The notes under the pieces were generated by a model that had not been told where the DNA came from, did no database searches, and saw only the letters and a list, made by a program, of their open reading frames with translations. Source: Candidatus Omnitrophota bacterium (GTDB lineage: Bacteria > Omnitrophota > Gorgyraeia > Zapsychrales > Fredricksoniimonadaceae). From it: DNA of 60,048 nt. The stretch spans positions 1-60,048 of the forward strand of contig JAYTXU010000019.1 of the NCBI GenBank assembly GCA_043742785.1, written 5' to 3'. A program made the translations under genes and the position numbers. Every line of letters starts with the position of its first letter. Position 1 is the first letter of the stretch. This document shows, piece by piece, positions 1-60,048 of this stretch.

Positions 1-117
1 TTCTTTGCTTTGTTCGCAACTTACAAAGTAACAGTTTTCTCCAAAGATCTATGGAGCCTTCTTATCTATTTTGTCGCACTTGTAATTACAATTTTCGAAG
101 TTTTTATAAAGACGTTT

Positions 118-1353
118 TTATTTATAATGCCCTCCCTGTCCCAACTTAAACAAAGGTAAAAATATAGCCACAACAATCACTCCAATCATCAAAGCCATAA
201 ACAACAACATAAACGGCTCAAAAATGGTACCAAAACGCTTCATAAACGATTCCACATTCTTTTTATAATAAATAGCCACATGATTAAGCATTTTTGCCAA
301 TTCCCCTGTTTCCTCTCCCACCTTAATCATCTGTACCGCCATCGCAGGGAAAAAATCTTCCTTCGACATTGTTTCTGCCAACCCCTTACCTTCTCGAACA
401 TCTTCCCTCACTCTATTAATCAACAAACAAAAACTATCATTTTCAACCAATCGACTAACAATATCCAAAGATAACAAAATAGGAACCCCAGAACCTATTA
501 AAATAGCCATTTGAGAAGTAAAACGCTCAATAATAATTAATATAAGAACGTCCCCAATAATAGGAAGCCTAAAGAGCAATTGTTCCCATTGTAATCTTCC
601 CACAGGAGTGTTTATATATTTCGTAACCATAAAAATAGTAGCGGCCAATCCTCCCCCAAGAAAAACAAAATAATTCTTAATGAATTTAAATGTTGCTAAC
701 AATCCCTTAGTCATCATAGGAAGCTCTGCATGCATAGAAGTAAATACCTCTTCAAACTTAGGGGCTACACCAAAAGCAAAAAAGATAACAGCCCCCACCG
801 CCGCCACACAAAGAATAATAGGATAAATAACCGCCGAAATAATGATTGCTTTAAAAGCCGCCTGCTCTTCCACATGCTCCGCTAATTTAGTTAAAACATT
901 CGACAGCGTACCCGAAGCTTCTCCCACCTCAATTAACGATACCCAAAACTGTCCAAATACCTTTGGATATTTACTAATAGCTTGACTAAAAGATTTCCCA
1001 GCCTCCACATCAGCTCTTGTTTGTTTGACTATTTCATACAAATCCTTACTTTGTATTTGAGACAAAGTAACCTCCAAACTCCTCATAAGAGCCACGCCTG
1101 CCTCAAGCATGGTTGACAATTGTCTGGAAAAAACTAAAAGATCTTCCAACTTAACATTTTTATGATGAAATTTTTCAGATAATTTATTCTTAACCTTAAC
1201 GCTCTGTGCCATCTCCAGCGCTTCAGAAAACTTAATAATAAAAAAGCCCTGGCCTTGAAGCTTGTCTATTAATACTTGCTCATTAGTAGCTTCAACCAAG
1301 TCGGTCTTCATATTACCTAAAACATCTCTAACTGTGCAATTGTACATTGGCAT
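118..1353 (-). CDS. pilC: Type IV pilus / T2SS inner-membrane platform protein (PilC/GspF family)
   Basis: Motifs 'FSRQLSTMLEAGV', 'GEASGTL..VL', 'GEETGEL..ML' and 'FEPFML', i.e. two T2SSF domains. ORF track starts at 1374; ATG 1353 (MPMYN) is the more likely start. Confidence 0.92.
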   Translation of the reverse strand: MPMYNCTVRDVLGNMKTDLVEATNEQVLIDKLQGQGFFIIKFSEALEMAQSVKVKNKLSEKFHHKNVKLEDLLVFSRQLSTMLEAGVALMRSLEVTLSQIQSKDLYEIVKQTRADVEAGKSFSQAISKYPKVFGQFWVSLIEVGEASGTLSNVLTKLAEHVEEQAAFKAIIISAVIYPIILCVAAVGAVIFFAFGVAPKFEEVFTSMHAELPMMTKGLLATFKFIKNYFVFLGGGLAATIFMVTKYINTPVGRLQWEQLLFRLPIIGDVLILIIIERFTSQMAILIGSGVPILLSLDIVSRLVENDSFCLLINRVREDVREGKGLAETMSKEDFFPAMAVQMIKVGEETGELAKMLNHVAIYYKKNVESFMKRFGTIFEPFMLLFMALMIGVIVVAIFLPLFKLGQGGHYK

Positions 1354-1370
1354 AAGTTCAGCCCTACCTA

Positions 1371-3098
1371 TCAATTAATAACAATAGTACCCAAAATTTC
1401 ATCAACACTTGTTAAACCCTCTTCAACTTTTTTCATACCCGCTTCAAACAAAGTGTCCATACCATTCTTACGGGCAACATCTTTAATGTCTTCATAGCCA
1501 GCATTCTTTGATAATAAGGCACGCATTTGATCATTAATCACCATAACCTCGGCGACAACCATTCTTCCTCTATAGCCCGTGTGAGAACATTCATCACACC
1601 CTTTGGAACGATAAATTAAATCACCTTTAACTTTATAATCCCCAACAATCAAACCACTAGACTCATAAGGTTCTTTGCATTTCATACAAAGCTTCCTCAC
1701 CAAACGCTGTCCAATAACTATGCTGAGTGATGGTGGCAACAAATAATAGGGAACTCCAATATCTGTCAATCGAGTAATAGCAGATGCAGCATCATTCGTA
1801 TGAAGGGTGCTTAAAACCATATGTCCCGTCAAAGCAGCACGAACACAAATTTGAGCCGTATCTAGATCACGAACTTCACCCACTAAAATAATATCCGGAT
1901 CTTGCCTTAAAAAAGCTCTTAGCGCTGAAGCAAAAGTCAATCCAATATCAGGACGAACAGCTACTTGATTAACTCCATCAATTTTAAATTCTACAGGATC
2001 TTCAACAGTAATAATATTTTTGGTTGTGTCTTTTGTTTCACTAAGAGCCGCATACAGCGTAGTTGATTTTCCACTTCCTGTTGGACCTGTAACAAAAAAT
2101 AATCCATGGGAAGCTTCCAGCGCTTTACGAATAGTCGTTAACTGTTTAGTATCAAAACCTAAGGAAGCTAAATCTAACTTAACAGATCCTTTATCTAAAA
2201 TACGCATAACAACTTTTTCACCCCAAACAGTAGGTATTGTTGAAACGCGTAAATCTACAGATCTATCTTCAAGCTTGGCTGAAATATTCCCATCTTGAGG
2301 TAAACGTTTTTCAGCAATATCCAAATTAGCTAAAATCTTAACACGTGAAATAATCGCAAGCTGCAAATGCGAAGCTGGTGGAGGAATTTGATATAAAATA
2401 CCATCAATGCGGTAACGAATTTCTAACTTTTCCTTAAACGGTTCAATATGAATATCACTAGCCTTCTCATCAATAGCCTGACGAATAATTAAATCCACTA
2501 ATTTTATAACCGGAGCATCTTCTGCTTTCGCAACAAGACGATCAATACTTAATTCTGCTTCTAAATTCTGATCATATTGAGTGTACTCTTTTTTCTCTAA
2601 GACTTGACTTTGGGCATAAGACTTTTCCACCTCCCTATCAAGCATAGAATTCCCGCTCTTACTTGAATAAAACTCATTAATAGCCAAATTCAAGTCGGAC
2701 CTTGTTGCAATAATCAAACTCAACTCACAATTCGTAAGTTGTTTTAAATTATCCAACATAATGAAATCTAAAGGATCAAAAACAGCACATGTTAAAGAAT
2801 ACGCATTTTTAACTAAAGGCAAAACAATATTTCTTTTAGCAAATTCAAAAGGAATAAGTTTGTCTAACTCTTGATCATCACGAGGCTTCATAAGTTCTGC
2901 ACGATGAGATGCGTAAGGAAACATCAACTGCGTACCTAAAGCAGAGGCCAAATCACTTTCAGAAATCATTCCAAGTTTCAGAAAAACTTCCCCAATGCGC
3001 TCTTTATTCACCTTCTGCGCATCAATCGCTTGATGCAATTGAACTTCAGTAATTAAACCCTGCTTAATAAGAATTTCACCAAGTCTTTGGTGTATCAT
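1371..3098 (-). CDS. pilB: Pilus assembly ATPase (PilB/GspE family) with N-terminal MshEN domain
   Basis: ASDIHIEP, RLPQDG, Walker A GPTGSGKSTT, 'LRQDPDIILVGEVRD', His box 'STLHTND', tetracysteine motif (CMKC...CDEC); two MshEN repeats at aa 5-57. Confidence 0.95.
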   Translation of the reverse strand: MIHQRLGEILIKQGLITEVQLHQAIDAQKVNKERIGEVFLKLGMISESDLASALGTQLMFPYASHRAELMKPRDDQELDKLIPFEFAKRNIVLPLVKNAYSLTCAVFDPLDFIMLDNLKQLTNCELSLIIATRSDLNLAINEFYSSKSGNSMLDREVEKSYAQSQVLEKKEYTQYDQNLEAELSIDRLVAKAEDAPVIKLVDLIIRQAIDEKASDIHIEPFKEKLEIRYRIDGILYQIPPPASHLQLAIISRVKILANLDIAEKRLPQDGNISAKLEDRSVDLRVSTIPTVWGEKVVMRILDKGSVKLDLASLGFDTKQLTTIRKALEASHGLFFVTGPTGSGKSTTLYAALSETKDTTKNIITVEDPVEFKIDGVNQVAVRPDIGLTFASALRAFLRQDPDIILVGEVRDLDTAQICVRAALTGHMVLSTLHTNDAASAITRLTDIGVPYYLLPPSLSIVIGQRLVRKLCMKCKEPYESSGLIVGDYKVKGDLIYRSKGCDECSHTGYRGRMVVAEVMVINDQMRALLSKNAGYEDIKDVARKNGMDTLFEAGMKKVEEGLTSVDEILGTIVIN

Positions 3099-3101
3099 TA
3101 A

Positions 3102-4529
3102 TTATTTACCTATTTCCGTAGAATCAAGTTGTTGATTAACACTATCCAATCTTTTTGGCTTACTAAACTCACGATTAAATCGCACAATATTCGCACTATC
3201 AAAATCTTGTTTCAATTTATCATTGATAATGTTAGTGGTAATAAAAATAACCAACTCTCTTTCCGTAGATTCTTTCGCTTTATGACGAAAAGCTGCTCCT
3301 ATAATAGGAATATCACCTAAAAAAGGAACATTGGTAATACCTATACTGTTTTGAGTACGCAAAAGCCCGCCTATCATGAACGTCTCCCCATTCTTAACTT
3401 TCAAAATAGATTTAGTAGATCGCTCTTCCGGATCCTTAAATGCCTGACCATTAGAAGGGTTAATGATTGACCCTGGAGAAGCTACAATAACTTTAGGATT
3501 AACCGATAATATAATTTCTCCTGTAATAATATTAGCCTGTGGAGTTACTTCTAGCGTTACCCCTGTCTTTGTTCTTTCTGCTCCTGTAGAGGATGTCGAT
3601 CCGCTCGTTCCAACGCTCGTTTGAGATGCAGAAAGACCAATGGCTTCATCCGTCGATATTTCAATAGTGGCTGTTTGATTATTGAGCGTCAATATTCTTG
3701 GTCTTGCTAAAATTCGTGAATCAGATTGAGATTTTAAGAAATCTAAAGCAGCTGCCACACTTGTTGCGTAACTTAATGTACCTGGTGCAGTGTCAGAGGA
3801 ACTATTTCTATAAAGCAACCCGCTTTTACTCCCCGTAACAGATAGATTAGGAAAGTTACCATAAGACATTCCCAACTTATCTGTAACGCTTTTGTTGACA
3901 TCTATCATTTCTACCTGGATTAGGATTTGCGCAACGTCAACATCCAACTTAGTAATTGTTTCTGCAATTAAAGGAAATTGTTCTGGGATATCTGTAATAA
4001 TGAGACTATTAGTTCTGCTATCTTCCTCCATCTTCCCATCCGTAGATAAAACCTGCTTAATAGCTGCAAGCACTCCTGACTTTGAGGAATCAGAACTTAT
4101 TTTTGAAGTAGTAACGGATGCATTTTTCAAAACAAAAACTTTTGTAACCCTGTTCTGTTCTTTAGACTTAGGCTTTACAACAAATACGTCGCTATTAGAA
4201 TCCATTTCATAAGTTAGATCGTTAACATCCAGGATCTTTTCTAAAGCCTCATCAATAGAAACATTATCAAGAAACACTGTCACTTTTTTTGATGACACAT
4301 CTGCTGCTGATATGAAATTCTTTCCTGATTGTTTTGAAAAAATCTTTAATACATCAATTAATGACGCATCTTTAAAATCCATTGATATTTTTTTAGAATA
4401 ATCGGCATAGATAAAACGACTTTCAATATCCTCCAGCGGAGCTGACCAAGCCTGCTTACCGGACAGACATATCAAGAAGGCTAAGATTAGCCTAGCGCCC
4501 AATAACAAGACTCTTCGATTTAAAATCAT
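3102..4529 (-). CDS. pilQ: Secretin (PilQ/GspD family) with STN and secretin-N domains
   Basis: 'ISMDFKDASLIDVLKIFS' (STN), 'DSRTNSLII', 'ARPRILTLNNQTATI', 'VPFLGDIPIIGAAFR', 'ELVIFIT'. Start set at ATG 4529, which has a GGAG SD. Confidence 0.9.
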   Translation of the reverse strand: MILNRRVLLLGARLILAFLICLSGKQAWSAPLEDIESRFIYADYSKKISMDFKDASLIDVLKIFSKQSGKNFISAADVSSKKVTVFLDNVSIDEALEKILDVNDLTYEMDSNSDVFVVKPKSKEQNRVTKVFVLKNASVTTSKISSDSSKSGVLAAIKQVLSTDGKMEEDSRTNSLIITDIPEQFPLIAETITKLDVDVAQILIQVEMIDVNKSVTDKLGMSYGNFPNLSVTGSKSGLLYRNSSSDTAPGTLSYATSVAAALDFLKSQSDSRILARPRILTLNNQTATIEISTDEAIGLSASQTSVGTSGSTSSTGAERTKTGVTLEVTPQANIITGEIILSVNPKVIVASPGSIINPSNGQAFKDPEERSTKSILKVKNGETFMIGGLLRTQNSIGITNVPFLGDIPIIGAAFRHKAKESTERELVIFITTNIINDKLKQDFDSANIVRFNREFSKPKRLDSVNQQLDSTEIGK

Positions 4530-4560
4530 AATTTTCTCCAAAAATATTAAACTGTTCTAG

Positions 4561-5019
4561 TTAATCGACAGTTAAGAGTATTCTAACTGTTTCATACAAA
4601 AGTTGTACACCCTTTTGAGTTATTGATTCTACTCTGGCTTTTTCAATAAAATCCCCTTTACTTACAATCTGACCATTAATAATCGCCTGAGGTTTCTGCC
4701 CACCCCAAACCAATCCATTTAATTTTAATTTTGATTTTATAGTAGAAACGTCCACAACAGAAGGCTTTACAACAATTTTTACTGGTTTTAAATGATTAGG
4801 CTTCGCTTGACCAGAAACTATTACTTTCCCAGATCCACTCTGAGACAATTTAAAAAAAGGAGATAAAAATGGGTTCTTTAGCTTAACGTCATTTACGACA
4901 ACTTGATTATTGTTTTCATTGGTGTCTTTTAAAGAAGTATTTGACAATGTCTCTTGAGCCCAAGCCCGAGAAAACAAGACACCTAGCAACACGAAAATTA
5001 CAATCAATCGATGTGTCAT
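4561..5019 (-). CDS. PilP/GspB/MshK-like exported pilus accessory protein
   Basis: Signal peptide; C-terminal 'LKLNGLVWGGQKPQAIING..V..GD.I..ARV..I'; lies between pilO-like and the secretin. Confidence 0.55.
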   Translation of the reverse strand: MTHRLIVIFVLLGVLFSRAWAQETLSNTSLKDTNENNNQVVVNDVKLKNPFLSPFFKLSQSGSGKVIVSGQAKPNHLKPVKIVVKPSVVDVSTIKSKLKLNGLVWGGQKPQAIINGQIVSKGDFIEKARVESITQKGVQLLYETVRILLTVD

Positions 5020-5546
5020 ATTTTAATTTGATACGCAATAATATTAACTTCACTCTCAATAGAACCATCACCAGAATTAACAGTCTTTCCTAACCAAGAT
5101 TCAATTTTAAAATAATACGGCGAATTCTCTATTGCACGAAAAAAAGAGACCAAATCATGAAAATTTCTAGCTATAAAAGATACGCGAATCCCAATGATTG
5201 AATATTTATCATAAACCTGCACATCTTTAGACGATGTTCTTAAAACATTAATGTGATTAGTACTAGCATACTCTGCAACCTGATTTGCTATTTTCTCAGC
5301 ATCAAAAGATTCAGGTAAGGAAAATATAAAATCTTTAATCTCTTTATTTGATTTCTCATACTCAGCAATACGAGCAACCTTCTTAAGTTTCTCCTCATTT
5401 TGTTTTCTATACTTAACAGCCTTAGAAGAGAAATCACCAAACAAAACAATCGCGCTTACAACAAACAATAAAAACACGACTAAAACCAAAAAAAGACTCT
5501 TTTTTTCTATAAACTTCTTAACAATATTATTAACATTTTGATCCAT
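5016..5546 (-). CDS. PilO/GspM-like alignment protein
   Basis: Single N-terminal TM, coiled coil, then ferredoxin-like 'FHDLVSFFRAIENSPYYFKIE'; operon position. Confidence 0.65.
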   Translation of the reverse strand: MDQNVNNIVKKFIEKKSLFLVLVVFLLFVVSAIVLFGDFSSKAVKYRKQNEEKLKKVARIAEYEKSNKEIKDFIFSLPESFDAEKIANQVAEYASTNHINVLRTSSKDVQVYDKYSIIGIRVSFIARNFHDLVSFFRAIENSPYYFKIESWLGKTVNSGDGSIESEVNIIAYQIKI

Positions 5547-5550
5547 ATCT

Positions 5551-7095
5551 TTAGGTGCCTGAAATTATAAAATAAACAGCCTCTTGACCATTTGTTTTTT
5601 GTTTTTGAGTAGAGTTTAAGTTAAATTTACTTTTCGAAAAATTTTTATTACTCTTTAATTGAGATAATAAGTCGTTCACCAATTGATATTGTGCTCCCTC
5701 AACCTGAGAATATGCATAGCCCTTGATATCTACTACTGTTTCATTAGACTTCAAAGCTATCCCCGCACTTTCCAACCAAACTCCATCTGGCAAAGATTGA
5801 TTCAAAATAATCAACAAAGAAGCCATCTTACTTTTGTCTTTTACTATTTTCTTAAAAACATTCAATTCTTTTGTATTCTTACTGATATTGGCATTAATTT
5901 CCTCAATAGATTTATTAATCAATTCTCCTTGTTGAACATCTAAAACACTCCCTTGCTTTTTTATATTCTGTAATTTTAATTGGCCATAAACACCACCTCC
6001 AACTAGAATTAAGATACAAACAACAAGCGCTTGAACAGCATAAAAGAAATCACTTGTTTTCCAAGTCAGCAACTGGAAAGCAAAACCAGACCAATCTCTA
6101 GATAAAGATTCTTTTGATTGAGAATCTGATGTTGAATCTAAAAAATTAAACGAAGCAAACTCTCGCGGTAATTTTGTTATACATGAACCACAAGCACACA
6201 TGATGTCCATCCCTACCATTTTCTGTAGACCTAGCACTACCGTTGGGTCTGCTGTTCGAACCTTAACAGACAACTCTTCTGTTAAAATTTTCTCCAGATC
6301 TTGATCAGGAATAGGAGCTAAGACTAAAAGTTCTTTAACTTTATCCTGAGAGAATTGTCGAGAATAATACTCCAATGATTTTCTTATTTCTCTTAGAATA
6401 TTTGCACGCAAAACATCAGCCACGGCTTTAGGATCATGAACATCTGGAACCGTCATGGAGAATTCCCTAACAAAAAAAGAAACACCCTTCTCATAAAAAA
6501 TAATCTGTCCGTAATCCCCCTGAATATAAACAACAACTGTTTTTTGATCTAACCGCAACTGATTTCTTGCTATCAATTGTTTAGCTAAGCTAACTAATGA
6601 AGGCTCATAAACAACAGGCTTGCAATCAATTTGTTTTAAAATACGATCATATCTTTCTATGGTCTGTTTACGCACAGCATAAAAGACAATACGTAATTTC
6701 TTTTGCTTATCTTCTACGAAAGGAATCGCCTGATAAATAAAATCTAAAAGCTTCAAATCAAAAGGAACATATTTCTTAGCTTGATAATAAACAACATTGT
6801 TAAGTTCACTGGAAGGCATCATTGGAACAACAAAAGAACGCAGAAAAACATCCTTAATAGGAATAGAAACAGCAACAGAACCTGCATCAATCTTGTTTTC
6901 TCTTAATAATCTTTGAAAAGTAGAAACAATGTGGATTTCATCTGACATTTCCACATGAAAAGAGGAGGTCTGAGAAGAATCAAAAGAAGTGTCGATTGAA
7001 GAAGAAACTGCTTTTTGAAGATCTTTAGAAGATGTTTCTGCTAAAACAATATGATTATCGGTAAGATAAAGCCCTATTCTTCGGAAATTCGCCAT
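5551..7095 (-). CDS. PilM-PilN fusion protein
   Basis: N-terminal actin-like PilM region ('VAVSIPIKDVFLRSF..P', 'KKYVPF', 'REIRKSLEYY'), TM near aa 350-370, then PilN-like 'LLIILNQSLPDGVWLE'. Confidence 0.7.
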   Translation of the reverse strand: MANFRRIGLYLTDNHIVLAETSSKDLQKAVSSSIDTSFDSSQTSSFHVEMSDEIHIVSTFQRLLRENKIDAGSVAVSIPIKDVFLRSFVVPMMPSSELNNVVYYQAKKYVPFDLKLLDFIYQAIPFVEDKQKKLRIVFYAVRKQTIERYDRILKQIDCKPVVYEPSLVSLAKQLIARNQLRLDQKTVVVYIQGDYGQIIFYEKGVSFFVREFSMTVPDVHDPKAVADVLRANILREIRKSLEYYSRQFSQDKVKELLVLAPIPDQDLEKILTEELSVKVRTADPTVVLGLQKMVGMDIMCACGSCITKLPREFASFNFLDSTSDSQSKESLSRDWSGFAFQLLTWKTSDFFYAVQALVVCILILVGGGVYGQLKLQNIKKQGSVLDVQQGELINKSIEEINANISKNTKELNVFKKIVKDKSKMASLLIILNQSLPDGVWLESAGIALKSNETVVDIKGYAYSQVEGAQYQLVNDLLSQLKSNKNFSKSKFNLNSTQKQKTNGQEAVYFIISGT

Positions 7096-7143
7096 AAGTC
7101 TCGATAGTAAAATGAAAGATGATTAAAGGAACAATCAGTTTTT

Positions 7144-7172
7144 ATTAGACTATAGAGGATATGCATTGTCAA
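7144..7172 (-). promoter_or_regulatory. Sigma70-type promoter for the pilMN-O-P-Q-B-C block
   Basis: Minus strand TTGACA (7172-7167), 17-nt spacer, TCTAAT (7149-7144). Confidence 0.6.
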
Positions 7173-7187
7173 TATAATATAAAGAAA

Positions 7188-7586
7188 TTAATTAGCAATA
7201 ACTCCTATGTTTGGTGAATTCGCACCAAGCACACAATGATCTGGCAACTGAGTAGCACTAAAAATATACCCTGTTTCACATAAGAATACTGAAGCTGAGT
7301 AAGAATGACCATTAATAACAAGTGGAGTAGGTACATTATATTTATAAGCGTGATTAGGAGTATAATTAAGTGTACCGATAGAAACAGCATTATTATAAGC
7401 AACCCAAAAAGCTCCTTTAGCTAATTCTTCTAAGACAATTTGATCCACTTGAGCATGGCTGGTTTTACTTTGACTCATGCTTTGAGAAAAGATAGTCATA
7501 CTCACAATGCTGATCACCATTATAATCATCATAACGATGATTATAATGACTCCTGATTGATTTGCTATTTTTCCCTTTTGAAACAT
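7188..7586 (-). CDS. Minor pilin / pseudopilin (PilX/GspK-like)
   Basis: Class III signal 'NQSG|VIIIIVMMIIMVISIVSM' with no Glu+5, as expected for PilX/K-type subunits. Confidence 0.6.
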   Translation of the reverse strand: MFQKGKIANQSGVIIIIVMMIIMVISIVSMTIFSQSMSQSKTSHAQVDQIVLEELAKGAFWVAYNNAVSIGTLNYTPNHAYKYNVPTPLVINGHSYSASVFLCETGYIFSATQLPDHCVLGANSPNIGVIAN

Positions 7587-7596
7587 CTAAGAACTC

Positions 7597-7824
7597 CTAA
7601 TCATGATAACTTAAACACCTTGGACAACTGCAGGGATCTCTCCTAGCATAATCCAGATAAACATAACCGCAATAATGACACTGCCTAAAATATTCAGAAA
7701 CAGCTTCTGCCACCCCTTGCTGATGATCCCTATTCGAATTATATCTCATCCACATAGTTAAAACAAGGCCAAGGGACAAAATAAGAACGACCGCAAAAAT
7801 GGCGCTAAAATCCCAAATAAACAT
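7597..7824 (-). CDS. Small membrane-anchored zinc-ribbon protein, function unknown
   Basis: N-terminal TM followed by CHYC...CSCPRC. Confidence 0.55.
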   Translation of the reverse strand: MFIWDFSAIFAVVLILSLGLVLTMWMRYNSNRDHQQGVAEAVSEYFRQCHYCGYVYLDYARRDPCSCPRCLSYHD

Positions 7825-7825
7825 A

Positions 7826-8086
7826 CTATGATCTCGGTTTCTCTATTTGACGCATTTTAAGCCAAGGAACAAAAAAAGCTGAAGAAGAATCCTCATCCAT
7901 CAAGGTATCTGAAAACTTAGATGGCGCCTTTGAAGAATCCCCATAAGAAGACTCTTTTACAAAAGAAACCAAATCTCCCAAATAAGTAAACGAATTTTGT
8001 TCAGATCCCTTAGGCACAGAAAAACCAACCCAAACAAAACTAATAACACCAATATGTACTAATAACGCAATTAGAAAAAACCTCAT
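7826..8086 (-). CDS. Small membrane protein resembling a TonB/TolA N-terminal anchor
   Basis: 'FLIALLVHIGVISFVW' TM with a His, directly after exbB-exbD; no TonB C-terminal domain. Confidence 0.4.
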   Translation of the reverse strand: MRFFLIALLVHIGVISFVWVGFSVPKGSEQNSFTYLGDLVSFVKESSYGDSSKAPSKFSDTLMDEDSSSAFFVPWLKMRQIEKPRS

Positions 8087-8098
8087 AAAAATCTCTTA

Positions 8099-8503
8099 TT
8101 AATTTGACCCCGATACAATGTGTACATGACTACTGCCCAACGCCCTGCATAAATCCCAAACGTCCATAACCCTACCCATGGATGAATGCTGATCAACACG
8201 AACAAAAATATTCTGATTCTTAAAGTTAATTTTAATTAAACTCTTTTTAAGCTCATTGAGAGTAACCACCTTACCGTTAAAATAAAGCACATTCTCAGCC
8301 GTAATTGCAATTGTTTGATCCTCCTGCAAACCTTCACTAAGCAAAGCTTTTGGTATACGAATTTCAAGGCCTGCTGGTTTAGAGAAGGTTGAACAAAAGA
8401 TGAGAATTAATAAAACTAATAAGAACAAATTCATAGCTGCAAAAGCTAGGATAGGATGCAAAGGAAAAAGATCTTCAGTTACCTCATTTAACTGCATATA
8501 CAC
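8099..8503 (-). CDS. exbD: ExbD/TolR family protein, degenerate (Asn at the conserved Asp position)
   Basis: TM, then 'GLEIRIPKA', 'IAITAENVLYFNGK', 'IFVRVD...MGRVMDVWDLCR'. Confidence 0.75.
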   Translation of the reverse strand: MYMQLNEVTEDLFPLHPILAFAAMNLFLLVLLILIFCSTFSKPAGLEIRIPKALLSEGLQEDQTIAITAENVLYFNGKVVTLNELKKSLIKINFKNQNIFVRVDQHSSMGRVMDVWDLCRALGSSHVHIVSGSN

Positions 8504-8509
8504 TAATCC

Positions 8510-9166
8510 TTAAGATGGTTCATTTAATTCTGCCAATTGCACCAATACATGAAGAATTTGAGCCATAGAAATTTGTAAATCAGCAATCATATTGTTAATT
8601 CTGGAATTACAATAAGAATAAATAGAGAAAGTGAGGATACAAACCATAAGCCCCGCTATTGTTGAGAATAGGGCATGCCAAATACCTGCCGACAAGTCTC
8701 CAACACTTAATGGATTAAGAACATTAGAACGAGACTGAACAGAATGAAAAACAACTGTTAACCCAATCACCGTCCCTAACAATCCCATCAAAATAGACGC
8801 ATTAATAGCAAAGGATAAAATACTCATGCGTTCACGAAGACGATAAGCTTCATAAATGAAAACCTCCTCCATAGCTGTTTTAATAACTTCTGATGAATTT
8901 CCAAATTTCAAAATGGCTGCTTTAAAAATACGACTAAAAGGGCTTTGATAAGATTCGCATAGATTTACCGTATGTTTTATTTTTTCTTGTTGAAGAGAAC
9001 GCATCAAATTAATCTTTTGTGCTTTAAACAATCTTTCCATAGAAGACAAATGGACAACCCTTTCCATTCCGACTGCCAAAGCTACAATAGATAAAAGAAT
9101 AATGGGCCACATCATAGGTCCACCCTTTAAAATCAACTGCCATAAATTAAAAATAACGACCATCAT
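8510..9166 (-). CDS. exbB: MotA/TolQ/ExbB family protein
   Basis: 'GGPMMWPII', 'GLLGTVIGL', 'GIWHALFSTIAGL'. Confidence 0.85.
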   Translation of the reverse strand: MMVVIFNLWQLILKGGPMMWPIILLSIVALAVGMERVVHLSSMERLFKAQKINLMRSLQQEKIKHTVNLCESYQSPFSRIFKAAILKFGNSSEVIKTAMEEVFIYEAYRLRERMSILSFAINASILMGLLGTVIGLTVVFHSVQSRSNVLNPLSVGDLSAGIWHALFSTIAGLMVCILTFSIYSYCNSRINNMIADLQISMAQILHVLVQLAELNEPS

Positions 9167-11622
9167 CTTTTGATCCCTCCATTAGAATTAATCCAATCTA
9201 AACGTTCCTGAGCAAATTTAGATTCTTCCATATTGAGCTGAATTATTTTTTGATAAGTCACACGAGCACCCGACAGATCTTTACGATCTTCAAAAATCCT
9301 AGCTACACGAAGATAAGCTTTTATAGCCCAAGATTTTTGATTTGAATATTGATCAGGAATTTTTAAATACCCCTCAATAGCATCATCCAAACGCCCCATG
9401 ACCTCATAAGTATCGGCGATATCAAACAACAATTCCGCATTAGTAATTTGCCCTTTAGCCTGCTCTACATTTAATGCTTTCTGATAGGCGTCAAGCTCTT
9501 TATCAAAACCCTGATTATTGCGATAAAGTTGAGCAATCTTCAAATAAGCTTCGCGAGCTAATTGCGGCGATGAAGTAGCAATAGTTTCATACGCTTCTGC
9601 AGCTTTAGGCGCATCGAATTCTTTAGCAAAAATTCCAGCAATAGCCAATTTAACTTTAGAATACAAGAACTGATCCTTATGAGAAATTTGCTTATATTGA
9701 GCTAAGGCTTGATCATACATGCCCTGAATTTCATACGATTGTCCTAACTCATAATGAATTTGATCAATTCCACCATGCTCTCCAAAACGATCTAAGATCT
9801 GCTGATAAAAATCTACTGCCTGAGTATAATCCGAACTTCTTAAATAGTACTGAGCTAACCACAATAGCCCCTCAAACTCTACTTCCGTTTTAGGATATTT
9901 ATAAACAATTAATTTAAATCTCTTCACCGCTTCTTTAATCTGTCCTAATTCAAATTGACATTTTGCAATACCAATATCTGAATTCTTAGCAACTGCTTGA
10001 TCATCAGGATAAAGACGGAGAACCTTCTGAAATATTTTTAAAGCTTCATCAGACTGTTTTAAGTTTAAATAAGATAAAGCTAAAATATAATTAGCTTCAG
10101 GCAAGAAATTATTAGAATGCAAAGAGTTATTTAAAAAACTCTTAATTCTTACGGAAGCCTTTTTCCAATCATTGGTTTTAAATGAAGCTAATCCTAAATA
10201 ATAATCCACATCCTCTAAATAACGACTTTGAGGAAAGTTCTTCTTAAGACTTTCAAAAAGGACAACTGCAGATTGAATCTTTCCCGTTTTCAATAAAGCA
10301 ACCGCCTGTCGATGTTCAACATAATCCGTCATACTACTGTCTGGATAATTCTTAATAACATTATCATAAATAATTCCCGCATCATCCATTTGACCTGCAT
10401 CTGCCAGAGCATCTGCCATCTGCACCATTGCATTAACTTTTATTTCTGCCTTACTCGAACGATCAATAATGCCTTGAAATTGTGTTTGCGCATCACTAAG
10501 TCTATTTAATTTCGCATAAGTCCAAGCTAGACCTAAATTAGCTTTTAAAGCTAAATCTTCATTTCCCCCTCGATCAATAACAAAACGATAATCTCCTAAA
10601 GCATCATTAAAACTCTTCAACATAAGATTAACATTGGCTCGTCCCAAATGAGCTTCAAGGTAATGCTGACTTAAAGGAAACTCTTTAATTAAATCATTAT
10701 AAACATTTACCGCTACCTGCAAGTCTCCCTTTTCAAGAGAAACATTAGCTTTAACTAAAAGTAAATCATCTTCAGGTAGATTTTTAAATTTACTAAATTC
10801 CCGCGCCTCTTTTAATACCTTTTCAACTTCATCAAAATTCTTTAATTTTAAAGAACACCAAATTTTCCCAATATAAGCAGTTAAAATCATTTTAGGATCT
10901 GAAGACTTAAAAACCTTATCATAATAAAGTTTAGAATTTTCATAATCTTCCATGTAATAATAAGTGTCAGCGATATTTAAATAAACTTCCAATTGACTCG
11001 CTGATTGCGGATAAGCAACCAAATACCCCATAAAACCCTTCAATGCTTTACGGTAGTCACCCAAATCGTAATAACATTGTGCACTCTTAACTGAAGCATC
11101 TTCACTAAGCTGATATTTAGGAAACCTTGTCACCAACCGCTGAAAAATATCTTTAGCTTGAGAATATTTCTTCTGATCAAAAAAGGACCATCCTAAAGAA
11201 TAATAAGCTTGGGGGAGATAGGCGGAATCTGGATAATTTTGAATCAATTCTTGATAATGTTTTTGCGCCTGATCATAATCAGACATTTTTAAAGAGACTT
11301 CACCCAGCCAATACAATAACAACTCTTTATTATTGTAACTATCCCTTAAATTATTAAAAATGTCCAAAGCATCCTGCAAACGATTCTTAAAAAAATAACA
11401 TTGTGCTAAAAGAAACCTTGCTTGAGGAATCTTTGGATTAGTTGCAGACTCGGATAGAAACTCTTCTAAATAACGAATAGCTACATCATAAAACCCATCA
11501 TCAAATGCCCGCAAGGCTGTTGAATAGAGCTCTTGCTGATGACTTTGAGCATAAGAAAGATGCAAATCAAATGAAACGTTAAAAATAAATAAACAAAGTA
11601 AAACTAATACTAATCTTTTCAT
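9163..11622 (-). CDS. Large exported TPR-repeat protein (CpoB/BamD-like repeats)
   Basis: Signal peptide followed by continuous TPR-like repeats with recurrent 'YP.S' turns. Confidence 0.85.
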   Translation of the reverse strand: MKRLVLVLLCLFIFNVSFDLHLSYAQSHQQELYSTALRAFDDGFYDVAIRYLEEFLSESATNPKIPQARFLLAQCYFFKNRLQDALDIFNNLRDSYNNKELLLYWLGEVSLKMSDYDQAQKHYQELIQNYPDSAYLPQAYYSLGWSFFDQKKYSQAKDIFQRLVTRFPKYQLSEDASVKSAQCYYDLGDYRKALKGFMGYLVAYPQSASQLEVYLNIADTYYYMEDYENSKLYYDKVFKSSDPKMILTAYIGKIWCSLKLKNFDEVEKVLKEAREFSKFKNLPEDDLLLVKANVSLEKGDLQVAVNVYNDLIKEFPLSQHYLEAHLGRANVNLMLKSFNDALGDYRFVIDRGGNEDLALKANLGLAWTYAKLNRLSDAQTQFQGIIDRSSKAEIKVNAMVQMADALADAGQMDDAGIIYDNVIKNYPDSSMTDYVEHRQAVALLKTGKIQSAVVLFESLKKNFPQSRYLEDVDYYLGLASFKTNDWKKASVRIKSFLNNSLHSNNFLPEANYILALSYLNLKQSDEALKIFQKVLRLYPDDQAVAKNSDIGIAKCQFELGQIKEAVKRFKLIVYKYPKTEVEFEGLLWLAQYYLRSSDYTQAVDFYQQILDRFGEHGGIDQIHYELGQSYEIQGMYDQALAQYKQISHKDQFLYSKVKLAIAGIFAKEFDAPKAAEAYETIATSSPQLAREAYLKIAQLYRNNQGFDKELDAYQKALNVEQAKGQITNAELLFDIADTYEVMGRLDDAIEGYLKIPDQYSNQKSWAIKAYLRVARIFEDRKDLSGARVTYQKIIQLNMEESKFAQERLDWINSNGGIKR

Positions 11623-11625
11623 AAA

Positions 11626-14424
11626 TTATTTCCGTAATTTTAAGAATTCTTTTAAGTATTGACCTGTGTGCGAGGAGGAATGTTTAACAATCTGCTCAAC
11701 AGAACCACTAAATACAACTTCCCCACCTTTATCTCCACCATCAGGACCTAAATCAATAATATAATCTGCTGATTTAATAACATCTAAATTGTGCTCAATA
11801 ACAAGCACCGTATTTCCTCGGTCCACTATTCTTTGCAAGACAGTTAATAATTTATCTACATCAGCAAAATGTAACCCTGTGGTTGGTTCATCAAGAATAT
11901 AAAAAGTCTTTCCTGTTGCTGGCTTGCATAATTCACTGGCCAACTTAACACGTTGAGCTTCTCCTCCTGAAAGAGTTGTTGCCGACTGACCTAAGCGAAT
12001 ATAGCCTAATCCTACATCATATAATGTTTCAAGAATAGTCTTAACTCTGGGAATATTATCAAACATACTCATCGCTTCTTCAACCGACAAATTAAGAACA
12101 TCCGCAATATTCTTCCCCTTAAATTCTACTTCTAATGTTTGATCCGTGAATCTCTTTCCATGACAAATTTCGCATTCCACATAAACATCCGGTAGAAAAT
12201 GCATTTCAATCTTTTTTATCCCATCCCCCCCGCAAGCTTCACAACGACCTCCTTTAACATTAAAACTAAAACGACCTGGCTTATAACCCCTCATCTTTGA
12301 TTCTGGTAATTGGCTATATAAATCTCTAATATCAGAAAACATTCCTGTATAGGTGGCTGGATTGGAACGAGGAGTCCGGCCAATAGGAGACTGATCAACA
12401 ACAATAACTTTGTCAATATTCTGCAATCCTTCTATTTTCTTATAAACTCCTGGTTTCTCTTTAGAGCCATGTAATTTTTGACTTAACGCTTTATGCAAAA
12501 CATCTTCCACCAAGGTTGATTTGCCTGAACCAGAAACTCCTGTAATACAAACAAATGTCCCCAAAGGAATAGAAACATCAATATTCTTAAGATTATGTTC
12601 TTTTGCTCCTAGAATCTTAAGAAATTTAGTATTAATTATATCCCGACGCTCTTTTGGAGTGGCAATCTTAAAGGAACCGTTAAGATACCTTCCCGTCATG
12701 GAATCATTACACTTAACAAGCCCTTTTACATCTCCTGCATACATAATGTTTCCGCCATGTTCACCAGCGCCAGGCCCCAAATCAATTACATAATCTGCTC
12801 GACGAATTGTATCTTCATCATGCTCAACAACAATCAAGGTATTCCCTAAATCCCTCAAAGCATGCAAGGTTGACAGAAGCCTATCATTATCCTTCTGGTG
12901 AAGACCAATACTCGGTTCATCAAGAACATAAATAACCCCCACAAGGCCAGAACCCACTTGAGTCGCCAGCCTAATACGTTCTGCTTCCCCTCCAGATAAA
13001 GTAGCACTACGTCGATCCATTGTTAAATATTCCAAACCGACATTAATACAAAAATCCAAACGACGATTAATTTCTTTAAGAATTTCAGTGCTGATCGTTA
13101 ATTTATCCTTAGATAACTTAAGACCATTAAAAAATACCTTTGCTTCCTTAATAGATAATTGTGTTACATCCGTAATGTTACTATCAGCTATTTTCACCGC
13201 CAATGATTCCTTCTTTAATCGTCTCCCCTCACATAGAGGACAGGCAGAAACAGACATATAGGAAGAAATTTCTTCCTTGAGCCAATCACTATCTGTTTCT
13301 TTAAATAAACGTTCCAGATATTTAACGACGCCTTCAAAAGTGCGATTCCAGATTTCATCATCGGAACCATAAAAAATAATATGCTTAAATTTCTTATCCA
13401 ATTCACTAAAAGGCAAACGTGTATCTACATCATGAATATTAGCCATTTCACGCAAAACAGCTCGATAATACATCATGTACCCGCCCTTACCTTTTTTCCA
13501 AGGCACAATCGCTGAGACCCAAGGCTTACTAGAATCGGGAACTAACACTTGGGTATCAATCTCCATCTTTGTGCCCAAACCATTACATTCCACACAAGCG
13601 CCATAAGGAGAATTAAACGAAAAAATACGAGGTTCTATTTCACTTAAAGATGTTCCGCAATCCGTACAAGCATAGCGTTCGCTGAAGGTTTGATCCGCTT
13701 TAGTTCCGTTAAAATCAACAACGACAATTCCTTCCCCAACCTTCAAAGATGTTTCCACAGAATCCGAAAGACGTTTTCTAATATCTGATCGCACCGTTAA
13801 ACGATCCACTACAACTTCAATATGATGAATCTTATACTTATCTAACTTGATTTTCTCTTGAGTATCATAAATTTTTCCATCCACTCGTAATCGTGCAAAT
13901 CCTGATTTCACAACCTCTGCTTGAATATTACGATATTCTCCCTTACGTCCACGAACCAAGGGTGCCAAGATATTAATCTTTGTTCCCTCAGGAAGATTAA
14001 GAATCTGATTAACAATTTGCTGTACAGTTTGCTGTTCAATTTTCTTACCGCAGGAATAACAATACGGCTGGCCAATACGCGCAAATAAAAGACGCAAATA
14101 ATCATAAATTTCTGTTTGAGTCGCGACCGTCGAACGAGGATTACGGCTAGTTGTTTTTTGTTCAATAGAAATAGTGGGAGATAACCCCTCGATATGGTCT
14201 ACTTGCGGTTTTTGCATTTGATCTAAGAACTGACGAGCATAGGCAGAAAGACTTTCCACATAACGTCTTTGTCCTTCTGCATAAATAGTGTCAAAGGCGA
14301 GCGATGATTTTCCTGAACCACTTAAACCAGTGATAACAACAAACTGATTACGAGGAATGGTTAAATCAAAATTCTTTAAATTATGCTCCCTGGCGCCGCG
14401 AATAATAATACTGTCTGATTTCAT
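11626..14424 (-). CDS. uvrA: Excinuclease ABC subunit A
   Basis: 'GAREHNLKN', [23 protein letters not shown], a second ABC domain ([17 protein letters not shown]) and zinc fingers. Confidence 0.99.
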
Positions 14425-14469
14425 AAGAGGGTATTCTATATAAAGAAGAACTCCGATACCATAAAAAAG

Positions 14470-14500
14470 TGAAGGGGTTGGATTTTATCCAACCCCTTCA
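14470..14500 (-). terminator. Intrinsic terminator after the basic-protein gene
   Basis: 14-bp stem TGAAGGGGTTGGAT/ATCCAACCCCTTCA with 3-nt loop, followed by a T-tract on the minus strand. Confidence 0.85.
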
Positions 14501-14547
14501 AGTTCCTCGACTCTTGGCCTAGGAATAATCCCACACTAACAGGACTA

Positions 14548-14856
14548 TTATTTACGTTTTGCTGTTTTCTTTACTGCTTTCTTTGCTGCCTTCTTTACTG
14601 TTTTCTTTGCAGCAACCTTCTTTTTGCGAGTACCTCCGCGAACCATCTTCGCACAAGATACATCTCCCTGCTTATCAATGAAATAAAGATAACCTACTTC
14701 TCTCTTAACGCCAACTTTAGCGACCTTCTTAGAAGATCCACCTTTGCTGCCGCCACGAGCCATCTTAGCTGCAGAGATATCTCCCTGCTTGTCTAAGAAG
14801 TACAGGTAACCCTTTTCCTTCTTAATACCGACTTTAGTAACTTTCTTGATAGCCAT
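14548..14856 (-). CDS. Small highly basic protein with two 33-aa repeats and a Lys/Ala tail (putative nucleoid protein)
   Basis: 28 Lys + 5 Arg versus 6 acidic residues; repeats 25/33 identical; strong AAGGAGG SD; own terminator. Confidence 0.8.
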   Translation of the reverse strand: MAIKKVTKVGIKKEKGYLYFLDKQGDISAAKMARGGSKGGSSKKVAKVGVKREVGYLYFIDKQGDVSCAKMVRGGTRKKKVAAKKTVKKAAKKAVKKTAKRK

Positions 14857-14900
14857 ATGTTATTCCTCCTTTCTTATCTTATTTAATAATGACACTAACT

Positions 14901-15728
14901 TTACGTGCCAATTCTCACTTGACCTAAATACTGCTTTAGGGTCACAATCGCTGATAAAACAGCCAGAAGACTTGTCTTAGGATTATCCGAACAAACCACA
15001 TTCTCTGTTTTAGTGACCATACGACCAAATTCACCAATCACTTCAATTTCATGTGAATTCACTTTAAATTCAGGAGAAGTCGTAATACGAATACGCATTT
15101 TATCTTTAGCAGCGGATGCCAAAGCAATCGTTGCCGCCACATTAATATTTTGAGGAAAACATTTCACAGCTTTTTTCACATTGCCATCAAAGATCACTGT
15201 TTCTTTAGAAATTTGCGAAAGATTAATACGCTTCTGCTGAACATAGGCATTATCCGCAAAACCATAAACAGGTTTACGCGTTGTTAATGTAATGCTATGG
15301 ATCTTGCCAAGACGAGCTGCTTTAATAGCATCAATACCAGCAATAGCTCCCGAAGGGATCAAAAGTCGACAATCTTGCTTTTGAGCTAATTTTAGAATAG
15401 ATTCTCCATCAAGCAATTTCCCTACACTCATCACTAAAACATCTTTTTTTGCTAAGAGGGCTTGGCGAATCAGTTGATAAGTATCTGGAGCATTTACCGC
15501 TTCAACGACTAAATCACAAGATTTAAGCATTTGAACATAAGATTCTTGAACTAAATTTTTATTGGGAAGATACTTAGCCAGATGAGCTGACTTAGAAGGG
15601 TTGATGTCGAAGAGGGCTGAAACCACCGCCACATCTTCACATTCAATCTTTATACTGCGGGCTATGCGCGAGCCGATGGCCCCACAGCCTAAGATTCCTA
15701 CTTTAACTTTTGTTTTGCTTCGGGTCAT
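14901..15728 (-). CDS. nadX: L-aspartate dehydrogenase (NAD biosynthesis)
   Basis: GCGAIG Rossmann motif, 'PSGAIAGID', 'FPQNINVAA', 'NPKTS.LA.LS'; likely start ATG 15728. Confidence 0.9.
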   Translation of the reverse strand: MTRSKTKVKVGILGCGAIGSRIARSIKIECEDVAVVSALFDINPSKSAHLAKYLPNKNLVQESYVQMLKSCDLVVEAVNAPDTYQLIRQALLAKKDVLVMSVGKLLDGESILKLAQKQDCRLLIPSGAIAGIDAIKAARLGKIHSITLTTRKPVYGFADNAYVQQKRINLSQISKETVIFDGNVKKAVKCFPQNINVAATIALASAAKDKMRIRITTSPEFKVNSHEIEVIGEFGRMVTKTENVVCSDNPKTSLLAVLSAIVTLKQYLGQVRIGT

Positions 15729-16572
15729 GAATGTGTATAAAGATATTATCAATCAGTCTTGTTTGGCCGAAGAACACTGCTAAAGCGATTACCACTTTTC
15801 CTTGAAGAGTTTTTAACTCCTCAAGAGTCTCTACATTCACACATTCTACGTATTGAATTTTTCCTGATGATTGCTTGCTAATTAAAGAACGAATAGCCTT
15901 CTTTAACTTATCTGAGCTTCTTTCTCCCCTTGCGATCATGTCTTTAGCCAGCACCAGGGCTTGATATAGAACTTTAGCTTCCTTACGCTCCAAAGAAGAA
16001 AGATACTTATTGCGTGAACTCATTGCTAAACCATCTGCCTCACGTTTAGTAGCCACTACTTGGATCTTTACAGGAAAATTTAAATCCCTAACCATTGTTT
16101 TTAGAACCACCACCTGCTGCGCATCTTTTTGTCCTAGATACATCACATGCGGCTCTACAATGTTAAGAAGCTTAGCTACAATCGTCGCCACTCCTTTAAA
16201 ATGCTCTGGACGAAAACGCCCGCAAAGTGTTTTGGAAATTTCTTTTACGTCGATGTATGTCAAATAACGATTTGAATAAATTTCATTATCAGACGGAATA
16301 AAAAGAATGTCAACATTTTCTTTTTCAATCATCGTCGAGTCCCTTTGAATGTTGCGAGGATACTTCTTAAAATCTTCTTTGGGACCAAATTGAGAGGGAT
16401 TTACATAGATACTCACCACACATAAATCATTATCTTTTTTAGCCACACGAATTAATGAGAGATGTCCTTCATGTAGGCATCCCATCGTCGGAATAAAGCC
16501 AATCTTTTGGCCTTTTAAACGGGCTATATCAAGAATAGAACGTAGTTGATTTATCGATTTAACAATGCGCAT
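15703..16572 (-). CDS. panC: Pantoate-beta-alanine ligase
   Basis: 'PTMGCLHEGH', 'RPEHFKGV', 'GQKDAQQ', 'DGLAMSSRN', 'TRLIDN'. Confidence 0.98.
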   Translation of the reverse strand: MRIVKSINQLRSILDIARLKGQKIGFIPTMGCLHEGHLSLIRVAKKDNDLCVVSIYVNPSQFGPKEDFKKYPRNIQRDSTMIEKENVDILFIPSDNEIYSNRYLTYIDVKEISKTLCGRFRPEHFKGVATIVAKLLNIVEPHVMYLGQKDAQQVVVLKTMVRDLNFPVKIQVVATKREADGLAMSSRNKYLSSLERKEAKVLYQALVLAKDMIARGERSSDKLKKAIRSLISKQSSGKIQYVECVNVETLEELKTLQGKVVIALAVFFGQTRLIDNIFIHIHDPKQNKS

Positions 16573-16582
16573 AATAGTATTG

Positions 16583-16641
16583 TGTCATGCCCGCAAAAGC
16601 GGGCATCCAATTTCTAGATTCCCGTTTTCACGGGAATGACA
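16583..16641. repeat. TGTCA-tagged palindromic dimer (dRS3/REP-like)
   Basis: TGTCATGCCCGCAAAAGCGGGCATCCA-N5-TAGATTCCCGTTTTCACGGGAATGACA; the right unit fits ATTCCC-N8-GGGAAT and supplies the folK stop codon. Confidence 0.85.
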
Positions 16642-17041
16642 AAGTTGGTTCAATTTCTTTTAATGGCTCTATAACAAATGCACGTTCCAACATCCTAGGA
16701 TGTGGAATTATTAATTTTCGGCTTACTAATTTAATATCATCAACCAATAAAATATCAATATCAATTTTACGCGGGCCATTAACAATGACACGTAGACGTC
16801 CTAATTTCTTTTCAATTGTATTTATTATAAATAAAAGTTCTTCAGGAAGAAGATCAGTTTTAATTTTAATAACAGCGTTGAGATATTTGGACTGTTCTGG
16901 CCCACCAACTGGATTAGTTTCTATAATTGTAGAGACTTTGAGAATATTGATACCCTGCTCTTTAAGCTCATACAAAGCTTGATGGATAAAACCCATCCGA
17001 TCGCCAAGGTTGGAACCTAGAGCAAGATAAGCAATAGACAT
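16628..17041 (-). CDS. folK: 2-amino-4-hydroxy-6-hydroxymethyldihydropteridine pyrophosphokinase
   Basis: 'YLALGSNLGD', 'YLNAV', 'GPRKIDIDIL', 'IPHPRM.ERAFV'. Confidence 0.97.
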   Translation of the reverse strand: MSIAYLALGSNLGDRMGFIHQALYELKEQGINILKVSTIIETNPVGGPEQSKYLNAVIKIKTDLLPEELLFIINTIEKKLGRLRVIVNGPRKIDIDILLVDDIKLVSRKLIIPHPRMLERAFVIEPLKEIEPTLSFP

Positions 17042-18219
17042 TAGAGAATTTTCTTTAAACGCTCAACCGCTTGATGAATACGTTCAACAGGTAAGGTTAA
17101 AGACATACGTACATATCCTTCCCCTGATTTACCAAAACCAACACCTGGAGTGACGACAATATCCGCTTGATCTAAGAATGCTTTGGCACATTCCATAGAG
17201 TCCTTGAATTTTGAAGGAATTTTAGCCCAAACATAGAAGGCTGCCTTAGGTGGTTCCATTTTCCAACCAATCGCTCGCAATCCATTGGTGAGGGCATCAC
17301 GACGTGTTTGATACTCAAAACGCATATCTTCGATATCACGAGAATCCATGCTCAAAGCTGCAATACCTGCAAGCTGAATCGCATTAAAAACTCCTGAGTC
17401 ACAATTCGATTTAACCTTGGCTAATGCCGCAACCAAGGTTGGGTTCCCGCAGGCCCAACCCAAGCGCCAGCCGGTCATATAATAAGTTTTAGAGAAAGAA
17501 TGGAATTCGATCGCAATATCCTTAGCACCTTCAATTTCTAAAATACTTGGAGGTTTGATACCATCATAATAAACTTCTGAATAGGCTAAATCAGATACAA
17601 TAATGATTCCCTTAGCCTTGCAAACTCTAACTAGATCCTCATAAAACTTCTTATCTGCTGTTGCTGCGGTTGGATTGTTGGGATAACAAACAAAAATAGC
17701 TTTCACATTCTTTAGCTCTTCAATATCTTCGATGCGAGGAAGCCAGCCATTTCCTGCTTTAAGAGACAGATACTGGATCTTACCGCCTGCAAAGGTGACG
17801 GCCGCTTGATATGCTGGGTAAGCCGGCTCACACAAAACAACTTTATCTCCAGGATTAATAATACCTAGAGGCAAATGGGCAATCCCTTCTTTAGAACCAA
17901 TCAATGGATAAATTTCTGTAGGAGGATCTAACTCAACTCCAAAGCGATTCTTGAACCATTTAGCAATTTCCACTCTTAACTGAGGAACACCAGCATCAAA
18001 AGGATAATGATGATTATTCACATCTTCTGAAGCTTTCTTAAGAGCATCAATGATGGGTTGATGAGTTCTTTGATCTGGATCTCCCACTCCTAAATTAATG
18101 ACATCACGACCTTCAGCTAAAGCAGCGCGCTTGGCTCTATCAATCTCAGCAAACAAATAAGGTGGTAACGATTTTAAACGATCAGAAAACTCAATTTTAA
18201 ATTCTGTTTCAGTAGACAT
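17041..18219 (-). CDS. dapL: LL-diaminopimelate aminotransferase (class I/II PLP enzyme)
   Basis: 'LPPYLFAEID', 'LGVGDPD', 'YPNNPT', 'SFSKTYYMTGWRLG'; sits in the dapF-dapA-dapB/lysA operon. Confidence 0.85.
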   Translation of the reverse strand: MSTETEFKIEFSDRLKSLPPYLFAEIDRAKRAALAEGRDVINLGVGDPDQRTHQPIIDALKKASEDVNNHHYPFDAGVPQLRVEIAKWFKNRFGVELDPPTEIYPLIGSKEGIAHLPLGIINPGDKVVLCEPAYPAYQAAVTFAGGKIQYLSLKAGNGWLPRIEDIEELKNVKAIFVCYPNNPTAATADKKFYEDLVRVCKAKGIIIVSDLAYSEVYYDGIKPPSILEIEGAKDIAIEFHSFSKTYYMTGWRLGWACGNPTLVAALAKVKSNCDSGVFNAIQLAGIAALSMDSRDIEDMRFEYQTRRDALTNGLRAIGWKMEPPKAAFYVWAKIPSKFKDSMECAKAFLDQADIVVTPGVGFGKSGEGYVRMSLTLPVERIHQAVERLKKIL

Positions 18220-18274
18220 TCTTAATAACTCCTATTTTTTTATTATTTTTGATATTAGACTTTATTGAGGGAGC

Positions 18275-18520
18275 TTAAATAGAAATTCTCAAATTATCGT
18301 ACAAAAACTCTGGGGCTAAGTCTGCCCCATTATCCCAAATAATGGTTTGCATAAGCGAATCGACTTTAACAGTTTTAAATAATGCTTTATCTTGCAATGG
18401 ACCAAACACTTCTCCATCGAGCTCAGCTGATAAATCAACCTCACCCTCTATACCATCGTTAAACCTTACCCAGATGACATAATCATGAACATATTTAACT
18501 TGAACAACATGAAGAATCAT
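18275..18520 (-). CDS. DUF2442 family protein (putative antitoxin)
   Basis: 'VRFNDG.EGEVDL', 'TIIWDNGADLAPEFLY'. Confidence 0.85.
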   Translation of the reverse strand: MILHVVQVKYVHDYVIWVRFNDGIEGEVDLSAELDGEVFGPLQDKALFKTVKVDSLMQTIIWDNGADLAPEFLYDNLRISI

Positions 18521-18524
18521 ATTT

Positions 18525-18782
18525 TTATTCCAATGGTTTAATGGGGAACAATTGTTTCTTAGATTTTACCAGTTCCCATTCTTTCCTTAATTCATCTAGA
18601 TGTGCTTTACGCCATTCCTGAACTAACGCTAACGCCCGAGGCGTCATTTTACCAGACACCTGCCCTGTTTCAATTTCAACAACAACTTCATCATCGCCAT
18701 ACCGAGCATGAAAATGAGCTGGCTCATGTTCCCGCCAGAACATATAAATCGCTATTCCAAAAAATTGACTAATGATCGGCAC
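18525..18782 (-). CDS. DUF4160 family protein (partner of DUF2442, putative TA module)
   Basis: 'MPIISQFFGIAIYM...EHEPAHFHARYG', 'V.EW...H..EL...W'; GTG start with AAGGAG SD. Confidence 0.85.
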   Translation of the reverse strand: MPIISQFFGIAIYMFWREHEPAHFHARYGDDEVVVEIETGQVSGKMTPRALALVQEWRKAHLDELRKEWELVKSKKQLFPIKPLE

Positions 18783-18804
18783 AACGATCTCCTTTGCTAC
18801 TCAT

Positions 18805-18833
18805 AGTATAACACTCAAAGAATAAAACTTCAA
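18805..18833 (-). promoter_or_regulatory. Internal promoter of the DUF4160/DUF2442 cassette
   Basis: TTGAAG (18833-18828), N17, TATACT (18810-18805) with an upstream TG (extended -10). Confidence 0.6.
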
Positions 18834-18847
18834 AAATTAGTCAAATA

Positions 18848-19567
18848 CTAATTCAAACCAAGAACATCTTGCATGTTGAAAAGACCTTTTTTCTTCTTAC
18901 CTAAGAATTTGGCTGCCACCAAGGCGCCTTCCGCAAAAATATCACGGGTCTTAGCGTGGTGGTGAATAGAAATCAAATCGACTGGGCTTTCAAAATAAAT
19001 TGTATGATCTCCAATCACTTCTCCCTCACGCAAAGAATCGATGTGAGTCACCTTAGTTTTAGAGAATTGCTCAGCAATCTCTGCCATCGTCTTAGCAGTC
19101 CCTGAAGGAGCATCCTTCTTATGCACATGATGGGTTTCTGTTAAACCGATAGAATAATTTCTCCCTGTAATCTGTGCAGCACGACGAATTAAACCAAAGA
19201 CTAAATTAACGCCTACTGACATATTCGAAGCATAAACAATCGCAATTTTAGATGATGCTTTCTTAATTTGTGATACTTGAGAAGAGGTTAAACCTGTTGT
19301 ACCAATAACCATATTCACCTTATGCTTCACACAAGCTTTCAAATTAGCCATGGTTGCATCCGGTGTTGTAAATTCAATAAGAACATTGGAGCCCTTAATT
19401 GCTTCATTACTAAAATTAACAGCTATATTATGTAGTTTAGCGGGAGAATCAGGACGAGCCTGGCCTTCCAATAACGCAGAAAGCTTGAAACTCTTTTCTC
19501 TTAATGATAACGCTGTAATACGTTGCCCCATGCGCCCACAACAACCTGAAACAGCAAGTTTGATCAT
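18848..19567 (-). CDS. dapB: 4-hydroxy-tetrahydrodipicolinate reductase
   Basis: 'G..GRMG', 'VIGTTG', 'ETHHVHKKDAPSGTA', 'R.IFA.GA'. Confidence 0.97.
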   Translation of the reverse strand: MIKLAVSGCCGRMGQRITALSLREKSFKLSALLEGQARPDSPAKLHNIAVNFSNEAIKGSNVLIEFTTPDATMANLKACVKHKVNMVIGTTGLTSSQVSQIKKASSKIAIVYASNMSVGVNLVFGLIRRAAQITGRNYSIGLTETHHVHKKDAPSGTAKTMAEIAEQFSKTKVTHIDSLREGEVIGDHTIYFESPVDLISIHHHAKTRDIFAEGALVAAKFLGKKKKGLFNMQDVLGLN

Positions 19568-19578
19568 TTTTAATATCC

Positions 19579-20505
19579 TTATTTAATTTTTAACCCGTAA
19601 GCTGTTAATGCTGCTCTTAATTTAGTAAGATTATCCTCTTCCATCTCACACATCGGAAGCCGCATGGCTAAGGAACACAAACCCATCAACGATGCTGCTG
19701 TCTTAACAGGAATAGGATTAGTTTCAATAAATAAAGCATCAATCAACGGAAGAAGTTTCTTATTGATCGCAGCTGCGGTTTGCTTGTCTCCCTTATTAAA
19801 AGCATTCACTAAACCTGAAACGTCCTTTGGCACAATGTTAGAAGTAACAGAAATGATGCCTACTCCACCCATGGTCATAATAGGTAAGGTCAAGGCATCG
19901 TCTCCTGAAATCAATAAAAAATCTTTTGGACACAGTTCACGAATTTTTTTCATCTGCTCTAAATTACCTGAAGCTTCTTTAACACCAATAATATTCTTAA
20001 TACCAGCCAATTTGGCCATCAAATCTGGTTCAATATTCTTTCCCGTGCGTCCGGCGATATTATAAAGAATAATAGGAATATCAGCAGACTCTGAAATAGC
20101 CTTGTAGTGAAGATAAATACCTTTATTGGTCGGCTTATTATAGTAAGGAGTCACAACCAGCACCGCATCTGCTCCCACCTTAGCTGCATACTTAGCCATG
20201 TGGACTGCTTCTGACGTAGAATTAGAACCGGCACCTGCAATCACAGGCACTCTTTTGGCCACTGTCTCAACGCAAATTTTAATAACATGCTCATGTTCCT
20301 TCTCAGAAAGAGTCGGTGATTCACCGGTTGTTCCACAAGGGACAACCCCATGAATACCTTGAGCAATTTGCCACTCGATCAATTTCTTATAAGCAGCCTC
20401 ATCAATAACACTATCTGTTCCGCCAGAGGCGGATCCGCCACGATTTGTGGCGGAAAAAGGTGTGACCAATGCTGTGAAAGCGCCATAAAATTTCGTTCTA
20501 TCCAT
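19579..20505 (-). CDS. dapA: 4-hydroxy-tetrahydrodipicolinate synthase, carrying a 12-aa palindrome-derived insertion
   Basis: 'GTTGESPTL', 'PYYNKP', 'YNIAGRTG', 'GVKEA', 'SGDD', 'NPIPVK'. Confidence 0.98.
   Translation of the reverse strand: MDRTKFYGAFTALVTPFSATNRGGSASGGTDSVIDEAAYKKLIEWQIAQGIHGVVPCGTTGESPTLSEKEHEHVIKICVETVAKRVPVIAGAGSNSTSEAVHMAKYAAKVGADAVLVVTPYYNKPTNKGIYLHYKAISESADIPIILYNIAGRTGKNIEPDLMAKLAGIKNIIGVKEASGNLEQMKKIRELCPKDFLLISGDDALTLPIMTMGGVGIISVTSNIVPKDVSGLVNAFNKGDKQTAAAINKKLLPLIDALFIETNPIPVKTAASLMGLCSLAMRLPMCEMEEDNLTKLRAALTAYGLKIK
20419..20454. repeat. In-frame 36-nt double hairpin inside dapA
   Basis: TCCGCC-AGA-GGCGGA plus TCCGCCAC-GATTT-GTGGCGGA; encodes SATNRGGSASGG. Confidence 0.85.
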
Positions 20506-21349
20506 GGTAATAATAATCTCCTTTAGCGATCACTTTCGCCGTACCTTTTAGCCATACATTGTCTATTTTTATTCCTTCATGTAAATCAAAAGTTACTTCC
20601 AAAACTTCCTTGCTCGCTGGTAAGACCTTCATCTGAGCGCCTTGCTGCTCCTTAACCGTTGGATGGGTATGTAAATAGGCAATCAAGGCTGCAGCTACCG
20701 ATCCTGTACCACAAGCTAAGGTCTCTGCTTCTACTCCTCGCTCATAGGTACGCACAGCCACCATGCTGTTGCCAGACTTGCCACCTTCAGGAGATGCAAT
20801 CTCAGCAAAGTTAACGTTTGTTCCTCGAGGAGAAAATCTTGGATGATTACGGATCAATCGACCTAAACTATTAACATCCACTTCTTGCAAACCTTCCACA
20901 AAAACAATGGTATGCGGAACGCCGGTATCAATGAAATCAATACGCATCTTTTGGCCAGCAATGGTAATATTCAACGCTGGCATGTAATCTTTGGGATCGG
21001 ATAAGCGTACACGCACTTCTTCTCCGTTAACCTCTGCCAATACTTCCCCTGCTAATGTTTCCATTCCAAAAAGCTTCTTTGTAGGCTTTGCATTAGCCAC
21101 AATATAGGCCGCCAAACAACGGGCACCATTACCACACATCTCTGCCTCAGAACCATCGGCATTGATAATGCGCATACGATAATCAGATGTTGTGGACTTC
21201 TCAGAAATCAAAACACCGTCTGCCCCAATGCCGGAATGCCTGTCACACACAGCTTGGGTAAACTTGATATAATCTAAATTGGGCTGCGGATCAATGATGA
21301 TGAAATCATTGCCTGCGCCGACCATTTTGACAAAAGGAATCTTTTGCAT
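20498..21349 (-). CDS. dapF: Diaminopimelate epimerase
   Basis: 'GNDF', 'GIGADG', 'EAEMCGNGARC', 'TGVPH', 'TNVNF', 'YERGVEAETLACGTG'. Confidence 0.97.
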   Translation of the reverse strand: MQKIPFVKMVGAGNDFIIIDPQPNLDYIKFTQAVCDRHSGIGADGVLISEKSTTSDYRMRIINADGSEAEMCGNGARCLAAYIVANAKPTKKLFGMETLAGEVLAEVNGEEVRVRLSDPKDYMPALNITIAGQKMRIDFIDTGVPHTIVFVEGLQEVDVNSLGRLIRNHPRFSPRGTNVNFAEIASPEGGKSGNSMVAVRTYERGVEAETLACGTGSVAAALIAYLHTHPTVKEQQGAQMKVLPASKEVLEVTFDLHEGIKIDNVWLKGTAKVIAKGDYYYHG

Positions 21350-21359
21350 AATATTCTCC

Positions 21360-21387
21360 GTACGAGCCGAGCATGCTCGGCCCCTAC
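21360..21387 (-). repeat. GTAG-tagged REP-like palindrome between lysA and dapF
   Basis: Minus strand GTAGGGGCCGAGCATGCTCGGCTCGTAC. Confidence 0.75.
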
Positions 21388-21388
21388 A

Positions 21389-22645
21389 TTATTTTATAAA
21401 TTTTGGAACCTTTTCCCCACGCATTAAATCTTTAAAAGACTCTCTTTCTTTCACAACTTCAAACTTGTTTCCACGAACCATCACTTCCGGCACACGGCCT
21501 CGAACATTATAATTGCTAGCCATCACATATCCATAGGCGCCAGCACTCATAATTGCTAATAGATCTTCTTGGCCCACCTTAGGTAGAAGACGATCATGCG
21601 CAAAAAAATCTCCGCTTTCGCAAATAGGACCTACCACATCAACCTTGATTTTAACTGCCTTGGTTGCCTTGACTGGCACAATTTCGTGATAGGCATCGTA
21701 TAACATCGGACGGATCAAATCATTCATCCCGCCATCCACAATGACAAATTTCTTAACACCGTTATCTTTCACATAAAGAACCTTGGTCACAAAAATTCCT
21801 GCATTGCCGACGATAAAACGGCCTGGTTCCATAATGATCTTTAAACCTGTCTTCTCTAAGATAGGCAATACTTTATCCGCATAGCTTTGTGCAGTTTGAG
21901 GATTCTCATCCTTATAAATAATGCCTAAGCCGCCTCCAATATCAAGATATTCAATCTTCACACCTTCGGTACGCAATTCATCAATAAACGCTACCACCTT
22001 CTTTAATGCTCCAACAAATGGCGCACCTTCAGTAATTTGAGAACCAATATGAATATGCACCCCATTCACATTTACATTAGGATATTTCTTTTGAGACTTA
22101 AAAATCTGCTTGGTTGTTCTTAGATCAATCCCAAACTTCTTCTTCAGGGAACCCGTATGAATATAATTATGCGTTGGTGCGGGTACATCCGGATTAATAC
22201 GTAACGCTGCCTGAACCTGTCTTTTCATCTTCTTAGCAATACGATTGATCTCAACTAATTCCGGTTCGCTTTCCACATTAAAAAGTAGAATCCCTGTCTT
22301 GATAGCAAAAGAAATTTCTTCATCAGTCTTACCAACAGACGCAAAGACAATTTTCTTTGGGTTCGCTCCAGCAATCAAAGCTTTCTTTAACTCACCAACT
22401 GAAACAACATCGATTCCTGCGCCTAAATCGATAAGACTTTTAACAATAGCTAAATTACCATTGGCCTTCATGGCAAAACAAATCATCGGATTAACCTTAG
22501 CAAAAGCTTTCTGTAGCTTTAAGAAATGATCGGTCAACGTCTTATAGCTATAAAGATAAAATGGTGTGCCGACATCCTTCGCAACCGCTGATATCTTTAC
22601 ATTCTCACAATAAAGCTCTTTATTTTGAAAATGAAAATCATGCAT
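21389..22645 (-). CDS. lysA: Diaminopimelate decarboxylase
   Basis: 'FAMKAN', 'H..IGSQ', 'LDIGGG', 'EPGRFIV', 'VVGPICESGD', 'GAYG..MASNYN'. Confidence 0.98.
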   Translation of the reverse strand: MHDFHFQNKELYCENVKISAVAKDVGTPFYLYSYKTLTDHFLKLQKAFAKVNPMICFAMKANGNLAIVKSLIDLGAGIDVVSVGELKKALIAGANPKKIVFASVGKTDEEISFAIKTGILLFNVESEPELVEINRIAKKMKRQVQAALRINPDVPAPTHNYIHTGSLKKKFGIDLRTTKQIFKSQKKYPNVNVNGVHIHIGSQITEGAPFVGALKKVVAFIDELRTEGVKIEYLDIGGGLGIIYKDENPQTAQSYADKVLPILEKTGLKIIMEPGRFIVGNAGIFVTKVLYVKDNGVKKFVIVDGGMNDLIRPMLYDAYHEIVPVKATKAVKIKVDVVGPICESGDFFAHDRLLPKVGQEDLLAIMSAGAYGYVMASNYNVRGRVPEVMVRGNKFEVVKERESFKDLMRGEKVPKFIK

Positions 22646-24014
22646 CTAATTTCTTGCTCCAAATTTTTAATTGTTCCTTCACTAAATCCGGATTCGTTGA
22701 CCCGTAAGAAGTTTTAATTTTAACAGACGTTTGCGGATTGAAAAGTTTTTTTACATCATCATTAAACAACGAATGAAACCCTTTCAATTGCGTTTGCGTT
22801 AAAGAAACAATACTAATCCCTTGATCCAAACACTCTTTAACCATTTTCCCTAATACATCATGAGCATCCCGATAAGAAACACCCTTCTTCACTAAATAAT
22901 CCATAGCATCGACACAGAAGAAACTCTCATCCTTAATATGTCGAGCAATCTCTTCTTTTTTAACCTTCAAACCTAAAAATAGTTTGGTTAAAAGATCCAA
23001 CATCAATTGAGTTGTTTCAACCGTATCAAATAACGGTGGCTTATCTAATTGCAAATCGCGATTATAGGTCAACGGCAGGCCTTTGAGTAAAACCAAAACC
23101 TCAGTCAGGTGACCATAAATCTTTCCAGTGCTGCCTCGCATCAATTCTAAGACATCAGGATTCTTCTTGTGCGGCATAATCGATGAGCCGGTACAAAAGC
23201 TGGAATCAATATCTACAAAATTAAATTCCTTAGTCGCCCATAAAATCAAATCTTCAGATATGCGAGACAAATGCATCGCAATCATTGAACAATCAGAAAT
23301 TAACTCAACCACAAAATCCCTGTCGCTTACCGCATCCATACTGTTGGCTGCCACCTGTGCAAACCCTAAAAGCTTGGCGGTATAGTGACGATCCGTTTTC
23401 AATGAAGTCCCTGCTAAAGCACAAGAACCTAAGGGCATCACGTTGCTACGATTAAAACAATCTTCTAAACGGCCTTTATCCCGCTCTAACATTTCCACAT
23501 AGGCCAACATATGATGAGCCAACAAAACGACCTGCGCCTGCTGCAAATGAGTATAACCAGGAATGATCACATCGCTATTCTGCTTGGCAAAAAACAAGAT
23601 AGATTTTTGTAAGTTTTCAACAGCAACAGCTAGGTGCAAAATATAATCTAATGCATATAACTTAACATCTAATACAACTTGATCATTACGAGAACGAGCC
23701 GTATGCAATTTATCAGCAGGCTTGCCAATCGCCGCTTTTAATTTATTTTGAATATCCGTATGAATATCTTCAGCTTTAGAATCATGCTTGAAACTACCGG
23801 ATTCGATCTGCGCTAAAACTTTCTTCAATCCTGCCACGATCTTGGCGGAGTCACTCTTGAGGATAATCCCCTGCTTGCCTAACATCTGGGCATGGGCAAT
23901 CGAGCCTATGACATCATATTTAGCCAAACGATAATCATAGCTAATGCTGAAGGTAAACTGATCAGCCAACGGATGAGACTTCTTATCGAATCGTGTTCCC
24001 CAGAGTTTTGACAT
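22638..24014 (-). CDS. argH: Argininosuccinate lyase
   Basis: 'EDIH', 'LHTARSRNDQV', 'PGYTHLQQAQ', 'TGSSIMPHKKNPD', 'YNRDLQ'. Confidence 0.98.
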   Translation of the reverse strand: MSKLWGTRFDKKSHPLADQFTFSISYDYRLAKYDVIGSIAHAQMLGKQGIILKSDSAKIVAGLKKVLAQIESGSFKHDSKAEDIHTDIQNKLKAAIGKPADKLHTARSRNDQVVLDVKLYALDYILHLAVAVENLQKSILFFAKQNSDVIIPGYTHLQQAQVVLLAHHMLAYVEMLERDKGRLEDCFNRSNVMPLGSCALAGTSLKTDRHYTAKLLGFAQVAANSMDAVSDRDFVVELISDCSMIAMHLSRISEDLILWATKEFNFVDIDSSFCTGSSIMPHKKNPDVLELMRGSTGKIYGHLTEVLVLLKGLPLTYNRDLQLDKPPLFDTVETTQLMLDLLTKLFLGLKVKKEEIARHIKDESFFCVDAMDYLVKKGVSYRDAHDVLGKMVKECLDQGISIVSLTQTQLKGFHSLFNDDVKKLFNPQTSVKIKTSYGSTNPDLVKEQLKIWSKKLDA

Positions 24015-24017
24015 AAT

Positions 24018-24380
24018 TTATCCTTTATTCAAATAAAAATAAGATAAAGAGTTAATCACAATCACAGCAACAAGAATAAACATAGAAAACATCACTTGAA
24101 CAGATAAGAAATTCTGATCTTTAAATCTATGAATAAATTTCTTAGCAGAAAACCATCCCCCTACAAGAGGTATAAATATATATTCTATCGACCAAATAAA
24201 ATACGAAATAAAAGATTTTACTAATAAGTAACATGAATACTCATTAGTCATTTCAAAACTGGAATAATATCGATCTGAATGATCCGTTAACATCCACATT
24301 AAATAAACAAATAACCAAATAAAATAAGAAACAATTACATACTTCTTAAGAATATTCCCAATATCGGATTTCGAACCCAT
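24018..24380 (-). CDS. AT-rich orphan membrane protein (about 3 TM)
   Basis: Three hydrophobic stretches; no recognised motif. Confidence 0.5.
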   Translation of the reverse strand: MGSKSDIGNILKKYVIVSYFIWLFVYLMWMLTDHSDRYYSSFEMTNEYSCYLLVKSFISYFIWSIEYIFIPLVGGWFSAKKFIHRFKDQNFLSVQVMFSMFILVAVIVINSLSYFYLNKG

Positions 24381-24479
24381 TGATTTCCATAAAATTCATA
24401 CAAAAAACATGGGCATTATAAAAATAACAAGAAATGTTACAGTAGTCTTAATTGGATGCATTAACTACGCCTTAAAAGT

Positions 24480-24507
24480 TTAATACCGCATTCCCAAAAT
24501 ACGAATA
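24480..24507 (-). repeat. Diverged duplicate of the argG 3' end
   Basis: 26/28 identical to 25071-25098; reads IRILGMRY* versus IRIWGMPY* in argG. Confidence 0.9.
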
Positions 24508-24509
24508 GC

Positions 24510-24758
24510 CTACGCTGCCTGCAATACGGAAAACCTAGCTTTAAGCGGTATTCTTTGCGCTTTGGAATTCGTAAAATGCTCTGTAAAATCCACAATAGTA
24601 AAACCAAGCACTTCTTTTGTCTTTAGGTCTCGGCGGACAATCACTCCATCATCCATCAGTTCCCCAATAGTTTCTCGAGGTTTGCCTTCCGTAATATAAA
24701 GAACGTCTGCTTCCTTATCATACGAAACGGTTAACTGATCAATTTTTTGTTTAGCCAT
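24510..24758 (-). CDS. DUF2283 family protein (putative antitoxin)
   Basis: 'SYDKEADVLYI', 'DGVIVRRD...EVLGFTI'. Confidence 0.85.
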   Translation of the reverse strand: MAKQKIDQLTVSYDKEADVLYITEGKPRETIGELMDDGVIVRRDLKTKEVLGFTIVDFTEHFTNSKAQRIPLKARFSVLQAA

Positions 24759-25045
24759 ATTATCTTACCTCCTCTGACCGAGTCACTAATAAAAGCTGTC
24801 TTAATACGGTTATCTCTTAAAGAAACAACAACGACCTTATATAAGTTATTTCTAAGATCTTTATGATAAATCCATCGATCATGCTTAGATTTGTCCTCTA
24901 CAATCGCAAACGGATCTAAAAGAGTGTCTTTGATGAAATCAACCGGATCTTTAATACAGTGCTCACGCCGGATATGCTCATACCCTGTTGGAGATAACAC
25001 AAACGAACGGCCATCTTTATCTTTGAATTGTATAGATTTAGTCAT
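24731..25045 (-). CDS. Small putative RelE/BECR-fold nuclease toxin paired with DUF2283
   Basis: 'YEHIRREH', 'DTLLDPFAI', 'VVVV...RIKTAF'; overlaps the DUF2283 start. Confidence 0.5.
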   Translation of the reverse strand: MTKSIQFKDKDGRSFVLSPTGYEHIRREHCIKDPVDFIKDTLLDPFAIVEDKSKHDRWIYHKDLRNNLYKVVVVSLRDNRIKTAFISDSVRGGKIIWLNKKLIS

Positions 25046-25070
25046 AACTACAAATCTTATTCACTCTCAG

Positions 25071-26234
25071 TTAATACGGCATTCCCCAAATACGAATAAA
25101 TCCTTCAGATAATCTTGGATCAAAAATATCTTTAGCGCCATAGGTGGCTAACTCTTCCTTGTAACGAGAAAAAGGAGATTTGCGGCCAACGACACTACAA
25201 CTTCCCTTAAATAATTTCATACGGACAACACCGCTAACACGTTTCTGTGTTTCATTAACAAATGCGTCAAGTTGTTGCTTTAAAGGCGTTTCCCATAACC
25301 CGTAATAAGTTAATTCCGCATATCGAGGTGAAATCAATTCCTTATAATGCAATGTCTCACGATCTAAAACCATTGCTTCTAATTCTTTGTGCGAAGTTAT
25401 CAAAATCGTCCCGGCTGGGTTTTCATATATTTCACGAGATTTAATACCCACCAATCGATTCTCCACCATATCCACACGGCCAACACCATTGCGTCCGCCT
25501 AATTCATTAAGTTTCTGAATCAATTCAACAGGTTTATACGTCTTACCATTAACCTTAACTGGGATACCTTTGGAATATTCAATCTCCACATACTCAGGCT
25601 TATTGGGACATTCTAAAGGATTCTTGGTCATCAAATAAATTTCTTCTGGTGGCTCAACCCAAGGGTCTTCCAAGATACCGCATTCAATGGAACGACCATA
25701 AAGATTAATATCCGTCGAATATGGACTCTTCTTTGTAACGTCGATTGGGATCTTATGCTTTTTGGCATAATCAATTTCCTGATCCCTAGTTTTAAATTCC
25801 CAAGTACGAAGTGGCGCTTGTAGTTCTAAATGTGGAGCTAAAATCTTAGCTGTTACTTCAAAACGGACCTGATCATTCCCCTTCCCCGTACAACCATGAG
25901 AAATTACATCCGCTTTTTCTTTTTTCGCCACGGCAACCTGATGCTTGGCAATTAAAGGACGTGATAAAGCCGTCGCTAAGAAATACTTGCCTTCATAAAC
26001 GGCATTAGCTTTAATAGCTGGAAAAACATAATCTTTTACAAACTCTTCCTTCAGATCCAAAATATAGACCTTCGATGCTCCCGTTGCTAATGCACGCTTT
26101 TCAATAATTTTAAAATCACTACCTTGGCCAACATCCGCCATAAAAGCAATCACTTCATACCCCTTATCCTTGTACCAACGGATTAAACAGCTCGTATCTA
26201 ATCCTCCCGAATATGCTAAAACGACCTTTTTCAT
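25071..26234 (-). CDS. argG: Argininosuccinate synthase
   Basis: 'VVLAYSGGLDTS', 'ALSRPLI', 'HGCTGKGNDQVRF', 'ENRLVGIKSREIYE'; true start ATG 26234 with GGAGG SD. Confidence 0.98.
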   Translation of the reverse strand: MKKVVLAYSGGLDTSCLIRWYKDKGYEVIAFMADVGQGSDFKIIEKRALATGASKVYILDLKEEFVKDYVFPAIKANAVYEGKYFLATALSRPLIAKHQVAVAKKEKADVISHGCTGKGNDQVRFEVTAKILAPHLELQAPLRTWEFKTRDQEIDYAKKHKIPIDVTKKSPYSTDINLYGRSIECGILEDPWVEPPEEIYLMTKNPLECPNKPEYVEIEYSKGIPVKVNGKTYKPVELIQKLNELGGRNGVGRVDMVENRLVGIKSREIYENPAGTILITSHKELEAMVLDRETLHYKELISPRYAELTYYGLWETPLKQQLDAFVNETQKRVSGVVRMKLFKGSCSVVGRKSPFSRYKEELATYGAKDIFDPRLSEGFIRIWGMPY

Positions 26235-26246
26235 TGATTCCTCCAT

Positions 26247-26299
26247 GTACGGGCAGGCCCCTGTGCCTGCCCTAGGCGGCCACAGGGGGCCGCCCCTAC
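26247..26299 (-). repeat. GTAG-tagged REP doublet between argF and argG
   Basis: GTAGGGGCGGCCCCCTGTGGCCGCC-TA-GGGCAGGCACAGGGGCCTGCCCGTAC; the TAG within GTAG is the argF stop. Confidence 0.85.
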
Positions 26300-27216
26300 G
26301 ATAATAAATATAACAACACGGCTTTTTGCGCATGCAGACGATTCTCTGCCTGATCAAATATAATCGAATGCTTCCCGTCAATAACATCTTCGGTGACTTC
26401 CAATCCTCGATGCGCTGGCAGGCAATGCATGAATTTATAGTTCTTATCAGCTAATTTTGTTAAGCTCGAATTAATCTGATAACCTTCAAATTCTTTAATA
26501 CGCTTCTTACTCTCTTCTTCCTGCCCCATACTCACCCAGACGTCAGCATAGATCACATGCGCGCCTTTAACTGCACTCTTTGGATCACGGCCTACCTCAA
26601 TTGTGACCTTATTAGCTTTGGCAACCGCTTGAGCTTCTTTAAAAATAGCAGGATTAGGATCATATCCTTTGGGTCCAGCAAAACGCACATTCATACCTAC
26701 CTTCACACAAGCCACCATCAGCGAATGAAAAACATTATTACCATCACCAACATACGCAACCGTCAATCCCTTAAATTTACCAAAATGTTCACGAATCGTT
26801 TGAATATCAGCCAGAGCCTGACAAGGATGATACAAATCACAAAGAGCATTAATCACCGGCACGTCCGCATGCTTGGCTAACTCGACCAAATCCTTATTAT
26901 CAAAAACACGGGCAACGATGCAATGCACGTAACGTGACAATGTCTTAGCCACATCATGGGTACTTTCACGCTCGCCTAAACTAATTTCACGAGGGCCAAG
27001 ATAAAGACTGTGCCCTCCCAATTGATGCACACCAACGGAGAAAGAAACACGAGTCCGATTAGAAGGTTTTTGAAATAATAATGCCACCGACTTACCTTTT
27101 AAATCAGCTCGAATCTTTCCTTTTTGTTTTTTAAGTTTATCCGCTGAATCCATCAAAGCTAAAATTTCAGCGTTAGAATAATCTAATAATCGAATTAAAT
27201 CTCGTTTCATATTCAT
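26296..27216 (-). CDS. argF: Ornithine carbamoyltransferase
   Basis: 'KPSNRTRVSF', 'HPCQALAD', 'YVGDGNNV', 'DVWVSMG', 'HCLPAHRG', 'QAENR'; start at ATG 27216 or 27210. Confidence 0.97.
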   Translation of the reverse strand: MNMKRDLIRLLDYSNAEILALMDSADKLKKQKGKIRADLKGKSVALLFQKPSNRTRVSFSVGVHQLGGHSLYLGPREISLGERESTHDVAKTLSRYVHCIVARVFDNKDLVELAKHADVPVINALCDLYHPCQALADIQTIREHFGKFKGLTVAYVGDGNNVFHSLMVACVKVGMNVRFAGPKGYDPNPAIFKEAQAVAKANKVTIEVGRDPKSAVKGAHVIYADVWVSMGQEEESKKRIKEFEGYQINSSLTKLADKNYKFMHCLPAHRGLEVTEDVIDGKHSIIFDQAENRLHAQKAVLLYLLS

Positions 27217-27218
27217 TT

Positions 27219-27312
27219 TGTCATGCCCGTGAAAACGGGCATCCATAACAGAATTAATTCTGCTTTAGATTCCCGCCCTGCCTACCGGCAGGCAGGTTTC
27301 GCGGGAATGACA
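27219..27312. repeat. TGTCA palindromic dimer with a nested CCTGCC...GGCAGG element
   Basis: Left unit 27219-27245; right unit 27266-27312 interrupted at 27277-27296 by CCTGCCTACCGGCAGGCAGG. Confidence 0.85.
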
Positions 27313-28502
27313 TTCTCCTTGTTATAAATTTTTTTAAACGCTTTATCTAAAATAAAAATAGCCTTATTAATTTGTCGACGGTTCACATTTAAAGCCGGCA
27401 TAATACGAAGCACATTGCCCTGCGTGCAATTGATAATCAAACCATGTTCAAAACATTCCTTAAAAATATCAGTTCCTTCCACCGTCAACTCAACCCCAAT
27501 CATAAGCCCAAGACCACGCACTTCTTTAATGATAGGATATTTATTTTTTAACTCGTTAAGTTTTTCAATTAAATAAGGCCCCAAAGACTTCACATTAGAT
27601 AAAATCTTATCACTATAAATCGCTTTAATAACACCAATCGCTGCCTTACAAACCAAAGGACTTCCGGCAAAAGTTGAACCATGCATCCCGGGTTTTAATA
27701 CATCCGCCATTTCTTTCTTAACAATCATAGCCCCAATAGGCAATCCACCACCTAAAGCTTTAGCTAAACACATAATATCAGGCGTTATCCCATAATGTTT
27801 ATAACAAAACATCTCGCCGGTTCGCGCCATACCCGTCTGGACTTCATCGATGATGAGAAGAATCTTCTTCTGATCACAAATCTTGCGAACTGCCTGCACG
27901 TATTCTTTAGAAGCTATATTAATTCCACCTTCGCCCTGAATCAGTTCAATCATGATGGCAACAGTCTTGTCACTCAGAACAGATTCGATTGCTTTAATAT
28001 CATTAAAAGGTACTGTTTTAAATCCAGGTAAAAGAGGCGCAAAACCTTGTTTGTGCTTAAGCTGTCCTGTGGCTGACAAAGCCCCCATGGTCCTTCCATG
28101 AAAGGAATTATCCGTCGTTATAATCTCAAAACGCGAGCCGTTCCCGTAAGCACGAGCAAACTTAATTGCTGCTTCATTGGCTTCAGTTCCGCTGTTGCAA
28201 AAAAATATTTTTCCAGGAAAAGAAATGCGGATCAATTCCTTAGCTAACTTGGCTTGAATAGGATTATACAAATTATTAGGCACATGAATAAGTTTGCTAA
28301 TTTGCTCACGTACAGCTCCCATTACCTTTGGATGACAATGACCAAGATTACTCACTCCCCAGCCAGGGAAAAAGTCTAAATATTTTTTACCGTGAATATC
28401 CGTCAAGAGGGAGCCCTTGCCCTTAACAAAAATCGCAGGCATACGCGTATAAGTCGCTAAAATATTTTCATTATATGAATTTAAGATATCTTCTTGTGTC
28501 AT
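27282..28502 (-). CDS. argD: Acetylornithine aminotransferase
   Basis: 'FFCNSGTEANEAA', 'FHGRT', 'DEVQTG', 'AKALGGG.P', 'HGSTFAG'; the C-terminal VIPAKPACR* is repeat-derived. Confidence 0.96.
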   Translation of the reverse strand: MTQEDILNSYNENILATYTRMPAIFVKGKGSLLTDIHGKKYLDFFPGWGVSNLGHCHPKVMGAVREQISKLIHVPNNLYNPIQAKLAKELIRISFPGKIFFCNSGTEANEAAIKFARAYGNGSRFEIITTDNSFHGRTMGALSATGQLKHKQGFAPLLPGFKTVPFNDIKAIESVLSDKTVAIMIELIQGEGGINIASKEYVQAVRKICDQKKILLIIDEVQTGMARTGEMFCYKHYGITPDIMCLAKALGGGLPIGAMIVKKEMADVLKPGMHGSTFAGSPLVCKAAIGVIKAIYSDKILSNVKSLGPYLIEKLNELKNKYPIIKEVRGLGLMIGVELTVEGTDIFKECFEHGLIINCTQGNVLRIMPALNVNRRQINKAIFILDKAFKKIYNKENVIPAKPACR

Positions 28503-28516
28503 AGTGTTTTCCAAAT

Positions 28517-28585
28517 TGTCATGCCCGAATGCCTTAATCGGGCATCCAGAACATGGACCCCCGATAAAAACATTCGGGGGTGACA
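28517..28585. repeat. TGTCA palindromic dimer between argB and argD
   Basis: TGTCATGCCCGAATGCCTTAATCGGGCATCCA-N5-TGGACCCCCGATAAAAACATTCGGGGGTGACA. Confidence 0.85.
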
Positions 28586-28592
28586 GTATTTG

Positions 28593-29447
28593 TTACTTAA
28601 TGATCTGTGTCCCAACCCCTTGATCTGTAAAGAATTCTAATAACAGTGCGTGAGGCATACGAGCATCAACAATGTGGGTCTTATGAACCCCTCCGCCCTT
28701 CAAGGCCTCGACGCAGGAACCGACCTTGGGAATCATTCCTCCTACAATCACACCACTTTTAATTAAATTATCAACTTCCTTAAGAGTTAATGTTGAAAGT
28801 AAGGTGCTCATATCCTTAAGATCTCGCATCACACCAGGTACATCGGTTAATAGAACAAGTTTCTCTGCCTTCATGGAATTAGCAATGGCACTAGCCACCT
28901 CATCCGCATTCACATTATGCGGCTGTTTCTCAACAGTCATTCCCATTGGAGAAACAACAGTAATATGCCCCTTAGCTAAATGCGCTTCTAAGTGTTCTTT
29001 GTTCACAGACGTAATCGTCCCAACAAATCCTAAATCTTTATCTGCCTTCTTTTTCTTCACAAAGATAATATTTTCCTGTCCCTTAAGACCTGTGACATCC
29101 CCTTTAAGCGCTTTAATTTCAGCTACAATTTTCTGATTCAATTTTTCTAATTCTTCACCAACAATTGTTAGAGTTTCTTTATCCGTCACACGAATACCAT
29201 CGACAAACTCGCTCTTTAAACCCTTTTCCTTCATACGGGCAGAAATGTGTGGTCCTCCACCGTGAACAATGATAATACGAATCCCAACATAACTTAAAAA
29301 GACAATGTCCCTTAAAACATTATGTCGAATTTTAGGATCATCCAGAATACTGCCGCCATATTTAACAACAAAAATCTTACGGCGGAATTCATTAATATAA
29401 GGAATCGCTTCAATTAAAATAGATGCTTTCTTGACAAATTCTTCCAT
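28593..29447 (-). CDS. argB: Acetylglutamate kinase
   Basis: 'VVKYGGS', 'VHGGGPHI', 'G.RVTD', 'NVNAD', 'GGMIPK'. Confidence 0.97.
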   Translation of the reverse strand: MEEFVKKASILIEAIPYINEFRRKIFVVKYGGSILDDPKIRHNVLRDIVFLSYVGIRIIIVHGGGPHISARMKEKGLKSEFVDGIRVTDKETLTIVGEELEKLNQKIVAEIKALKGDVTGLKGQENIIFVKKKKADKDLGFVGTITSVNKEHLEAHLAKGHITVVSPMGMTVEKQPHNVNADEVASAIANSMKAEKLVLLTDVPGVMRDLKDMSTLLSTLTLKEVDNLIKSGVIVGGMIPKVGSCVEALKGGGVHKTHIVDARMPHALLLEFFTDQGVGTQIIK

Positions 29448-29454
29448 AAATCCT

Positions 29455-30597
29455 TTAATTATATTCCGCGTTAATTTTTACGTAATCATAGGATAAATCA
29501 CTCGAATAAACAGTTGCCTGAGCCTTACCTAACCGAAGTTCTACTGTAATAGCAATATCTTTTTTGTCAAAAGGACTAAATAAAATTTTCATGGTATTCT
29601 CATCCACACCTTTTAAACCTAACGAACCAACCGCAGCACCCACACGTCCCCAATTAGGATTACTTCCAAAGGCAGCTGTCTTAACTAGTGCTGAGTTAGC
29701 AATAGCCTTGGCAATTTTCTTAGCTTGAATATCATTAGCTGCGCCTTTAACATTAATCGTAATAAATTTAGTTGCCCCCTCACCATCCAGAACAATCTTC
29801 TTAGCTAAATCAATACAAACAAATTCTAAAGCCTTATAAAACTTCTCAAAATCTGCTCCTTCACTGACAATCTTCTTATTGCCTGCTAAACCATTGGCTT
29901 GGATGGTTACCATATCATTAGTACTCATACAGCCATCTACGGTAATGCTATTGAATGAATGATCATTCGCCTTCTGCAATGCTTTCTTTAATAATGAAAA
30001 AGATATGGCGGCATCGGTAGTGACAAACCCAAGCATAGTCGCCATATTCGGTTCAATCATTCCAGAACCCTTAGCACAAGCGCCAATCGTAACGGTCTTT
30101 CCGCCTAAATTAATTTGCACCGCTTTTTCTTTCATCTTCAAATCCGTCGTCATAATGGCTTCTGCAAAACGACAGCCACCGCTATTAGACAAACCCTTTA
30201 CTAAATTTTCTGCTGCATTTGCAATTTTATTGTAAGGAAGCTGTTTTCCTATAATTCCTGTCGATGTTACTAGAACATCGGTCATCTTAATCTTTAACAA
30301 TTTAGCAATGAGAGCAGTAGAATCTTGAGCAACCTTCAAGCCCACAGCTCCGGTATAACAATTGGCATTTCCAGAATTAACCAAAACTGCTCGCCCCACA
30401 CCTTTTTTAATATGCTTCATAGTGACTAAAAGCGGTGCTGCTTTAATAGAATTTTTAGTAAACACCCCTGCTGTGACCGCGGATACTTCTGAAACAATAA
30501 GCCCTAAATCAGTTTTTCCTGAACGTTTAATCCCCGCTGCCACACCATTGGCTAAGAATCCTTTAGGAGAGGTCACTGATCCTTTGATAATTTTCAT
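29455..30597 (-). CDS. argJ: Bifunctional ornithine acetyltransferase / N-acetylglutamate synthase
   Basis: 'GVFT.N...AAP', 'NSGNAN', 'STGIIG', 'KGSGMIEPNMATML', 'STNDMV', 'DGEGATK', 'INAEY'. Confidence 0.97.
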   Translation of the reverse strand: MKIIKGSVTSPKGFLANGVAAGIKRSGKTDLGLIVSEVSAVTAGVFTKNSIKAAPLLVTMKHIKKGVGRAVLVNSGNANCYTGAVGLKVAQDSTALIAKLLKIKMTDVLVTSTGIIGKQLPYNKIANAAENLVKGLSNSGGCRFAEAIMTTDLKMKEKAVQINLGGKTVTIGACAKGSGMIEPNMATMLGFVTTDAAISFSLLKKALQKANDHSFNSITVDGCMSTNDMVTIQANGLAGNKKIVSEGADFEKFYKALEFVCIDLAKKIVLDGEGATKFITINVKGAANDIQAKKIAKAIANSALVKTAAFGSNPNWGRVGAAVGSLGLKGVDENTMKILFSPFDKKDIAITVELRLGKAQATVYSSDLSYDYVKINAEYN

Positions 30598-31625
30598 ATC
30601 AACCCTTCTGTCTCATTGAATCCGCACATAATATTCATATTCTGGACAGCTTGACCTGCCGCCCCTTTAACCAAATTATCAATAGCGCTTGTAATCACAA
30701 CCGTCTTCTTATCTTGACTGACAGCTAACCCAAGATCACAAAAGTTCGTATGAGTAACATTCTTAACTTCCGGCTGTGAACTAATCGGATGCACACGAAC
30801 AAAACTTTCTGTTTTATAAAACTTACTATAAAGCATATGCAATTGATTAAGGGTAATCGATGCATTCAACTGCACATAAATGGTATCCAAAATTCCTCGA
30901 TCAATCGGTAAAAGATGAGCCACAAAATGGACTGAAAGTTTTTTACCCGCTAATTGAGAAATCGTCTGATCAATCTCAGGAGCATGCTGATGACTTAAAA
31001 CTTTATAGGCCTTAAAATTTTCACTAACCTCAGAAGCAAGTAAACCTACCGAAAGCTTGCGCCCTGCCCCTGAAACTCCAGATTTAGCATCTACAATAAT
31101 TGACGTAATCAATTTTGAATGTGTCGCAACCAAAGGAGCTAAACCAAGGACAGCCGCAGTCGGATAACAGCCAGGATTAGCTATCAAAGAAGCTTTTTTA
31201 ATTTTTTGTCGATAAAGTTCCGGCAAGCCATAAACAGCTTTAGCAATATTCTTAGAATCGGTATGTTTATGCAAATACCAAGCTTCATAAGTCTTAGTAT
31301 TCTTAAGCCGATAATCTGCGCTTAAATCTATAACCTTAAGACCAGCTTTAAGCAAAACTCCTACCACCTTCATCGATTCCGTGTGAGGAAGCGCTAGAAA
31401 AACAATATCACAGTTTTTAACAACATCTTTAATCGCAAACTTTTGACAAATCAGGCTAGTACGATTAAGAAATTCTGGCCAAATGGCAGCAACCGGCCCC
31501 GTGGTATTTTGGGCTGCTACATAATTAACCCTAACCTTTGAATGATTAAGAAGAAGAGAAAAAACCTCTTTTCCCGTATACCCGCTTAATCCTATCACTG
31601 CACATCGCATCATATCTGTATTCAT
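30594..31625 (-). CDS. argC: N-acetyl-gamma-glutamyl-phosphate reductase
   Basis: 'FLALPH', 'DLSADYRL', 'YGLPE', 'ANPGCYPT', 'SGVSGAGR', 'DNLVKGAAGQAVQNMN'. Confidence 0.98.
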   Translation of the reverse strand: MNTDMMRCAVIGLSGYTGKEVFSLLLNHSKVRVNYVAAQNTTGPVAAIWPEFLNRTSLICQKFAIKDVVKNCDIVFLALPHTESMKVVGVLLKAGLKVIDLSADYRLKNTKTYEAWYLHKHTDSKNIAKAVYGLPELYRQKIKKASLIANPGCYPTAAVLGLAPLVATHSKLITSIIVDAKSGVSGAGRKLSVGLLASEVSENFKAYKVLSHQHAPEIDQTISQLAGKKLSVHFVAHLLPIDRGILDTIYVQLNASITLNQLHMLYSKFYKTESFVRVHPISSQPEVKNVTHTNFCDLGLAVSQDKKTVVITSAIDNLVKGAAGQAVQNMNIMCGFNETEGLI

Positions 31626-31660
31626 ATTATCTCCGTCGGAAAATAAATACTATAAATAAA

Positions 31661-31703
31661 AAAGCCTATCTCGTCAACGCATTTATGAAGGGAGATAGGC
31701 TTT
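31661..31703 (-). terminator. Intrinsic terminator after rpsI
   Basis: 12-bp stem AAAGCCTATCTC/GAGATAGGCTTT with a T-tract on the minus strand. Confidence 0.75.
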
Positions 31704-31727
31704 CTTAAAATTTTGTTTTTTATTAGG

Positions 31728-32123
31728 TTACCGCTTAACCCATTGGAACTTACGACGCGCCCCCTTCTGTCCTGGCTTCTTTCTTTCTTTCATTCTATCG
31801 TCTCTAGTCAAGCAGCCAGCTTTTTTAAGCACACCACGAGTTAAAGGGTCGCAAGAAATGAGTGCACGTGAAAGACCTAATCGAAATGCTCCTGCCTGAC
31901 CGGTTGAACCGCCACCAGTCACACGAACAGCAACATCGAATTTCTTTTCTAAATTTGTTAATTTCAAAGGAGTCATAATAGTTAGTCGATCAGTTTCGCG
32001 AGGAAAATAATCATTAAATCCGCGCTTATTGACAAAAATATTTCCCTCTCCCGGAGTTAGAACAACTCGGGCTACGGAGCTTTTACGACGACCTGTACCT
32101 GAATATTTAACGACTTCGACCAT
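31728..32123 (-). CDS. rpsI: 30S ribosomal protein S9
   Basis: '[12 protein letters not shown]', '[10 protein letters not shown]', '[12 protein letters not shown]...QWVKR'. Confidence 0.99.
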
Positions 32124-32144
32124 TTCTCTAATTTCTCCTTAAAT

Positions 32145-32173
32145 GTACAGGAGGATTTAAAATCCTCCCCTAC
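32145..32173 (-). repeat. GTAG-tagged REP-like palindrome between rplM and rpsI
   Basis: Minus strand GTAGGGGAGGATTTTAAATCCTCCTGTAC. Confidence 0.75.
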
Positions 32174-32175
32174 TA

Positions 32176-32604
32176 TTAAACTTCTAAAACTATTGGCTTC
32201 TGAGCTGCATGAGGATGTTTATCATCTGCATAAACCCTTAATTTACCTTTTTGCTTATATCCTAAAGCACCGTTTGGAATCATACGGGTAACAGCAAGTT
32301 CAATCACAGTGGTTGGGCTTTTAGCTAACATATCTCCCAAAACAACTGTCCTATAACCGCTAGGATAACCAGTATAACGATCTTGAATTTTATCAGTCAA
32401 TTTCTTACCAGTCACACGCACTTTAGAAGCATTGATAATCACCACCGTATCACCACAATCAAAGAAAGGTGTATACGTGCGTTTATGTTTGCCGCGCAAA
32501 ATAGTAGCTGCTTTGGTTGCGATACGCCCTAAAACCTTATCCGTAGCATCGATAAGATAACATTTTGTTTCAAGTTCATCAACTTTAGGTAGAAATGTTT
32601 TCAT
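32176..32604 (-). CDS. rplM: 50S ribosomal protein L13
   Basis: 'IDA..KVLGRIA', 'LRGKHK..YTP..DCGD.V.IINA', 'HPHAAQKP'. Confidence 0.99.
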   Translation of the reverse strand: MKTFLPKVDELETKCYLIDATDKVLGRIATKAATILRGKHKRTYTPFFDCGDTVVIINASKVRVTGKKLTDKIQDRYTGYPSGYRTVVLGDMLAKSPTTVIELAVTRMIPNGALGYKQKGKLRVYADDKHPHAAQKPIVLEV

Positions 32605-32671
32605 GACTGACTGCCTTTAAAATATTTTAATAAGCTTATGCCTTCAACTCTGGCAAATTTAAGAATGTTAA

Positions 32672-32699
32672 AATATAGCATTTTTCGAAATAATGTCAA
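32672..32699 (-). promoter_or_regulatory. rplM-rpsI promoter
   Basis: TTGACA, N16, TATATT with an upstream TG. Confidence 0.65.
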
Positions 32700-32723
32700 T
32701 ATTTTATTTCCACAATCATTGAT

Positions 32724-34004
32724 CTATACAAACTCACCTTTTAAACACAATCCATCAATGCTTTGAAGCTTGACCGGGATAATTTGATTCATAAAATCTC
32801 CTGAAGCTTTAACCTTAACCCGTACATAATTATCCGTTAAGCCAATTTGAAAATCTTCTTTAACGTCTTCTATGAGAATCGTCTGCGTCGTCCCTAAAAG
32901 AGATTCATAAAACATGCGGCGTTTACGGGCTGATAATTCATGCAGAATCTGACTGCGTTGAGTTATAACTGAAGATTTCACCGCATCACCACGCATACGG
33001 CTTTTGGCCATATGCCGCTCAGAATAACTAAACACATGCACATAATCGATAGGCTCTTCCCTAATAAGATCCATTGTTTCATCAAAATGTTTGTCTGTCT
33101 CTCCTGGAAAACCTACAATCACATCCGTTCCGATACAAATTTGCGAGACCTTCCTATCAGCATCACGAATAAAATTAATAAATCCAGACCTGCTGTATTT
33201 ACGTTTCATTTCAACGAGAACATCATCCGAACCGCTTTGCAAAGGGATATGCAGATAGCGACACAATTTCCCATGCCCCATATAATCAAACAACTCTCTT
33301 GGTATAGTAGTTGGTTCAATTGAAGAAATACGAATACGCTTTAATTCTTCCACCTCTTGCATCTTGGTAATCACATCCAATAAAGACTTTCCTTCATTAG
33401 CATAGGTGCCAATATTGATGCCTGTTAAGACAATCTCTTTGTGTCCAGCTGCAGCTAAAGCTCTTACTTCCAGGAGAACATCTTCAAACACACGGCTTCG
33501 CGCCCGACCACGAGCGTAAGGAATTTCACAAAAAGAACAAAAGAAATCGCAGCCATCTTGAATTTTAATATTGGCTCTTTTATGTTTATCGTAATCAATA
33601 GAAGCTATGGGCTGTGTAAAGGGCTCACGTTCAATAGTAGGCGTCACCACTGTTGGGGCAATTGGATTAGGATATTCATTAAAAACAGCCACTAGATCCA
33701 TTTTGCGACTGTTCCCCACAATCCAACGCACATTAGGTAATACCGAAAGTAATTCTTTCTGCACCTGTGCCTGACATCCGATCAAAGCAATACGTGCCAG
33801 AGGATTTTGACGATTCACCTTGTTAACCAAACGACGAGTATCAGCATCTCCACCTTCGGTCACTGTACAAGTATTAATGACCACAATATCGGAAAGCTTA
33901 TCAAAATCAACGACCGTATAGCCATTGGCTTCAAAAGAGTTTTGAATCGATGCCGTCTCGCTTTGATTCAAACGGCAACCTAAAGTATAAAATGATATTT
34001 TCAT
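32724..34004 (-). CDS. mtaB: tRNA t6A methylthiotransferase (radical SAM)
   Basis: 'TLGCRLNQSE', 'INTCTVT', CxxxCxxC 'QDGCDFFCSFC', 'LQSGSD', 'IVGFPGET', 'TDNY'. Confidence 0.9.
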   Translation of the reverse strand: MKISFYTLGCRLNQSETASIQNSFEANGYTVVDFDKLSDIVVINTCTVTEGGDADTRRLVNKVNRQNPLARIALIGCQAQVQKELLSVLPNVRWIVGNSRKMDLVAVFNEYPNPIAPTVVTPTIEREPFTQPIASIDYDKHKRANIKIQDGCDFFCSFCEIPYARGRARSRVFEDVLLEVRALAAAGHKEIVLTGINIGTYANEGKSLLDVITKMQEVEELKRIRISSIEPTTIPRELFDYMGHGKLCRYLHIPLQSGSDDVLVEMKRKYSRSGFINFIRDADRKVSQICIGTDVIVGFPGETDKHFDETMDLIREEPIDYVHVFSYSERHMAKSRMRGDAVKSSVITQRSQILHELSARKRRMFYESLLGTTQTILIEDVKEDFQIGLTDNYVRVKVKASGDFMNQIIPVKLQSIDGLCLKGEFV

Positions 34005-34010
34005 AATTAT

Positions 34011-34095
34011 TGCAGCGGATCCTGTCCTTCGGGTTTCCCCATCGTACTCGTTACCTGCGCGCGATGGGGAGCCCCTCCCTCAACTACCCGCTGCA
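34011..34095. repeat. 85-nt GC-rich structured intergenic element (MITE-like repeat or ncRNA candidate)
   Basis: Terminal IR TGCAGCGG/CCGCTGCA; inner stem TCCCCATCG/CGATGGGGA; cUUCGg motif. Confidence 0.55.
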
Positions 34096-34099
34096 GACA

Positions 34100-35068
34100 T
34101 TATCCTTTTAATTCCGATAAATGTTTGATGCGTTTAAGCATATTGGGATGCGTACTTAAGAATTCCATCAGCTTCTCACTGGTAGAAAGATTCAACTGTT
34201 TATTGCGCAACCGGAATAATTCATTGCTATCAATGGTTCCGCTTTTATCGGTGTCCAATTCAGATAACTCACGGATTTCATTCATGGCTTGCGAAGGGTC
34301 GTTAATAAAAAAGGCCTTCATCCCTTGGACATTCTTCATATCCTCGGTATTAGCCATTCGCGCTGAACCATAAACCAATTTATATAGTGCTGATGCTAGT
34401 GCAGAGGGCTTATTGCCTAGCTCCACCGATCCTTTATCCGCATAATACTCACGGATACGTGAGCCATAGAGAACCAAAAGATTGGTGATAAAATAAAACA
34501 AAAATGCCGCTAACCCTAACATCATACCACTTGGAGCATTACGATCATCACGGCGTCCAGAGCCACTCCACATCAAATGCCAAGCTAGACGATACATAAT
34601 CATGGGGACTACCGATAACAACGTAATTGTAATCACATCCCGATTCTTAATATGTGTTAACTCGTGACCTAACACTGCCCTAAGCTCTTCCTCATTTAAG
34701 AGTTTCAAAATCCCTTCACATACGCAAACACGTCCGTCATTGATACCTCGCCCAAAGGCAAAGGCATTGGGTACTCCGCTTTTTGAAATACAAACACGCG
34801 GCATGGGAATATTAGCCCGCTTCGCTAAATCTTCTATCATGACATAAAGCTTAGGATTATCTTCCCTTTTGATATAACACAGCTGCATGGTCCATTCCAA
34901 GATCTTAGGCCCAATCATAAACTGAAACCACATCATGCCTAAAGAAATAATGAAGTAAAAATGAAAATCATTAACTCCGGCCGCTGTTCCAATCATCACA
35001 ACCACGGCATAGATGATGGCAAACATAGCCGCCACTAAAAGCATCATTCGTGTTTGTAAAGAAAACAT
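34100..35068 (-). CDS. htpX: Zinc metalloprotease HtpX (M48) with an EF-hand-like loop
   Basis: 'PNAFAFG', 'GHELTHIKNRD', 'SRIREYYAD', 'LSTHP...KRI'; four TM segments. Confidence 0.92.
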   Translation of the reverse strand: MFSLQTRMMLLVAAMFAIIYAVVVMIGTAAGVNDFHFYFIISLGMMWFQFMIGPKILEWTMQLCYIKREDNPKLYVMIEDLAKRANIPMPRVCISKSGVPNAFAFGRGINDGRVCVCEGILKLLNEEELRAVLGHELTHIKNRDVITITLLSVVPMIMYRLAWHLMWSGSGRRDDRNAPSGMMLGLAAFLFYFITNLLVLYGSRIREYYADKGSVELGNKPSALASALYKLVYGSARMANTEDMKNVQGMKAFFINDPSQAMNEIRELSELDTDKSGTIDSNELFRLRNKQLNLSTSEKLMEFLSTHPNMLKRIKHLSELKG

Positions 35069-35123
35069 ATTGACCCTCCTTGAGAAAGACTAATTTCCTG
35101 TAGCACTATGTAGGCACTATCTC

Positions 35124-35477
35124 TTATTTTACAAAAACCAATAACATCCACCCAACCAAAAATGACAACCCACCCAGTGGCGTAATTGCTCCCAACCACT
35201 TGATTCCAGTGATCGATAAGACATAAAGGCTGCCGCTAAATATTATAATTCCAAGCACCATGAAAATGCCCGCCAGATTGACCTTGGGGTCTTGGCTGAT
35301 GGTTGAGACCCAAGCTACCACAAACAAACCCAGAGCATGAATAAAATGATACAAGACACCCGTTTTATAAACATCCAAATAATAATCAGAAATCTTGCCA
35401 CGCAAAGCATGAGAACCAAAGGCTCCCAGAACAACTCCGAAAAACATCAACACTGAAGCAATCTTAATCCAAACCAT
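35124..35477 (-). CDS. DUF423 (YwdK/TMEM256-like) membrane protein
   Basis: 'GAFGSHAL', 'YHFIHAL', 'G..IFSGSLY.L', 'LGAITPLGG'. Confidence 0.9.
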   Translation of the reverse strand: MVWIKIASVLMFFGVVLGAFGSHALRGKISDYYLDVYKTGVLYHFIHALGLFVVAWVSTISQDPKVNLAGIFMVLGIIIFSGSLYVLSITGIKWLGAITPLGGLSFLVGWMLLVFVK

Positions 35478-36720
35478 AACTATTCTCCTTAATCCATTGC
35501 AGTGCTTGGCTCAAACCATCACAAGTTGCCTTAGTTCTTAAATCCATATGCTTATCCCCTGAACTACCATGCTTTAAATAAGCCTCTATCAGACGCGCAT
35601 TATCAACAGCTTTTGGATGCTCAATTCTTTGTTCTACATCGATTCCAGCAACGATACCTATGGTCATTTCATGGCGTTGATACTGCCCGTCTTTAAGCCT
35701 GGCTGAAAGCAAGATTTTGACCGGCCTAAGCAATGGAAAAGCCATTGTACCTTCAATACCGTTTCTAACAATGACAATTCCTTTAAACCCAGAGCGTTCA
35801 GCAATAGTCCGCATCTTCTCCCCGTAGGGAGGATGAAAAGCAGAAGCAATAAGAATATCAGCTTGAGCGGGATTGACAAATCGCTCTAAGGTAGATAAAA
35901 ACGGTCTCTTGATGGTCTGATGCCGTAAAGCGACCCAACGGTCTAAAGCCTCCGACATATCCGACTGATGAAAAAACAAACCCATACGCGTCGCTGGATT
36001 AGCTAAATCATGATTACCAACCGCCGCTTTCTCATCCAACGCTTGGGAAATATCCCAGAGATTCATTTCAAACTTTGGCCCGCTATTTTTACCAACCATA
36101 TGTATCACACGATACCCTAACGATTGAATATATTGACCAACTAAAGGCGTGATCATATAGGAATGATCGACTCCATCAAAAGGCTCCGCTAACTGTACAA
36201 TGGGCTTTCCTGCTGGTGGTAGAGTTTTAAAACCTGGCTTCAAGCTTTCTTGAATTGCCATCAGAATGCCTTCATACTCATCATCAGTCTCATAACGCAC
36301 ACGAAGAAAGCTAGCCACCAAACCCCTAGCTCCATCGCCTAGTTGGTCAGAAAATAAGAATTTACCTAAGTCATAAGCAGTTTTTTTATCCAAGGTTTGA
36401 CCGTTTAATAACTGCACGCAAATCCAGCGGACAAAATCAGGAGCATCAGCGGCAATACTATTCACTAGTTTTTGTGGATCTTCAAATACGCCAGGAGCAA
36501 AAGCCTCAGCTAAAATTTCTTCCTGAGGCTCAAGACCCTTAGCCAATAGCCCTGCTAGAAAAGCTCCGCCAGCCGCAGGTGAAACCCTACCTGATTTAAA
36601 ATCTTCAAGAATTTCACGGGCTAAATCTTCACTTAAAGCTTTGCTTCCTTTTTTTCCAACACCAACGGTCTTAATTCCCCGTCTTATAGCAGCTTCTTGT
36701 GGGTCAAGAATAATAGGCAT
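35464..36720 (-). CDS. Anthranilate phosphoribosyltransferase-like (GT3/YbiB-like) protein
   Basis: N-terminal 'IKTVGVGKKGSKALS', 'GAFLAGL', 'EPFDG', 'GPKF', 'AFHPPY', 'G.EGT'; no trp context. Confidence 0.55.
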   Translation of the reverse strand: MPIILDPQEAAIRRGIKTVGVGKKGSKALSEDLAREILEDFKSGRVSPAAGGAFLAGLLAKGLEPQEEILAEAFAPGVFEDPQKLVNSIAADAPDFVRWICVQLLNGQTLDKKTAYDLGKFLFSDQLGDGARGLVASFLRVRYETDDEYEGILMAIQESLKPGFKTLPPAGKPIVQLAEPFDGVDHSYMITPLVGQYIQSLGYRVIHMVGKNSGPKFEMNLWDISQALDEKAAVGNHDLANPATRMGLFFHQSDMSEALDRWVALRHQTIKRPFLSTLERFVNPAQADILIASAFHPPYGEKMRTIAERSGFKGIVIVRNGIEGTMAFPLLRPVKILLSARLKDGQYQRHEMTIGIVAGIDVEQRIEHPKAVDNARLIEAYLKHGSSGDKHMDLRTKATCDGLSQALQWIKENSYGLD

Positions 36721-36727
36721 GGGCGCT

Positions 36728-36767
36728 ATTATACTTAATTTGCATAAAAAGTAAATTTAGATATAAT
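36728..36767. promoter_or_regulatory. Overlapping divergent promoters, probably leaderless
   Basis: Plus: TTGCAT-N16-TATAAT, 9 nt before the dusB ATG. Minus: TTTACT-N16-TATAAT, 7 nt before ATG 36720. Neither gene has an SD. Confidence 0.55.
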
Positions 36768-36776
36768 GGGGCACTT

Positions 36777-37760
36777 ATGAAGATAGGCAATATTGAACTC
36801 AATCAGCCTTTGTCTCTTGCCCCCATGGAAGACGTTACCGAACTTCCCTTCCGCTTGATTTGCAAGCGTTTAGGCGCGGATTTGGTGTACACAGAATTTA
36901 CGGCTTCTGAAGCGCTCATTCGTGAAGTCCCCAAAGCTTTACACAAAATTGAAATTTGTGATGAAGAAAGACCCGTCGCTATTCAAATCTTTGGTGGACG
37001 GCCAGAAGCCATGGAAGGTGCTGCTCAAATTATCGAGCGATTCAAACCAGATTTTATTGATATCAATTGCGGCTGTTGGGTTAAAAATCATGTGGCTCGC
37101 AATGAAGGCGCCGGTCTTTTGCGCGATCTTCCCTTATTTGAAAAAATTGTTAAATCCACCGTCAAAGCAACTAAACTTCCTGTCACTGTGAAAACCCGTC
37201 TAGGCTGGGACAGTCAAAGTATCGTTATCCTGGATGTTGCAAAAATGGTAGAACAAGCAGGAGCTCAGGCGCTGACCTTGCATTGCCGCACCCGAGATCA
37301 AGCCCATAATGGTTTTGCGGACTGGGCATGGCTTGAAAAAATTAAGAAAGTGATCTCTATTCCTGTCTTTGGTAATGGGGACGTTACCACCCCTGAAGAT
37401 GTAAAAGCCATGCTAGAAACCGGCTGTGATGGGGTAATGATCGGCCGCGGTGCTATTGCCAATCCCTGGATTTTTAAACAAACCAAATATTATTTAAAAA
37501 CAGGAGAACATCTGCCTGAGCCCGGCATCGAAGAAAGAATTCAAATCTGTTTAGAGCACTTAAAATTAAATGTACAATTCAAGGACGAGAAATACGGCGT
37601 ACAGACCTTTCGTAAACATTACACAGGATATTTAAAAGGCCTCCCTAATGTTGGGGCCGTCCGCAGCGATTTAATGCAATACACAGAATTAAACCAAGTG
37701 ATTCAACGTTTAGCTCAATATATGGAAAGCACTCAATATGACTCCCTTAAAAAAATTTGA
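36777..37760 (+). CDS. dusB: tRNA-dihydrouridine synthase B
   Basis: 'LAPMEDVT..PFR', 'IDINCGC', 'PVTVKTRLGWD', 'GNGDV', 'GVMIGRGA..NPW.F', 'RKH'. Confidence 0.93.
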   Translation: MKIGNIELNQPLSLAPMEDVTELPFRLICKRLGADLVYTEFTASEALIREVPKALHKIEICDEERPVAIQIFGGRPEAMEGAAQIIERFKPDFIDINCGCWVKNHVARNEGAGLLRDLPLFEKIVKSTVKATKLPVTVKTRLGWDSQSIVILDVAKMVEQAGAQALTLHCRTRDQAHNGFADWAWLEKIKKVISIPVFGNGDVTTPEDVKAMLETGCDGVMIGRGAIANPWIFKQTKYYLKTGEHLPEPGIEERIQICLEHLKLNVQFKDEKYGVQTFRKHYTGYLKGLPNVGAVRSDLMQYTELNQVIQRLAQYMESTQYDSLKKI

Positions 37761-39138
37761 TATTATTACGATCGGCTCTGGCGGCGGCTCCAAGATCTCC
37801 TCACCTGCAGCATCCTTAGGGTTTAAGGTTGCTGTCATTGAAAAGGATCGATTAGGCGGGACCTGTTTAAACCGTGGATGCATTCCTTCAAAAATGCTTA
37901 TTCATCCTGCTGATGTAGCTTTGCATATTAAGGAAGCCCACCGCTTTGATATTCATAACAATCCTCAATTTACCGTCAACTTTGCCAAACTTATCAATCG
38001 CATCTCAGCAACTGTCGATAGTGATTCAGATAAAATTGCTGCCAGCTACAGCAAACATCCTAATATCACCTCTATCAAAGGTGAAGCTAAGTTTGTTAAT
38101 AATAAAACCATCGAAGCTAATGGCGAGCAATTAACCGCCGATAAAATTTTTATTGCTGTAGGCGCGAAGCCTCAAATACCAAATATTCCGGGCTTAGCTG
38201 GAACACCCTTTATGACCTCCACCGAAGCTTTACGCAATACATCCTTGCCTGAATCAATGATAATCCTAGGTGGCGGATATATCGCCTGCGAATTAGGACA
38301 TGCCTATGGTGCTTTAGGAACCCAAACACATTTTCTTGTGCGCTCTTCCCTTTTGCGTCATGAAGATTCAGAAGTCGCTGCTGAATTTCAAAAAGTCTTT
38401 AGTCAATATCATGATATGAAGTTTAGAGCAATACCAACTAAGGTGGAATACTCTAACAATCAATTTACCGTACACTTTACACAAAACGGACAAACCCAAT
38501 CCATCCGTGCTCAAAGCTTATTGATTGCCACCGGCATCACATCTAATACCGACACCTTAGATATCATCAACACTGATATAGAACTTAAATCCGGCGGATT
38601 AATTAAGGTTAATGAATTCTTAGAAACTTCTGTTGATGGAATCTACGCCATGGGTGACTGTGTTGGCAATTACTTCTTCCGCCATAGTGTGAATTTTGAA
38701 GGCGAATATCTCTTCGATCAGCTCTTTGGTGAGAAAATTCGAAAACCCATTGCCTATCCTCCCGTTCCTCATGCAGTCTTTACAAATCCTCAGGTCGCTG
38801 GAGTGGGTAAAACTGAAGATGAGTTAAAACAAGAAGGTGTCGATTACTTTGTTGGATTTAATCCTTATAAAAGCTCTGCTATGGGTATGGCACTTTTATC
38901 AGAGTCTGGATTTTGTAAGCTGCTCTTTGATCGTAAATCCCGCAAACTCTTAGGTGGTCATATTGTGGGAGAAGAGGCCTCTAATATGATTCATATGGTT
39001 ATTGCCTACATGAATATGAATGCCACCTTAGATGATCTGTTGCGCACGATTTATATTCACCCTGCATTGCCAGAAATTGTACGCAATGCTGCTAGAAAAG
39101 CAAAAACAGCTTTAGATAAAAATACAACCAGAGTATAA
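37738..39138 (+). CDS. Pyridine nucleotide-disulfide reductase (DLDH/mycothione reductase-like)
   Basis: 'GGTCLNRGCIPSK' redox disulfide, 'GGGYIACE', 'GDCVG', 'P.AVFT.PQ.A', 'HPALPE'. Confidence 0.85.
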   Translation: MTPLKKFDIITIGSGGGSKISSPAASLGFKVAVIEKDRLGGTCLNRGCIPSKMLIHPADVALHIKEAHRFDIHNNPQFTVNFAKLINRISATVDSDSDKIAASYSKHPNITSIKGEAKFVNNKTIEANGEQLTADKIFIAVGAKPQIPNIPGLAGTPFMTSTEALRNTSLPESMIILGGGYIACELGHAYGALGTQTHFLVRSSLLRHEDSEVAAEFQKVFSQYHDMKFRAIPTKVEYSNNQFTVHFTQNGQTQSIRAQSLLIATGITSNTDTLDIINTDIELKSGGLIKVNEFLETSVDGIYAMGDCVGNYFFRHSVNFEGEYLFDQLFGEKIRKPIAYPPVPHAVFTNPQVAGVGKTEDELKQEGVDYFVGFNPYKSSAMGMALLSESGFCKLLFDRKSRKLLGGHIVGEEASNMIHMVIAYMNMNATLDDLLRTIYIHPALPEIVRNAARKAKTALDKNTTRV

Positions 39139-39146
39139 TATCTGCC

Positions 39147-39875
39147 ATGCGTCATTCGGACACAGCCATATCTATTAGAAATCTAACAAAATTCTATAAA
39201 AACTTTCAAGCTTTAGACAAAGTCTCTTTTGAAGTCAAACGCGGGGATTTCTTTGCCTTCCTAGGCCCCAATGGCGCTGGCAAAACAACCACCATCAATT
39301 GCCTAACCGGACTTTCCAATTATCAAAGCGGTGATGTTAAAGTTTTTGGCTACGATGTCACAGCTGAGTATCTCAATTCCCGTCGTCTCATTGGTCTATG
39401 CGCTCAGGAATTTAATTTTGATCCTTTTTTAACCATCTATCAACTTTTAGTCTATCAAGCGGAATATTTTGGTATCCCCCCTGTTGAATCTAAAAAGCGT
39501 GCTAATCAATTGTTAGAACGTTTTGGACTAACAGATAAACGCAACTGTAAACACCGAGCGCTCTCAGGTGGGATGAAAAAACGCCTGCTTCTATGCCGCG
39601 CTTTGATTCACGATCCTGAAATTCTTATTCTTGATGAACCAACTGCCGGCTGTGACTTAGAATTAAAATTTTTAATCTGGGATTATCTAGCTCAACTGAA
39701 TCGTGAAGGTAAAACTATTTTCTTAACCACCCATTACATGGAAGAAGCAGAAAAGCTTTGTAAAACAATTGGCATCATCAATCACGGCCGTATTGTGCGT
39801 ATTGGTGATAAGAAACAAATCCTCCAGGATAAAAGCCTTGAAGAAATCTTTCTTGAGATAACAGGAGCTGAATAA
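39147..39875 (+). CDS. ABC-2 type ATP-binding protein (YadG-like)
   Basis: GPNGAGKTT, LSGGMKKR, 'LDEPTAG', 'TTHYMEEAE'. Confidence 0.9.
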   Translation: MRHSDTAISIRNLTKFYKNFQALDKVSFEVKRGDFFAFLGPNGAGKTTTINCLTGLSNYQSGDVKVFGYDVTAEYLNSRRLIGLCAQEFNFDPFLTIYQLLVYQAEYFGIPPVESKKRANQLLERFGLTDKRNCKHRALSGGMKKRLLLCRALIHDPEILILDEPTAGCDLELKFLIWDYLAQLNREGKTIFLTTHYMEEAEKLCKTIGIINHGRIVRIGDKKQILQDKSLEEIFLEITGAE

Positions 39876-39876
39876 T

Positions 39877-40656
39877 ATGCTTCATTTAATCACCAACCCT
39901 ATCGGTGTCTGGGCATTATCCAAAAGAGAAATTCATCGTTTTGTATCGGTGGCTAATCAAACTATTTTTCCACCGCTAGTTTCCTCTGCTCTTTTTATGT
40001 ATATCTTTGGCGTAGCTATTGGCTCTAAAATTAATTTCTCTTCAACCGGCCTTTCCTATTTACAATTTATTGTTCCTGGGCTCATGACCATGCATTTAAT
40101 ATCCAGCTCTTATGAAAACACATCTTCATCGCTCTTCATCGGACGCTGGCATAATCACATTCAAGAAATTCTACTTTCACCATTATCTTATATGGAAATG
40201 GTTTTAGGACTTTTAGCAGGCGGAGTTGCTCGCGGAATGATCGTTTGCTTAGGCGTTTGGATCACGTCTCTTCTCTTTGCCCCAAGTCTTATTGCTCATC
40301 CATTGGCTCTACTTTATTTTATGGCAACTATCTCGGTGATTTTTTCCTGCGCTGGAATGATGGGGGCTTTATGGGCGGAAGATTTTGGAATGCTGTCTAT
40401 GTGGAATATCTATATCATTGTCCCTATGGCTTTGCTGGGTGGAGTCTTTCATCCCTTATCCATGTTGCCAACTCCCTTACAAATCATTTCCCACTTTAAT
40501 CCTATGTATTATTTGATTTGCGGTATTCGATGGAGCATGACGGGCAGCAGCGACACTTCTCTTCCCATCTGTGTCGGCGTAGCCTTCTTTCTGGCCAGCT
40601 TATTCTTTATTGCCACAGTCTACTTATTTAAAATTGGTTATAAACTACGCAGTTAA
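39877..40656 (+). CDS. ABC-2 type permease (YadH-like)
   Basis: 'QTIFPPLVS', 'YLQFIVPGL', 'LGGVFH', 'FNPMYY'; about 6 TM. Confidence 0.88.
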   Translation: MLHLITNPIGVWALSKREIHRFVSVANQTIFPPLVSSALFMYIFGVAIGSKINFSSTGLSYLQFIVPGLMTMHLISSSYENTSSSLFIGRWHNHIQEILLSPLSYMEMVLGLLAGGVARGMIVCLGVWITSLLFAPSLIAHPLALLYFMATISVIFSCAGMMGALWAEDFGMLSMWNIYIIVPMALLGGVFHPLSMLPTPLQIISHFNPMYYLICGIRWSMTGSSDTSLPICVGVAFFLASLFFIATVYLFKIGYKLRS

Positions 40657-40705
40657 TAAATAGTGACAGGCACTAATTATTTAATTAGTGCCTGTCACTA
40701 TTTAT
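40656..40705. terminator. Perfect 24-bp inverted repeat between convergent genes (bidirectional terminator / REP-like)
   Basis: ATAAATAGTGACAGGCACTAATTA-TT-TAATTAGTGCCTGTCACTATTTAT; contains the bolA stop codon. Confidence 0.75.
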
Positions 40706-40958
40706 CTCTAGCTTGAATCGCCAAGGCATGGACTCTTTCTTTAAGCGGTTCTTCAAGAGCAGCATAAATCATGCGATGACGCTCTAAGAGGGCTTTACCT
40801 ACAAAAGCTTTAGAAACAATCGAAACACTAAAATGAGTTCCACCATTCTTAGCATCAGGATTATGACCGGCATGCTTAGCAGAGTCATCAATCACCTCTA
40901 AAAACTCGGGCTGGAATGTTGCTTGTAGGATTTTTTCAATCTTTGCTTTCATCATCAT
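40698..40958 (-). CDS. bolA: BolA family protein
   Basis: 'DDSAKHAGH', 'GTHF...IVS..F.GK..LERHR.IY', 'VHALAI'. Confidence 0.93.
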   Translation of the reverse strand: MMMKAKIEKILQATFQPEFLEVIDDSAKHAGHNPDAKNGGTHFSVSIVSKAFVGKALLERHRMIYAALEEPLKERVHALAIQARDK

Positions 40959-40981
40959 TTAATATTATACTATAGCCCGCT

Positions 40982-42271
40982 ATGAACAAACTTACTTTAT
41001 CTAATAATTTCTCACAAACCATCTGTGTAGCCTGTATTCAAAAAGAACAGAAAAATGTCCACCTGTGGCTTAAAACTTATGAGGAAAACTATACCCCCAT
41101 TTACAGCTCGGTAGATATTCGTGATGCAGGCTTTAAAATTGCCGTCGTTGATACAAACCTTTTCCCTGCCGGCTTTAATAATTTATGCGAACACGGGTTT
41201 AAAGATGCTATCAATCTCTTTAAAAATGCCATCAACAAAAGAGTTCCTGGTGCCAAAAAAATTCTTATTACCGCTGAAGAACACACACGTAATACCTGGT
41301 ATCTAGAAAATATCCGTATCCTGCAAGAAATTATTCAAAAAGCAGGATTCGAAGCAACCATCGCTACTTTTTTTACTAAAGAACCTTCCTTTTGTGAACA
41401 AGCGGCCAGCGCTCTTGAATTAGAAACCGCTGCAGGTAAAACCGTTAAAATTCATTGTTTCAAAAAAATCACAGAGAAAATCCAAAATAACGAAGCCCGT
41501 TTTGATTTAATGCTCATGAATAACGATTTAATGGGAGGCATTCCTCAGGCCTTAATCGACGCTGGGATCCCTATGTTCCCCTCCATTCATGCCGGATGGC
41601 ACTCTCGTTTGAAATCAGAGCATTTTCGTCATACCAATGAACTCATGAAAGAATTTGCCCAGATGGTTGGCGTTGATCCCTGGCTATTTTCCTGTCTTTA
41701 TCGAAGCGTTGATGAAATAGACATAAATAAAGAAGACGATCGACAAAGACTTTACACCCATGCCAAAGATCTATTTAACGAAATTCAAGCCAAATATACT
41801 CAATACAGTATCGAAGACAAACCTTTTATTTTTATCAAAGCTAACAGCGGCACCTATGGCTTAGGCGTTATCCCCCTTGAGAACCCTGAACAAATCTTGG
41901 AATTAAACAGCCGTAAACGCAAAGATCTCTCAAGGGACAAAGCTGCCCAAGAAGTCACCAGCTTCTTACTTCAAGAAGGAGTTCCAACCATTCACCGTAT
42001 TGAAGAAAATCCTTCAGAAGTTTGTATTTATCAAATTGATAATAATTTTGTGGGTGGATTTTATCGATTCCATACTGGAAAAAGTTCTAGGGAAAACCTC
42101 AACTCCCCTGGCGGCATGACCTTCCAAAAGATGTGTCCTCATTTGGACAAATACGGCAAGGACTGCGGCGTTGAACACAATTTAAACGTTTTTGATATTT
42201 ACCGCATTCTAGCGCGCGTTGCTGGCGTTGCTGCAACCCGCGAAATCAAAGACCTGGAGAAAAAGAAATGA
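40982..42271 (+). CDS. gshA: Glutamate-cysteine ligase, divergent ATP-grasp type (PF08886-like)
   Basis: 'PIYSSVDIRDAGFK..VDTNLFPAGFNNL', 'E.HTRN..YLEN', 'GWHSRLKS.HF', 'KANSGTYG.G', 'LQEGV', 'GGFYR.H', 'ENLNSPG'; adjacent to gshB. Confidence 0.85.
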   Translation: MNKLTLSNNFSQTICVACIQKEQKNVHLWLKTYEENYTPIYSSVDIRDAGFKIAVVDTNLFPAGFNNLCEHGFKDAINLFKNAINKRVPGAKKILITAEEHTRNTWYLENIRILQEIIQKAGFEATIATFFTKEPSFCEQAASALELETAAGKTVKIHCFKKITEKIQNNEARFDLMLMNNDLMGGIPQALIDAGIPMFPSIHAGWHSRLKSEHFRHTNELMKEFAQMVGVDPWLFSCLYRSVDEIDINKEDDRQRLYTHAKDLFNEIQAKYTQYSIEDKPFIFIKANSGTYGLGVIPLENPEQILELNSRKRKDLSRDKAAQEVTSFLLQEGVPTIHRIEENPSEVCIYQIDNNFVGGFYRFHTGKSSRENLNSPGGMTFQKMCPHLDKYGKDCGVEHNLNVFDIYRILARVAGVAATREIKDLEKKK

Positions 42272-43203
42272 AATTCTTGTTTTTAATGGACCATCTTGAA
42301 ACAATTAAGATGGAAAAAGACACCACCTTCATTTTTATGCTGGAATCTTTTAAACGAGGACACGAAATCTATTACGTCCCTAAAGACGGCCTTAGCTTAA
42401 TTGATGGAAAAATCTTTTTTAATGCCACCAAGGTTTCCCCTCAATCTATTATTCATGAACCATTTCTAATTGGACAACGAACACAGCTTTCACAAAAAGA
42501 CGTCCATGCTATTTTTGTCCGTCCTGACCCTCCTTTTGATGCACAATATTTAATGAATACCTGGATTCTAGATCATCTGCCTAAAAAGATTGCTGTGATT
42601 AATAGTCCGTCTGGAATTCGCACCGTTAATGAAAAAGTTTGGGCTGCCCAATTTACAGATATCACTCCTGCCACCATCATTTCCAGTAATCAGCAAGATT
42701 TGTCAGATTTTATTGCTAAACATAAAAATGTGATCGCCAAACCAACGAATGCCTTTGGGGGGCAGTCCGTCTTTCATATTGAAAATGGACACACCAATAC
42801 CAATGTCATCCTAGAAACATTAAGCCAAGGATACGATCAGGCGATCATTCTACAGAAATATATTCCAGATGCTAAAAATGGTGATAAAAGGATACTGCTG
42901 CTTAATGGAGAAATTTTAGGAGCCGTGCTTCGCGTGCATGGAAAGGGCGAACATCGTAATAATTTTTATGCCGGCGGAAAAGCCATGGCTGTAACTGTTA
43001 ATAAACGCGACAAAGAGATTGTCAACATTCTTAAACCCCACTTACAGAAACTCGGGCTTTATTTTGTTGGTATTGATATTTTGGGCGACTACTTGATAGA
43101 GGTGAATGTGACCTCCCCTACCTGTCTGCAGGAAATGAATAAGCTTTACAAGAAATCATTAGAAGAAAAAGTCATTGATTTTGTAGAAAAATTGGTAAAA
43201 TAA
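42268..43203 (+). CDS. gshB: Glutathione synthetase
   Basis: 'DTT', 'R.DPPFD..Y', 'NEK', 'GDKRILL.NG', 'RNNF..GG', 'FVGIDILG..L.EVNVTSPT'. Confidence 0.96.
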   Translation: MKFLFLMDHLETIKMEKDTTFIFMLESFKRGHEIYYVPKDGLSLIDGKIFFNATKVSPQSIIHEPFLIGQRTQLSQKDVHAIFVRPDPPFDAQYLMNTWILDHLPKKIAVINSPSGIRTVNEKVWAAQFTDITPATIISSNQQDLSDFIAKHKNVIAKPTNAFGGQSVFHIENGHTNTNVILETLSQGYDQAIILQKYIPDAKNGDKRILLLNGEILGAVLRVHGKGEHRNNFYAGGKAMAVTVNKRDKEIVNILKPHLQKLGLYFVGIDILGDYLIEVNVTSPTCLQEMNKLYKKSLEEKVIDFVEKLVK

Positions 43204-43210
43204 CTCCTCT

Positions 43211-43450
43211 ATGAACACTCCTACACTTTATCACTTTGCCGGATGTCCTTATTGTCAACGCGTGCGAGATTATCTTGCCAAAGAAAATATCAGCATTCCT
43301 TTGAAAGATACTCACCAAAATCCAGCTTACAAAGAAGAGCTTTTCAAGATTGGCGGAAAAACTCAAGTTCCCTGCCTTGTGATCGACGGCAAACCTCTTT
43401 ATGAATCCTTAAACATTATTGAATGGTTTAAGAAGAACTACAAGAAATGA
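43211..43450 (+). CDS. Dithiol glutaredoxin / GST-N-like protein
   Basis: CPYC active site, 'GGKTQVPCL.IDG..LYES'. Confidence 0.85.
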   Translation: MNTPTLYHFAGCPYCQRVRDYLAKENISIPLKDTHQNPAYKEELFKIGGKTQVPCLVIDGKPLYESLNIIEWFKKNYKK

Positions 43451-43704
43451 CATTAAACGAAATTAAAAAACTCATCGAAGAAAAGGTTCCCAACTCAACA
43501 GCCTATGTGTTGGATCCTATGAATGATGAGCAGCATCTGCAGGCTTTTGTAGTCTCTTCTTCGTTTGAAGGCTTGCCTGTTTTCAAACAACAACAACTAG
43601 TAATGTCTGCACTTAAAGATATTTTTTCTGTCGTGCACGCATTAGGTTTAAAAACATTTACACCCACGAAATGGGATGAAAACAAATCACAATACGGATA
43701 TTAA
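43447..43704 (+). CDS. BolA/IbaG family protein
   Basis: 'HLQAFVVSSSFEGL', 'VHALGLKTFTP'; directly upstream of the monothiol Grx. Confidence 0.85.
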   Translation: MTLNEIKKLIEEKVPNSTAYVLDPMNDEQHLQAFVVSSSFEGLPVFKQQQLVMSALKDIFSVVHALGLKTFTPTKWDENKSQYGY

Positions 43705-43717
43705 TAGGAGGAAATAC

Positions 43718-44029
43718 ATGTTATCAGAAAACTTAAAACAACAAATTGAAGGTGATATCAAGAATAACAAAGTTGTTATTTATATGAAGGGTACTGCCGA
43801 TGCTCCTATGTGTGGTTTTTCTGCTAAATCCGTACAAATTTTACAATCCTATCAAGTACCCATCAAAGACCACAATGTACTAGCCTCTGAAGAACTTCGC
43901 CAAGGTATTAAAGAATTCACCAATTGGCCAACTGTTCCACAAATTTTTATCAACGGTGAGTTTGTTGGAGGATGCGACATCATTACAGAAATGCATGAAA
44001 ACGGTGAATTAGCCCAAATGCTCAAGTAG
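43718..44029 (+). CDS. grxD: Monothiol glutaredoxin (Grx4 family)
   Basis: 'MKGT...PMCGFS', 'WPTVPQIFINGEFVGGCDI'; start ATG 43718 with AGGAGG SD. Confidence 0.95.
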   Translation: MLSENLKQQIEGDIKNNKVVIYMKGTADAPMCGFSAKSVQILQSYQVPIKDHNVLASEELRQGIKEFTNWPTVPQIFINGEFVGGCDIITEMHENGELAQMLK

Positions 44030-45028
44030 GCTATAGGGATAAATTCCTGAAGCATGCCCATCATTCCAATTAATTCCAACGGCATAATTACCTAACAACG
44101 TAATTTCTTTAGGGGCAATATCAAGACGGATTTTAGCAGGATTAAGAATCTTCTTTCCTGTTATTTCATTAATACATACCGCACATTGGCACGATAAACG
44201 CACCTGACGGTTTTCCAATACTATCTCTCTACCATTATTAAATTTCAAACAAATACTCTGCGCATCAAAAGTAACTTGAGGAAGAATCCTTTGATCCTTA
44301 TTTTGTTCTTCAAGCTCTTTTAGCAAAGCCTGCGCCGTTTGTTGCATATAAATAGCCAAATCAAGATTAGAGACTAATGGAATCTCAGACAAAGTCTTAA
44401 CGCCAAAACGTTTCTCTAGAGTTTGATTATCTCCAAAAACATAATGTTTCTTATCGCAAGAATCACAAATAAAAAAAGCCATATTTTCTACAATACCTAA
44501 AATAGGAACCTTCACCTTCTCAAACATCAAAATCCCTCTTGATACATCAACTAAAGATAGAGTCTGACGAGTTGTTACAATCACAGCCCCTGTCAAACGT
44601 ACCGACTGAGTAATTGTTAATTGCACATCCCCTGTACCTGGAGGCATATCAATAATTAAATAATCAAGATCTGCCCATTCTGTCTTAAACAAGAGTTGCT
44701 GAATATAATTAGCAAGAATGGGTCCTCGCATCACCGCTGGCGCATCACCCAACAAGAATCCAAAAGACATAAGCTTTAAACCTTCAGCTTCTACAGGAAT
44801 GGCCATCTTAAATTCATTAATATGGATATCAACAGAAGATAAATTAAAAAGTGTAGGAATCGAGGGGCCGTGGATATCCGCATCCAGAAGACCAACCTTA
44901 AAGCCCTTTTGCAGTAATGCTCGGGCTAAACCTGCAGCAATAGTGGATTTGCCGACACCTCCCTTACAGGAAGAAACAGCAATAATGTTTTTAACTTTAG
45001 ATAAACCAAAAGGATTTGGAGAACTCAT
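44009..45028 (-). CDS. mrp: Mrp/ApbC/NBP35 Fe-S carrier ATPase fused to a C-terminal DUF971-like domain (HCF101-like)
   Basis: 'IIAVSSCKGGVGKST', 'DADIHGPS', 'DMPPGTGD', CxxC 'CDSC'; C-terminal 'CQCAVC..E.TG', 'GNYAV.I.W.DGH..GIY'. Confidence 0.88.
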   Translation of the reverse strand: MSSPNPFGLSKVKNIIAVSSCKGGVGKSTIAAGLARALLQKGFKVGLLDADIHGPSIPTLFNLSSVDIHINEFKMAIPVEAEGLKLMSFGFLLGDAPAVMRGPILANYIQQLLFKTEWADLDYLIIDMPPGTGDVQLTITQSVRLTGAVIVTTRQTLSLVDVSRGILMFEKVKVPILGIVENMAFFICDSCDKKHYVFGDNQTLEKRFGVKTLSEIPLVSNLDLAIYMQQTAQALLKELEEQNKDQRILPQVTFDAQSICLKFNNGREIVLENRQVRLSCQCAVCINEITGKKILNPAKIRLDIAPKEITLLGNYAVGINWNDGHASGIYPYSLLEHLG

Positions 45029-45035
45029 AGGACGC

Positions 45036-45063
45036 ATCCTACCAGAGGACTAATCATTGTCAA
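45036..45063 (-). promoter_or_regulatory. mrp promoter (probably leaderless)
   Basis: TTGACA-N16-TAGGAT, 7 nt before ATG 45028; no SD. Confidence 0.55.
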
Positions 45064-45088
45064 CGAATAGCATAATCTTAAAAAACTT

Positions 45089-45239
45089 TCTAAATATTAT
45101 TTTATTACTTAAGTAAATTTGGATCTTGTTTAGAATACTAGTGAAACAGTAGTTTTTTTCTAAAGCCAATGGCCTGAATTTTGCACAACGAGCTAAATCA
45201 ATAACAAATCTCTTTAAGTTTTTGTTTATCTGTGACCAT
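45089..45239 (-). pseudogene. Possible frameshifted 5' relic of an AbiEii-type nucleotidyltransferase toxin
   Basis: MVTDKQKLKE +1 FVIDLARCAKFRPLALEKNYCFTSILNKIQIYLSNKIIFR; resembles the AbiEii N-terminal 'EKDY.lt.iL...L.FKGGT' pattern and stops before GGT. Confidence 0.4.
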
Positions 45240-46185
45240 GTCTAAATTTCCTGAAAACAAAAAATATAACCCCTAAAACATTGCCTGTACAATTAGCCAA
45301 AGCCATAACAACTCGTCCCGGATAAGAACTAATATGTCTAGTAAATCCTACCCATTGAAAGCGTACATAAAAAACCAATGCCAACCAAAGAACAAACATG
45401 ACACATGATATATCACTAAAAATATTTTGTTGACCTATAACTCCAAATAACAAAAATATTAATCCTGCTAACAAGACATACGTTCCATAATTCAAAAAAG
45501 GGGGAGATCCCCATTTCAAACGTACAAATGTATTGTAAATTCCCCAACGAAAATATGAACGAAGAGTAGATGTAAAAGCTGAACGATGAAAATGAACCAA
45601 GGTAGCCTTTGAGGTGTAATAAATTTTAAAATTCTTTCTTAGACAACCTAGACAAAGATCAAGATCTTCAGAAAAACTTAACCTTTCATCAAAAAGATTT
45701 TCACGAATATAACTACCTCGAACTGCCATATTACAAGTGTGACTTTCTTGGACATATCCATCCCGAGAAGCAATGAAATTTGATCCCTCATTAACCATCT
45801 CCCAGTATGTCCCAGATGGAGGATCAATACTTCTTCCACTCGTAATCATTATCAGCTGCTCTAAATCAAATGGCTTTATAATTTCCTCAATCCAGCATTC
45901 GTCAGCCATACAATCAGAATCTAAAAATACGATATATTTTCCACAGCTTTGTTTAATTCCTCTATTTCTTGAATAAGCTGGACCACAATTACTTTCGTTA
46001 TAAATAAATATAAGCTTAGGGTTAATAAATCTCACTAATACTTGACGCGTATTATCCGTTGATCCATCATCCACTACTATTACTTCATAATCTCTTTCTA
46101 GAATCTGATTGAGCAGTGAATGTAAACATTGTTCAATAAATCCCTCTCTATTGTAAACAGCGATGATGACAGAAACAAGCTTCAC
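45226..46185 (-). CDS. Glycosyltransferase family 2 with C-terminal TM helices
   Basis: 'VSVII..YN', 'VVDDGSTD', 'GPA..RN.G', 'FLDSD', 'ED.DL'; GTG start. Confidence 0.9.
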   Translation of the reverse strand: MKLVSVIIAVYNREGFIEQCLHSLLNQILERDYEVIVVDDGSTDNTRQVLVRFINPKLIFIYNESNCGPAYSRNRGIKQSCGKYIVFLDSDCMADECWIEEIIKPFDLEQLIMITSGRSIDPPSGTYWEMVNEGSNFIASRDGYVQESHTCNMAVRGSYIRENLFDERLSFSEDLDLCLGCLRKNFKIYYTSKATLVHFHRSAFTSTLRSYFRWGIYNTFVRLKWGSPPFLNYGTYVLLAGLIFLLFGVIGQQNIFSDISCVMFVLWLALVFYVRFQWVGFTRHISSYPGRVVMALANCTGNVLGVIFFVFRKFRHGHR

Positions 46186-46437
46186 CCCTACCGCCCTCTT
46201 TAGATACTATCATTATTTAAATTTCTTAATTCATTACTTTATTTTGCTTTCAACACCAGTTTCACAAAAATTATAGCACGATTTTCTAAAAGATATTGGC
46301 AAAGCCATCTCTTTTTCTCTTTTTCAGGATAATTTTGTTTTATTTAATATAATAGATTCTTTAATATATTTCTTCTACAATAACGTTTCTTAATTTGAAT
46401 AATTATTATTACTGAATCTTTCTTCTACTCTTAAAAA

Positions 46438-47961
46438 ATGAAATCAATTTTTGAACCCCCTCTACTTAGCTTTTTCTTTTTTTGCATCTTACTATTTGCC
46501 GGATTCTCTGTTTTTAAAGATTACGGCGTCCATTGGGATGAATATAATAATCAATACATTGGTCATGCCTGGAGAATATACACAGCAGATGTTCTGCACA
46601 ATGGATCTATTGCTAACACTCCTGCCCCCCCCACTGAGCTTATGGACTTGCTTCACGGCCCCATTATTGAAATACCCTTAAATTATTTAAAGAATATTTT
46701 TCAATTAATCAACCTAAGAGATGTTCTTCTTTTTAGACATTATTGCTGTTTCTTGTTATTTTCTTTAGGAGTTTACTTTTTTTACTTATTATGTAATCTT
46801 TATTTTAAGAATTGGAAAATTGCGCTCTTAGGATGTTTGTTTCTCGTTTTAAGTCCAAGAATTTTCGCCCACTCATTTTATGATACTGTTGATATCCCCT
46901 TCCTTTCATTTTATGTCTTAAGTATTTATACCCTTCTCAGATGGTTGGATAAGAAAACCCTTCTCAATGCTGGTTTTCATGCCTTAGCTTGCACCATTTT
47001 AATCGACATTAGACTTATCGGAGTAATCCTCCCCTTGATATCAGTATTTTTCTATCTTTGGAATATTATTAAAACTCAAGATACTAGAAAAAAAGAAACT
47101 TTAAGTTTACAGTTATTTCTTTACACCTCTTTTTTAATCATCCTAATTATTCTTGGATGGCCGTTATTATGGCAAAACCCAATATTAAACTTCACAAATG
47201 TACTACAAACAACCTTGCACGCCAGCTTTCCTTATTCAGTCTTATATTTAGGAAATGTTTACATCGGTGACCATCTGCCTTGGCATTATGGCCCCGTATA
47301 TTTACTACTTACAACTCCTCTATTTTACAGTCTTTGTTTCTTCATTGGTTTCTTAAATTCTCTAAAACAATTAAAAAGAGATACGGTTATCCTTCTAATC
47401 TGTTTCTTTCTTCCTTTATTATTAACTCATGGCAAGCTCTATGATAGCTGGAGACATTTATTCTTTATTTATCCTATATTTTTAATATTCTCTCTTAAAG
47501 GAATATCAACCCTCTGGCATTTAAAGACCTCCTTTCGTCCAATAATAATCCTAACAACCGTTCTAACTTTAAGCCAAATTGGTATCACCATGAAAAAAAT
47601 CCATCCTTTTGAAAATGTCTATTTCAATCGATTAGCTGGAAAGAATATGCAGGAAATAAAAAATAAATTTGAATTAGATTATTGGGGGCTTTCCTATAAA
47701 CAAGCCTTAGAATTGATTCTCAAAAATGATCCCGATAAGATCATCCCCATAGCTGTAGATAACCCCCTTTCTCCTTTGATTCGAAATAATCTAAATATCC
47801 TTTCTAATGAAGATAAAAACAGATTTAAAGAGGTTTCTTTAAAAGACGCTAAATATCTTCTGACAAATTATAGGCAACACCCAGAAGAATATCCTTATCC
47901 TGAATATGGCTCAATCAAGCTTGGGAATGCAAAAATTCTAGGAATTTATCAATTAAAATAA
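46438..47961 (+). CDS. Polytopic GT-C glycosyltransferase (ArnT/PMT-like)
   Basis: 'DYGVHWDE' acidic loop, 'SPRIFAHSF...DIPF', 'PWHY', 'YDSWRH..F', 'DYWGLSY'; 10 or more TM. Confidence 0.75.
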   Translation: MKSIFEPPLLSFFFFCILLFAGFSVFKDYGVHWDEYNNQYIGHAWRIYTADVLHNGSIANTPAPPTELMDLLHGPIIEIPLNYLKNIFQLINLRDVLLFRHYCCFLLFSLGVYFFYLLCNLYFKNWKIALLGCLFLVLSPRIFAHSFYDTVDIPFLSFYVLSIYTLLRWLDKKTLLNAGFHALACTILIDIRLIGVILPLISVFFYLWNIIKTQDTRKKETLSLQLFLYTSFLIILIILGWPLLWQNPILNFTNVLQTTLHASFPYSVLYLGNVYIGDHLPWHYGPVYLLLTTPLFYSLCFFIGFLNSLKQLKRDTVILLICFFLPLLLTHGKLYDSWRHLFFIYPIFLIFSLKGISTLWHLKTSFRPIIILTTVLTLSQIGITMKKIHPFENVYFNRLAGKNMQEIKNKFELDYWGLSYKQALELILKNDPDKIIPIAVDNPLSPLIRNNLNILSNEDKNRFKEVSLKDAKYLLTNYRQHPEEYPYPEYGSIKLGNAKILGIYQLK

Positions 47962-47986
47962 CAACAGAATCTCACTTAAGAAATGT

Positions 47987-48015
47987 TTGACTTATCCCAT
48001 AATTTCCCTTACTCT
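47987..48015 (+). promoter_or_regulatory. metH promoter (short or no leader)
   Basis: TTGACT-N17-TACTCT, 8 nt before the ATG; no SD. Confidence 0.5.
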
Positions 48016-48023
48016 TTGACGAT

Positions 48024-51000
48024 ATGAAATATTCTTCCACCCACGATATCTTACATAAACTGATGACCCAACGTATCCTCATTTTAGACGGAGCGATGGG
48101 TACTATGATCCAAAAATATAAGCTCACCGAAAGCCAATACCGCGGTGAACGTTTTAAGAATTATCCTCTCGATATTAAAGGCAACAACGACCTTTTATCT
48201 TTAACCCAGCCGCAAATTATCGAGGATATCCACAGCGAATATTTGAAAGCTGGCGCTGATATTATTGAAACAAACACCTTCAATAGTAATCGTGTCAGCA
48301 TGGCTGATTATAAAATGGAAGATTTAGTCTACGAACTGAATCTTGCTTCCGCCCAAATTGCTAAAAAAGCAGCAGAAAAATCCTCAAAAGAAAATCCCAA
48401 CAAACCGCGTTTTGTGGCCGGTGCTATTGGCCCAACAACCCGCACAACATCTCTCTCTCCAGATGTCAATAATCCAGCGTTCCGTGCTGTTAACTTTGAT
48501 CAATTAGTAGAAGCCTACACTGAACAATTACGCGGACTGATCGATGGCGGCGTCGATCTACTTCTCATCGAAACCATCTTCGATACCTTAAACGCTAAAG
48601 CTGCTATCTATGCGATTGAAACCTATTCAGAAAAAATTGGATTAAAATTACCTTTGATCATTTCAGGAACCATCACCGATGCCAGCGGACGAACTCTCTC
48701 TGGCCAAACCACAGAAGCTTTTTGGATTTCCGTCAAACATGCCAAACCTATAGCGATTGGTCTTAATTGTGCCCTAGGCCCAAAAGACATGCGTCAATAC
48801 ATTGCTGAACTCTCCAGAATCGCCAATACCTCGATCAGCTGTTATTCCAACGCCGGACTTCCCAACGCCTTTGGGGAATATGATTTAGAGGCTAAGGAAA
48901 TGGCCGCTATCATCAAAGAATTTGCCCAAAGCGGTTTATTAAATATCCTTGGTGGCTGCTGCGGAACCACCCCAGCGCATATTCAAGCAATGGCAGATGC
49001 TATTAAAGATTTTTCTCCTCGATCAATCCCTAAACTTACACCCCAAAGCTCCTTCTCAGGATTAGAGCCGTTGATCATTCGAGATAACAGCAATTTTGTG
49101 AATGTTGGCGAACGCACCAATGTCACTGGTTCAAAACAATTCGCCCGCTTGATTATTGCAGGACAATTTGATGAAGCCTTAGTGGTCGCCCGTCAGCAAG
49201 TCGAAAACGGCGCCCAGATGATTGACATCAACATGGATGAAGCCATGCTTAATTCTTCCCAAGCTATGACCACCTTCTTAAATCTCATTGCTTCAGAACC
49301 TGATATTTCTAAAGTCCCTATTATGATCGATTCCTCCAAATGGTCAGTTATTGAAGCAGGTCTTAAATGCGTTCAAGGCAAGTCCGTCGTTAACTCCATC
49401 AGCCTTAAAGAAGGTGAAGCTTCTTTTAAAGAACAAGCTCGCAAGGTTCTTTATTATGGAGCTGCGGCCATTATCATGGCCTTTGACGAAAAAGGTCAAG
49501 CTGATACAGTGGAAAAACGTGTCAGTATCTGTAAAAGAGCTTATAAAATTTTAACCGAAGAAATCGGCTTTGCCCCTGAAGATATTATCTTTGACCCTAA
49601 CATCTTTGCCATCGCAACCGGCATCGAAGAACACAATAATTACGCTAAAGATTTCTTTGAAGCAACCCGTTTGATCAAACAAGCCTGTCCAGGATGTTTA
49701 ATTTCCGGAGGTGTTTCGAACGTCTCCTTCTCTTTTCGTGGACAAGATACTGTAAGAGAAGCCATGCACTCCTCTTTTCTATATCATGCCATCAAGGAAG
49801 GAATGACCATGGGCATCGTGAACGCCGGGATGATCACCGTCTATGACCAAATCCCTAGAAATTTTCTAGAAATCGTTGAAGATGTCATTCTCAACCGCCG
49901 TCCTGATGCAACCGAACGTTTAGTCGGCTTTGCAGAAACGGTCAAATCTAAAGGTGAAAAGGTCGAAGAAGAACTCGCTTGGCGGAAACTTCCAGTAGGA
50001 GAACGTCTCTCCTATGCCCTTGTTAAAGGAATTGTCGAATTTATTGATGCTGATACCGAAGAAGCCAGAGCAAACACCAACCGGCCGCTGGATGTCATTG
50101 AAGGCCCCTTAATGAATGGGATGAATGTAGTGGGAGATCTTTTTGGTGCTGGAAAAATGTTTTTGCCTCAGGTGGTTAAAAGTGCCCGGGTAATGAAAAA
50201 GGCTGTCGCTTATCTGACTCCTTTTATTGAAAAAGAGAAAGATCAAAAAAATACCAAGGTGGCTGGAACCGTTGTCATGGCTACCGTCAAGGGTGATGTT
50301 CATGATATTGGAAAGAATATTGTAGGAGTTGTTCTTGCCTGTAATGGATTTAAAATTATTGATCTTGGAGTCATGGTCTCCTGTCAAAAAATACTCGATG
50401 AAGCTAAACTAAATATCGCAGATATGATTGGCCTTTCTGGTTTAATTACTCCCTCCTTAGAGGAAATGGCCTATGTCGCTTCTGAAATGGAACGTCAAAA
50501 TATTTCGATTCCCCTTCTTATAGGAGGAGCAACCACTTCACCGGCGCATACAGCTGTTAAGATTGAACCTGCTTACACAAAAGCTCCTGTCATCCACAGC
50601 AAGGATGCTTCCAAAGCGGTGGGTGTTTGCCGCTCATTAATGGATCCCCAACTTAAAGAAAACTTAATTAGTAAAACCAAAGCCGATTACATTATGCTTC
50701 GTCAGGAACATTTAAGCCTGCAAACTGCTAGATCTTTTGTTCCCATTGAAAAGGCTAGACAAAAAGCTCTAATCACCGATTGGAAAGAAATAACTATCAC
50801 TAAGCCATCCTTCTTAGGTGTTAAAACATTTAAAGACTTTGATTTAAATACCATCCGTTCCTACATCGACTGGTCACCGTTTTTTAATACTTGGGAATTA
50901 AAAGGCAAATATCCTCAAATTCTCAAAGATTCCACCTATGGCGCCGAGGCTAGCCGTGTGTATAACGATGCGAATACTCTTCTCGATGAAATCATTGCTA

Positions 51001-51710
51001 AGAGGCTTCTTAAAGCAAATGCCGTTGTGTGCTTCTATCCTGCTAATTCAGTGAGAGATGATATTGAATTGTATACCGATGATAGCCGCAAAAAAGTTCT
51101 AGACGTTTTCTATAATCTAAGACAACAAATCATTGTACGTGAAGAACAAGCTCTTCTTTCTCATGCGGATTACATCGCGCCTAAATCCTCAGGGGTTAAA
51201 GATTATATCGGAGGCTTTGCTGTAACAACCGGTATAGGATTAGATGAATTAGTCAGAATCTTTGAAGATGATCTTGATGATTACAAAAGCATTATGGCTA
51301 AAGCGGTGGCTGATCGTTTAGCTGAAGCTTTTACAGAATTGATGCATGAGAAGGTTCGTAAAGAACTTTGGGGTTATGCTTCTGATGAAAATCTCAACAA
51401 TGAACAAATTATTCTAGGAAATTATCGCGGTATTCGCCCAGCACCTGGTTATCCTGCCTGTCCGGATCATACAGAAAAAGCTACTCTTTTTAAACTATTA
51501 GACGCCACCAAAAACACGGGCATTACTTTGACTGAAAGTTTTGCCATGCTTCCAACAGCAGCCGTCTGCGGCATGTATTTTTCCCACCCTCAATCTAAAT
51601 ACTTTTCTTTAGGAAAAATTAACAAAGACCAAATAGCCCTCTACGCCAAACGTAAGAATATGTCAGTGCAGGAAGTTGAAAAATGGCTGGGGCCGAATTT
51701 GGGATATTAA
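48024..51710 (+). CDS. metH: Cobalamin-dependent methionine synthase
   Basis: '[10 protein letters not shown]', 'GGCCGTTP', '[10 protein letters not shown]', B12 motif '[11 protein letters not shown]', '[12 protein letters not shown]'. Confidence 0.99.
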
Positions 51711-52363
51711 ACCTTTTTCGCTAAACGATGCAACTCCTCATTAGCCAAGGCAGATACTTTTTTTCTGACCGTACGTGAAAAATATTCTCTTTCAGTTTTG
51801 GTTAAAACTTCGCCTTTCAGTTTCTTTTTAAAAAGTTCTTTCTGCTTGGGAGAAAACACTTGGGACAAAGAAAATTCTAAAGACAATTCTTCATGCTTGG
51901 CATTTAAATTCTTTACCTCTTTTGATTCCCCTGTTAAATAGTTCTCAAAAGCCTTTTTGACACGTTCCATACTTAACCGATAACCCCCGACCTTAACTTC
52001 TAGGACAGAAAAAGCACACAATGACTTAAGCCTTACCTTTTCTTTAAAAGATAATTTAGCCACGTAGGTCTTGGCCCAATCAAAATAAAGATCATTGGCC
52101 TTATATAGTGCCAGGGACAACAGAAACAAGCCTTTCAACGTCTCCTTGGCCTCTTTTGAGCCCAATAAGGCCTGTAACTTGGAAAAGTCAAAACTACCCT
52201 CCTTAGTCGCATTAACCAACATGACGGGAAAACCTTCAAGGAAACGCACATTCTTGGACTTAACCACCTCAGCTAAGGTTTGATTAACATCCAAAACCCC
52301 TTCAGCTTCCAAGAGTGGGTACCCAAGGCGACCAAGTTTCTCTAATAATTTTTTATTGTCCAT
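51707..52363 (-). CDS. Hypothetical partner of the nucleotidyltransferase (possible antitoxin/HTH)
   Basis: AAGGAG SD before ATG 52363; basic C-terminal '[26 protein letters not shown]'; overlaps the upstream NTase stop. Confidence 0.6.
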
Positions 52364-52964
52364 GAAATTTCTCCTTGTCTGCCGAAAGGCAGGCTTCTTT
52401 AAATACTCGCTCATAATTTTCCCAATTCTTAATCAATCTATCTTCCGCAATATCATATTTAGCTGTTTCCATATAACGTTCTTTAAGCCTCTCCATTTTA
52501 ATTTCATTACGCCTCGCCCTAAATAACATCAAACAATCTTCAACATCAACTGTCGTACCCCGAAACAACTTACTAACAATCAAATCATACTCATTAAGAA
52601 TACCTATATAAATATAAGAAAGCTCTTTAACGACAACATGATTCTCTTTTTCTATGGAAGATTCCAGTAATTCTGTCGTATGGACTCTCTTTCCCTTAAA
52701 AAGATCAAAAATAAACACTTCACCTTCTTTTCTCCACCCTGAGCCAGTTTCTTGTGTGTACCCTAGCTGTTTTAATGTCTTTATCAAATAATCGTATTCT
52801 TGATCTATAGGAATAAGCAAATCGACATCCTTGGTCGATTCCTTAATTCCCCAAAGGGTCATTGCTGTTCCTCCACAAGCTATTAAATGAACCTTCTTAT
52901 TAAGAAATCTATTCCAAAGTCCAAGTGTTTGCAATAAATCCGTTTTTGTTAGACGATATTCCAT
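52353..52964 (-). CDS. Pol-beta-like nucleotidyltransferase (DUF6036/AbiEii-like)
   Basis: 'LIACGGTAM.L.G.KESTKDVD' (GG..T.D.D signature), 'DLIVSKL.RG...D.ED'. Confidence 0.75.
   Translation of the reverse strand: MEYRLTKTDLLQTLGLWNRFLNKKVHLIACGGTAMTLWGIKESTKDVDLLIPIDQEYDYLIKTLKQLGYTQETGSGWRKEGEVFIFDLFKGKRVHTTELLESSIEKENHVVVKELSYIYIGILNEYDLIVSKLFRGTTVDVEDCLMLFRARRNEIKMERLKERYMETAKYDIAEDRLIKNWENYERVFKEACLSADKEKFHGQ
52377..52394. repeat. CCTGCC/GGCAGG-family mini-hairpin, in frame in the NTase 3' end
   Basis: GTCTGCC-GAAA-GGCAGGC; encodes ACLSAD. Confidence 0.55.
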
Positions 52965-52990
52965 ATAATTGTCCTTTTATATACACTTTA

Positions 52991-53050
52991 TTGTACTTAT
53001 TTGTACAACTACTTGTGCTTAAGCATACAATATTATGCTATTCTTGTCAA
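52991..53050 (-). promoter_or_regulatory. Promoter and candidate operator of the NTase operon
   Basis: TTGACA (53050-53045), N17, TATGCT (53027-53022); palindromes TTGTAC-N6-GTACAA (52991-53008) and TGCTTAAGCA (53016-53025). Confidence 0.6.
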
Positions 53051-53177
53051 ACTTTTATTATTACCTAAAAAAGCGGCATATAATACATATTGTTAGGTAT
53101 CATCATTATTGCACAGATTAAAAACAATCTAAAAAATGGCTGGGATGGCCTTCCTCTTACTTTTTCACAAAATGGAT

Positions 53178-53224
53178 TTTATCAATTTCCGTCTTGTGGC
53201 CGGCTTAATCGCCGGCGAAAACCT
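53178..53224. repeat. 47-bp direct repeat, copy 1
   Basis: 39/47 identical to 54699-54745; the two copies bracket the AAA gene. Confidence 0.75.
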
Positions 53225-54546
53225 CATTTTTGTAAAGAAAGTCCAATAAATCTCTCAAGATGGTCAGCTAAAAATATTGGAATATTAAGAAGGTTACCGT
53301 CTTTTTTCAAATTCTTTAACGAGAATCTCACCCGTACCCGCGGGCTGTATTGCTTGTCATATAAAGCAAGGCTTTTGCCGCGTACATTGTTATCTGATTT
53401 GACTTCCACAGGTAAAATATCATTGGCGCGCTGGATAGTGAAATCAACCTCAGCCGTCGAACCAGAAGACCAGTATCTTGGGCTAACTTCATACTGGGCT
53501 ACAAGACTTTGTAAAATATAATTCTCAGTAAGCGCCCCTTTAAACTCTGAGAATAACCGATTGCCTTCACCAAACGATGCCGGATCAAGAAATGCCAATC
53601 GCCGCAAAATGCCAACATCAACCACATAAAGCTTAAACGCGGACAAATCATCATACGCTGATACAGGAAGACCCGGCTTGGAATTTCGATAAACTTTATA
53701 TACAAGGCCGGCATTAGATAGCCATGTCACGGCATCCTCGTACTCCCTTGCTCTGACCCCCGGTTTAACTGCCTTATAAATAAACTTCTTGTTTTCTCTC
53801 GAAAGCTGGGAAGGAATGGACGACCAAATATACCCTAACTTGGCAATATCCTTTTTTTCCGCGTGTTTTGAAAAGTCGAGCTCGTAAGCATCCAATATAT
53901 CCCGCAACACCTTTTGGACAAGTGGGATATCCTGTTTTTCAGCCCAGGCTTGCACCGATTCTGGCATCCCGCCAGTAATAAAATACATCTTCAGCTTTTC
54001 ATGCAACTGGTTAAAGAAAATATCCGGTATTGGCTCCAATAAACTAATATTATTTATGTATGTCACAAGCCTCTCTTCTCCCATTGCCAATAAGAATTCT
54101 GTAAAAGTCATCGGATACATTGTCAAGAAATCTACCTTCCCAACGGGAAACGTAGATGGTTTAGAAACCCTGACTCCCAAGAGCGATCCCGCGCAAGCAA
54201 CATGATATTCTGGGGCATTCTCAAAAAAGTATTTTAAAGTATTAAGCGCGGCGGGACATTCCTGAATTTCATCAAAAATAATGAGAGTTTTTCCAGGAAG
54301 GATAGGCGCGCCATTGACTAGGGAAAGCTGTTGAAGAATTCTTTGCGGATCCTTGGTCTTTTCAAAATATTGCTTTAATTCAGGCTGTTCGTCAAAATTA
54401 AAATAAGCTGTATTTTGATACTGTTTTGAACCAAATTCTTTTAAGACCCAAGTCTTGCCAACCTGCCGCACGCCCCTTAAAATAAGCGGCTTCCTTTTAA
54501 CGGACCTTCCCCATAACTCTAATTGGCTCAATATTAATCGCTTCAT
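53224..54546 (-). CDS. AAA_14 ATPase with DUF4143 (PD-(D/E)XK-like C-terminus)
   Basis: GVRQVGKT, 'IIFDEIQ', 'AGSLL', 'GGMPE', 'KLY..D.G', 'EVDF...PVEVKS'. Confidence 0.9.
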   Translation of the reverse strand: MKRLILSQLELWGRSVKRKPLILRGVRQVGKTWVLKEFGSKQYQNTAYFNFDEQPELKQYFEKTKDPQRILQQLSLVNGAPILPGKTLIIFDEIQECPAALNTLKYFFENAPEYHVACAGSLLGVRVSKPSTFPVGKVDFLTMYPMTFTEFLLAMGEERLVTYINNISLLEPIPDIFFNQLHEKLKMYFITGGMPESVQAWAEKQDIPLVQKVLRDILDAYELDFSKHAEKKDIAKLGYIWSSIPSQLSRENKKFIYKAVKPGVRAREYEDAVTWLSNAGLVYKVYRNSKPGLPVSAYDDLSAFKLYVVDVGILRRLAFLDPASFGEGNRLFSEFKGALTENYILQSLVAQYEVSPRYWSSGSTAEVDFTIQRANDILPVEVKSDNNVRGKSLALYDKQYSPRVRVRFSLKNLKKDGNLLNIPIFLADHLERFIGLSLQK

Positions 54547-54596
54547 AATAAATTCCTCCAAAACTTTAGCAAATAGAAATCACCTTATTAGTCATG

Positions 54597-54620
54597 TTTA
54601 TGTGATTAAAATCACATAAA
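54597..54620. promoter_or_regulatory. Palindromic operator upstream of the AAA gene
   Basis: TTTATGTGAT-TAAA-ATCACATAAA, containing TGTGA-N6-TCACA; lies just downstream of TTGCGT-N16-TATACT. Confidence 0.55.
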
Positions 54621-54698
54621 AACAACTAAAGTATACACGAAATACCAAAAAACGCAATTTCAAGAATTTTTATTGGGATTGCTTCTTTGCGGAAAGGA

Positions 54699-54745
54699 TT
54701 TATCAATTTCCATTTTGTAACCGGCTAAATCGCGGGCGGAAGCCT
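54699..54745. repeat. 47-bp direct repeat, copy 2
   Basis: 39/47 identical to 53178-53224. Confidence 0.75.
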
Positions 54746-54867
54746 GGCATCCGTCGATCAATACAACGAACCTACAAGGTTCGTAAATTTTCTAAATCCG
54801 CGCTATAAAGAATGGCAAAATAGAATAATTGGGTGTATTAACAAAATCTAAATTTATTGGTGGGAAA

Positions 54868-55038
54868 CTATTTAAACCTTTTTAACTGACTCGCAGGAAT
54901 TTTTACCACCTTACCATTCTTCCAAATAATTAATGGCTCACCGCGCATTTTTCGATCAGCAATGACACCTCGTACTGCTTTCTTGATTGCTTTCTCTGCT
55001 TTTTGTGAAATAATTTCACCTTCTGCTTTCTTAATCAT
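54868..55038 (-). CDS. 56-aa protein coupled to the Zeta-like ATPase (missing from the ORF track)
   Basis: MIKKAEGEIISQKAEKAIKKAVRGVIADRKMRGEPLIIWKNGKVVKIPASQLKRFK*; ATGA overlap with the upstream stop; GGAGG SD. Confidence 0.75.
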   Translation of the reverse strand: MIKKAEGEIISQKAEKAIKKAVRGVIADRKMRGEPLIIWKNGKVVKIPASQLKRFK

Positions 55039-55610
55039 GTCTTGCCTCCAGATTTAATCCAGTGCTGGTAAAGTTTTTTATCAAAGACTTGTAATGCTTT
55101 TTCATTAAATTTTACAACCAAAACAGGATCCATCCCAGAATTATCAAAAACATCCCACGAATTAGCTAAAGGCATATATAAGGTAAAAAAATTACTTAAA
55201 CTCCTCGTTAATCTTCTTTTTACATCCACATCAGGCACATGATGTCCACCCTGTTTGACTCTTTGTTTAATTCTTTCTTTAGCAAGATGTATGTTAGGTA
55301 TCCATAAAAAGAAAATATGAACAGAATAGCCTTTTAATTTAGCTTCATTGATCAAATGAACATATGTCTTACCTGCCAAAGTCGTCTCAAAAGAAAAATC
55401 GACCTTACGACTAATGAACCTATCGATCTCTTTTAGTAATAATTTACCGGCTTTAATACTAGCCTCAGCAGGAGTAAATGGAGCAATCCCCATAGCAATC
55501 AAATCCGCATTCACAAAATTGGAACATTTCGCATAATGCGGCAGGAACTCCTTAGCAAATGTTGTTTTACCCGCACCATTGGGACCAGCAATAATATACA
55601 GTTTAGGCAT
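55035..55610 (-). CDS. Zeta-toxin-like P-loop kinase/ATPase
   Basis: 'IAGPNGAGKTT', 'FVNADLIA', 'FETTL', 'RV..GGH.VP', 'DNS'. Confidence 0.88.
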   Translation of the reverse strand: MPKLYIIAGPNGAGKTTFAKEFLPHYAKCSNFVNADLIAMGIAPFTPAEASIKAGKLLLKEIDRFISRKVDFSFETTLAGKTYVHLINEAKLKGYSVHIFFLWIPNIHLAKERIKQRVKQGGHHVPDVDVKRRLTRSLSNFFTLYMPLANSWDVFDNSGMDPVLVVKFNEKALQVFDKKLYQHWIKSGGKT

Positions 55611-55850
55611 GGAGTTAGTTTAACACCACCTATAAAGCAAAACAAGAAAACCCTCCATAAAATTATACCAAAGAACCTTTGAGCATCTTCAAGTTATCAT
55701 TTATAATCGACCTATTGTGTATTAGATTTAACCATCCAAACACCACCGAAGCCATTGAGTTGAGTTTTTGGGATTAATTCAGAAGCTAGAAAAACGATAT
55801 GTTAACCTGCAAATTGTCATACAAAATGAAGTTGACGAATTCAGAAATAT

Positions 55851-57008
55851 ATGAATAATAATCCTATGATTAGAAGGACAACTTCATTTCCAACGGATCA
55901 GAGCTATTTCTTGTTTGGGCCTCGAGGCACAGGAAAAACAACATGGGTTCTTGCTCAATACCCAGAAGCCATATATATCGACTTGTTAGATGCCGATATT
56001 CGGGATCGTCTTTTAGCGCATCCCAAGCAATTATCAGATATTATCCCGACAGGCACCAAAGAATGGATCATTATAGATGAGATCCAATTTGTCCCGGCTC
56101 TGCTTCACGAAGTCCATCGGCTAATATCCACCAAAAAATATAAATTTGTTCTAACTGGATCAAGCGCCCGTTCGCTTCGAAGAAAAGGCGTTAATTTATT
56201 AGGAGGTCGTGCGGCGACGCGTTTTTTCCATCCGCTTACAGCCATGGAATTGGGCAAGCAGTTTGACTTACAGCGTTCGCTACAGTATGGACATTTACCT
56301 TCGGCATCTTTAGGAAAATCTCCTAAGGTATACCTTAAAGGGTATATTCTGAATTACTTAAAGAATGAAGTTAAGCAAGAAGGTTTGACTCGTAATCTAG
56401 GGGCATTTTCACGATTCTTGGAGGTTGCTAGTTTTTCGCAAGGAGGGATACTTAATTATACAGAAATCGCCCGGGAAGCAAGTATTAATCGTATGGTTGT
56501 AATGAATTATTTTGATATTTTAGAAGACCTTTTAGTAGGGATGCGTTTACCAGTATTTACCAAGAAGGCTAAACGTCGTCTTGTCATGCACCACAAATTT
56601 TATTATTTTGATGTTGGTATTTATCGTACTATTCGTCCTATGGGGCCTTTAGATATGCCGGAGAGTATTTCCGGAACAGCTATGGAAACCCTGATTCTTC
56701 AAGAATTGCGTGCGATTAATGACGCTTTGGATTTGGGGTATGAAATCTTTTACTGGCGCACCCCCAATAAAGTTGAAGTTGATTTTGTGTTATATGGAGA
56801 AAAAGGGATCCTTGCCATTGAAAGCAAATCTTCCCAAAGACTCACTTCGGATATGTTTCGGGGGTTAAAAAATTTTAAAAGCGATTATCCTGTGGCTAAA
56901 TCTTATTTGGTTTATGGCGGCACTCATCGAGAATATCGTGATGATATTCAAGTCATCGGTGTTCAAGAATTTCTGCAAACTTTACCAAAGATACTAAAGA
57001 ACTTTTGA
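55851..57008 (+). CDS. AAA_14 ATPase with DUF4143, second paralogue
   Basis: GPRGTGKT, 'IIIDEIQ', 'LTGSSAR.L', 'L.GRA', 'KFYYFD.G', 'EVDF...AIESKS'. Confidence 0.9.
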   Translation: MNNNPMIRRTTSFPTDQSYFLFGPRGTGKTTWVLAQYPEAIYIDLLDADIRDRLLAHPKQLSDIIPTGTKEWIIIDEIQFVPALLHEVHRLISTKKYKFVLTGSSARSLRRKGVNLLGGRAATRFFHPLTAMELGKQFDLQRSLQYGHLPSASLGKSPKVYLKGYILNYLKNEVKQEGLTRNLGAFSRFLEVASFSQGGILNYTEIAREASINRMVVMNYFDILEDLLVGMRLPVFTKKAKRRLVMHHKFYYFDVGIYRTIRPMGPLDMPESISGTAMETLILQELRAINDALDLGYEIFYWRTPNKVEVDFVLYGEKGILAIESKSSQRLTSDMFRGLKNFKSDYPVAKSYLVYGGTHREYRDDIQVIGVQEFLQTLPKILKNF

Positions 57009-57080
57009 GCGCTTTAAAATTATCGTTTCTAATCAATGCCTTGCCGATTAGAATTAAACATCTAAGACAAAAATATAAAA

Positions 57081-57120
57081 GAAGCTGAGAAATGGCTGGT
57101 ACCAAATTTAGGATATTAAA
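57081..57120 (+). repeat. Diverged duplicate of the metH 3' end
   Basis: GAAGCTGAGAAATGGCTGGTACCAAATTTAGGATATTAAA reads EAEKWLVPNLGY*, versus [12 protein letters not shown] in metH. Confidence 0.9.
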
Positions 57121-59184
57121 ATGACATCTTCTCTTAAAAAAAATTGGTTCATCTATTTATTCATTCCCATTCCCTTTATTTTTTATTGGTATACTTGTCT
57201 TCCTTCCATTGGATTAGGCGATTCTGTATTATTCATTCACGCAATTAAACAACTTATAATCAAAACATGGGTAAATAATCATAACGTAACAGCTATTTGG
57301 GGCTGGTTCTTCCAGTTTCTGCCAATTGGTGACATTGCTTATCGAGGAAATCTCTCCTGCGTTTTCTCCAGCAGCATAGCTATATGCATTTTTTATACTT
57401 CAATTTATTTGCTTCACCGTTGTTGGATGACCGCAATAGTTTCTTCATTATTTCTTATGATCTCCCACTCAGTGTGGTGGCATGGGACAGATTTAGCTGA
57501 TTATTCCATGAATACCGTCTTTGTAACAATAGCCCTTTACCTCTATGTAAAACTATTCAAAACAGGTCTTGCTAAATATCTATACATCCTTTTCTTCGTA
57601 TGCGGGTTAGCTGTTTTTCAACATTACTTGTTAGGAAGTTTATTAATAGGAGCGATAGCCACACTTGTCACAAGATTATTAAAACGTAAAGAAAAAGCAT
57701 GGCCTTTGTTATGGAAAGCCACTGTTTGCTTCTTTATAGGACTGATCCCTTGGCTACTAACGTTTTCACATGATGTAAGCATAAACCACAGCGTCACCCA
57801 AACAATTTCAGGCATGTTGGGAGGCCCATTTAAAACGCTTTTCTTTAAACGACCATTATGGAGTGGAATAGTCGAATATTTTACACTGCTTTTTCTCCAA
57901 TTTCCTTCGCCTTACCTTTTAATAATTGCTTTGGGTTCATACTTCTTTTCAAGAACATGGAAATTGCATGAATGTTCTGTGGGTATTATTCTCACAATTA
58001 CACCTGTTGTTGTTTTTGGATTAGGCATCGATACATGGGCTTTATTTGCCCAAATGATTTCAACCTATATTATTCTTGCTTTCTGGGCTTCGTTTGTTAT
58101 TTATTGGATTATCAATCATCCATATTTTAACAAATCTCTTTTATTACGAACGCTCCTAACAATAACAACTATCTTTTCTTTAGTTTGGACAATCTATTTT
58201 TATGCGCATTTGAGCCACTGGGGAGAGGATCCAAGAAATATTTGGTCCCCTCGATTTAATAATTCTTATACATTTAATTACTACCACCTCAACGAATTTC
58301 TTGCCAACCCTAACAAAAAAAACTACCACGACATATCCGATGCCTGTCATTTAATGCTAGCTAAACTACCCCCGTACGCAGAGTATTGGGATAACGACTC
58401 CAGATTGTTTTTCCAAATGAAAGAATATTACCAACAGTACTACCATAAAAGACTCGATTTAAATATCCAACTCGTCAATTCTTTTGGTTTTCCCAATTGG
58501 GGTTCTGATAAGAACACTTTTGGTCAAAGATTGAAAAACGCATACCTTAGCGGTAAAAATCTCTTTTTATCATCTTTAGGGCATCCCTTCGCTTCTTTAT
58601 TAGCAAATCTTCCCGATAAAAGTAAATATCAATTTAAAAGATTCTATCTCAACGATAAATTATGGGTTTATAAACTCATAACTATTCGAGACGCCAATCT
58701 TACAAATGAAAATTACCTCTGGACTAGGTGGGATTTCTTACCGACAGATAAATCTGTTTTAATTAACCTATCTTTAGATAATGTTTTGGATTTTCATGAA
58801 GGAAATGTCTTTTTACAACAAGACATGAGTCTTTTTGGGCCATTATGGAAAAATGAAGATCAAGTTTTCTTTAGTCCAGAGAAACAAGGATCAAGTATCG
58901 GATTCTTATTAAGATTCAATCAATCATTCAAAGGAAACTTAACTATAAATCTCACAACTGCTTTTGATGCTGCTATCGTTGAGGTCTTGTTGAACAATAA
59001 ACCTTTAACAAAAGAGCCTCTTGATCTTTATACCATTAGTGTGAGTAATCAGAAGTTTGAATTCTCAAATATTATATTTGAAAATGAGAATAATATTCTA
59101 TCGATACGCGTTATTGGAAAAAATGATAAATCGAGTGATATGAAACTAGGGGTTGATACGATAGAAATTAGTCCTGCCTTTTAA
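57121..59184 (+). CDS. DUF2723 (TMEM260-like) GT-C membrane protein with a C-terminal beta-sandwich (CBM-like) domain
   Basis: N-terminal 'Y.YT.LP.I..GDS', 'LP.GDIAYR.NL', many TMs; C-terminal 'QDMS.FG..W', 'DLY', 'IG.N.KS....GVD.IEI'. Confidence 0.65.
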   Translation: MTSSLKKNWFIYLFIPIPFIFYWYTCLPSIGLGDSVLFIHAIKQLIIKTWVNNHNVTAIWGWFFQFLPIGDIAYRGNLSCVFSSSIAICIFYTSIYLLHRCWMTAIVSSLFLMISHSVWWHGTDLADYSMNTVFVTIALYLYVKLFKTGLAKYLYILFFVCGLAVFQHYLLGSLLIGAIATLVTRLLKRKEKAWPLLWKATVCFFIGLIPWLLTFSHDVSINHSVTQTISGMLGGPFKTLFFKRPLWSGIVEYFTLLFLQFPSPYLLIIALGSYFFSRTWKLHECSVGIILTITPVVVFGLGIDTWALFAQMISTYIILAFWASFVIYWIINHPYFNKSLLLRTLLTITTIFSLVWTIYFYAHLSHWGEDPRNIWSPRFNNSYTFNYYHLNEFLANPNKKNYHDISDACHLMLAKLPPYAEYWDNDSRLFFQMKEYYQQYYHKRLDLNIQLVNSFGFPNWGSDKNTFGQRLKNAYLSGKNLFLSSLGHPFASLLANLPDKSKYQFKRFYLNDKLWVYKLITIRDANLTNENYLWTRWDFLPTDKSVLINLSLDNVLDFHEGNVFLQQDMSLFGPLWKNEDQVFFSPEKQGSSIGFLLRFNQSFKGNLTINLTTAFDAAIVEVLLNNKPLTKEPLDLYTISVSNQKFEFSNIIFENENNILSIRVIGKNDKSSDMKLGVDTIEISPAF

Positions 59185-59190
59185 AGATAT

Positions 59191-60048
59191 TTAATGTAAA
59201 CCTTGCTTATCAGAAACTCTGATCGAATTTAATATTACAGGCAACGCGTTATCACTTAATTTATCTGGCGTAATCCATCCTACTGAATATAAAGCAATAG
59301 AATTCCTTGTTAGAGAGTTTGTGCAAAATTGTTCCATGATTTCTGTTTTAGAATCTGTTTTAATAACTTTTAAATCGATTAATTTTAAAAAAGTAAAGTT
59401 GCGTTTGACCTGAATGGATGACCATTGTTGTCCATCTGGCGTTGAGTAATTTAATGTAACACACCTTCTCTCAGGTAAGAAAACAGAGGTAGCTGCCTTT
59501 ACATGACAGCTACTATTCCAATACCAACCCGCAAATTGATCCCCTAACCCTTTAACGGAATAGGAATGACCACAATAAAACTCCTCAGGAAGAGTTGGAT
59601 TAGATAGAGCTTCTTCATTAAATGAAGCAACAATATTATTTATTTCATCTTTATTAGTAACATTCCCTTCTCCTATAAATGATCGCTGAGCAAGCCTAAA
59701 AAAAGTTTGATCACAAATATAAAAAAGACCGCTGGATATCAAAATAAATACAGTTAGGAGAACCTTTCTCCAAGTTATGTAAGTACTTAACCAAAACAGA
59801 ACTAGTAAAATCAGAGCGATAATAATGGCACAGAAAGCAATTGAGAAATCAGATGAGTACCTTGAACTAATACTATACAAATTTATATAAAATATAAATA
59901 AACACCCAGAAACTAACAATCCCCAGACGATTGTATAAAAAAATATCTTTAAAAAGAGGGGATTCTTCTCATTCGGAGACAATCGCCACTTAAAGAAATT
60001 AAAGAATATTAAAAATAAAGAAGCAATAGTAAGAAGTACAAAATGTGA
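59191..60048 (-). CDS. Hypothetical membrane protein, 5'-truncated by the window edge
   Basis: Frame stays open from 59982 to 60048 (SHFVLLTIASLFLIFFNFFKWR...); several TMs followed by a Cys-containing soluble domain. Confidence 0.55.
   Translation of the reverse strand, partial: SHFVLLTIASLFLIFFNFFKWRLSPNEKNPLFLKIFFYTIVWGLLVSGCLFIFYINLYSISSRYSSDFSIAFCAIIIALILLVLFWLSTYITWRKVLLTVFILISSGLFYICDQTFFRLAQRSFIGEGNVTNKDEINNIVASFNEEALSNPTLPEEFYCGHSYSVKGLGDQFAGWYWNSSCHVKAATSVFLPERRCVTLNYSTPDGQQWSSIQVKRNFTFLKLIDLKVIKTDSKTEIMEQFCTNSLTRNSIALYSVGWITPDKLSDNALPVILNSIRVSDKQGLH

Follow-up and report, generated by a model that had tools for sequence, protein, structure and literature searches.

Paired 15- and 21-nt palindromic modules in frame within dapA of an Omnitrophota bacterium, probable members of a miniature insertion-element family

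Introduction

Small palindromic repeats that lie in frame within genes are already known, as Rickettsia palindromic elements (RPEs), intragenic REPs and the GC clusters of mitochondria. RPE-1 is about 100-150 bp long and is known from Rickettsia only. Mobile repeats normally diverge along with their host, and REPs co-diverge with their RAYT. IS200/IS605 elements, which move by 'peel-and-paste', have hairpin ends, insert beside a short specific motif and leave no target-site duplication.

REPs are imperfect palindromes, 20-40 nt long, that carry an unpaired tag (GTAG or CGTC); they are mostly extragenic and specific to a species or genus (Di Nocera et al. 2013, PMC3733652). Intragenic REPs can leave their host genes open, also where these serve replication or repair, and are dimers in more than half of the cases (PMC3733652). 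What the same source says of RPEs is that they are found in frame in housekeeping genes, which are apparently still functional (PMC3733652). In yeast mitochondria, the GC cluster GC42 is flanked by two sets of AG target dinucleotides (Wu and Hao 2015, PMC4478555), and double-hairpin elements are those of Paquin, Laforest and Lang (2000, via PMC4478555).

Here we describe a 36-nt insert in the dapA gene of an Omnitrophota bacterium, found in a stretch of 60,048 nt that was analysed as a whole (the window). The insert probably consists of two modules, 15 and 21 nt long, that belong to a family of very small palindromic insertion elements, and DapA presumably tolerates it. As in the case of REPs and REPINs, the modules are short GC-rich hairpins, often arranged as inverted dimers, sometimes within open genes, and presumed to be moved in trans. 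Unlike REPs, they lack a tag, are 15 or 21 nt long and lie mostly within genes, in phase 0, and the 15-nt module has the same stem in many phyla. The first-pass annotation of the window had compared the insert with RPEs, with which it shares the in-frame position of a palindrome within an intact housekeeping gene. This parallel stands as an analogy only: the modules have an unrelated sequence and are shorter by a factor of about 5-10, and at 15-36 nt they occur in many phyla and also within a gene for an RNA. Mitochondrial GC clusters and double-hairpin elements are similarly tiny GC-rich (double) hairpins, single or tandem, in an AT-richer genome; they are mobile and non-coding of their own and, like the present modules, have no enzyme tied to them. 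The present modules differ from them by their location in bacterial chromosomes, the lack of target duplication and the TT|AA step at which they insert. IS200/IS605 elements may serve as a mechanistic model only, on account of the hairpins, the lack of target duplication and the insertion 3' of TT. They differ in that no TnpA is tied to the units and that 38 of 41 relatives lack TnpB, and the modules are far smaller than any IS200/IS605 derivative known to us. The family is set apart by its size, the absence of both tag and target duplication, its mainly intragenic phase-0 location and the identity of its stem across phyla. It is apparently undescribed, as the literature that we searched contained no paper with the element sequences or with such inserts in CPR or Omnitrophota.

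Results

The host gene, dapA (4-hydroxy-tetrahydrodipicolinate synthase; 19579-20505, minus strand), belongs to the lysine pathway and is part of a dapB-dapA-dapF-lysA cluster among the ORFs of the window. The first-pass annotation had reported an in-frame double palindrome of 36 nt at 20419-20454, formed by two abutting hairpins whose lengths are multiples of 3, and the letters were found to be exactly as claimed. In the direction of translation, the first module is a 21-nt hairpin (20434-20454, minus strand) with an 8-bp stem and a 5-nt loop, which reads TCCGCCAC-AAATC-GTGGCGGA on the coding strand and TCCGCCAC-GATTT-GTGGCGGA on the plus strand, and which encodes SATNRGG (DapA residues 18-24). 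It is directly followed by a 15-nt hairpin (20419-20433, minus strand) with a 6-bp stem and a 3-nt loop, TCCGCC-TCT-GGCGGA on the coding strand and TCCGCC-AGA-GGCGGA on the plus strand, encoding SASGG (residues 25-29). The plus-strand letters are TCCGCCAGAGGCGGA for 20419-20433 and TCCGCCACGATTTGTGGCGGA for 20434-20454. Together the modules add 12 codons (codons 18-29) in frame, the coding strand being TTT|TCC GCC ACA AAT CGT GGC GGA|TCC GCC TCT GGC GGA|ACA and its translation F[SATNRGG][SASGG]TDSV-ID (spanning peptide, SATNRGGSASGG). The TTT codon of Phe17 (20455-20457, minus strand) belongs to the conserved TPF motif and forms the native sequence on the 5' side of the insertion point (...TT|). 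Downstream, the codons ACA GAT AGT GTT (TDSV; 20407-20418, minus strand) correspond to the native 4-residue loop, diverged from the usual T-x-N-G. The pattern TCCGCC-N3-9-GGCGGA had 2 matches in the window for 0.01 expected, a number reached in none of 100 shuffles, and the 36-mer folded as single-stranded DNA into two hairpins (-16.1 kcal/mol, z = -6.1).

DapA orthologues with identities between 87% and 44% had TPF-T(N/S/A)NG-ID, without insert. Because these orthologues have the 4-residue loop alone, removal of the 36 nt restores the usual spacing of DapA, as the first-pass annotation had proposed; the same loop alone was present at this position in 105 of 120 DapA homologues from the database, none of the database DapA proteins being more than 90% identical. 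TPF was invariant across 31 DapA sequences and the empty dapA sites read CCxTT(T/C)|ACx, while the loop that follows the insert in the insert-bearing lineages was TDSV, TDSS, ASNS or TG. We compared filled with empty sites for dapA, for six genes of the high-copy relative G012 and their orthologues in the source genome (G000), for a solute-binding-protein (SBP) gene and for RNase P RNA. The insertions were exact, with no target bases duplicated or lost, and in the six G012 genes the flanking Lys was native. In dapA, the pair entered as DNA between TTT (Phe17) and the next Thr codon, at a T|A step.

The protein matched the Pfam DHDPS domain (PF00701, E = 2.5e-99). Its best PDB match was 3si9 (E = 3.7e-83), in which the insert corresponds to an 11-residue gap, and in the alignment to PDB DHDPS chains the insert was a pure gap after TPF. 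An AlphaFold2 model had an overall pLDDT of 91.2, and residues 22-28 alone were below 50; in this TIM-barrel model they sit between beta1 (8-13) and alpha1 (36-48). The 12 added residues are thus modelled as a low-confidence loop between beta1 and alpha1. The invariant residues T60, Y122, Y148, R153 and K176 are the equivalents of the catalytic and interface residues T45, Y107, Y133, R138 and K161 of E. coli (offset of +15). As expected for a DHDPS/DapA, PF00701, the TIM barrel, the Schiff-base Lys and the catalytic Tyr, Thr and Arg were therefore all retained. DapA with the insert presumably still works as an enzyme, and the insert would be a tolerated passenger in the beta1-alpha1 loop.

The 36 nt were found, identical and at the same site, in G015/L001 and in L275 (GCA_900206355.1), which are independent assemblies, and the dapA gene of G007 (isolate nzgw308) contained a variant with two substitutions, in loop bases only. 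The recovery of the same 36 nt at one site in independent assemblies makes an assembly artefact very unlikely. We also considered slippage or template switching in place, with formation of a quasi-palindrome, and an assembly or library artefact. It is known that template switching can produce short palindromes and make them perfect, and the carriers are all metagenome-assembled genomes (MAGs). Local template switching would, however, copy adjacent sequence rather than a constant motif, the dapA insert is present in four independent assemblies, the 15-, 21- and 30-nt sequences occur at hundreds of unrelated loci from many studies and technologies, and controls with the reversed pattern gave about 0. 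We therefore regard an origin in place, or by artefact, as extremely improbable.

The dapA genes of the window, G015 and L275 were 0.77-0.78 identical overall and 0.50-0.53 identical at third codon positions. At the gene-wide identity, the chance that 36 nt remain unchanged is 0.778^36, i.e. about 1e-4. In the four dapA lineages, 24 of 24 stem bases, including eight synonymous positions, were unchanged. The TPF| site was found in several states: empty, with a single unit (SASGG, SAQGG or SAGGG), or with the 21+15 double. The two closest single-unit DapA alleles were P0002 and P0006. When the insert-bearers were constrained to one clade, the AU test gave p = 0.012 (three DNA sequences) and p = 0.035 (four proteins), a moderate rejection only of a single origin; with two insert-bearing taxa a single origin was not rejected (p = 0.22), and the well-supported branches of a 72-taxon tree could, taken alone, be explained by a single gain. 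For dapA, the tests prove neither repeated gains nor a single gain with losses. Recurrent hits at rare permissive sites, replacement of a resident unit and short-patch recombination are possible.

The source genome, an Omnitrophota MAG of 1.9 Mb with 37% GC, contained 7 units in all, 5 of them exact matches to TCCGCC-N3-GGCGGA (about 0.01 expected). Besides those of dapA, there was a pair in PriA, in phase 0 (F[SAKGGSASGG]K), and three copies were intergenic. A TCCGCC-N3-GGCGGA unit was carried by 27 of 41 relatives, in 0 to 34 copies, with a reversed control near 0. Across the phylum, the exact 30-mer was present in 17 of 151 genomes (control, 0), with patchy bursts in G012 (14), G109 (16) and G050 (11); G004, G005 and G038 also counted as burst genomes. 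When one genome of each prokaryotic species was scanned, the 30-nt pair was found in at least 120 contigs. The matches listed were all MAGs, from Patescibacteria, Omnitrophota, Kiritimatiellae, Lentisphaeria, Ignavibacteria, Chloroflexota and others; sequencing technologies differed among them, and some of the 30-mer contigs exceeded 0.6 Mb. The 30-mer was found in merely 2 of 2.9 million viral contigs and had no match in PLSDB plasmids or INPHARED phages, which come from cultured organisms. The exact 21-mer was found in 34 contigs, from Omnitrophota alone, 7 of the copies lying within the RNase P RNA gene.

The 15-nt module usually occurred in a near-palindromic pair of 30 nt, mostly in phase 0 (SAxGGSAxGG). 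The 21-nt module, which in long ORFs mostly reads SATNRGG, usually adjoined either a second 21-nt hairpin, (C/T)CCGCC-AA-N5-TT-GGCGG(G/A), or a 15-nt unit. Pairs and singles numbered 126 and 16, respectively, among the collected loci; 16 of 85 pairs were perfect 30-nt palindromes centred on GGATCC, and the loops of paired units tended to be complementary, far above chance. The first-pass annotation had postulated a frame-preserving family of mini-elements that lengthen protein loops, stacked twice in dapA, and had suggested a search of the genome for further copies. Such a family does exist, with the dapA insert as a two-module copy, further copies in PriA, in spacers, in the relatives and in many phyla, and distant DapA orthologues that lack the loop. 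Two modules are indeed present in dapA, but the pair is the normal state of the family rather than the result of two chance stackings. Similarly, the hairpins do not form a single kind but two different modules, the 15-nt one of many phyla and the 21-nt one, seen only in Omnitrophota.

The flanks of the units were rich in T at -2 (0.71-0.86) and -1, and in A at +1 and +2 (0.86-0.92 at +2). The values were equal for intergenic and genic copies, which indicated a TT|AA-like target at the DNA level. Of the 142 arrays (paired or single units), 88 were located in ORFs of at least 150 aa, distributed as 74, 7 and 7 over phases 0, 1 and 2. TT|AA can never be placed after codon position 1, because a TAA stop would be needed, and the TTAA sites in long ORFs were indeed in phase 0 (54%) or phase 2 (46%), with none in phase 1. 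As the other two phases are about equally available (54:46), the excess of phase 0 beyond TTAA availability (p = 2e-13) needs a further filter, which is most likely selection against Pro-rich or Arg-rich readings. The preservation of frame, which the first-pass annotation had ascribed to module lengths that are multiples of 3, thus depends on these lengths and also on selection and target bias. The genes stayed open across the insert in dapA, PriA, an adenylate-kinase-like gene and others, and variants with an in-phase TGA were found in spacers only. The K...S orientation was commoner on the coding strand (34:9), and the orientation relative to GC skew in spacers (7:3) was not significant.

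The strong bias for phase 0 and the K...S orientation on the coding strand would fit a selected flexible linker, SAxGG(SAxGG), whose palindromy is a by-product of codon choice, and the residues are rich in Gly, Ser and Ala like those of linkers. We consider this explanation close to refuted, and very improbable, for several reasons. The 8 stem codons showed no synonymous variation in the four dapA lineages, while third positions elsewhere were about 50% identical; identical DNA was also found outside protein genes, in spacers and in a gene for an RNA; the variants with an in-phase TGA were confined to spacers; and the peptide is absent from most DapA proteins.

Evidence for copying came from individual genomes. 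G012 contained at least 10 identical copies in unrelated genes, G034 had a 21-mer variant in six identical copies, and G109 many perfect-palindrome pairs. In one Kiritimatiellae MAG, the pair was part of a repeat of roughly 200 nt present at least 3 times. The spread of the units is replicative, as indicated by the identical copies in G012 and G034.

Some sites were occupied by different versions. The SBP gene was found with 15+15, with 21+15 and with three different 21+21 versions. The RNase P site, GGATT|AGAG, was empty in the source genome and most relatives, and was filled with 21+21 in G007, G029 and others, with 20+21 in G038 and with a decayed, compensated 15+15 in G005. Because the RNase P site is empty in the source genome and in most congeners, we rejected the RNase P copy as the master of the 21-mer. 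The 21-mer variants differed almost solely in the inner 9 nt, and in diverged units found beside canonical ones, 9 of 18 changed stem pairs were compensatory. Stem conservation together with these compensatory changes therefore indicates that the constraint acts on how the stem pairs or is recognised, and not on the peptide.

Such a constraint could also mean that the hairpins are functional nucleic-acid sites under selection (the binding site of a conserved dimeric protein, or an mRNA or RNA structure), which spread because they are useful. Consistent with this, the stems do not vary even at synonymous positions, and compensatory changes are seen in diverged units; cross-phylum identity would suit a conserved binding partner; and the unit is kept in RNase P RNAs that are about 60% identical overall, a set that was picked by exact match and is hence biased. 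This explanation is nevertheless quite unlikely. Copy number is patchy (0 to 34 among close relatives), the copies in dapA and in RNase P are missing from most congeners, positions look random over unrelated genes, copies decay in some places and occur as bursts of identical sequences in others, and no genomic context was shared among the copies examined.

We also searched for an enzyme that could move the units. TnpB was rejected, as it was found in 3 of 41 relatives only, and so was IS110, which was missing from several high-copy genomes. A solitary Y1 enzyme (RAYT-like, of the IS200-type HUH class) could in principle move the units in the manner of REPs or REPINs, placing single-stranded DNA hairpins 3' of TT without duplication. 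The hairpin modules, their inverted pairs, the lack of target duplication and the short T-rich 5' target would all agree with this. PF01797 was found in 33 of 41 relatives and in 13 of 13 genomes with at least 5 units, and the Y1 genes had no TnpB partner, as is the case for RAYTs. The association between Y1 and the number of units was weak (Fisher p = 0.03; Spearman 0.38, p = 0.013; uncorrected for phylogeny and genome size), and Y1 was also present in 10 of 14 genomes without any unit. Furthermore, no TCCGCC unit was found within roughly 1-2 kb of the Y1 genes inspected (two in G000, two in G012, one each in G004 and G038; the Y1 proteins of the source genome have 235 aa). Unlike RAYT loci, the flanks of these RAYT-like genes held other hairpins (GTAG-tagged GTAGAGACGCAAC... 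or GGGGACA...TGTCCCC; two of the genes) or none. The units themselves carry no GTAG or CGTC tag, and their stems are identical across phyla, unlike those of REPs. Movement of REP-like units by such a Y1/RAYT enzyme appears unlikely.

Discussion

The 36 nt in dapA are best explained as two modules of a miniature family of palindromic elements, most likely a tiny selfish hairpin element, non-autonomous and copied in trans. According to the mechanism that we propose, a trans-acting factor would recognise the invariant 6-bp GC stem, make copies of the hairpin or hairpins and place them at TT|AA-like sites. Selection would then purge the copies in other phases, with their Pro- or Arg-rich readings, as well as those at intolerant positions. 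As a result of this removal, a few permissive sites (the TPF loop of DapA, the loop of the SBP and GGATT|AGAG of RNase P) would be occupied repeatedly, being refilled by different versions of the modules.

Three observations fit less well with such an element. Its stems are identical across phyla, which is unusual for mobile repeats; the dapA insert is nearly frozen, loops included, which could equally mean a selected function; and no candidate enzyme is tied to the units, Y1 being shared with genomes that have none. Neither an intermediate of transposition nor a filled/empty polymorphism between strains was seen.

A bolder proposal, which we put forward as a speculation that may well prove wrong, is that no autonomous unit of mobile DNA so far seen in bacteria is smaller than the TCCGCC...GGCGGA hairpins. 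These would act as cassettes of 15 and 21 nt, recognised only through the 6-bp stem, inserted at TT|AA without target duplication, and swapped or overwritten at shared permissive sites (dapA TPF|, the SBP loop and GGATT|AGAG of RNase P, each with 15+15, 21+15 or 21+21 versions). The enzyme would belong to a class other than RAYT, TnpB or IS110, shared horizontally by Patescibacteria, Omnitrophota and other uncultivated phyla, and the cassettes would have been shaped to be stop-free and linker-encoding for the essential genes of compact genomes.

What is new here comprises the 21-nt module specific to Omnitrophota, the insertion into RNase P RNA, the repeated filling of particular sites with different module versions, the conservation of the stem at the nucleotide level with compensatory change, the phase argument based on TAA and the negative result of the RAYT-flank test. 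For the window alone, the effect is modest: DapA gains a flexible loop of 12 residues, and its predicted function is probably retained. More generally, the modules could mislead alignments, gene calls and phylogenies of uncultivated bacteria, and they mark places in essential enzymes and in RNase P RNA where insertions are naturally tolerated. If the modules are truly mobile, the lower limit for the size of mobile DNA would shift to about 15 nt, and the modules would show how selfish DNA survives in reduced genomes dense with genes, by causing no harm when translated. That such distant phyla share identical sequence suggests that horizontal exchange among the nanobacteria of groundwater and sediment involves a route or an enzyme not yet recognised.

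Other palindromes in the genome

A second palindrome family, CCTGCCTGCCGGCAGGCAGG (20 nt), was found genome-wide and was more abundant, with 32 listed copies of its 16-nt core and 51 copies by a 6+4+6 count. A different hairpin, gattcccgc-[CCTGCCTACCGGCAGGCAGG]-tttc-gcgggaatgaca, encloses the copy in the window (27277-27292, flanks about 27268-27310) within its loop. Very long open reading frames of this genome hold several copies of the family. Outside the window, two open reading frames are giant, one on contig C2 (around 56077) with about 18,893 codons and one on contig C32 (around 19433) with about 12,553 codons, and both contain a short GC palindrome.

A third hairpin family, TGTCA-TTCCCGC-GAAA-GCGGGAA-TCCAGA, was present in 15 copies, including one in the window (16619-16636). 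This hairpin is often adjoined or interrupted by the CCTGCC palindrome, so the genome carries nested mini-palindromes.

The 30-nt pair in other proteins and phyla

Within the same genome, the 30-nt pair of abutting 15-nt units encodes SAKGGSASGG in a PriA homologue (contig C14, 16020-17645; locus L047). The Pfam matches of this protein were limited to the PriA 3'-DNA-binding and C-terminal domains, and no helicase-core family was found in the Pfam search at E <= 0.001.

Three Ignavibacteria proteins with ...SG(V/I)YFY ends, presumably T9SS C-terminal sorting domains, carry the pair at an identical position (L081:6021-6050, L094:390-419, L124:2838-2867), while their loops differ (SAKGG-SAYGG, SAVGG-SASGG, and SAKGG-SASGG). 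In one Kiritimatiellae MAG, the pair (L057:4587-4616, L057:6408-6437, L102:7325-7354) forms the end of a MITE-like repeat of roughly 200 nt (GTCATCCTGAACGCAGTGAAGAGCC...CTCGGAATGACAAC...), present in at least 3 copies. This indicated that the pair can hitch-hike in larger repeats.

RNase P RNA and RAYT-like genes of relatives

The length of RNase P RNA ranged from 309 to 676 nt across 41 related genomes (genes L242-L270 and L213). P9 accounts for much of this variation. This region lies immediately upstream of GGATT|AGAG, the site occupied by TCCGCC-family inserts in some of the relatives, and contains unrelated hairpins that differ greatly in size.

The RAYT-like Y1 transposase genes, weighed as candidate movers of the TCCGCC family, have their own flanking hairpins in the related genomes G012 (contig C21; L235:1730-1757) and G038 (contig C10; L274:1422-1441 and 2116-2137). 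These hairpins comprise the GTAG-tagged GTAGAGACGCAAC-ATGT-TGCGTCTCTAC and inverted GGGGACA...TGTCCCC copies. Thus, classical REP-RAYT pairs appear to be present alongside the TCCGCC family.

Follow-up and report, generated by a model that had tools for sequence, protein, structure and literature searches.

We found a small toxin-antitoxin-like cassette at the end of argG in an Omnitrophota chromosome. It lies between two copies of the final bases of that gene. The window, meaning the whole stretch of DNA that was analysed, was 60,048 nt long. Our preferred reading, with a probability of roughly 0.6, is that the locus is a toxin-antitoxin insertion with a long, variable target duplication, as for restriction-modification genes, with host-mediated entry and addiction-based retention. 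A selfish PBECR2-like/DUF2283 module would have inserted exactly at the argG stop codon and doubled the final 28-35 bases of the gene. The proximal copy would preserve an intact argG. The distal copy, now non-coding, is probably the original gene end, displaced by the insert. The features of the locus, all on the minus strand, are as follows.

25071 to 26234, minus strand: argG, argininosuccinate synthase, 387 aa, intact (Pfam Arginosuc_synth, E 1e-68; Arginosuc_syn_C, E 2e-90).
25071 to 25098, minus strand: proximal repeat copy, the working last 8 codons and stop of argG, encoding the native conserved C-terminus.
25046 to 25070, minus strand: 25-nt leader from the argG stop to the toxin start, read from the sequence.
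24731 to 25045, minus strand: putative toxin, 104 aa, PBECR2-like (Barnase/EndoU/RelE-like nuclease superfamily; PF18810, E 4.8e-5, below the gathering score).
24510 to 24758, minus strand: putative antitoxin, 82 aa, DUF2283 (PF10049, 24.4 bits against a cut-off of 23).
24480 to 24507, minus strand: distal repeat copy, a non-functional spare argG end (26/28 identity to the proximal copy).
24015 to 24479, minus strand: AT-rich filler between the spare end and argH (GC 0.26-0.29).
24018 to 24380, minus strand: orphan 120-aa membrane-like ORF within the filler.
22638 to 24014, minus strand: argH, argininosuccinate lyase (Pfam Lyase_1 and ASL_C2).

The two argG-end copies are in direct orientation and enclose a 563-nt insert. 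They are 28 nt long and match at 26 positions. The argG end (25098-25071) reads ATT CGT ATT TGG GGA ATG CCG TAT TAA. The second copy (24507-24480) reads ATT CGT ATT TTG GGA ATG CGG TAT TAA, encoding IRILGMRY and a stop, and it lies 2 nt (GC) past the TAG stop of the DUF2283 ORF. Both mismatches are non-synonymous (W to L and P to R). Allowing the distal copy a 2-nt deletion may extend the repeat to about 35 nt (AAGG...TATTAA). The ArgG protein is 88-94% identical to that of relatives and keeps their conserved C-terminus, GFIRIWGMPY before the stop. The ORF and Pfam searches found two ORFs alone in the insert and no integrase or transposase. The sequence-only reading had described this same repeat and this same content, and both descriptions were confirmed. 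A direct-repeat search ranked the argG-end pair first in the window, with a spacing of 591 nt. With up to 3 mismatches allowed, the 28-mer has exactly 2 copies in the window, compared with no second copy in any of 100 shuffles. The whole 1.9-Mb assembly, which is 82% complete, contains 2 copies, both at argG, and no third site. No PF00589 match was found on the 60-kb contig. About ten tyrosine recombinases are encoded elsewhere in the genome.

No promoter-like site was found on the minus strand of the 25-nt leader, and the leader is not homologous to those that precede this cassette at other sites. Some other copies of the PBECR2-like/DUF2283 cassette have a TTGACA/TATAAT-like promoter. The AT-rich filler is missing in a related organism represented by a metagenome contig (L116), where the spare end lies 75 nt from argH. 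The filler is a separate insertion and later than the cassette. Its orphan ORF has no homologue among 5.8 billion proteins.

The two ORFs of the insert are small, adjacent and co-oriented, with a 28-nt overlap. The pair is kept together in at least 10 contexts. A PBECR2 match was obtained for 29 of the 31 toxin-family members, and His24, His29, His61 and Lys82-Thr83 are invariant in the family. The AF2 model of the toxin has a pLDDT of 90.8. A fold search of this model against the PDB gave no significant match, and its best BFVD matches were phage polyvalent-protein domains, which were weak (E about 6e-3). The toxin is broken and the antitoxin intact in the decayed copies L114, L115 and L025, as predicted for a toxin-antitoxin pair. 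From these sequence features we infer that the 104-aa and 82-aa ORFs form a type II-like pair. The first would be toxic, and its assignment to a toxin family is weak.

The empty site is seen in relatives. Among about 40 family genomes viewed at the argG-argH junction, most have either hairpin elements alone or a short gap, with argH starting 8-35 nt past the argG stop. Both repeat copies align to the one single-copy argG end at this site. The comparison is across species (about 80% nucleotide identity) and not within one species. Three contigs on record have an identical ArgG or an identical toxin. All three carry the insert in the same arrangement, with 100% identity over 7.2 kb, and no empty allele was found among them.

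A pattern scan of 63 genomes found argG-end duplicates only in this genome (G000) and in two others of the genus, G006 and G007. G006 encodes VapB and PIN proteins at argG, followed 3 nt later by ...ATTTTGGGAATGCCGTATTAA. A REP-like element and then a GIY-YIG gene continue directly from its distal copy; in G012 the same pair adjoins the native argG end. This layout fits a distal copy that is the displaced original argG end; an independent landing of the REP-like element could also produce it. G007 encodes a weak PIN-like protein and an unnamed small ORF of about 63-74 aa at argG, followed by AAGGCTTTATTCGGATTTGGGGCATGCTGTATTAA. Its argG-end repeat is about 35 nt. The distal copy bears the unusual CTG codon of G007 itself, so this duplicate arose or was converted separately.

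The sequence-only reading had suggested looking for the same cassette beside argG in other genomes, and L116 has it. This contig contains argG, the cassette with a 295-nt internal deletion, a decayed duplicate and argH. Its nucleotide identity to G000, about 82%, continues without a break from argG to within the toxin gene, which suggests an inherited insertion and not a recent one. If the insertion predates the split of G000 and L116, the distal copy of G000, with 2 changes in 28, would be better kept than neutral decay predicts. The earlier proposal, entry of a minimal cassette through recombination within the final codons of argG, is thus supported by the empty sites, by L116, by the duplicates of G006 and G007 and by the layout in G012. 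Neither of the outcomes that the sequence-only reading had named as contrary to it, a lack of any empty allele and relatives bearing the cassette without a duplicate, was observed.

The repeat edges at argG are constant. Three genomes whose cargoes differ share a right edge lying precisely on the stop codon, and two types of cargo share a left edge close to AAGG. This is more regular than random illegitimate events predict, and it hints at either a single old duplication with cargo exchange or a site preference. A TGG-to-TTG change is common to the distal copies of G000, L116 and G006, which hints at common ancestry. The inserts of G000, G006 and G007 have margins of 25-90 nt to the left of their genes and 2-5 nt to the right.

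The same cassette family (78-88% amino acid identity) was found in at least ten other Omnitrophota contexts. In L114 an exact 42-nt repeat of the glmU start encloses an insert of 4 nt, the two genes and 3 nt. Two contigs carry the GlmU of L114; both have the cassette, and no empty allele was found between them. In L025 an exact 83-nt repeat lies inside a gene for an 846-aa protein, and the displaced tail ends in GKSER and a stop. No empty site was found for L025, as its 846-aa gene is absent at the DNA level from 30 relatives. L150 is an array of three co-oriented cassettes with three copies of a 25-nt repeat (24/25). The repeats around the family are therefore mutually unrelated in sequence and length (argG end, 28-35 nt; glmU start, 42 nt; internal, 83 nt; and 25 nt), which makes a single att-specific integrase unlikely. 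Similarity among the flanks is lost completely at roughly the toxin start codon on one side and at the final antitoxin codons on the other, leaving ragged ends. A ATTTGGGG motif that precedes the cassette in L024 and L025 was considered as a travelling argG-like remnant and rejected, since the leader alignment shows no conserved left arm.

Repeat-flanked cassettes also occur more widely. Contig C74 of the same genome has a 34-nt gene end duplicated around a single ORF6N-like gene, and contig C67 has co-oriented cassettes in a repeat-separated array. Across phyla, flanking direct repeats of at least 20 nt were present at 37 of 120 DUF2283 or PIN-like cassette loci, compared with 7 of 300 random places. 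With a matched shifted control, the counts were 15/75 for the loci and 5/75 and 3/75 for the controls. Clear duplicates of gene starts or gene ends among these loci include L104, L091 and L089.

The closest known system is that of restriction-modification complexes, for which insertion with long target duplication has been described (Nobusato et al. 2000, Gene 259:99; Furuta, Abe and Kobayashi 2010, NAR 38:2428, PMC2853133). Those cases have repeats of >30 bp, often over start or stop codons, and no mobility gene (PMC2853133). A 2013 review from the same school gives this mode for restriction-modification systems only (PMC3874152). We found no published description of it for toxin-antitoxin cassettes, which is not proof of absence. 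As in those insertions, a small addiction-type unit lies here between repeats that match a single-copy empty site. The repeats are likewise variable and genome-unique, and they often lie across a start or stop so that the target gene survives. The insert likewise lacks an integrase or transposase. Unlike those insertions, the cargo is a type II-like toxin-antitoxin pair and not a pair of restriction and modification genes. The repeat in the window, at 28 nt (about 35 nt with an indel), falls just short of the >30-bp threshold. Three different cargos also occur here at one argG end, and the empty site is known here across species only.

Integration into gene 3' ends with regeneration of the end is known for e14 and phage 21 in icd, and for ICESt1/ICESt3 and their CIME derivatives in fda of Streptococcus thermophilus. 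Such elements either encode or require a tyrosine integrase, and they have one fixed att core. The argG locus resembles them in having a working gene end beside the insert, a displaced spare end on the far side and repeats of a few tens of bases. It differs in that its insert has no integrase and in that unrelated repeats flank the same cassette elsewhere. We found no common att core, no integrase in the insert or contig and no cognate site in the genome. The sequence-only reading had drawn an analogy with integrase-borne integrative elements. This analogy fails, because the unrelated duplicates of 25, 42 and 83 nt argue against a fixed att site.

Chromosomal integrons hold toxin-antitoxin gene cassettes (PMC13108822). 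Like these, the cassettes described here are promoter-less, contain one or two genes, are co-oriented, often encode toxin-antitoxin pairs and can be arrayed between repeats (L150 and C67). Unlike integron cassettes, they do not end in an attC-type imperfect palindrome and have neither attI nor a nearby intI, and their repeats are pieces of host target genes. A repeat search found no inverted repeat next to the argG cassette end. A dif/Xer-like or integron core-site reading of the 28-mer was set aside, as inspection by eye gave no convincing dyad or GTTRRRY core. Campbell-type insertion-duplication and homology-facilitated illegitimate recombination are known from laboratory constructs and from transformation experiments with naturally transformable bacteria. 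They share with the argG locus the lack of a dedicated recombinase and a homologous segment doubled on both sides. They differ in that they are not known as a natural route for toxin-antitoxin cassettes, and they leave the first acquisition of a target piece unexplained.

Two alternatives are unlikely in our judgment. One is that the cassettes are non-autonomous and are mobilised in trans by a tyrosine or serine recombinase, as CIME or satellite-like elements. The argG end would then be attB and the two copies attL and attR. The constant edges under different cargo would be expected of such elements, and the tyrosine recombinases encoded elsewhere in the genome could supply the enzyme. The cassette family is flanked by unrelated repeats at its other targets, however, and its ends are ragged and not conserved. 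The contig has no recombinase, and the 82%-complete genome has no third copy of the argG site.

The other is that the argG end was tandemly duplicated first, in the ancestor of G000, G006 and L116, and that cassettes landed or were swapped later between the copies at a junction that is a hotspot. The shared TGG-to-TTG change agrees with this. The three are about equally related (82-83% argG nucleotide identity), and the argG tree is unresolved among G000, G006, L116, G004 and G005, so that one event and several events are indistinguishable. The argG-argH junction also hosts a DUF5674 pair, GIY-YIG and HicB-like genes and REP hairpins, as expected of a hotspot. An argG-end duplicate without a cassette, however, was found in none of the genomes examined, and in G000, G006 and G007 the cassette leaves just 2-5 nt free before the copy on its right side. 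The exact, fresh duplicates at unrelated genes would require coincidence, and the CTG codon in the distal copy of G007 points to a separate origin or to conversion. Recombination tracts along argG, which might reveal a proximal end imported with the cassette, gave no usable signal; the species are about 80% identical and their silent sites are saturated.

We regard it as very unlikely that the cassette is the last remnant of an integrase-bearing island or prophage in the argG 3' end, with the rest deleted and the toxin-antitoxin pair kept. Elements that integrate at the 3' end of a protein gene and regenerate that end are classical, and toxin-antitoxin modules are hard to delete. A predicted viral contig carries a diverged copy of the cassette. 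The same genome also contains a classical island at a tRNA, with exact 58-nt repeats 5.2 kb apart and a recombinase gene at its edge. Against this origin, three different islands would have to have been trimmed flush to the 25-90-nt and 2-5-nt margins. The fresh exact-repeat events L114 and L025 already hold the pair alone, and copies of one cassette differ in their targets.

A chance match or an assembly artefact, for which nothing speaks except the short 28-nt length, has a negligible probability given the shuffles, the independent assembly with an identical 7.2-kb arrangement and the orthologous decayed version in L116, and the sequence-only reading had likewise discounted chance.

We return to the reading of the locus as a toxin-antitoxin insertion with target duplication. 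The cassette lacks both a recombinase and defined ends. Its genes face the same way as the arg operon and probably rely on read-through from argG for their transcription. Its insertion would have been a rare host-mediated event. Candidate routes are illegitimate or microhomology-mediated joining, template switching, and single-crossover integration of a circle with short target homology. Ku was not found in G000, G006 or G007, whose assemblies are incomplete, and it is present in one of eight genomes of the genus. Classical end-joining that depends on Ku is therefore unlikely in the insert-bearing genomes. Inserts flanked by repeats would normally be lost by recombination between the repeats. 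This one may have been retained because an addiction module would kill the cells that lose it (post-segregational killing). Once in place, the cassette could be inherited or replaced, could decay, or could pass between relatives by way of argG and argH, the conserved flanks.

Most chromosomal toxin-antitoxin modules have no visible vehicle that would account for their spread. The loci described here form a natural series, consisting of the empty site, the intact insert with its duplicate, the decayed insert with its equally decayed duplicate, other cargos at the same place and the same cargo elsewhere with duplicates that are fresh and exact. The footprint known for restriction-modification systems extends to toxin-antitoxin pairs in an uncultured phylum. 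A suggested idea is that repeat-flanked insertions of any DNA are rare and quickly lost, and that addictive cargo alone lasts long enough to be seen. If so, addiction modules could load beside essential genes without an enzyme of their own. This would bear on the annotation of genomic islands, on models of genome stability and on how defence and toxin-antitoxin "hotspots" are read. Tentatively, small addiction cassettes, toxin-antitoxin pairs as well as restriction-modification units, may be a class of mobile DNA that needs no recombinase. Their entry points would be the starts and ends of genes, with variable, host-made duplications of tens of bases, and they would be held by post-segregational killing. 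Entering repeatedly at one duplicated segment, they could also build integron-like T-A-T-B-T arrays, where T is a repeat copy, and could swap cargo at hotspots. L150, possibly contig C67, and the three cargos at argG are examples for the array and cargo-swap reading.

The last codons of argG are present twice in the window. Between the two copies lie a leader and two small ORFs, which encode a putative toxin with a PBECR2-like sequence and a putative DUF2283 antitoxin.

Features of the argG locus (window coordinates).
21389-22645, minus strand, lysA, listed with the arginine operon
22638-24014, minus strand, argH, arginine operon
24018-24380, minus strand, orphan 120-aa membrane-like ORF, within the filler from the spare argG end to argH
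465 nt downstream of the distal copy and before argH, AT-rich filler, GC 0.26-0.29
24507-24480, minus strand, distal repeat copy, ATT CGT ATT TTG GGA ATG CGG TAT TAA, 26/28 identical
24510-24758, minus strand, 82-aa ORF (putative antitoxin), overlaps the 104-aa ORF, TAG stop 2 nt from the distal copy
24731-25045, minus strand, 104-aa ORF (putative toxin)
25 nt between the argG repeat and the 104-aa ORF, minus strand, leader
25098-25071, minus strand, proximal repeat (argG end), ATT CGT ATT TGG GGA ATG CCG TAT TAA
25071-26234, minus strand, argG, arginine operon
26296-27246, minus strand, argF, arginine operon
27282-28514, minus strand, argD, arginine operon

The sequence-only reading had noticed the 26/28 copy 2 nt past the DUF2283 stop, and this copy is real. 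A repeat search ranked the pair, 591 nt apart, as the top direct repeat of the region, and a second copy was present in 0/100 shuffles. The window contains no third copy, and the 1.9-Mb assembly contains none beyond these two. Both base differences in the distal copy are non-synonymous, so it is the non-functional one. That reading also described an insert without integrase or transposase, and we found no recombinase in the insert or the 60-kb contig. The orphan ORF had zero homologues among 5.8 billion proteins, is missing from the orthologous metagenome locus L116, and could be a spurious reading frame within inserted filler. The operon is otherwise AT-rich and contains GC-rich palindromic REP-like elements at the argF/argG (26240-26310) and argD/argF (27250-27300) junctions. 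Similar elements fill many argG-argH gaps of relatives.

The 82-aa protein matches DUF2283 above the Pfam cut-off. The match of the 104-aa protein is to the Barnase/EndoU/RelE-like nuclease family PBECR2 and falls under the cut-off (E 4.8e-5). Of the 31 members of the protein's small family, apparently restricted to Omnitrophota, 29 repeated this weak match. His24, His29, His61, and Lys82-Thr83 are invariant in the family. The AlphaFold model is confident (pLDDT 90.8), and nothing significant was matched among solved structures. The best structural matches were phage "large polyvalent protein" domains (E about 6e-3). PBECR domains were defined in that setting. The two genes were always found as a pair in the copies compared. 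Decayed copies retain an intact antitoxin and a broken toxin, by a premature stop (L114), frameshifts (L115), or an internal deletion (L025). Toxins usually break before antitoxins in the decay of such pairs.

In roughly 40 family genomes, argG and argH are usually 8-35 nt apart (e.g., GGAGACCT-ATG), and in some the gap instead contains 60-220 nt of REP/hairpin elements. Both forms are empty sites, compared across species at about 80% nucleotide identity. A scan of 63 family genomes retrieved a second argG end only from three members of a single genus, the window's own genome (G000) and its relatives G006 and G007. The cargo in G006 is VapB and PIN(VapC), followed after 3 nt by ...ATTTTGGGAATGCCGTATTAA. 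The cargo in G007 is a weak PIN-like gene and an unnamed small ORF (about 63-74 aa), followed by AAGGCTTTATTCGGATTTGGGGCATGCTGTATTAA. This distal copy matches G007's own argG end at 32/35 positions, including an unusual CTG codon. Past the G006 distal copy come a REP-like element and a GIY-YIG gene, the sequel that in G012 directly follows the native argG end. The distal copy therefore fits a displaced original argG end, although the REP element may have landed there independently. The junction is a hotspot, and other small genes are found there without an argG-end duplicate. Four genomes from three genera (L007, L130, L132, and L137) have a DUF5674 gene with a conserved ~105-aa partner there, three (L012, L126, and L006) have a GIY-YIG nuclease gene (broken in G006), and one (L129) has a HicB-like gene.

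The same cassette also stands beside argG on L116, a metagenome contig whose ArgG has 93.6% amino acid identity to that of the window. L116 contains argG, the cassette, a decayed duplicate (TTATCCGTATTTTTGGGAAATATTTTGA), 75 nt with partial homology to the window sequence past the duplicate, and argH. A 295-nt deletion in its cassette joins toxin codon about 61 to antitoxin codon about 52. The alignment to the window holds at about 82% identity without a break, starting in argG, crossing the junction, and reaching into the toxin gene, so the insertion appears to be old and inherited along with argG. For an insertion dating back to the G000/L116 split, the 26/28 match of the window's distal copy would exceed the neutral-decay expectation. 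Gene conversion, constraint, or later transfer could account for this. All three recorded contigs that encode an identical ArgG have the window's arrangement, with no empty allele among them. This repetition rules out an assembly artefact, as one contig is 100% identical across 7.2 kb. The proposal of a minimal cassette that entered at the last codons of argG is thus borne out by the empty sites in relatives and the decayed orthologue.

Relatives of the pair (78-88% amino acid identity) occupy at least ten contexts besides argG. They were found, among other places, after metH (L024), after radA (L115), before hom/thrC (L151), between an HEPN/MNT-like pair and kdsB (L106-108), and 3' of a 150-aa gene (L109, L110, and L112). 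One lies at a diversity-generating-retroelement (DGR) locus with FGE-sulfatase targets and bAvd (L150; JGI Ga0494960_00000849, 2290-4520). Another is on a predicted viral contig of 38 kb (L152, the same region as L210; IMG/VR UViG_3300006733_000028). This copy is diverged (65% amino acid identity), has its own promoter-like site, and neighbours a DUF1353 gene and an N6/N4 DNA methyltransferase gene. The contig could be a vehicle for cassette spread. Copies align from near the toxin start codon into the final antitoxin codons, where homology stops. With leaders and C-termini that vary, the unit lacks conserved ends. Some copies have a TTGACA/TATAAT-like promoter of their own. None was found in the window's copy, which is probably transcribed by read-through from argG.

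Three of these other contexts have clear flanking repeats (T). L114 has an exact 42-nt repeat of the glmU start, and its insert is only AGAA, the two genes, and AAA. L025 has an exact 83-nt repeat of the 3' part of an 846-aa gene. A new tail is read after the proximal copy, and the frame of the distal copy continues as ...GKSER*, presumably the displaced original tail. L150 has a 25-nt repeat (24/25) and a third copy, which separate a DUF4160 pair, the cassette, and a Phd/PIN pair in an array of the form T-A-T-B-T. Its repeat, GGGACACAC(AC)TTAATTCATCAG, is at 2293-2315, 2873-2900, and 3570-3597, and the first copy seems to lie within a disrupted reverse-transcriptase-like frame, in its 5' part.

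The footprint is also present with other cargo. Contig C74 of the same genome (1875-3065) contains a second gene-end duplicate of 34 nt (33/34). A 148-aa gene (1875-2321) precedes a single ORF6N-like gene (187 aa, 2428-2991), and the repeated end follows at 3030-3063; the displaced end reads ...EPEINGSK*. In contig C67 (2100-8600, plus strand), a repeat of 60-90 nt occurs six times, at 2119, 3211, 4434, 4897, 6245, and 8459. They translate as M..KKIFLETYG(C/W)(Q/P)..ALPTDFS* and resemble decayed forms of the beginning (~20 codons) of a MiaB/RimO-type gene. Between the copies stand small cassettes (among these a DUF4160-like pair, an AbrB-like and Fic/Doc-like pair, and lipoproteins), and C67 may be a multi-insertion array of the same T-A-T-B-T form. 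No intact gene with this start was found in the 82%-complete genome. Among DUF2283 relatives and relatives of the G007 PIN-like protein from many phyla, direct repeats of at least 20 nt flank 37/120 loci, compared with 7/300 random places in G000; these raw counts overstate the effect, since REP elements and tRNA ends account for some hits. A matched control with the window shifted inside the same loci gave 15/75 versus 5/75 and 3/75. Plain duplicates of gene starts or ends include those at L104 (a vsr start, 113 nt), L091 (an mreB-like end, 63 nt), and L089 (a gene start, 68 nt).

One old duplication of the argG end could instead have preceded the cassette, with cargo exchanged later at the hotspot. 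At argG, three genomes that differ in cargo all have the right repeat edge exactly at the stop codon, and two cargo types have the left edge near AAGG. A TGG to TTG change is common to the distal copies in G000, L116, and G006. Nucleotide identity of argG among the three is 82-83%, which makes them about equally close, and the argG tree does not resolve them. The regular edges and the common change give this alternative some weight; a preferred break site could also produce such edges. A site-specific recombinase with a single att core is unlikely judging by the sequences, since the repeats flanking this one cassette family are unrelated, vary in length (25, 28-35, 42, and 83 nt), and bound ragged cassette ends. 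In contrast, C34 of the same genome (27971-33250) looks like a classical integrase-borne island, with an exact 58-nt tRNA 3'-half repeat 5.2 kb apart and a tyrosine recombinase gene (32550-33020). A remnant of a larger, trimmed-down island is also unlikely: where the event is fresh and the repeats are exact, the insert already consists of just the toxin-antitoxin pair.

For insertion of the cassette itself, a rare host-mediated event would make T-cassette-T. It might proceed by microhomology-mediated joining, template switching, or single-crossover integration of a T-carrying circle. At the right junctions at argG, the cassette end and argG have AAGG or AGG in common. The insert-carrying genomes (G000, G006, and G007; incomplete assemblies) yielded no Ku. 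Repeat-flanked DNA is normally lost through recombination between the repeats. Addictive cargo would remain visible because loss of the module would kill the cell. Conserved argG and argH flanks would later permit transfer or replacement through ordinary homologous recombination.

"Insertion with long target duplication" was described for restriction-modification genes, with variable repeats that often cover start or stop codons, no mobility gene, and a mechanism that is not known (PMC2853133). A later review gives only restriction-modification systems as cases (PMC3874152). The argG cassette has this kind of footprint, but its cargo is a putative toxin-antitoxin pair. At 28 nt, or about 35 nt once the distal copy is granted a 2-nt deletion, its repeat lies close to the >30-bp criterion applied to the restriction-modification cases. 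The locus is a well-documented putative toxin-antitoxin example of this footprint. What it adds is a junction hotspot where three kinds of cargo occur, a decayed copy at the orthologous place, and sister insertions of this cassette elsewhere that are still fresh.

Follow-up and report, generated by a model that had tools for sequence, protein, structure and literature searches.

Compact cassettes between duplicated gene ends in an Omnitrophota genome resemble insertions with long target duplication

Here we report that two genes of Candidatus Omnitrophota bacterium, argG and metH, are each followed by compact cargo and then by a second, diverged copy of their own last codons. The arrangement recurs elsewhere in the genome and in relatives, the corresponding sites are empty in other relatives, no recombinase lies in cis, and a single cassette family occupies unrelated duplicated targets. 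We favour, with somewhat better than even confidence, an origin of the cassettes by insertion with long target duplication (ILTD), a little-known and mechanistically unexplained process that has until now been reported for restriction–modification (R-M) genes (Nobusato et al. 2000, Gene; Furuta, Abe and Kobayashi 2010, NAR, PMC2853133). We infer that incoming DNA, perhaps taken up by transformation, was joined to the chromosome through illegitimate or short-homology repair, and that selective filtering and homologous turnover followed.

Duplicated gene ends at argG and metH

The window, a 60,048-nucleotide (nt) stretch of DNA, belongs to a 1.9-Mb genome with 37% G+C that is 82% complete (G000). 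A sequence-only reading had described argG and metH as sharing one layout, in which the gene is followed by toxin–antitoxin (TA)-like cargo and a diverged copy of the gene end, and had noted a further direct repeat nested within the metH island. Our analysis confirmed these duplicated gene ends around cargo, and recovered the nested pair with 39 of 47 positions identical (Table 1). The repeat borders are sharp and end at or within the stop codon. The 28-nt argG, 40-nt metH and 47-nt nested repeats each occur in the genome solely as the pair, and a search of 63 family genomes with a degenerate metH-tail pattern returned 0 control hits, with a second copy only in this genome. Furthermore, the argG structure was seen again in independent assemblies from two other samples. 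Together with the reading frame and stop codon kept in the repeats and the same design in two congeners, these results refute an assembly artefact or a fortuitous resemblance between AT-rich sequences, explanations that the low G+C content and the shortness of the repeats might favour and to which we assign almost no probability.

Table 1. Coordinates of the features in the window, counted from its first nucleotide.
Feature	Position	Strand	Remarks
Type IV pilus locus	118-7095
argH (argininosuccinate lyase)	22638-24014	-	Pfam Lyase_1 and ASL_C2
120-aa hydrophobic ORF	24018-24380	-	between spare argG end and argH; no family match
argG end, spare decaying copy	24480-24507	-	26/28 identical to working copy
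Cargo gene 2, 82-aa DUF2283 partner, putative antitoxin	24510-24758	-	overlaps cargo gene 1
Cargo gene 1, 104-aa PBECR2-like (Barnase/EndoU/RelE-like) putative toxin	24731-25045	-
argG end, working copy, proximal direct repeat	25071-25098	-	last 8 codons and stop
argG (argininosuccinate synthase)	25071-26387	-	Pfam Arginosuc_synth and Arginosuc_syn_C
metH (B12-dependent methionine synthase)	48024-51710	+	five Pfam domains
metH end, working copy, proximal direct repeat	51672-51711	+
235-aa ORF, convergent with metH	51707-52414	-	no family assigned
DUF6036 nucleotidyltransferase	52353-52964	-	island gene
Nested direct repeat, first copy	53178-53224	.	adjoins ATPase gene stop
AAA_14/DUF4143 ATPase, nested single-gene cassette	53224-54561	-	PADLOC candidate defence family PDC-S01
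Nested direct repeat, second copy	54699-54745	.	intergenic; 39/47 identical to first copy
56-aa ORF overlapping kinase gene	54868-55038	-	island gene
Zeta-toxin/AAA_33-like kinase	55035-55610	-	island gene
Second AAA_14/DUF4143 ATPase	55851-57008	+	island gene; PDC-S01
metH end, spare copy	57081-57120	+	34/40 identical; still reads EAEKWLVPNLGY then stop
Membrane glycosyltransferase-like gene (TMEM260/PMT-like)	57121-59184	+	downstream of spare metH end

The argG gene itself probably starts near position 26234, since relatives align from about residue 50. Its first cargo gene begins 25 nt past the argG stop and matches Pfam PF18810 at 24 bits, under the 27.1 cut-off; it has 40 homologues, several of them with precomputed PF18810 matches. 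The second matches PF10049 at 24.4 bits (cut-off 23), and its stop is followed after 2 nt by the spare argG end. The pair is kept as a unit in more than ten contexts, as a putative type II toxin–antitoxin module. The spare argG end carries two changes, both nonsynonymous (W to L and P to R). In 12 relatives with an empty site, 8–23 nt separate the argG stop from the argH ATG, and exact-protein look-ups returned the occupied form only. Against the ILTD reading, no empty allele was seen within the species, nor any circular form or donor molecule. The 120-aa ORF upstream of argH is missing from the argG–argH joint of every relative, and is therefore probably a further insert, with no visible repeat.

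Downstream of the metH island, a single base separates the spare metH end from the ATG of the gene that follows (TAA-A-ATG), as at the empty site in relatives. This TMEM260/PMT-like gene is the native metH neighbour in genomes G005 and G004, in which the metH stop lies 5 nt and about 50 nt, respectively, from the next ATG. The convergent 235-aa ORF takes its stop codon from the TTA of the metH TATTAA, the two island ATPases are only distantly related, and four of the six differences between the metH copies fall at third positions. Across the genomes compared, three unrelated inserts occur at the metH stop, and a relative of the argG cassette lies directly after metH in another genome.

Recurrence in the genome and its relatives

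The sequence-only reading was to be refuted by an absence of further cases from the genome and its relatives; such cases exist in both. Contig C74 holds a third gene-tail case, an ORF6N cargo gene between 34-nt repeats (33/34 identical); the equivalent empty site, in G004, G005 and G017, has 2–5 nt between the gene stop and the next ATG, and empty sites are known for all three gene-tail cases. In the same genome, a HEPN/MNT pair within a pilin operon is flanked by a 39-nt intergenic repeat (C35), another contig carries a 51-nt repeat as well as a 42-nt repeat of a gene head (C63), and a further cassette lies within a 39-nt intergenic repeat (C48); like the C74 case, all three are without a recombinase. 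Among unique short repeat pairs spaced 300–12,000 nt apart, filtering left 13 direct and 0 inverted pairs. The proposed restriction to 3′ ends of housekeeping genes was not supported, as intergenic sequence (the nested repeat, C35 and C48) and 5′ heads (C63 and, in a locus described below, glmU) are duplicated too.

Duplicated argG ends occur in three of eight congeners, and further cargo is also found at the argG joint. The duplication, which we read as independent in these congeners, surrounds VapBC cargo in G006 (21/24 identical) and a PIN-like gene with a 74-aa partner in G007 (32/35, with all differences synonymous), and its left border differs, giving repeats of about 24, 28 and 35 nt in G006, G000 and G007, respectively. 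Because the same sites hold different cargo in different genomes, these gene ends act as small hotspots, as had been suggested; the repeated use of the argG joint and of the metH stop exceeds what uniform random insertion predicts, which counts against the ILTD reading and points to targeting or to a hotspot property. Collectively, the cases support a recurrent integrase-free way of placing cargo at gene ends.

The spare argG copies of G000 and G006 have a derived TGG to TTG change in common, and the G006 spare copy is nearer to the G000 allele than to the tail of G006 itself. The shared change counts against the ILTD reading, since it hints that the duplications were not independent but go back to common descent or to a carried tag. 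It favours an alternative that we nevertheless consider distinctly unlikely, in which a cassette plus one gene-end copy circulates as a unit made by inter-repeat recombination, and a single RecA-type crossover at an orthologous gene end, serving as a portable address label, regenerates the duplication. Such a process would account for site reuse and for stacked cassettes with a third repeat copy, and the synonymous G007 differences and third-position metH differences look like those between two working alleles; however, purifying selection acting solely on the working copy would also produce a third-position bias. Moreover, efficient RecA exchange usually needs at least as much homology as these 24–47 nt or more, the congeners have argG repeats with different left borders, and the process cannot account for three unrelated tags on one cassette family with no old tag remaining.

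One cassette family at unrelated targets

The PBECR2-like/DUF2283 family, flanked by the argG tail in G000, also has members in other genomes. One, at locus L114, lies between 43-nt duplicates of the glmU head (41/43 identical). Apart from 6 nt and 1 nt, the inserted DNA there is made up entirely of the two ORFs, and a 16-codon glmU-head remnant ends in a TGA overlapping the toxin ATG. At locus L105, a member is flanked by a 36-nt intergenic repeat, with three repeat copies around two cassettes. This TA stack sits within a diversity-generating retroelement (DGR) locus. No leftovers of a previous target were seen beside the G000, L114 or L105 cassettes. With targets this dissimilar duplicated around members of one family, it is unlikely that a single sequence-specific recombinase was responsible. 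About two thirds of the contexts of the family are without a repeat, which counts against the ILTD reading.

Nearly all small cassettes run in the same orientation as the host operon. This co-orientation, cassettes trimmed nearly to their ORFs, the variable duplication length and the retroelement setting of L105 would suit an RNA-mediated or replication template switch, in which a polymerase or reverse transcriptase left the operon template for the cassette and returned to it at an offset position, with homologous recombination then fixing the product. We regard this as highly improbable: the 82%-complete genome has no RVT_1 reverse transcriptase match, and co-orientation follows equally from selection on promoterless cargo and from the general strand bias of the neighbours.

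Recombinases, target motif and DNA uptake

The 60-kb contig has no Phage_integrase or Resolvase match, in agreement with the earlier observation that no recombinase lies in cis, and the other sizeable ORFs scanned in the window are all housekeeping genes. The genome as a whole encodes 10 intact tyrosine and 5 serine recombinases. Its integrases sit in islands at tRNA-Met, -Asp, -Thr and -Ser with repeats of 41–64 nt, three of them 100% identical and that of tRNA-Ser about 90%, and one short-repeat island, C56, does hold a serine recombinase.

The target motif proposed for argG and metH is literally present: among 1,781 gene tails, only these two combine ATTTGGG with a TATTAA end, with a post hoc random-pair probability of about 0.0013. 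The motif, and the cassette relative that follows metH elsewhere, are compatible with a motif-guided process, and in this respect speak against the ILTD reading. The other cases lack the motif, and the suggestion of a trans-acting recombinase with a loose motif was not supported, given the three unrelated flanks of one cassette family (argG tail, glmU head and intergenic) and the C74, C35 and nested repeats, in which the motif is missing.

These observations also bear on the main rival, which we nonetheless hold to be unlikely, namely a decayed or trans-mobilized integrative element resembling a CIME. Here a tyrosine integrase with a gene-end attB would have inserted an element bearing a replacement end, and either the integrase module was later deleted or the small cassettes are mobilized by an integrase encoded elsewhere. 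The order of gene, cargo and diverged gene end is the classic attL/attR picture, the tRNA islands are clearly so built, the short-repeat island C56 contains a serine recombinase, sites are reused with different cargo, and argG and metH have a motif in common. By contrast, the contig carries no recombinase, and none of 35 Omnitrophota argG loci has an integrase-sized occupant with a duplicated end. Furthermore, the cassettes measure 0.6–1.5 kb with 1–2 nt between cargo stop and repeat, leaving no room for an attP arm, three unrelated repeats flank one cassette family with no single att core, the three argG cases do not share a left repeat border, and other repeats lack the motif.

The type IV pilus locus noted earlier is indeed within the window (Table 1), and ComEC and DprA are both present in the genome; transformation is thereby permitted, though not demonstrated.

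Comparison with known systems

Rather than a new system, as had been proposed, the footprint fits published ILTD. There, a selfish or addictive module devoid of mobility genes lies between direct repeats of tens of bases; genomes with the empty site have this sequence once, and it often overlaps a gene 3′ end. Furuta et al. described 46-bp duplications overlapping Haemophilus influenzae gene 3′ ends, without mobility genes and mostly in competent species, and required a direct repeat of more than about 30 bp equal to the single-copy target (PMC2853133). The metH (40 nt), nested (47 nt), C74 (34 nt) and G007 argG (35 nt) repeats lie above this length, and those of argG in G000 (28 nt) and G006 (about 24 nt) just under it. 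Here too, the site is empty in relatives, no integrase or transposase is in or beside the insert, and the repeat is not dispersed. Our cases differ in their cargo (TA-like pairs, PDC-S01 ATPases, a nucleotidyltransferase and an ORF6N gene, rather than an R-M system whose nuclease could make the break), in their shorter duplications (24–47 nt versus 46–423 bp), in the repeated use of one joint and in their Omnitrophota host.

The cassettes resemble CIMEs in that a functional gene end and its displaced duplicate enclose the cargo, in the lack of an integrase, and in site reuse with stacking. Streptococcal ICE/IME systems include such integrase-less, att-flanked elements, with accretion at gene 3′ ends. 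They differ from the present cassettes, for which no integrase-bearing partner was found at the argG and metH sites (on the contig or among the 35 argG loci), the repeat extent varies by event and flanking repeats are unrelated within one cassette family. Integron cassettes are likewise small, mostly promoterless, co-oriented and often TA-encoding, and they too stack at a single site and rely on host signals for expression, but we rejected this identity: the 1–2 nt between cargo stop and repeat hold no attC hairpin, neither attI nor IntI is present, with no integrase on the contig, and the repeat copies the target rather than an element-borne site. A DGR VR/TR pair, of which L105 offers an example, also places a diverged gene 3′-end copy a few hundred bases downstream; such pairs span about 130 nt, differ specifically at adenines and depend on a reverse transcriptase and Avd, none of which applies in the window. 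We rejected this identity as well, as the genome has no RVT_1 match and the differences between repeat copies (T/C, A/G, GG/TA, G/A and G/A) are not adenine-specific.

Homology-facilitated illegitimate recombination usually leads to replacement or loss of recipient sequence, not to its duplication, and is not known to yield a characteristic 24–47-nt duplication. As reportedly described for natural transformation by de Vries and Wackernagel in 2002, it resembles the present cases in adding foreign DNA without a recombinase, beside a conserved anchor gene and in the presence of DNA-uptake genes.

A model for cassette insertion

Under the ILTD reading, a compact cassette of selfish or defence genes, such as a toxin–antitoxin pair, a single ATPase or an ORF6N gene, would have arrived on foreign DNA and, lacking its own recombinase, would have been joined to the chromosome at a tight joint between two operon genes. 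The two junctions would have been offset by 24–47 bp, leaving that stretch on both sides of the insert; the copy on the upstream gene would retain the last codons and stop, whereas the other would decay except for the original sequence leading into the downstream gene. In a compact genome with genes 1–14 nt apart, only joint-duplicating insertions would leave both neighbours intact, which may explain why the repeats end at the stop codon. A resident cassette would then be held through addiction or defence benefit, and its import, replacement and loss could proceed by ordinary homologous recombination, with crossovers either within the conserved flanks or from one repeat to the other, so that the argG–argH joint and the metH end would become small hotspots.

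A broader proposal, which we advance tentatively and regard as doubtful, is that TA and single-gene defence cassettes are widespread enzyme-free 'operon parasites'. Host repair or replication might insert ORF-trimmed, promoterless cassettes at tight joints with a joint-duplicating offset, either by template switching or by joining transformed DNA illegitimately; the cassette would take over host transcription and translation signals, and a sequence or structural property might make some gene ends, such as those of argG and metH, preferred entry points across genomes. On the ILTD reading itself, the cassettes extend the known footprint beyond R-M cargo to TA pairs and candidate defence genes in an uncultured Omnitrophota bacterium.

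Duplicated gene ends around toxin–antitoxin and defence cargo

The genome that contains the window (G000) is a 1.9-Mb metagenome-assembled genome of 85 contigs with a G+C content of 37%. The sequence-only reading had named three direct repeats in the window, at the ends of argG and metH and nested within the metH island, and all three are present at the sequence level (Table). Profile matches make the identities of argG and metH secure. The argG insert measures 591 nt between the starts of its two repeats, begins 25 nt past the argG stop codon and finishes 2 nt short of the spare copy, the displaced duplicate of the gene end beyond the cargo. It contains two small overlapping genes, encoding a 104-aa PBECR2-like putative toxin (24 bits, slightly below the Pfam cut-off) and its putative partner, an 82-aa DUF2283 protein (above the cut-off). 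The metH island encodes a 235-aa ORF without a known family, a DUF6036 nucleotidyltransferase, a zeta-toxin-like kinase with a 56-aa partner ORF, and two distantly related AAA_14/DUF4143 ATPases, both matching the PADLOC candidate defence family PDC-S01; the nested repeat encloses one of the two ATPase genes and its upstream region. The remaining ORFs scanned in the window are housekeeping genes, and a search of the window for RNA elements found no Rfam family and no tRNA.

Coordinates of the repeats, islands and associated features
Feature	Sequence	Coordinates	Detail
Type IV pilus locus	Window	118–7095
REP-like hairpin elements	Window	16584–16640; 27220–27243	about 20 copies in G000
120-aa hydrophobic ORF	Window	24018–24380	between spare argG end and argH
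argG-end direct repeat	Window	25071–25098 and 24480–24507	26/28 identical
metH-end direct repeat	Window	51672–51711 and 57081–57120	34/40 identical
metH island	Window	51711–57080	between metH-end copies
Nested direct repeat	Window	53178–53224 and 54699–54745	39/47 identical, within metH island
Stop-codon junction of 235-aa ORF	Window	51707–51710
Stop-codon junction of AbiEii gene	L042 (G001)	2397–2400
tRNA-Met island	C48	89270–101286
tRNA-Asp island	C34	27971–33248
tRNA-Thr island	C10	12810–19790
tRNA-Ser island	C49	164–9160
Serine recombinase element	C56	1033–5004	32-nt direct repeats (91%)
Large serine recombinase	C6	46–1611	436 aa, contig end
HEPN/MNT-type pair	C35	3351–4185	39-nt direct repeats (90%)
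Duplicated 5′ gene head	C63	24192–27151	42-nt repeat
Cassette upstream of glmU	L114	469–1097	43-nt copies (41/43)
DGR-type pair	L105	2235–5520	133-nt VR/TR (86%), with the stack beyond it

Two further features lie close to argG. The 120-aa hydrophobic ORF, 3 nt ahead of the argH ATG, has no family match, and none is found at the argG–argH joint of any relative examined. REP-like hairpin elements (GTCATNCCCG....CGGGNATC) occur twice in the window, the second falling within a spurious N-terminal extension of the argG ORF, and related hairpins lie directly 3′ of the argG stop codon in three relatives (G001, G012 and G006).

Several comparisons indicate that the repeats are more than chance matches. 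Each of the three is restricted to its own pair across the whole G000 genome. A degenerate 33-nt pattern of the metH tail occurs as a single copy per genome in 29 family genomes and in two copies in G000 only, and its reversed control gave zero matches in the family genomes. After removal of multi-copy elements and gene-interior repeats, the unique short repeat pairs spaced 0.3–12 kb apart in G000 comprised 13 direct and 0 inverted pairs. In addition, independent assemblies of two further samples contain contigs with the argG structure.

Reuse of operon joints in the genome and its relatives

A scan of all 1781 G000 gene tails followed by a whole-genome self-comparison, together with the argG loci of congeners, revealed that the footprint extends beyond the sites first noticed, contrary to the absence of further cases that the sequence-only reading had named as refuting its proposal. 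The argG end is duplicated around a VapB gene and a PIN toxin gene in G006 (21/24 identical, spacing 718 nt) and around a PIN-like gene and a 74-aa ORF in G007 (32/35, spacing 715 nt). In 12 of the 35 Omnitrophota argG loci examined the site is empty, with argH 8–23 nt past the argG stop codon; elsewhere among these loci the joint is occupied by a HicB gene, by REP-like hairpins or by a conserved pair of genes that lacks a repeat. Exact-match protein look-ups with argG, argH and the toxin for empty alleles within the species returned the occupied arrangement only.

At metH, a PMT-like membrane gene begins 5 nt past the stop codon in G005, and a comparable membrane protein is encoded about 50 nt downstream in G004; in the window, the spare metH copy lies one base ahead of the ATG of the PMT-like membrane gene. 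G001 carries at the metH stop codon an AbiEii/AbiEi pair unrelated to the G000 cargo. Common descent of the two inserts was rejected, as their convergent cargo genes are unrelated. In the metH TATTAA, the TTA supplies the stop codon of both the convergent 235-aa ORF and AbiEii; independent insertions therefore have their junction at the identical nucleotide. No spare metH end was found within 10 kb in G001.

Such reuse of the argG and metH joints exceeds the expectation for uniform insertion. Moreover, the spare argG copy carries a TGG to TTG change in both G000 and G006, and both argG copies of G007 share a lineage-specific CTG codon, yet differ at three synonymous positions further upstream. 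These observations leave room for two rival explanations, homologous exchange between relatives through conserved flanks or repeats, and an integrase acting in trans. Differences between repeat copies fall at third codon positions in 10 of 18 cases, a bias that we rejected as a discriminator between models, because purifying selection on the working copy, the one attached to the gene, yields the same bias.

In a third gene-tail case in G000, on contig C74, an AHSA1-like gene is followed by cargo consisting of one ORF6N gene and then by a 33/34 copy of its own end; at the empty site in three relatives, the following gene lies 2–5 nt past the stop codon. Given the tight gaps at all these joints, the three gene-tail cases in G000 are insertions at very tight operon joints. 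Other recombinase-free repeats lie elsewhere: a HEPN/MNT-type toxin–antitoxin pair in a pseudopilin operon is flanked by copies of intergenic sequence (C35), a 51-nt repeat surrounds one gene (C63), and a 39-nt repeat surrounds a protease gene within a tRNA island (C48). Also on C63, the 42-nt head of a small gene, which contains the start codon, is repeated 2.9 kb downstream with an in-frame stop codon, just ahead of a 3987-aa giant gene, and this 5′-head duplication brackets four ORFs.

One cassette family at unrelated targets

The PBECR2-like putative toxin has 40 homologues (46–88% identity). In another genome (L102; GCA_023247445), the same two-gene cassette, whose ORFs are about 78% identical in nucleotide sequence, lies immediately 3′ of metH, where the spare metH end is a weak candidate only (14/17 identical, p ~0.12). 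In the Logan SRR22388234 contig (L114), the cassette lies just upstream of glmU between copies that include the glmU start codon, and apart from the two ORFs the insert adds no more than 6 nt on one flank and 1 nt on the opposite flank. What is left of the glmU head reads as an ORF of 16 codons, its TGA overlapping the ATG of the putative toxin gene, and the stop codon of the putative antitoxin gene lies 4 nt from the real glmU ATG, an arrangement suggesting that the cassette may be expressed by translational coupling to host signals. In the JGI 3300045502 contig (L105), from a genome of 55–65% G+C, the cassette is one unit of a lower-G+C toxin–antitoxin stack, in which three copies of a 26–36-nt intergenic sequence separate successive cassettes.

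The cassette family thus has three unrelated duplicated targets, and no relic of an earlier target lies beside the cassette, which is hard to square with either one sequence-specific recombinase or purely tag-carried movement. No repeats were detected in five to eight other readable contexts of the family, and a metagenome scan for its relatives yielded 13 loci, with about five new contexts and no clear repeat at any.

On L105, a DGR-type pair (FGE-sulfatase target and bAvd) precedes the stack, a second FGE-sulfatase gene lies beyond it, and the 8 kb examined contained no reverse transcriptase gene. A DGR origin of the G000 repeats was rejected, there being no reverse transcriptase and no adenine bias between copies; as RVT_1 is absent from G000, a reverse-transcriptase route is without support here. 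Integron, IMEX/dif and Tn7-type origins were likewise rejected: there is no attC, the repeats are unlike between sites, and the duplications far exceed 5 bp.

Recombinases and the shared motif

Genome-wide searches of G000 identified 10 intact tyrosine recombinases and two fragments, along with five serine recombinases. The contig of the window encodes none of these, in agreement with the earlier observation that no recombinase is encoded in cis; the type IV pilus locus reported in the window was also located. Four classical tRNA islands of 5–12 kb each have a 366–415-aa tyrosine integrase beside the tRNA gene and are bordered by partial tRNA copies of 41–64 nt, three of them 100% identical and that of tRNA-Ser about 90%; the tRNA-Thr repeat spans the 5′ half of the tRNA. 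As ordinary products of integrases, these islands serve well as an internal comparison for the small cassettes, whose repeats have diverged and which lack an integrase.

Two serine recombinase loci were also noted. A 3.9-kb element at the 3′ end of a 179-aa gene (C56) contains a small serine recombinase and phage-like ORFs, and is thus a repeat-flanked element with a recombinase of its own. On C6, a large serine recombinase adjoins a 78-aa N-terminal fragment of a ComM/YifB-type gene, which looks like an element integrated into comM.

The sequence-only reading had proposed, as one of two options, a trans-acting recombinase with a loose motif. The motif itself was confirmed: among the 1781 G000 tails, ATTTGGG and a TATTAA end are combined in argG and metH only, and random tail pairs share the last hexamer and any 7-mer with a probability of about 0.0013, a statistic picked post hoc. 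The motif is odder still in view of L102, where a cassette of the argG type follows metH. However, the C74, C35, C63, C48, nested-repeat, glmU and L105 targets all lack the motif, which is therefore no general signal, and a single motif-guided recombinase was rejected on these grounds; the three unrelated targets of one cassette family likewise speak against the proposal. Since the statistic is post hoc and the other duplicated targets lack the motif, we regard the latter as a hint of site preference rather than a recognition site.

A probable origin by insertion with long target duplication

The proposal of integrase-free cassettes at gene ends stands in part. The footprint is recurrent and free of integrases (C74, C35, C63, C48, G006 and G007), but it is neither motif-guided nor confined to 3′ ends, as the gene heads on C63 and at glmU and the intergenic repeats demonstrate. 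It belongs to a known, obscure kind, the insertion with long target duplication (ILTD), and the Omnitrophota cases extend it to cargo of the toxin–antitoxin and defence types. Furuta, Abe and Kobayashi (2010; PMC2853133) described restriction–modification genes inserted without any mobility gene and bounded by direct target duplications of 46 to ~420 bp, found nowhere else in the genome; the H. influenzae duplications overlap gene 3′ ends by 2–15 bp, and naturally competent species account for most cases. The anatomy of the G000 cassettes matches that of these inserts, whereas their cargo is not restriction–modification and their duplications are somewhat shorter. Our literature search found nothing specific on toxin–antitoxin cassettes with such footprints.

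The joining mechanism of the cassettes is inferred. Separately, at joints where genes lie 1–14 nt apart, an insertion would spare both neighbours only by duplicating the joint, and such a selection filter would account for repeats that end at the stop codon and for a spare copy that abuts the next gene. ComEC and DprA, suggested earlier as a check, are both present in G000; being common in bacteria, they allow for transformation without proving it.

These findings bear on how toxin–antitoxin and small defence genes move off plasmids, phages and transposons, and provide a natural test set, with one joint that has three cargos and many empty alleles, and one cassette family that has three unrelated targets. 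Taken together, the observations argue that addiction and defence cassettes in an uncultured, deep-branching phylum also travel by a recombinase-free route, one so far published, without explanation, for restriction–modification genes only, and they suggest why such cassettes accumulate at the ends of conserved housekeeping genes. If this is true, a short spare gene end should be annotated in genomes as the scar of an insertion.

Follow-up and report, generated by a model that had tools for sequence, protein, structure and literature searches.

Does the cluster of thiol and Fe-S genes found in an Omnitrophota genome form a mobile kit for oxygen tolerance, or is it a chromosomal neighbourhood inherited by descent, and what would its genes supply to the cell? 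Omnitrophota are uncultured, mostly ultra-small bacteria. The host of the locus is an Omnitrophota MAG that is 82% complete, and the window (the whole stretch of DNA analysed) comprises 60,048 nucleotides. Within it, genes for glutathione (GSH) synthesis adjoin genes that use GSH for Fe-S cluster transport. The original prediction described a self-contained and transferable module that makes, recycles and uses GSH. The likely reading is a vertically inherited neighbourhood of one Omnitrophota order, which supplies GSH and a GSH-dependent branch of Fe-S trafficking to the oxygen-respiring members.

Gene content of the locus

Ten open reading frames occupy positions 37738-45037, and profile searches place every one in the family first proposed for it. 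They are listed here together with the preceding gene, dus.

36777..37760, plus strand: dus, tRNA-dihydrouridine synthase (PF01207, 289 bits)
37738..39138, plus strand: DSR, mycothione reductase (Mtr)-like flavoprotein disulfide reductase, candidate glutathione reductase (GR) (PF07992, PF02852)
39147..39875, plus strand: YadG-like ABC ATPase (PF00005)
39877..40656, plus strand: YadH-like ABC-2 permease (PF01061)
40698..40958, minus strand: BolA1, BolA-type protein (PF01722, 98.7 bits)
40982..42271, plus strand: GshA, glutamate-cysteine ligase of the ATP-grasp (A. ferrooxidans) type (PF08886, TIGR02049)
42268..43203, plus strand: GshB, glutathione synthetase (TIGR01380, NF003573)
43211..43450, plus strand: small dithiol glutaredoxin, CPYC (PF00462, GST_N_3)
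43447..43704, plus strand: BolA2, IbaG-type BolA (PF01722, 45.4 bits)
43676..44029, plus strand: Grx4, monothiol CGFS glutaredoxin (TIGR00365)
44009..45037, minus strand: Mrp/ApbC-type P-loop Fe-S carrier with a C-terminal DUF971 (PF10609, PF06155)

The cluster is real, and each component is of an already known kind; the enzyme activities named here are those predicted. The genes lie on both strands and therefore do not form a single operon. dus opens a run of co-directional genes, and its last 23 nt overlap the start of the reductase gene. Nearly every relative keeps it in synteny, even where GSH genes are missing, and it is a backbone gene outside the thiol function. The top promoter-like site on the plus strand is found at 36739-36767, in a scan that as a whole did not rise above chance.

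GshA scores 402.7 bits against PF08886 and 357.9 bits against TIGR02049 (cut-off 293.9, residues 19-425 covered). The AF2 model of the protein has a pLDDT of 85.7, and its predicted fold is ATP-grasp-like. The best PDB match of this model in Foldseek is 3k1t from Methylobacillus flagellatus (E 3.7e-36, TM 0.82, 32% identity), followed by glutathionylspermidine and glutathione synthetases, which are ATP-grasp ligases. In curated score and predicted fold it thus resembles the A. ferrooxidans-type ligase, but that enzyme is proteobacterial. The PF08886 type is rare in Omnitrophota, with 6 of 201 sampled genomes, and most other GSH-positive members carry an unrelated GCS2-type gshA. The start of gshB overlaps the gshA stop (ATGA). 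GshB contains both PF02951 and PF02955, the N-terminal and ATP-grasp domains, and passes TIGR01380 (336.2 bits, cut-off 299.05) and NF003573 (339, cut-off 272). The small glutaredoxin has 79 aa and a CPYC motif; in relatives its gene always comes after gshB, also where the locus is of the reduced type described below.

BolA1 has the RHR and HAL histidines; it shares 48% identity and an insertion with E. coli BolA. Its gene is divergent from gshA, with the start codons 23 bp apart. Aligned to E. coli IbaG, BolA2 is without the BolA insertion, has KQQQ in place of RHR and ends in a TFTPxxW tail; it carries Gln at a position where its relatives carry His. Grx4 scores 141.1 bits against TIGR00365 (cut-off 117.1), and its active site reads PMCGFSAKS. 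A possible alternative start of grx4 is seen at 43718. A CGFS glutaredoxin with a BolA-type and an IbaG-type partner is also the composition of the E. coli Grx4 (GrxD)-BolA/IbaG system and resembles eukaryotic Grx3/4-Fra2 and GLRX5-BOLA1/3. The window set and the E. coli system share a predicted reliance on GSH as cluster ligand. The window genes are clustered with gshA-gshB, the reductase and Mrp, whereas the E. coli counterparts are scattered, with bolA at 454 kb and ibaG following mlaFEDCB.

The carrier at the end of the cluster, convergent with grx4 and overlapping it by 21 nt, was expected to be HCF101-like. Its P-loop domain (PF10609, 278.9 bits) and C-terminal DUF971 (PF06155, 67 bits) agree with this. 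A NUBPL-type P-loop domain, a deviant Walker A (CKGGVGKS), a CxxC and DUF971 are common to the window Mrp and to the plastid HCF101 and Mrp/ApbC proteins, and the motifs CDSC and CQCAVC are present. A profile search found no DUF59 in the protein, which begins 13 residues ahead of the P-loop domain. The likeness to HCF101, in which DUF59, P-loop and DUF971 are combined, is therefore only half complete, whereas the same-order relatives L028 and L102 carry the full set (DUF59, ParA and DUF971); the window copy has lost DUF59. The protein also scores below the cut-offs of the ApbC model (245.9, cut-off 348) and of MrpORP (248.7, cut-off 450). Orthologs of mrp remain in COX1-positive relatives without GSH genes. 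The locus is not self-contained: sufBCDSU, an A-type carrier and the Lpd of pyruvate dehydrogenase (PDH) are located on other contigs of the genome.

Synteny and descent of the neighbourhood

The co-localisation of the ten genes far exceeds chance. Dozens of species-level genomes from the same Omnitrophota order show this arrangement, which was counted in 33 or more distinct species-level loci. The condition named as refuting the original prediction, that the genes do not lie together in other genomes, is thereby contradicted. The cluster stands as a conserved and functionally coherent neighbourhood for making and using GSH. Among 50 unique loci covered on both sides, 33 are full and 11 reduced; both blocks are absent from 4, and in 2 a block has been relocated. 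The flanks mtaB, htpX, DUF423 and dus are syntenic, as is metH in the closest relatives. Since gene order and housekeeping flanks are both syntenic across relatives, the locus is a chromosomal neighbourhood inherited vertically and not a mobile kit.

A kit for oxygen tolerance that moves horizontally as a unit, with its patchiness caused by repeated acquisition, is improbable. The rarity of PF08886 GshA is in its favour, and G076, a genome of another class, carries gshA-gshB-grx-bolA2-grx4-bolA1-ABC-ABC2. The GSH genes of G076 are 54% similar to those of the window, compared to 52% for same-order genomes, while its backbone is far less similar (Dus 36% vs 63%, Mrp 37% vs 56%). The GshA tree puts G076 and a contig labelled Gemmatimonadales within the radiation of the order, but the nodes placing G076 and L051 are weakly supported (82-87 SH-aLRT). 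A different gshA/gshB pair is found at the same ABC neighbour in family f14 of the same class. Against such a kit, no tRNA gene, integrase, transposase or repeat boundary was found, the GC content of the module (0.37-0.42) is flat and equal to that of its surroundings, and synteny of the flanks extends over dozens of species. The module is furthermore split over two positions, one on each side of the ABC pair, and no one cassette can therefore explain it. The term transferable is thus not borne out; at most one transfer between classes is hinted at.

Two layers, oxygen respiration and the disulfide reductase

The vertically inherited locus consists of two layers. The first is gshA-gshB-grx beside the YadGH-like pair, and it is also present in relatives without a terminal oxidase. 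The second comprises the reductase, BolA1, BolA2 and Grx4, and is restricted to genomes that encode a haem-copper oxidase. All full-type genomes are COX1-positive (9/9), and in the reduced type neither COX1 (0/11) nor cytochrome bd (0/11) is found. BolA proteins are reported to be associated with aerobic organisms, and the window genes are alike in this. The proposed link to oxygen is further upheld across 201 sampled genomes, where GshB and any terminal oxidase give counts of 64/5/11/121, that is, an oxidase in 64 of 69 gshB-positive genomes vs 11 of the 132 others. These counts take genomes as independent, with no correction for phylogeny; the traits occur in about 12 of 44 families, which probably reflect 3-4 independent origins. 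The BolA search used a chimeric query at E<=1e-6, and divergent copies may therefore have been missed. As all genomes are MAGs and the host is 82% complete, absences are provisional.

GSH synthesis had been called unexpected in a PVC-group host. Seymour et al. 2023 (PMC10066038) had in fact already described it in Omnitrophota. A gshB-like gene is carried by about a third of the sampled genomes (69/201).

The reductase is a class-I pyridine-nucleotide disulfide reductase with the motifs CLNRGC and HPALPE. Public pipelines name it dihydrolipoyl dehydrogenase or mycothione reductase, and both names are probably wrong. It narrowly passes the dihydrolipoyl dehydrogenase model NF004944 (626.1, cut-off 619). 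It scores below every GR cut-off (NF004776, 300 vs 480; TIGR01424, 251 vs 606; TIGR01421, 244 vs 556) and below those for Mtr (NF005884, 379.7 vs 501; TIGR03452, 340 vs 635.65). The nearest solved structure is the actinobacterial Mtr 8qcj (256 bits), with which it shares the NADPH-site segment ...RS..LLRH.D and the C-terminal HPAL.E. The cofactor site LVRSS..R (LVRSSLLRH) is of the NADPH type, compared to VVEM of the NADH type in the PDH Lpd of the same genome, and the enzyme is probably NADPH-dependent. The CxxxxC, the C-terminal His-Glu and the NADPH-type site are common to the whole enzyme class and not specific to GR. Unlike the hosts of Mtr, the genome holds genes for GSH rather than mycothiol, and the substrate is therefore probably GSSG. 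That DSR may be the glutathione reductase of the clade is a modestly new lead.

Among the 201 sampled genomes, orthologs of DSR (65-74% identity) are found in exactly the order's five PF08886-positive members and in 0 of the 196 others. DSR and BolA/Grx4 flank the ABC pair on opposite sides, yet their presence and absence coincide (31:10, with one real mismatch). Eleven relatives with gshAB-grx have no DSR ortholog anywhere in the genome, and most GSH-positive Omnitrophota of other classes have a single class-I reductase; GSH in this phylum thus does not require a dedicated GR. The claim that the locus recycles GSH is weakened by these absences and by the failure of all GR models. DSR could instead serve the Grx4/BolA/aerobic layer in another way, acting on another low-molecular-weight disulfide or a persulfide, or be a second dihydrolipoyl-type dehydrogenase. 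This is the less probable reading, though a substantial one: DSR tracks BolA/Grx4 and COX1 and not gshAB, it passes NF004944, and its nearest solved relative acts on mycothione and not GSSG. However, a true Lpd (31% identical to DSR) is already encoded in a separate aceE-aceF-lpd operon, and the genome yielded no class-I disulfide reductase beyond these two. An NADPH-type motif is moreover atypical for E3 enzymes. DSR never occurs in a genome without GSH genes, the two seeming exceptions being relocated GSH/Grx4 blocks. A mycothiol pathway is not expected outside Actinobacteria.

In the favoured pathway, GSH would be made by the ATP-grasp-type GshA and then GshB, and the CPYC glutaredoxin would use it for disulfide and deglutathionylation chemistry. 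A GSH-ligated [2Fe-2S] cluster would be held by Grx4, partnered with BolA1 and BolA2. Clusters built by SUF would pass to the Mrp-DUF971 carrier and on to client proteins. The thiol pool would be kept reduced by the Mtr-like NADPH flavoprotein, most likely as a GR in place of Gor. On a backbone of dus-ABC-ABC2-(mrp), gshA-gshB-grx would have been retained beside the YadGH-like pair, and the layer of reductase, BolA1, BolA2 and Grx4 would have been gained or lost along with aerobic respiration.

The YadGH-like pair and its link to glutathione genes

Over 234 aa, the window ATPase shares 48% identity with E. coli YadG, whose C-terminal ~65 aa it lacks. The permease shares 36% identity with E. 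coli YadH along its full length, and its best model is NF011648 (YadH; 201.2 bits, below the cut-off of 225). The two-gene organisation is the same in both organisms, but the window pair lies beside GSH genes, whereas the neighbours of yadGH in the E. coli genome are can, hpt and yadI, and neither bolA nor ibaG is close. The frequent proximity of YadGH-like genes to bolA/ibaG, given as established in the original prediction, thus does not hold in E. coli.

The expected tie between this pair and GSH genes is supported by adjacency and by co-occurrence. Orthologs of the YadH-like permease are found in 54 of 69 gshB-positive genomes vs 5 of 132 others. At the family level, the ABC pair is present in 12/12 gshB-positive families and in one single gshB-negative family. 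It adjoins GSH synthesis genes in three configurations; in family f14 it stands beside a GCS2-type gshA, with a gshB 34-37% identical and with dus not close. Position, next to two unrelated types of gshA, and co-occurrence thus both tie the pump to GSH genes, which is a modestly new lead.

The neighbourhood may also reflect synteny by descent, with the ABC-2 pair (or dus, or mrp) uncoupled from the thiol genes and the pump a general efflux system of the YadGH type. The chance of this falls only a little short of even. The pair stays beside dus in relatives without GSH genes (G169, G167 and several more loci) and occurs on its own in other classes. E. coli YadGH, whose native substrate is unknown, confers modest macrolide tolerance (PMC13462070), and its genes are not close to bolA/ibaG. 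The three configurations, including that of f14, and the co-occurrence with gshB argue against this uncoupled arrangement.

A stronger form of the coupled reading makes the pair a dedicated exporter that delivers GSH, GSSG, a GS-conjugate, or a GSH-ligated Fe-S or metal complex to the periplasm, and DSR a previously unrecognised GR lineage replacing Gor. This combination is improbable; if true, a transporter family widespread in Gram-negative bacteria would gain its first physiological substrate.

Close relatives with no module, with gshAB-grx only, or with the full module provide a natural comparison set, and these states correspond to whether a haem-copper oxidase is absent or present. The pattern suggests that, within this one order, Fe-S trafficking through the GSH-dependent Grx4/BolA branch is an adaptation to oxygen respiration. 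GSH synthesis as such is not limited to aerobes. The linkage of the ABC pair to GSH genes offers a hypothesis on the native substrate of YadGH-type pumps.

Gene content of the cluster

The host MAG, of which contig C19 is the window, is 1.9 Mb in size and 82% complete, and its closest relatives all belong to Candidatus Omnitrophota. Positions 37738-45037 hold ten ORFs, and in profile searches all of them fall in the families named in the original prediction. Every component of the cluster is a member of a known family. In gene order, the components are:

37738-39138, plus strand: Mtr-like (mycothione reductase-like) class-I flavoprotein disulfide reductase with CLNRGC and HPALPE motifs
ABC ATPase, 48% identical to E. 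coli YadG over its full length
ABC-2 permease, 36% identical to E. coli YadH over its full length
40698-40958, minus strand: BolA1, 48% identity with E. coli BolA
GshA of the PF08886/TIGR02049 type, 358 bits (cut-off 294)
GshB, 336 bits (cut-off 299)
Glutaredoxin of 79 aa with a CPYC motif
BolA2, IbaG-type
Grx4, monothiol glutaredoxin with a CGFS motif, 141 bits (cut-off 117)
44009-45037, minus strand: Mrp with a P-loop domain, a C-terminal DUF971 and a CDSC motif

The best structural match of the AlphaFold model of GshA (pLDDT 85.7) is the putative gamma-glutamylcysteine synthetase PDB 3k1t, with a TM score of 0.82. It is followed by glutathionylspermidine, glutathione, and D-Ala-D-Ala ligases, and the predicted fold thus supports the proposed ATP-grasp type. 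The bolA1 gene is wedged between the ABC-2 permease gene and gshA (interval 40656-40982), and the divergent start codons of bolA1 and gshA are separated by only 23 bp. Therefore, either the gshA promoter must lie within bolA1, or gshA must be reached by read-through from the ABC genes upstream, which crosses bolA1 in antisense. A promoter and terminator scan gave 31 sites compared with 24.5 ± 5.1 by chance, which is not above chance, and no operon map is claimed.

The Mrp protein was described as HCF101-like. It shares the P-loop and C-terminal DUF971 with plant HCF101, but lacks the DUF59 of that protein. The full architecture of DUF59, P-loop, and DUF971 is present in more distant relatives of the same order (loci L028:13107-14420 and L102:8829-10151), and DUF59 has been lost from the Mrp of the window and its closest relatives. 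In the L028 Mrp, the CxxC motif and the CxCxxC cysteines of DUF971 are lost as well. In the window's genome, the genes sufB, sufC, sufD, sufS, and sufU form an operon on contig C24 (C24:32877-38286), and an A-type Fe-S carrier is encoded on contig C38 (C38:4758-5114). The cluster therefore covers trafficking and delivery, the end of the Fe-S pathway, but not the assembly machinery, and is not self-contained as had been supposed.

Gene order and inheritance

The window proteins were compared by tblastn with 62 loci fetched via GshA and 80 fetched via the permease. The recurring order is mtaB(-), htpX(-), DUF423(-), trpD-like(-), dus, reductase, ABC ATPase, and ABC-2 permease, followed by bolA1(-), gshA, gshB, grx, bolA2, grx4, and mrp(-). 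It is kept down to about 53% GshA identity. Among 50 non-redundant loci covered on both sides, 33 have the full set, 11 have a reduced set comprising only dus, the ABC pair, gshA, gshB, and grx, and four have neither block. In the remaining two, a block is apparently missing and has been relocated to another site or contig. The genes are thus co-localised elsewhere in a coherent and conserved cluster. In one close relative, the cluster is split by a minus-strand ORF of 1887 aa without assigned function, which is inserted between the ABC-2 permease gene and bolA1 (L006:4000-9663).

The housekeeping flanks are also conserved, the GC content is flat, and no tRNA gene was found in the window. On these features a mobile island is rejected, and they argue for vertical inheritance with gains and losses over the transferable kit first envisaged. 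G076, a genome from another class of the phylum, carries gshA-gshB-grx-bolA2-grx4-bolA1-ABC-ABC2. In similarity to the window, its GSH genes equal the GSH genes of other genomes of the order, but its backbone genes are far more distant, and the GshA tree places its GshA, with weak support, inside the radiation of the window's order. This hints at one inter-class transfer.

In 38 fetched loci, a PF00375 sodium:dicarboxylate symporter gene lies directly upstream of gshA, between bolA1 and gshA (for example L011:8659-9993, L018:7897-9147, L028:8697-9935, and L051:7206-9804), and could be a supply line for glutamate or cystine. The symporter ortholog is absent from the window's genome, which has only a 26% paralog on contig C42. 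One relative has, between the symporter gene and gshA, a CREG/PNPOx-like protein with DUF2470 (L018:9220-9975), which resembles a haem-utilisation or haem-oxygenase-like protein. The loci L057 (G201) and L058 (G202) concern a MAG labelled 'Alteromonas sp.' and a UBP8 MAG, whose PF08886 GshA proteins are sisters. At only 1.2 Mb, the former is clearly no Alteromonas, and its label is almost certainly mistaken.

Glutathione genes and aerobic respiration

One evenly drawn sample of 201 Omnitrophota genomes was used for every feature count.

Occurrence of features among 201 Omnitrophota genomes. Cross-tabulations read both / first only / second only / neither; they are raw counts, uncorrected for phylogeny, and probably go back to no more than three or four independent origins.
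PF08886 GshA: 6
GshB-like: 69
Permease ortholog (at least 45% identity): 59
Grx4 above cut-off: 54
COX1: 67
Cytochrome bd: 20
GshB and permease: 54 / 15 / 5 / 127
GshB and Grx4: 52 / 17 / 2 / 130
GshB and any terminal oxidase: 64 / 5 / 11 / 121

The remaining GSH-positive lineages have an unrelated GCS2-type GshA adjoining gshB. With GshB-like proteins in about a third of the genomes, GSH synthesis is neither rare nor new in this phylum, and it has already been listed among the common biosynthetic pathways of Omnitrophota (Seymour et al. 2023, PMC10066038). The presumption that it would be unexpected in a PVC-group host does not hold. By raw counts regardless of kinship, gshB occurs in 12 of 44 families, all 12 of which also have the permease and an oxidase, and 29 of 44 have none of the four traits (GshB, permease, Grx4, oxidase).

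Whole genomes were also searched with a chimeric query of reductase, Grx4, BolA2, BolA1, and Mrp. The 11 reduced-type genomes contain no reductase ortholog, Grx4, or BolA, and only a short Mrp paralog without DUF971. COX1 is present in 9/9 full-type genomes and in 0/11 reduced-type genomes, which also lack cytochrome bd (0/11). Occurrence of the layer of reductase, BolA1, BolA2, and Grx4 therefore follows aerobic respiration, which the gshAB-grx layer does not need. No oxidase was found in the five module-less genomes of the order. Together with the association of GshB and terminal oxidases, these counts uphold the link to oxygen. The original prediction is thus retained as a coherent, conserved, and oxygen-linked set of genes, but not as a mobile or self-contained one, or one unexpected in its phylum.

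Mrp-DUF971 is part of the backbone and follows COX1 independently. It is kept in two genomes without any GSH genes, both COX1-positive. Within the order, co-occurrence with COX1 is perfect, at 11/11 Mrp-DUF971 positives (G000, G091, G129, G139, G183, and G218-G223) versus 0/17 negatives (G206-G217, G079, G141, G151, G167, and G169). This co-occurrence of Mrp-DUF971 with the haem-copper oxidase is reminiscent of the mitochondrial homolog Ind1/NUBPL, which acts in respiratory complex assembly.

The disulfide reductase and the ABC pair

In public pipelines the reductase is annotated either as mycothione reductase or as dihydrolipoyl dehydrogenase. Its score is just above the cut-off of one Lpd model (626 vs 619) and below the cut-off in all glutathione reductase and Mtr models. 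A complete aceE-aceF-lpd operon is located on contig C21 (C21:4780-10562), and since it has a separate lpd, a role of the cluster enzyme as PDH E3 is rejected. The two proteins are 31% identical and differ in the segment VVEM (NADH-type) in the operon Lpd versus LVRSSLLRH in the reductase. The closest solved structure, mycothione reductase 8qcj, has this segment in common with the reductase. No class-I disulfide reductase besides these two was found in the window's genome. All relatives recovered by a homologous-protein search are at least 69% identical. In the genome sample, orthologs (65-74% identity) are confined to the five genomes of the window's order that have PF08886 GshA, each of which has one; the count in the other genomes is 0/196, and these contain nothing closer than a paralog of about 30% identity. 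Judged from sequence, the most likely role, at somewhat better than even chances, is that of an NADPH-dependent glutathione reductase replacing Gor. This reading is tempered by the absence of the enzyme from gshAB-positive reduced-type genomes, and by the GSH-positive genomes of other classes, most of which have only one class-I disulfide reductase.

The ABC pair adjoins GSH genes in three configurations, namely in the window's order, in G076, and in f14, a family of the window's class. The f14 gshA is of the GCS2 type, which is not homologous, its gshB shows only 34-37% identity, and there is no dus in the vicinity. This adjacency and the phylum-wide co-occurrence with gshB link the pair to GSH. 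The link is weakened because the pair still adjoins dus in relatives without GSH genes, is solitary in other classes, and in E. coli lies far from both bolA and ibaG. With the ABC-2 permease alignment as query, all 80 loci returned were from Omnitrophota. On a Gemmatimonadales-labelled contig, thyA, folA, and two SDF symporter genes separate the pair from gshA by about 5 kb, which is too weak as evidence to be counted here. E. coli YadGH, a transporter with no known native substrate, is reported to make cells modestly tolerant of macrolides (PMC13462070). A GSH-related export role, as suggested by gene context, should be taken as a reasonable lead only.

Two modest leads emerge, namely the Mtr-like enzyme as a candidate glutathione reductase and the link of the YadGH-like pump to GSH genes. 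The full-type, reduced-type, and GSH-less genomes form a natural series that is useful for studies of GSH-dependent Fe-S trafficking as a companion of aerobic respiration.
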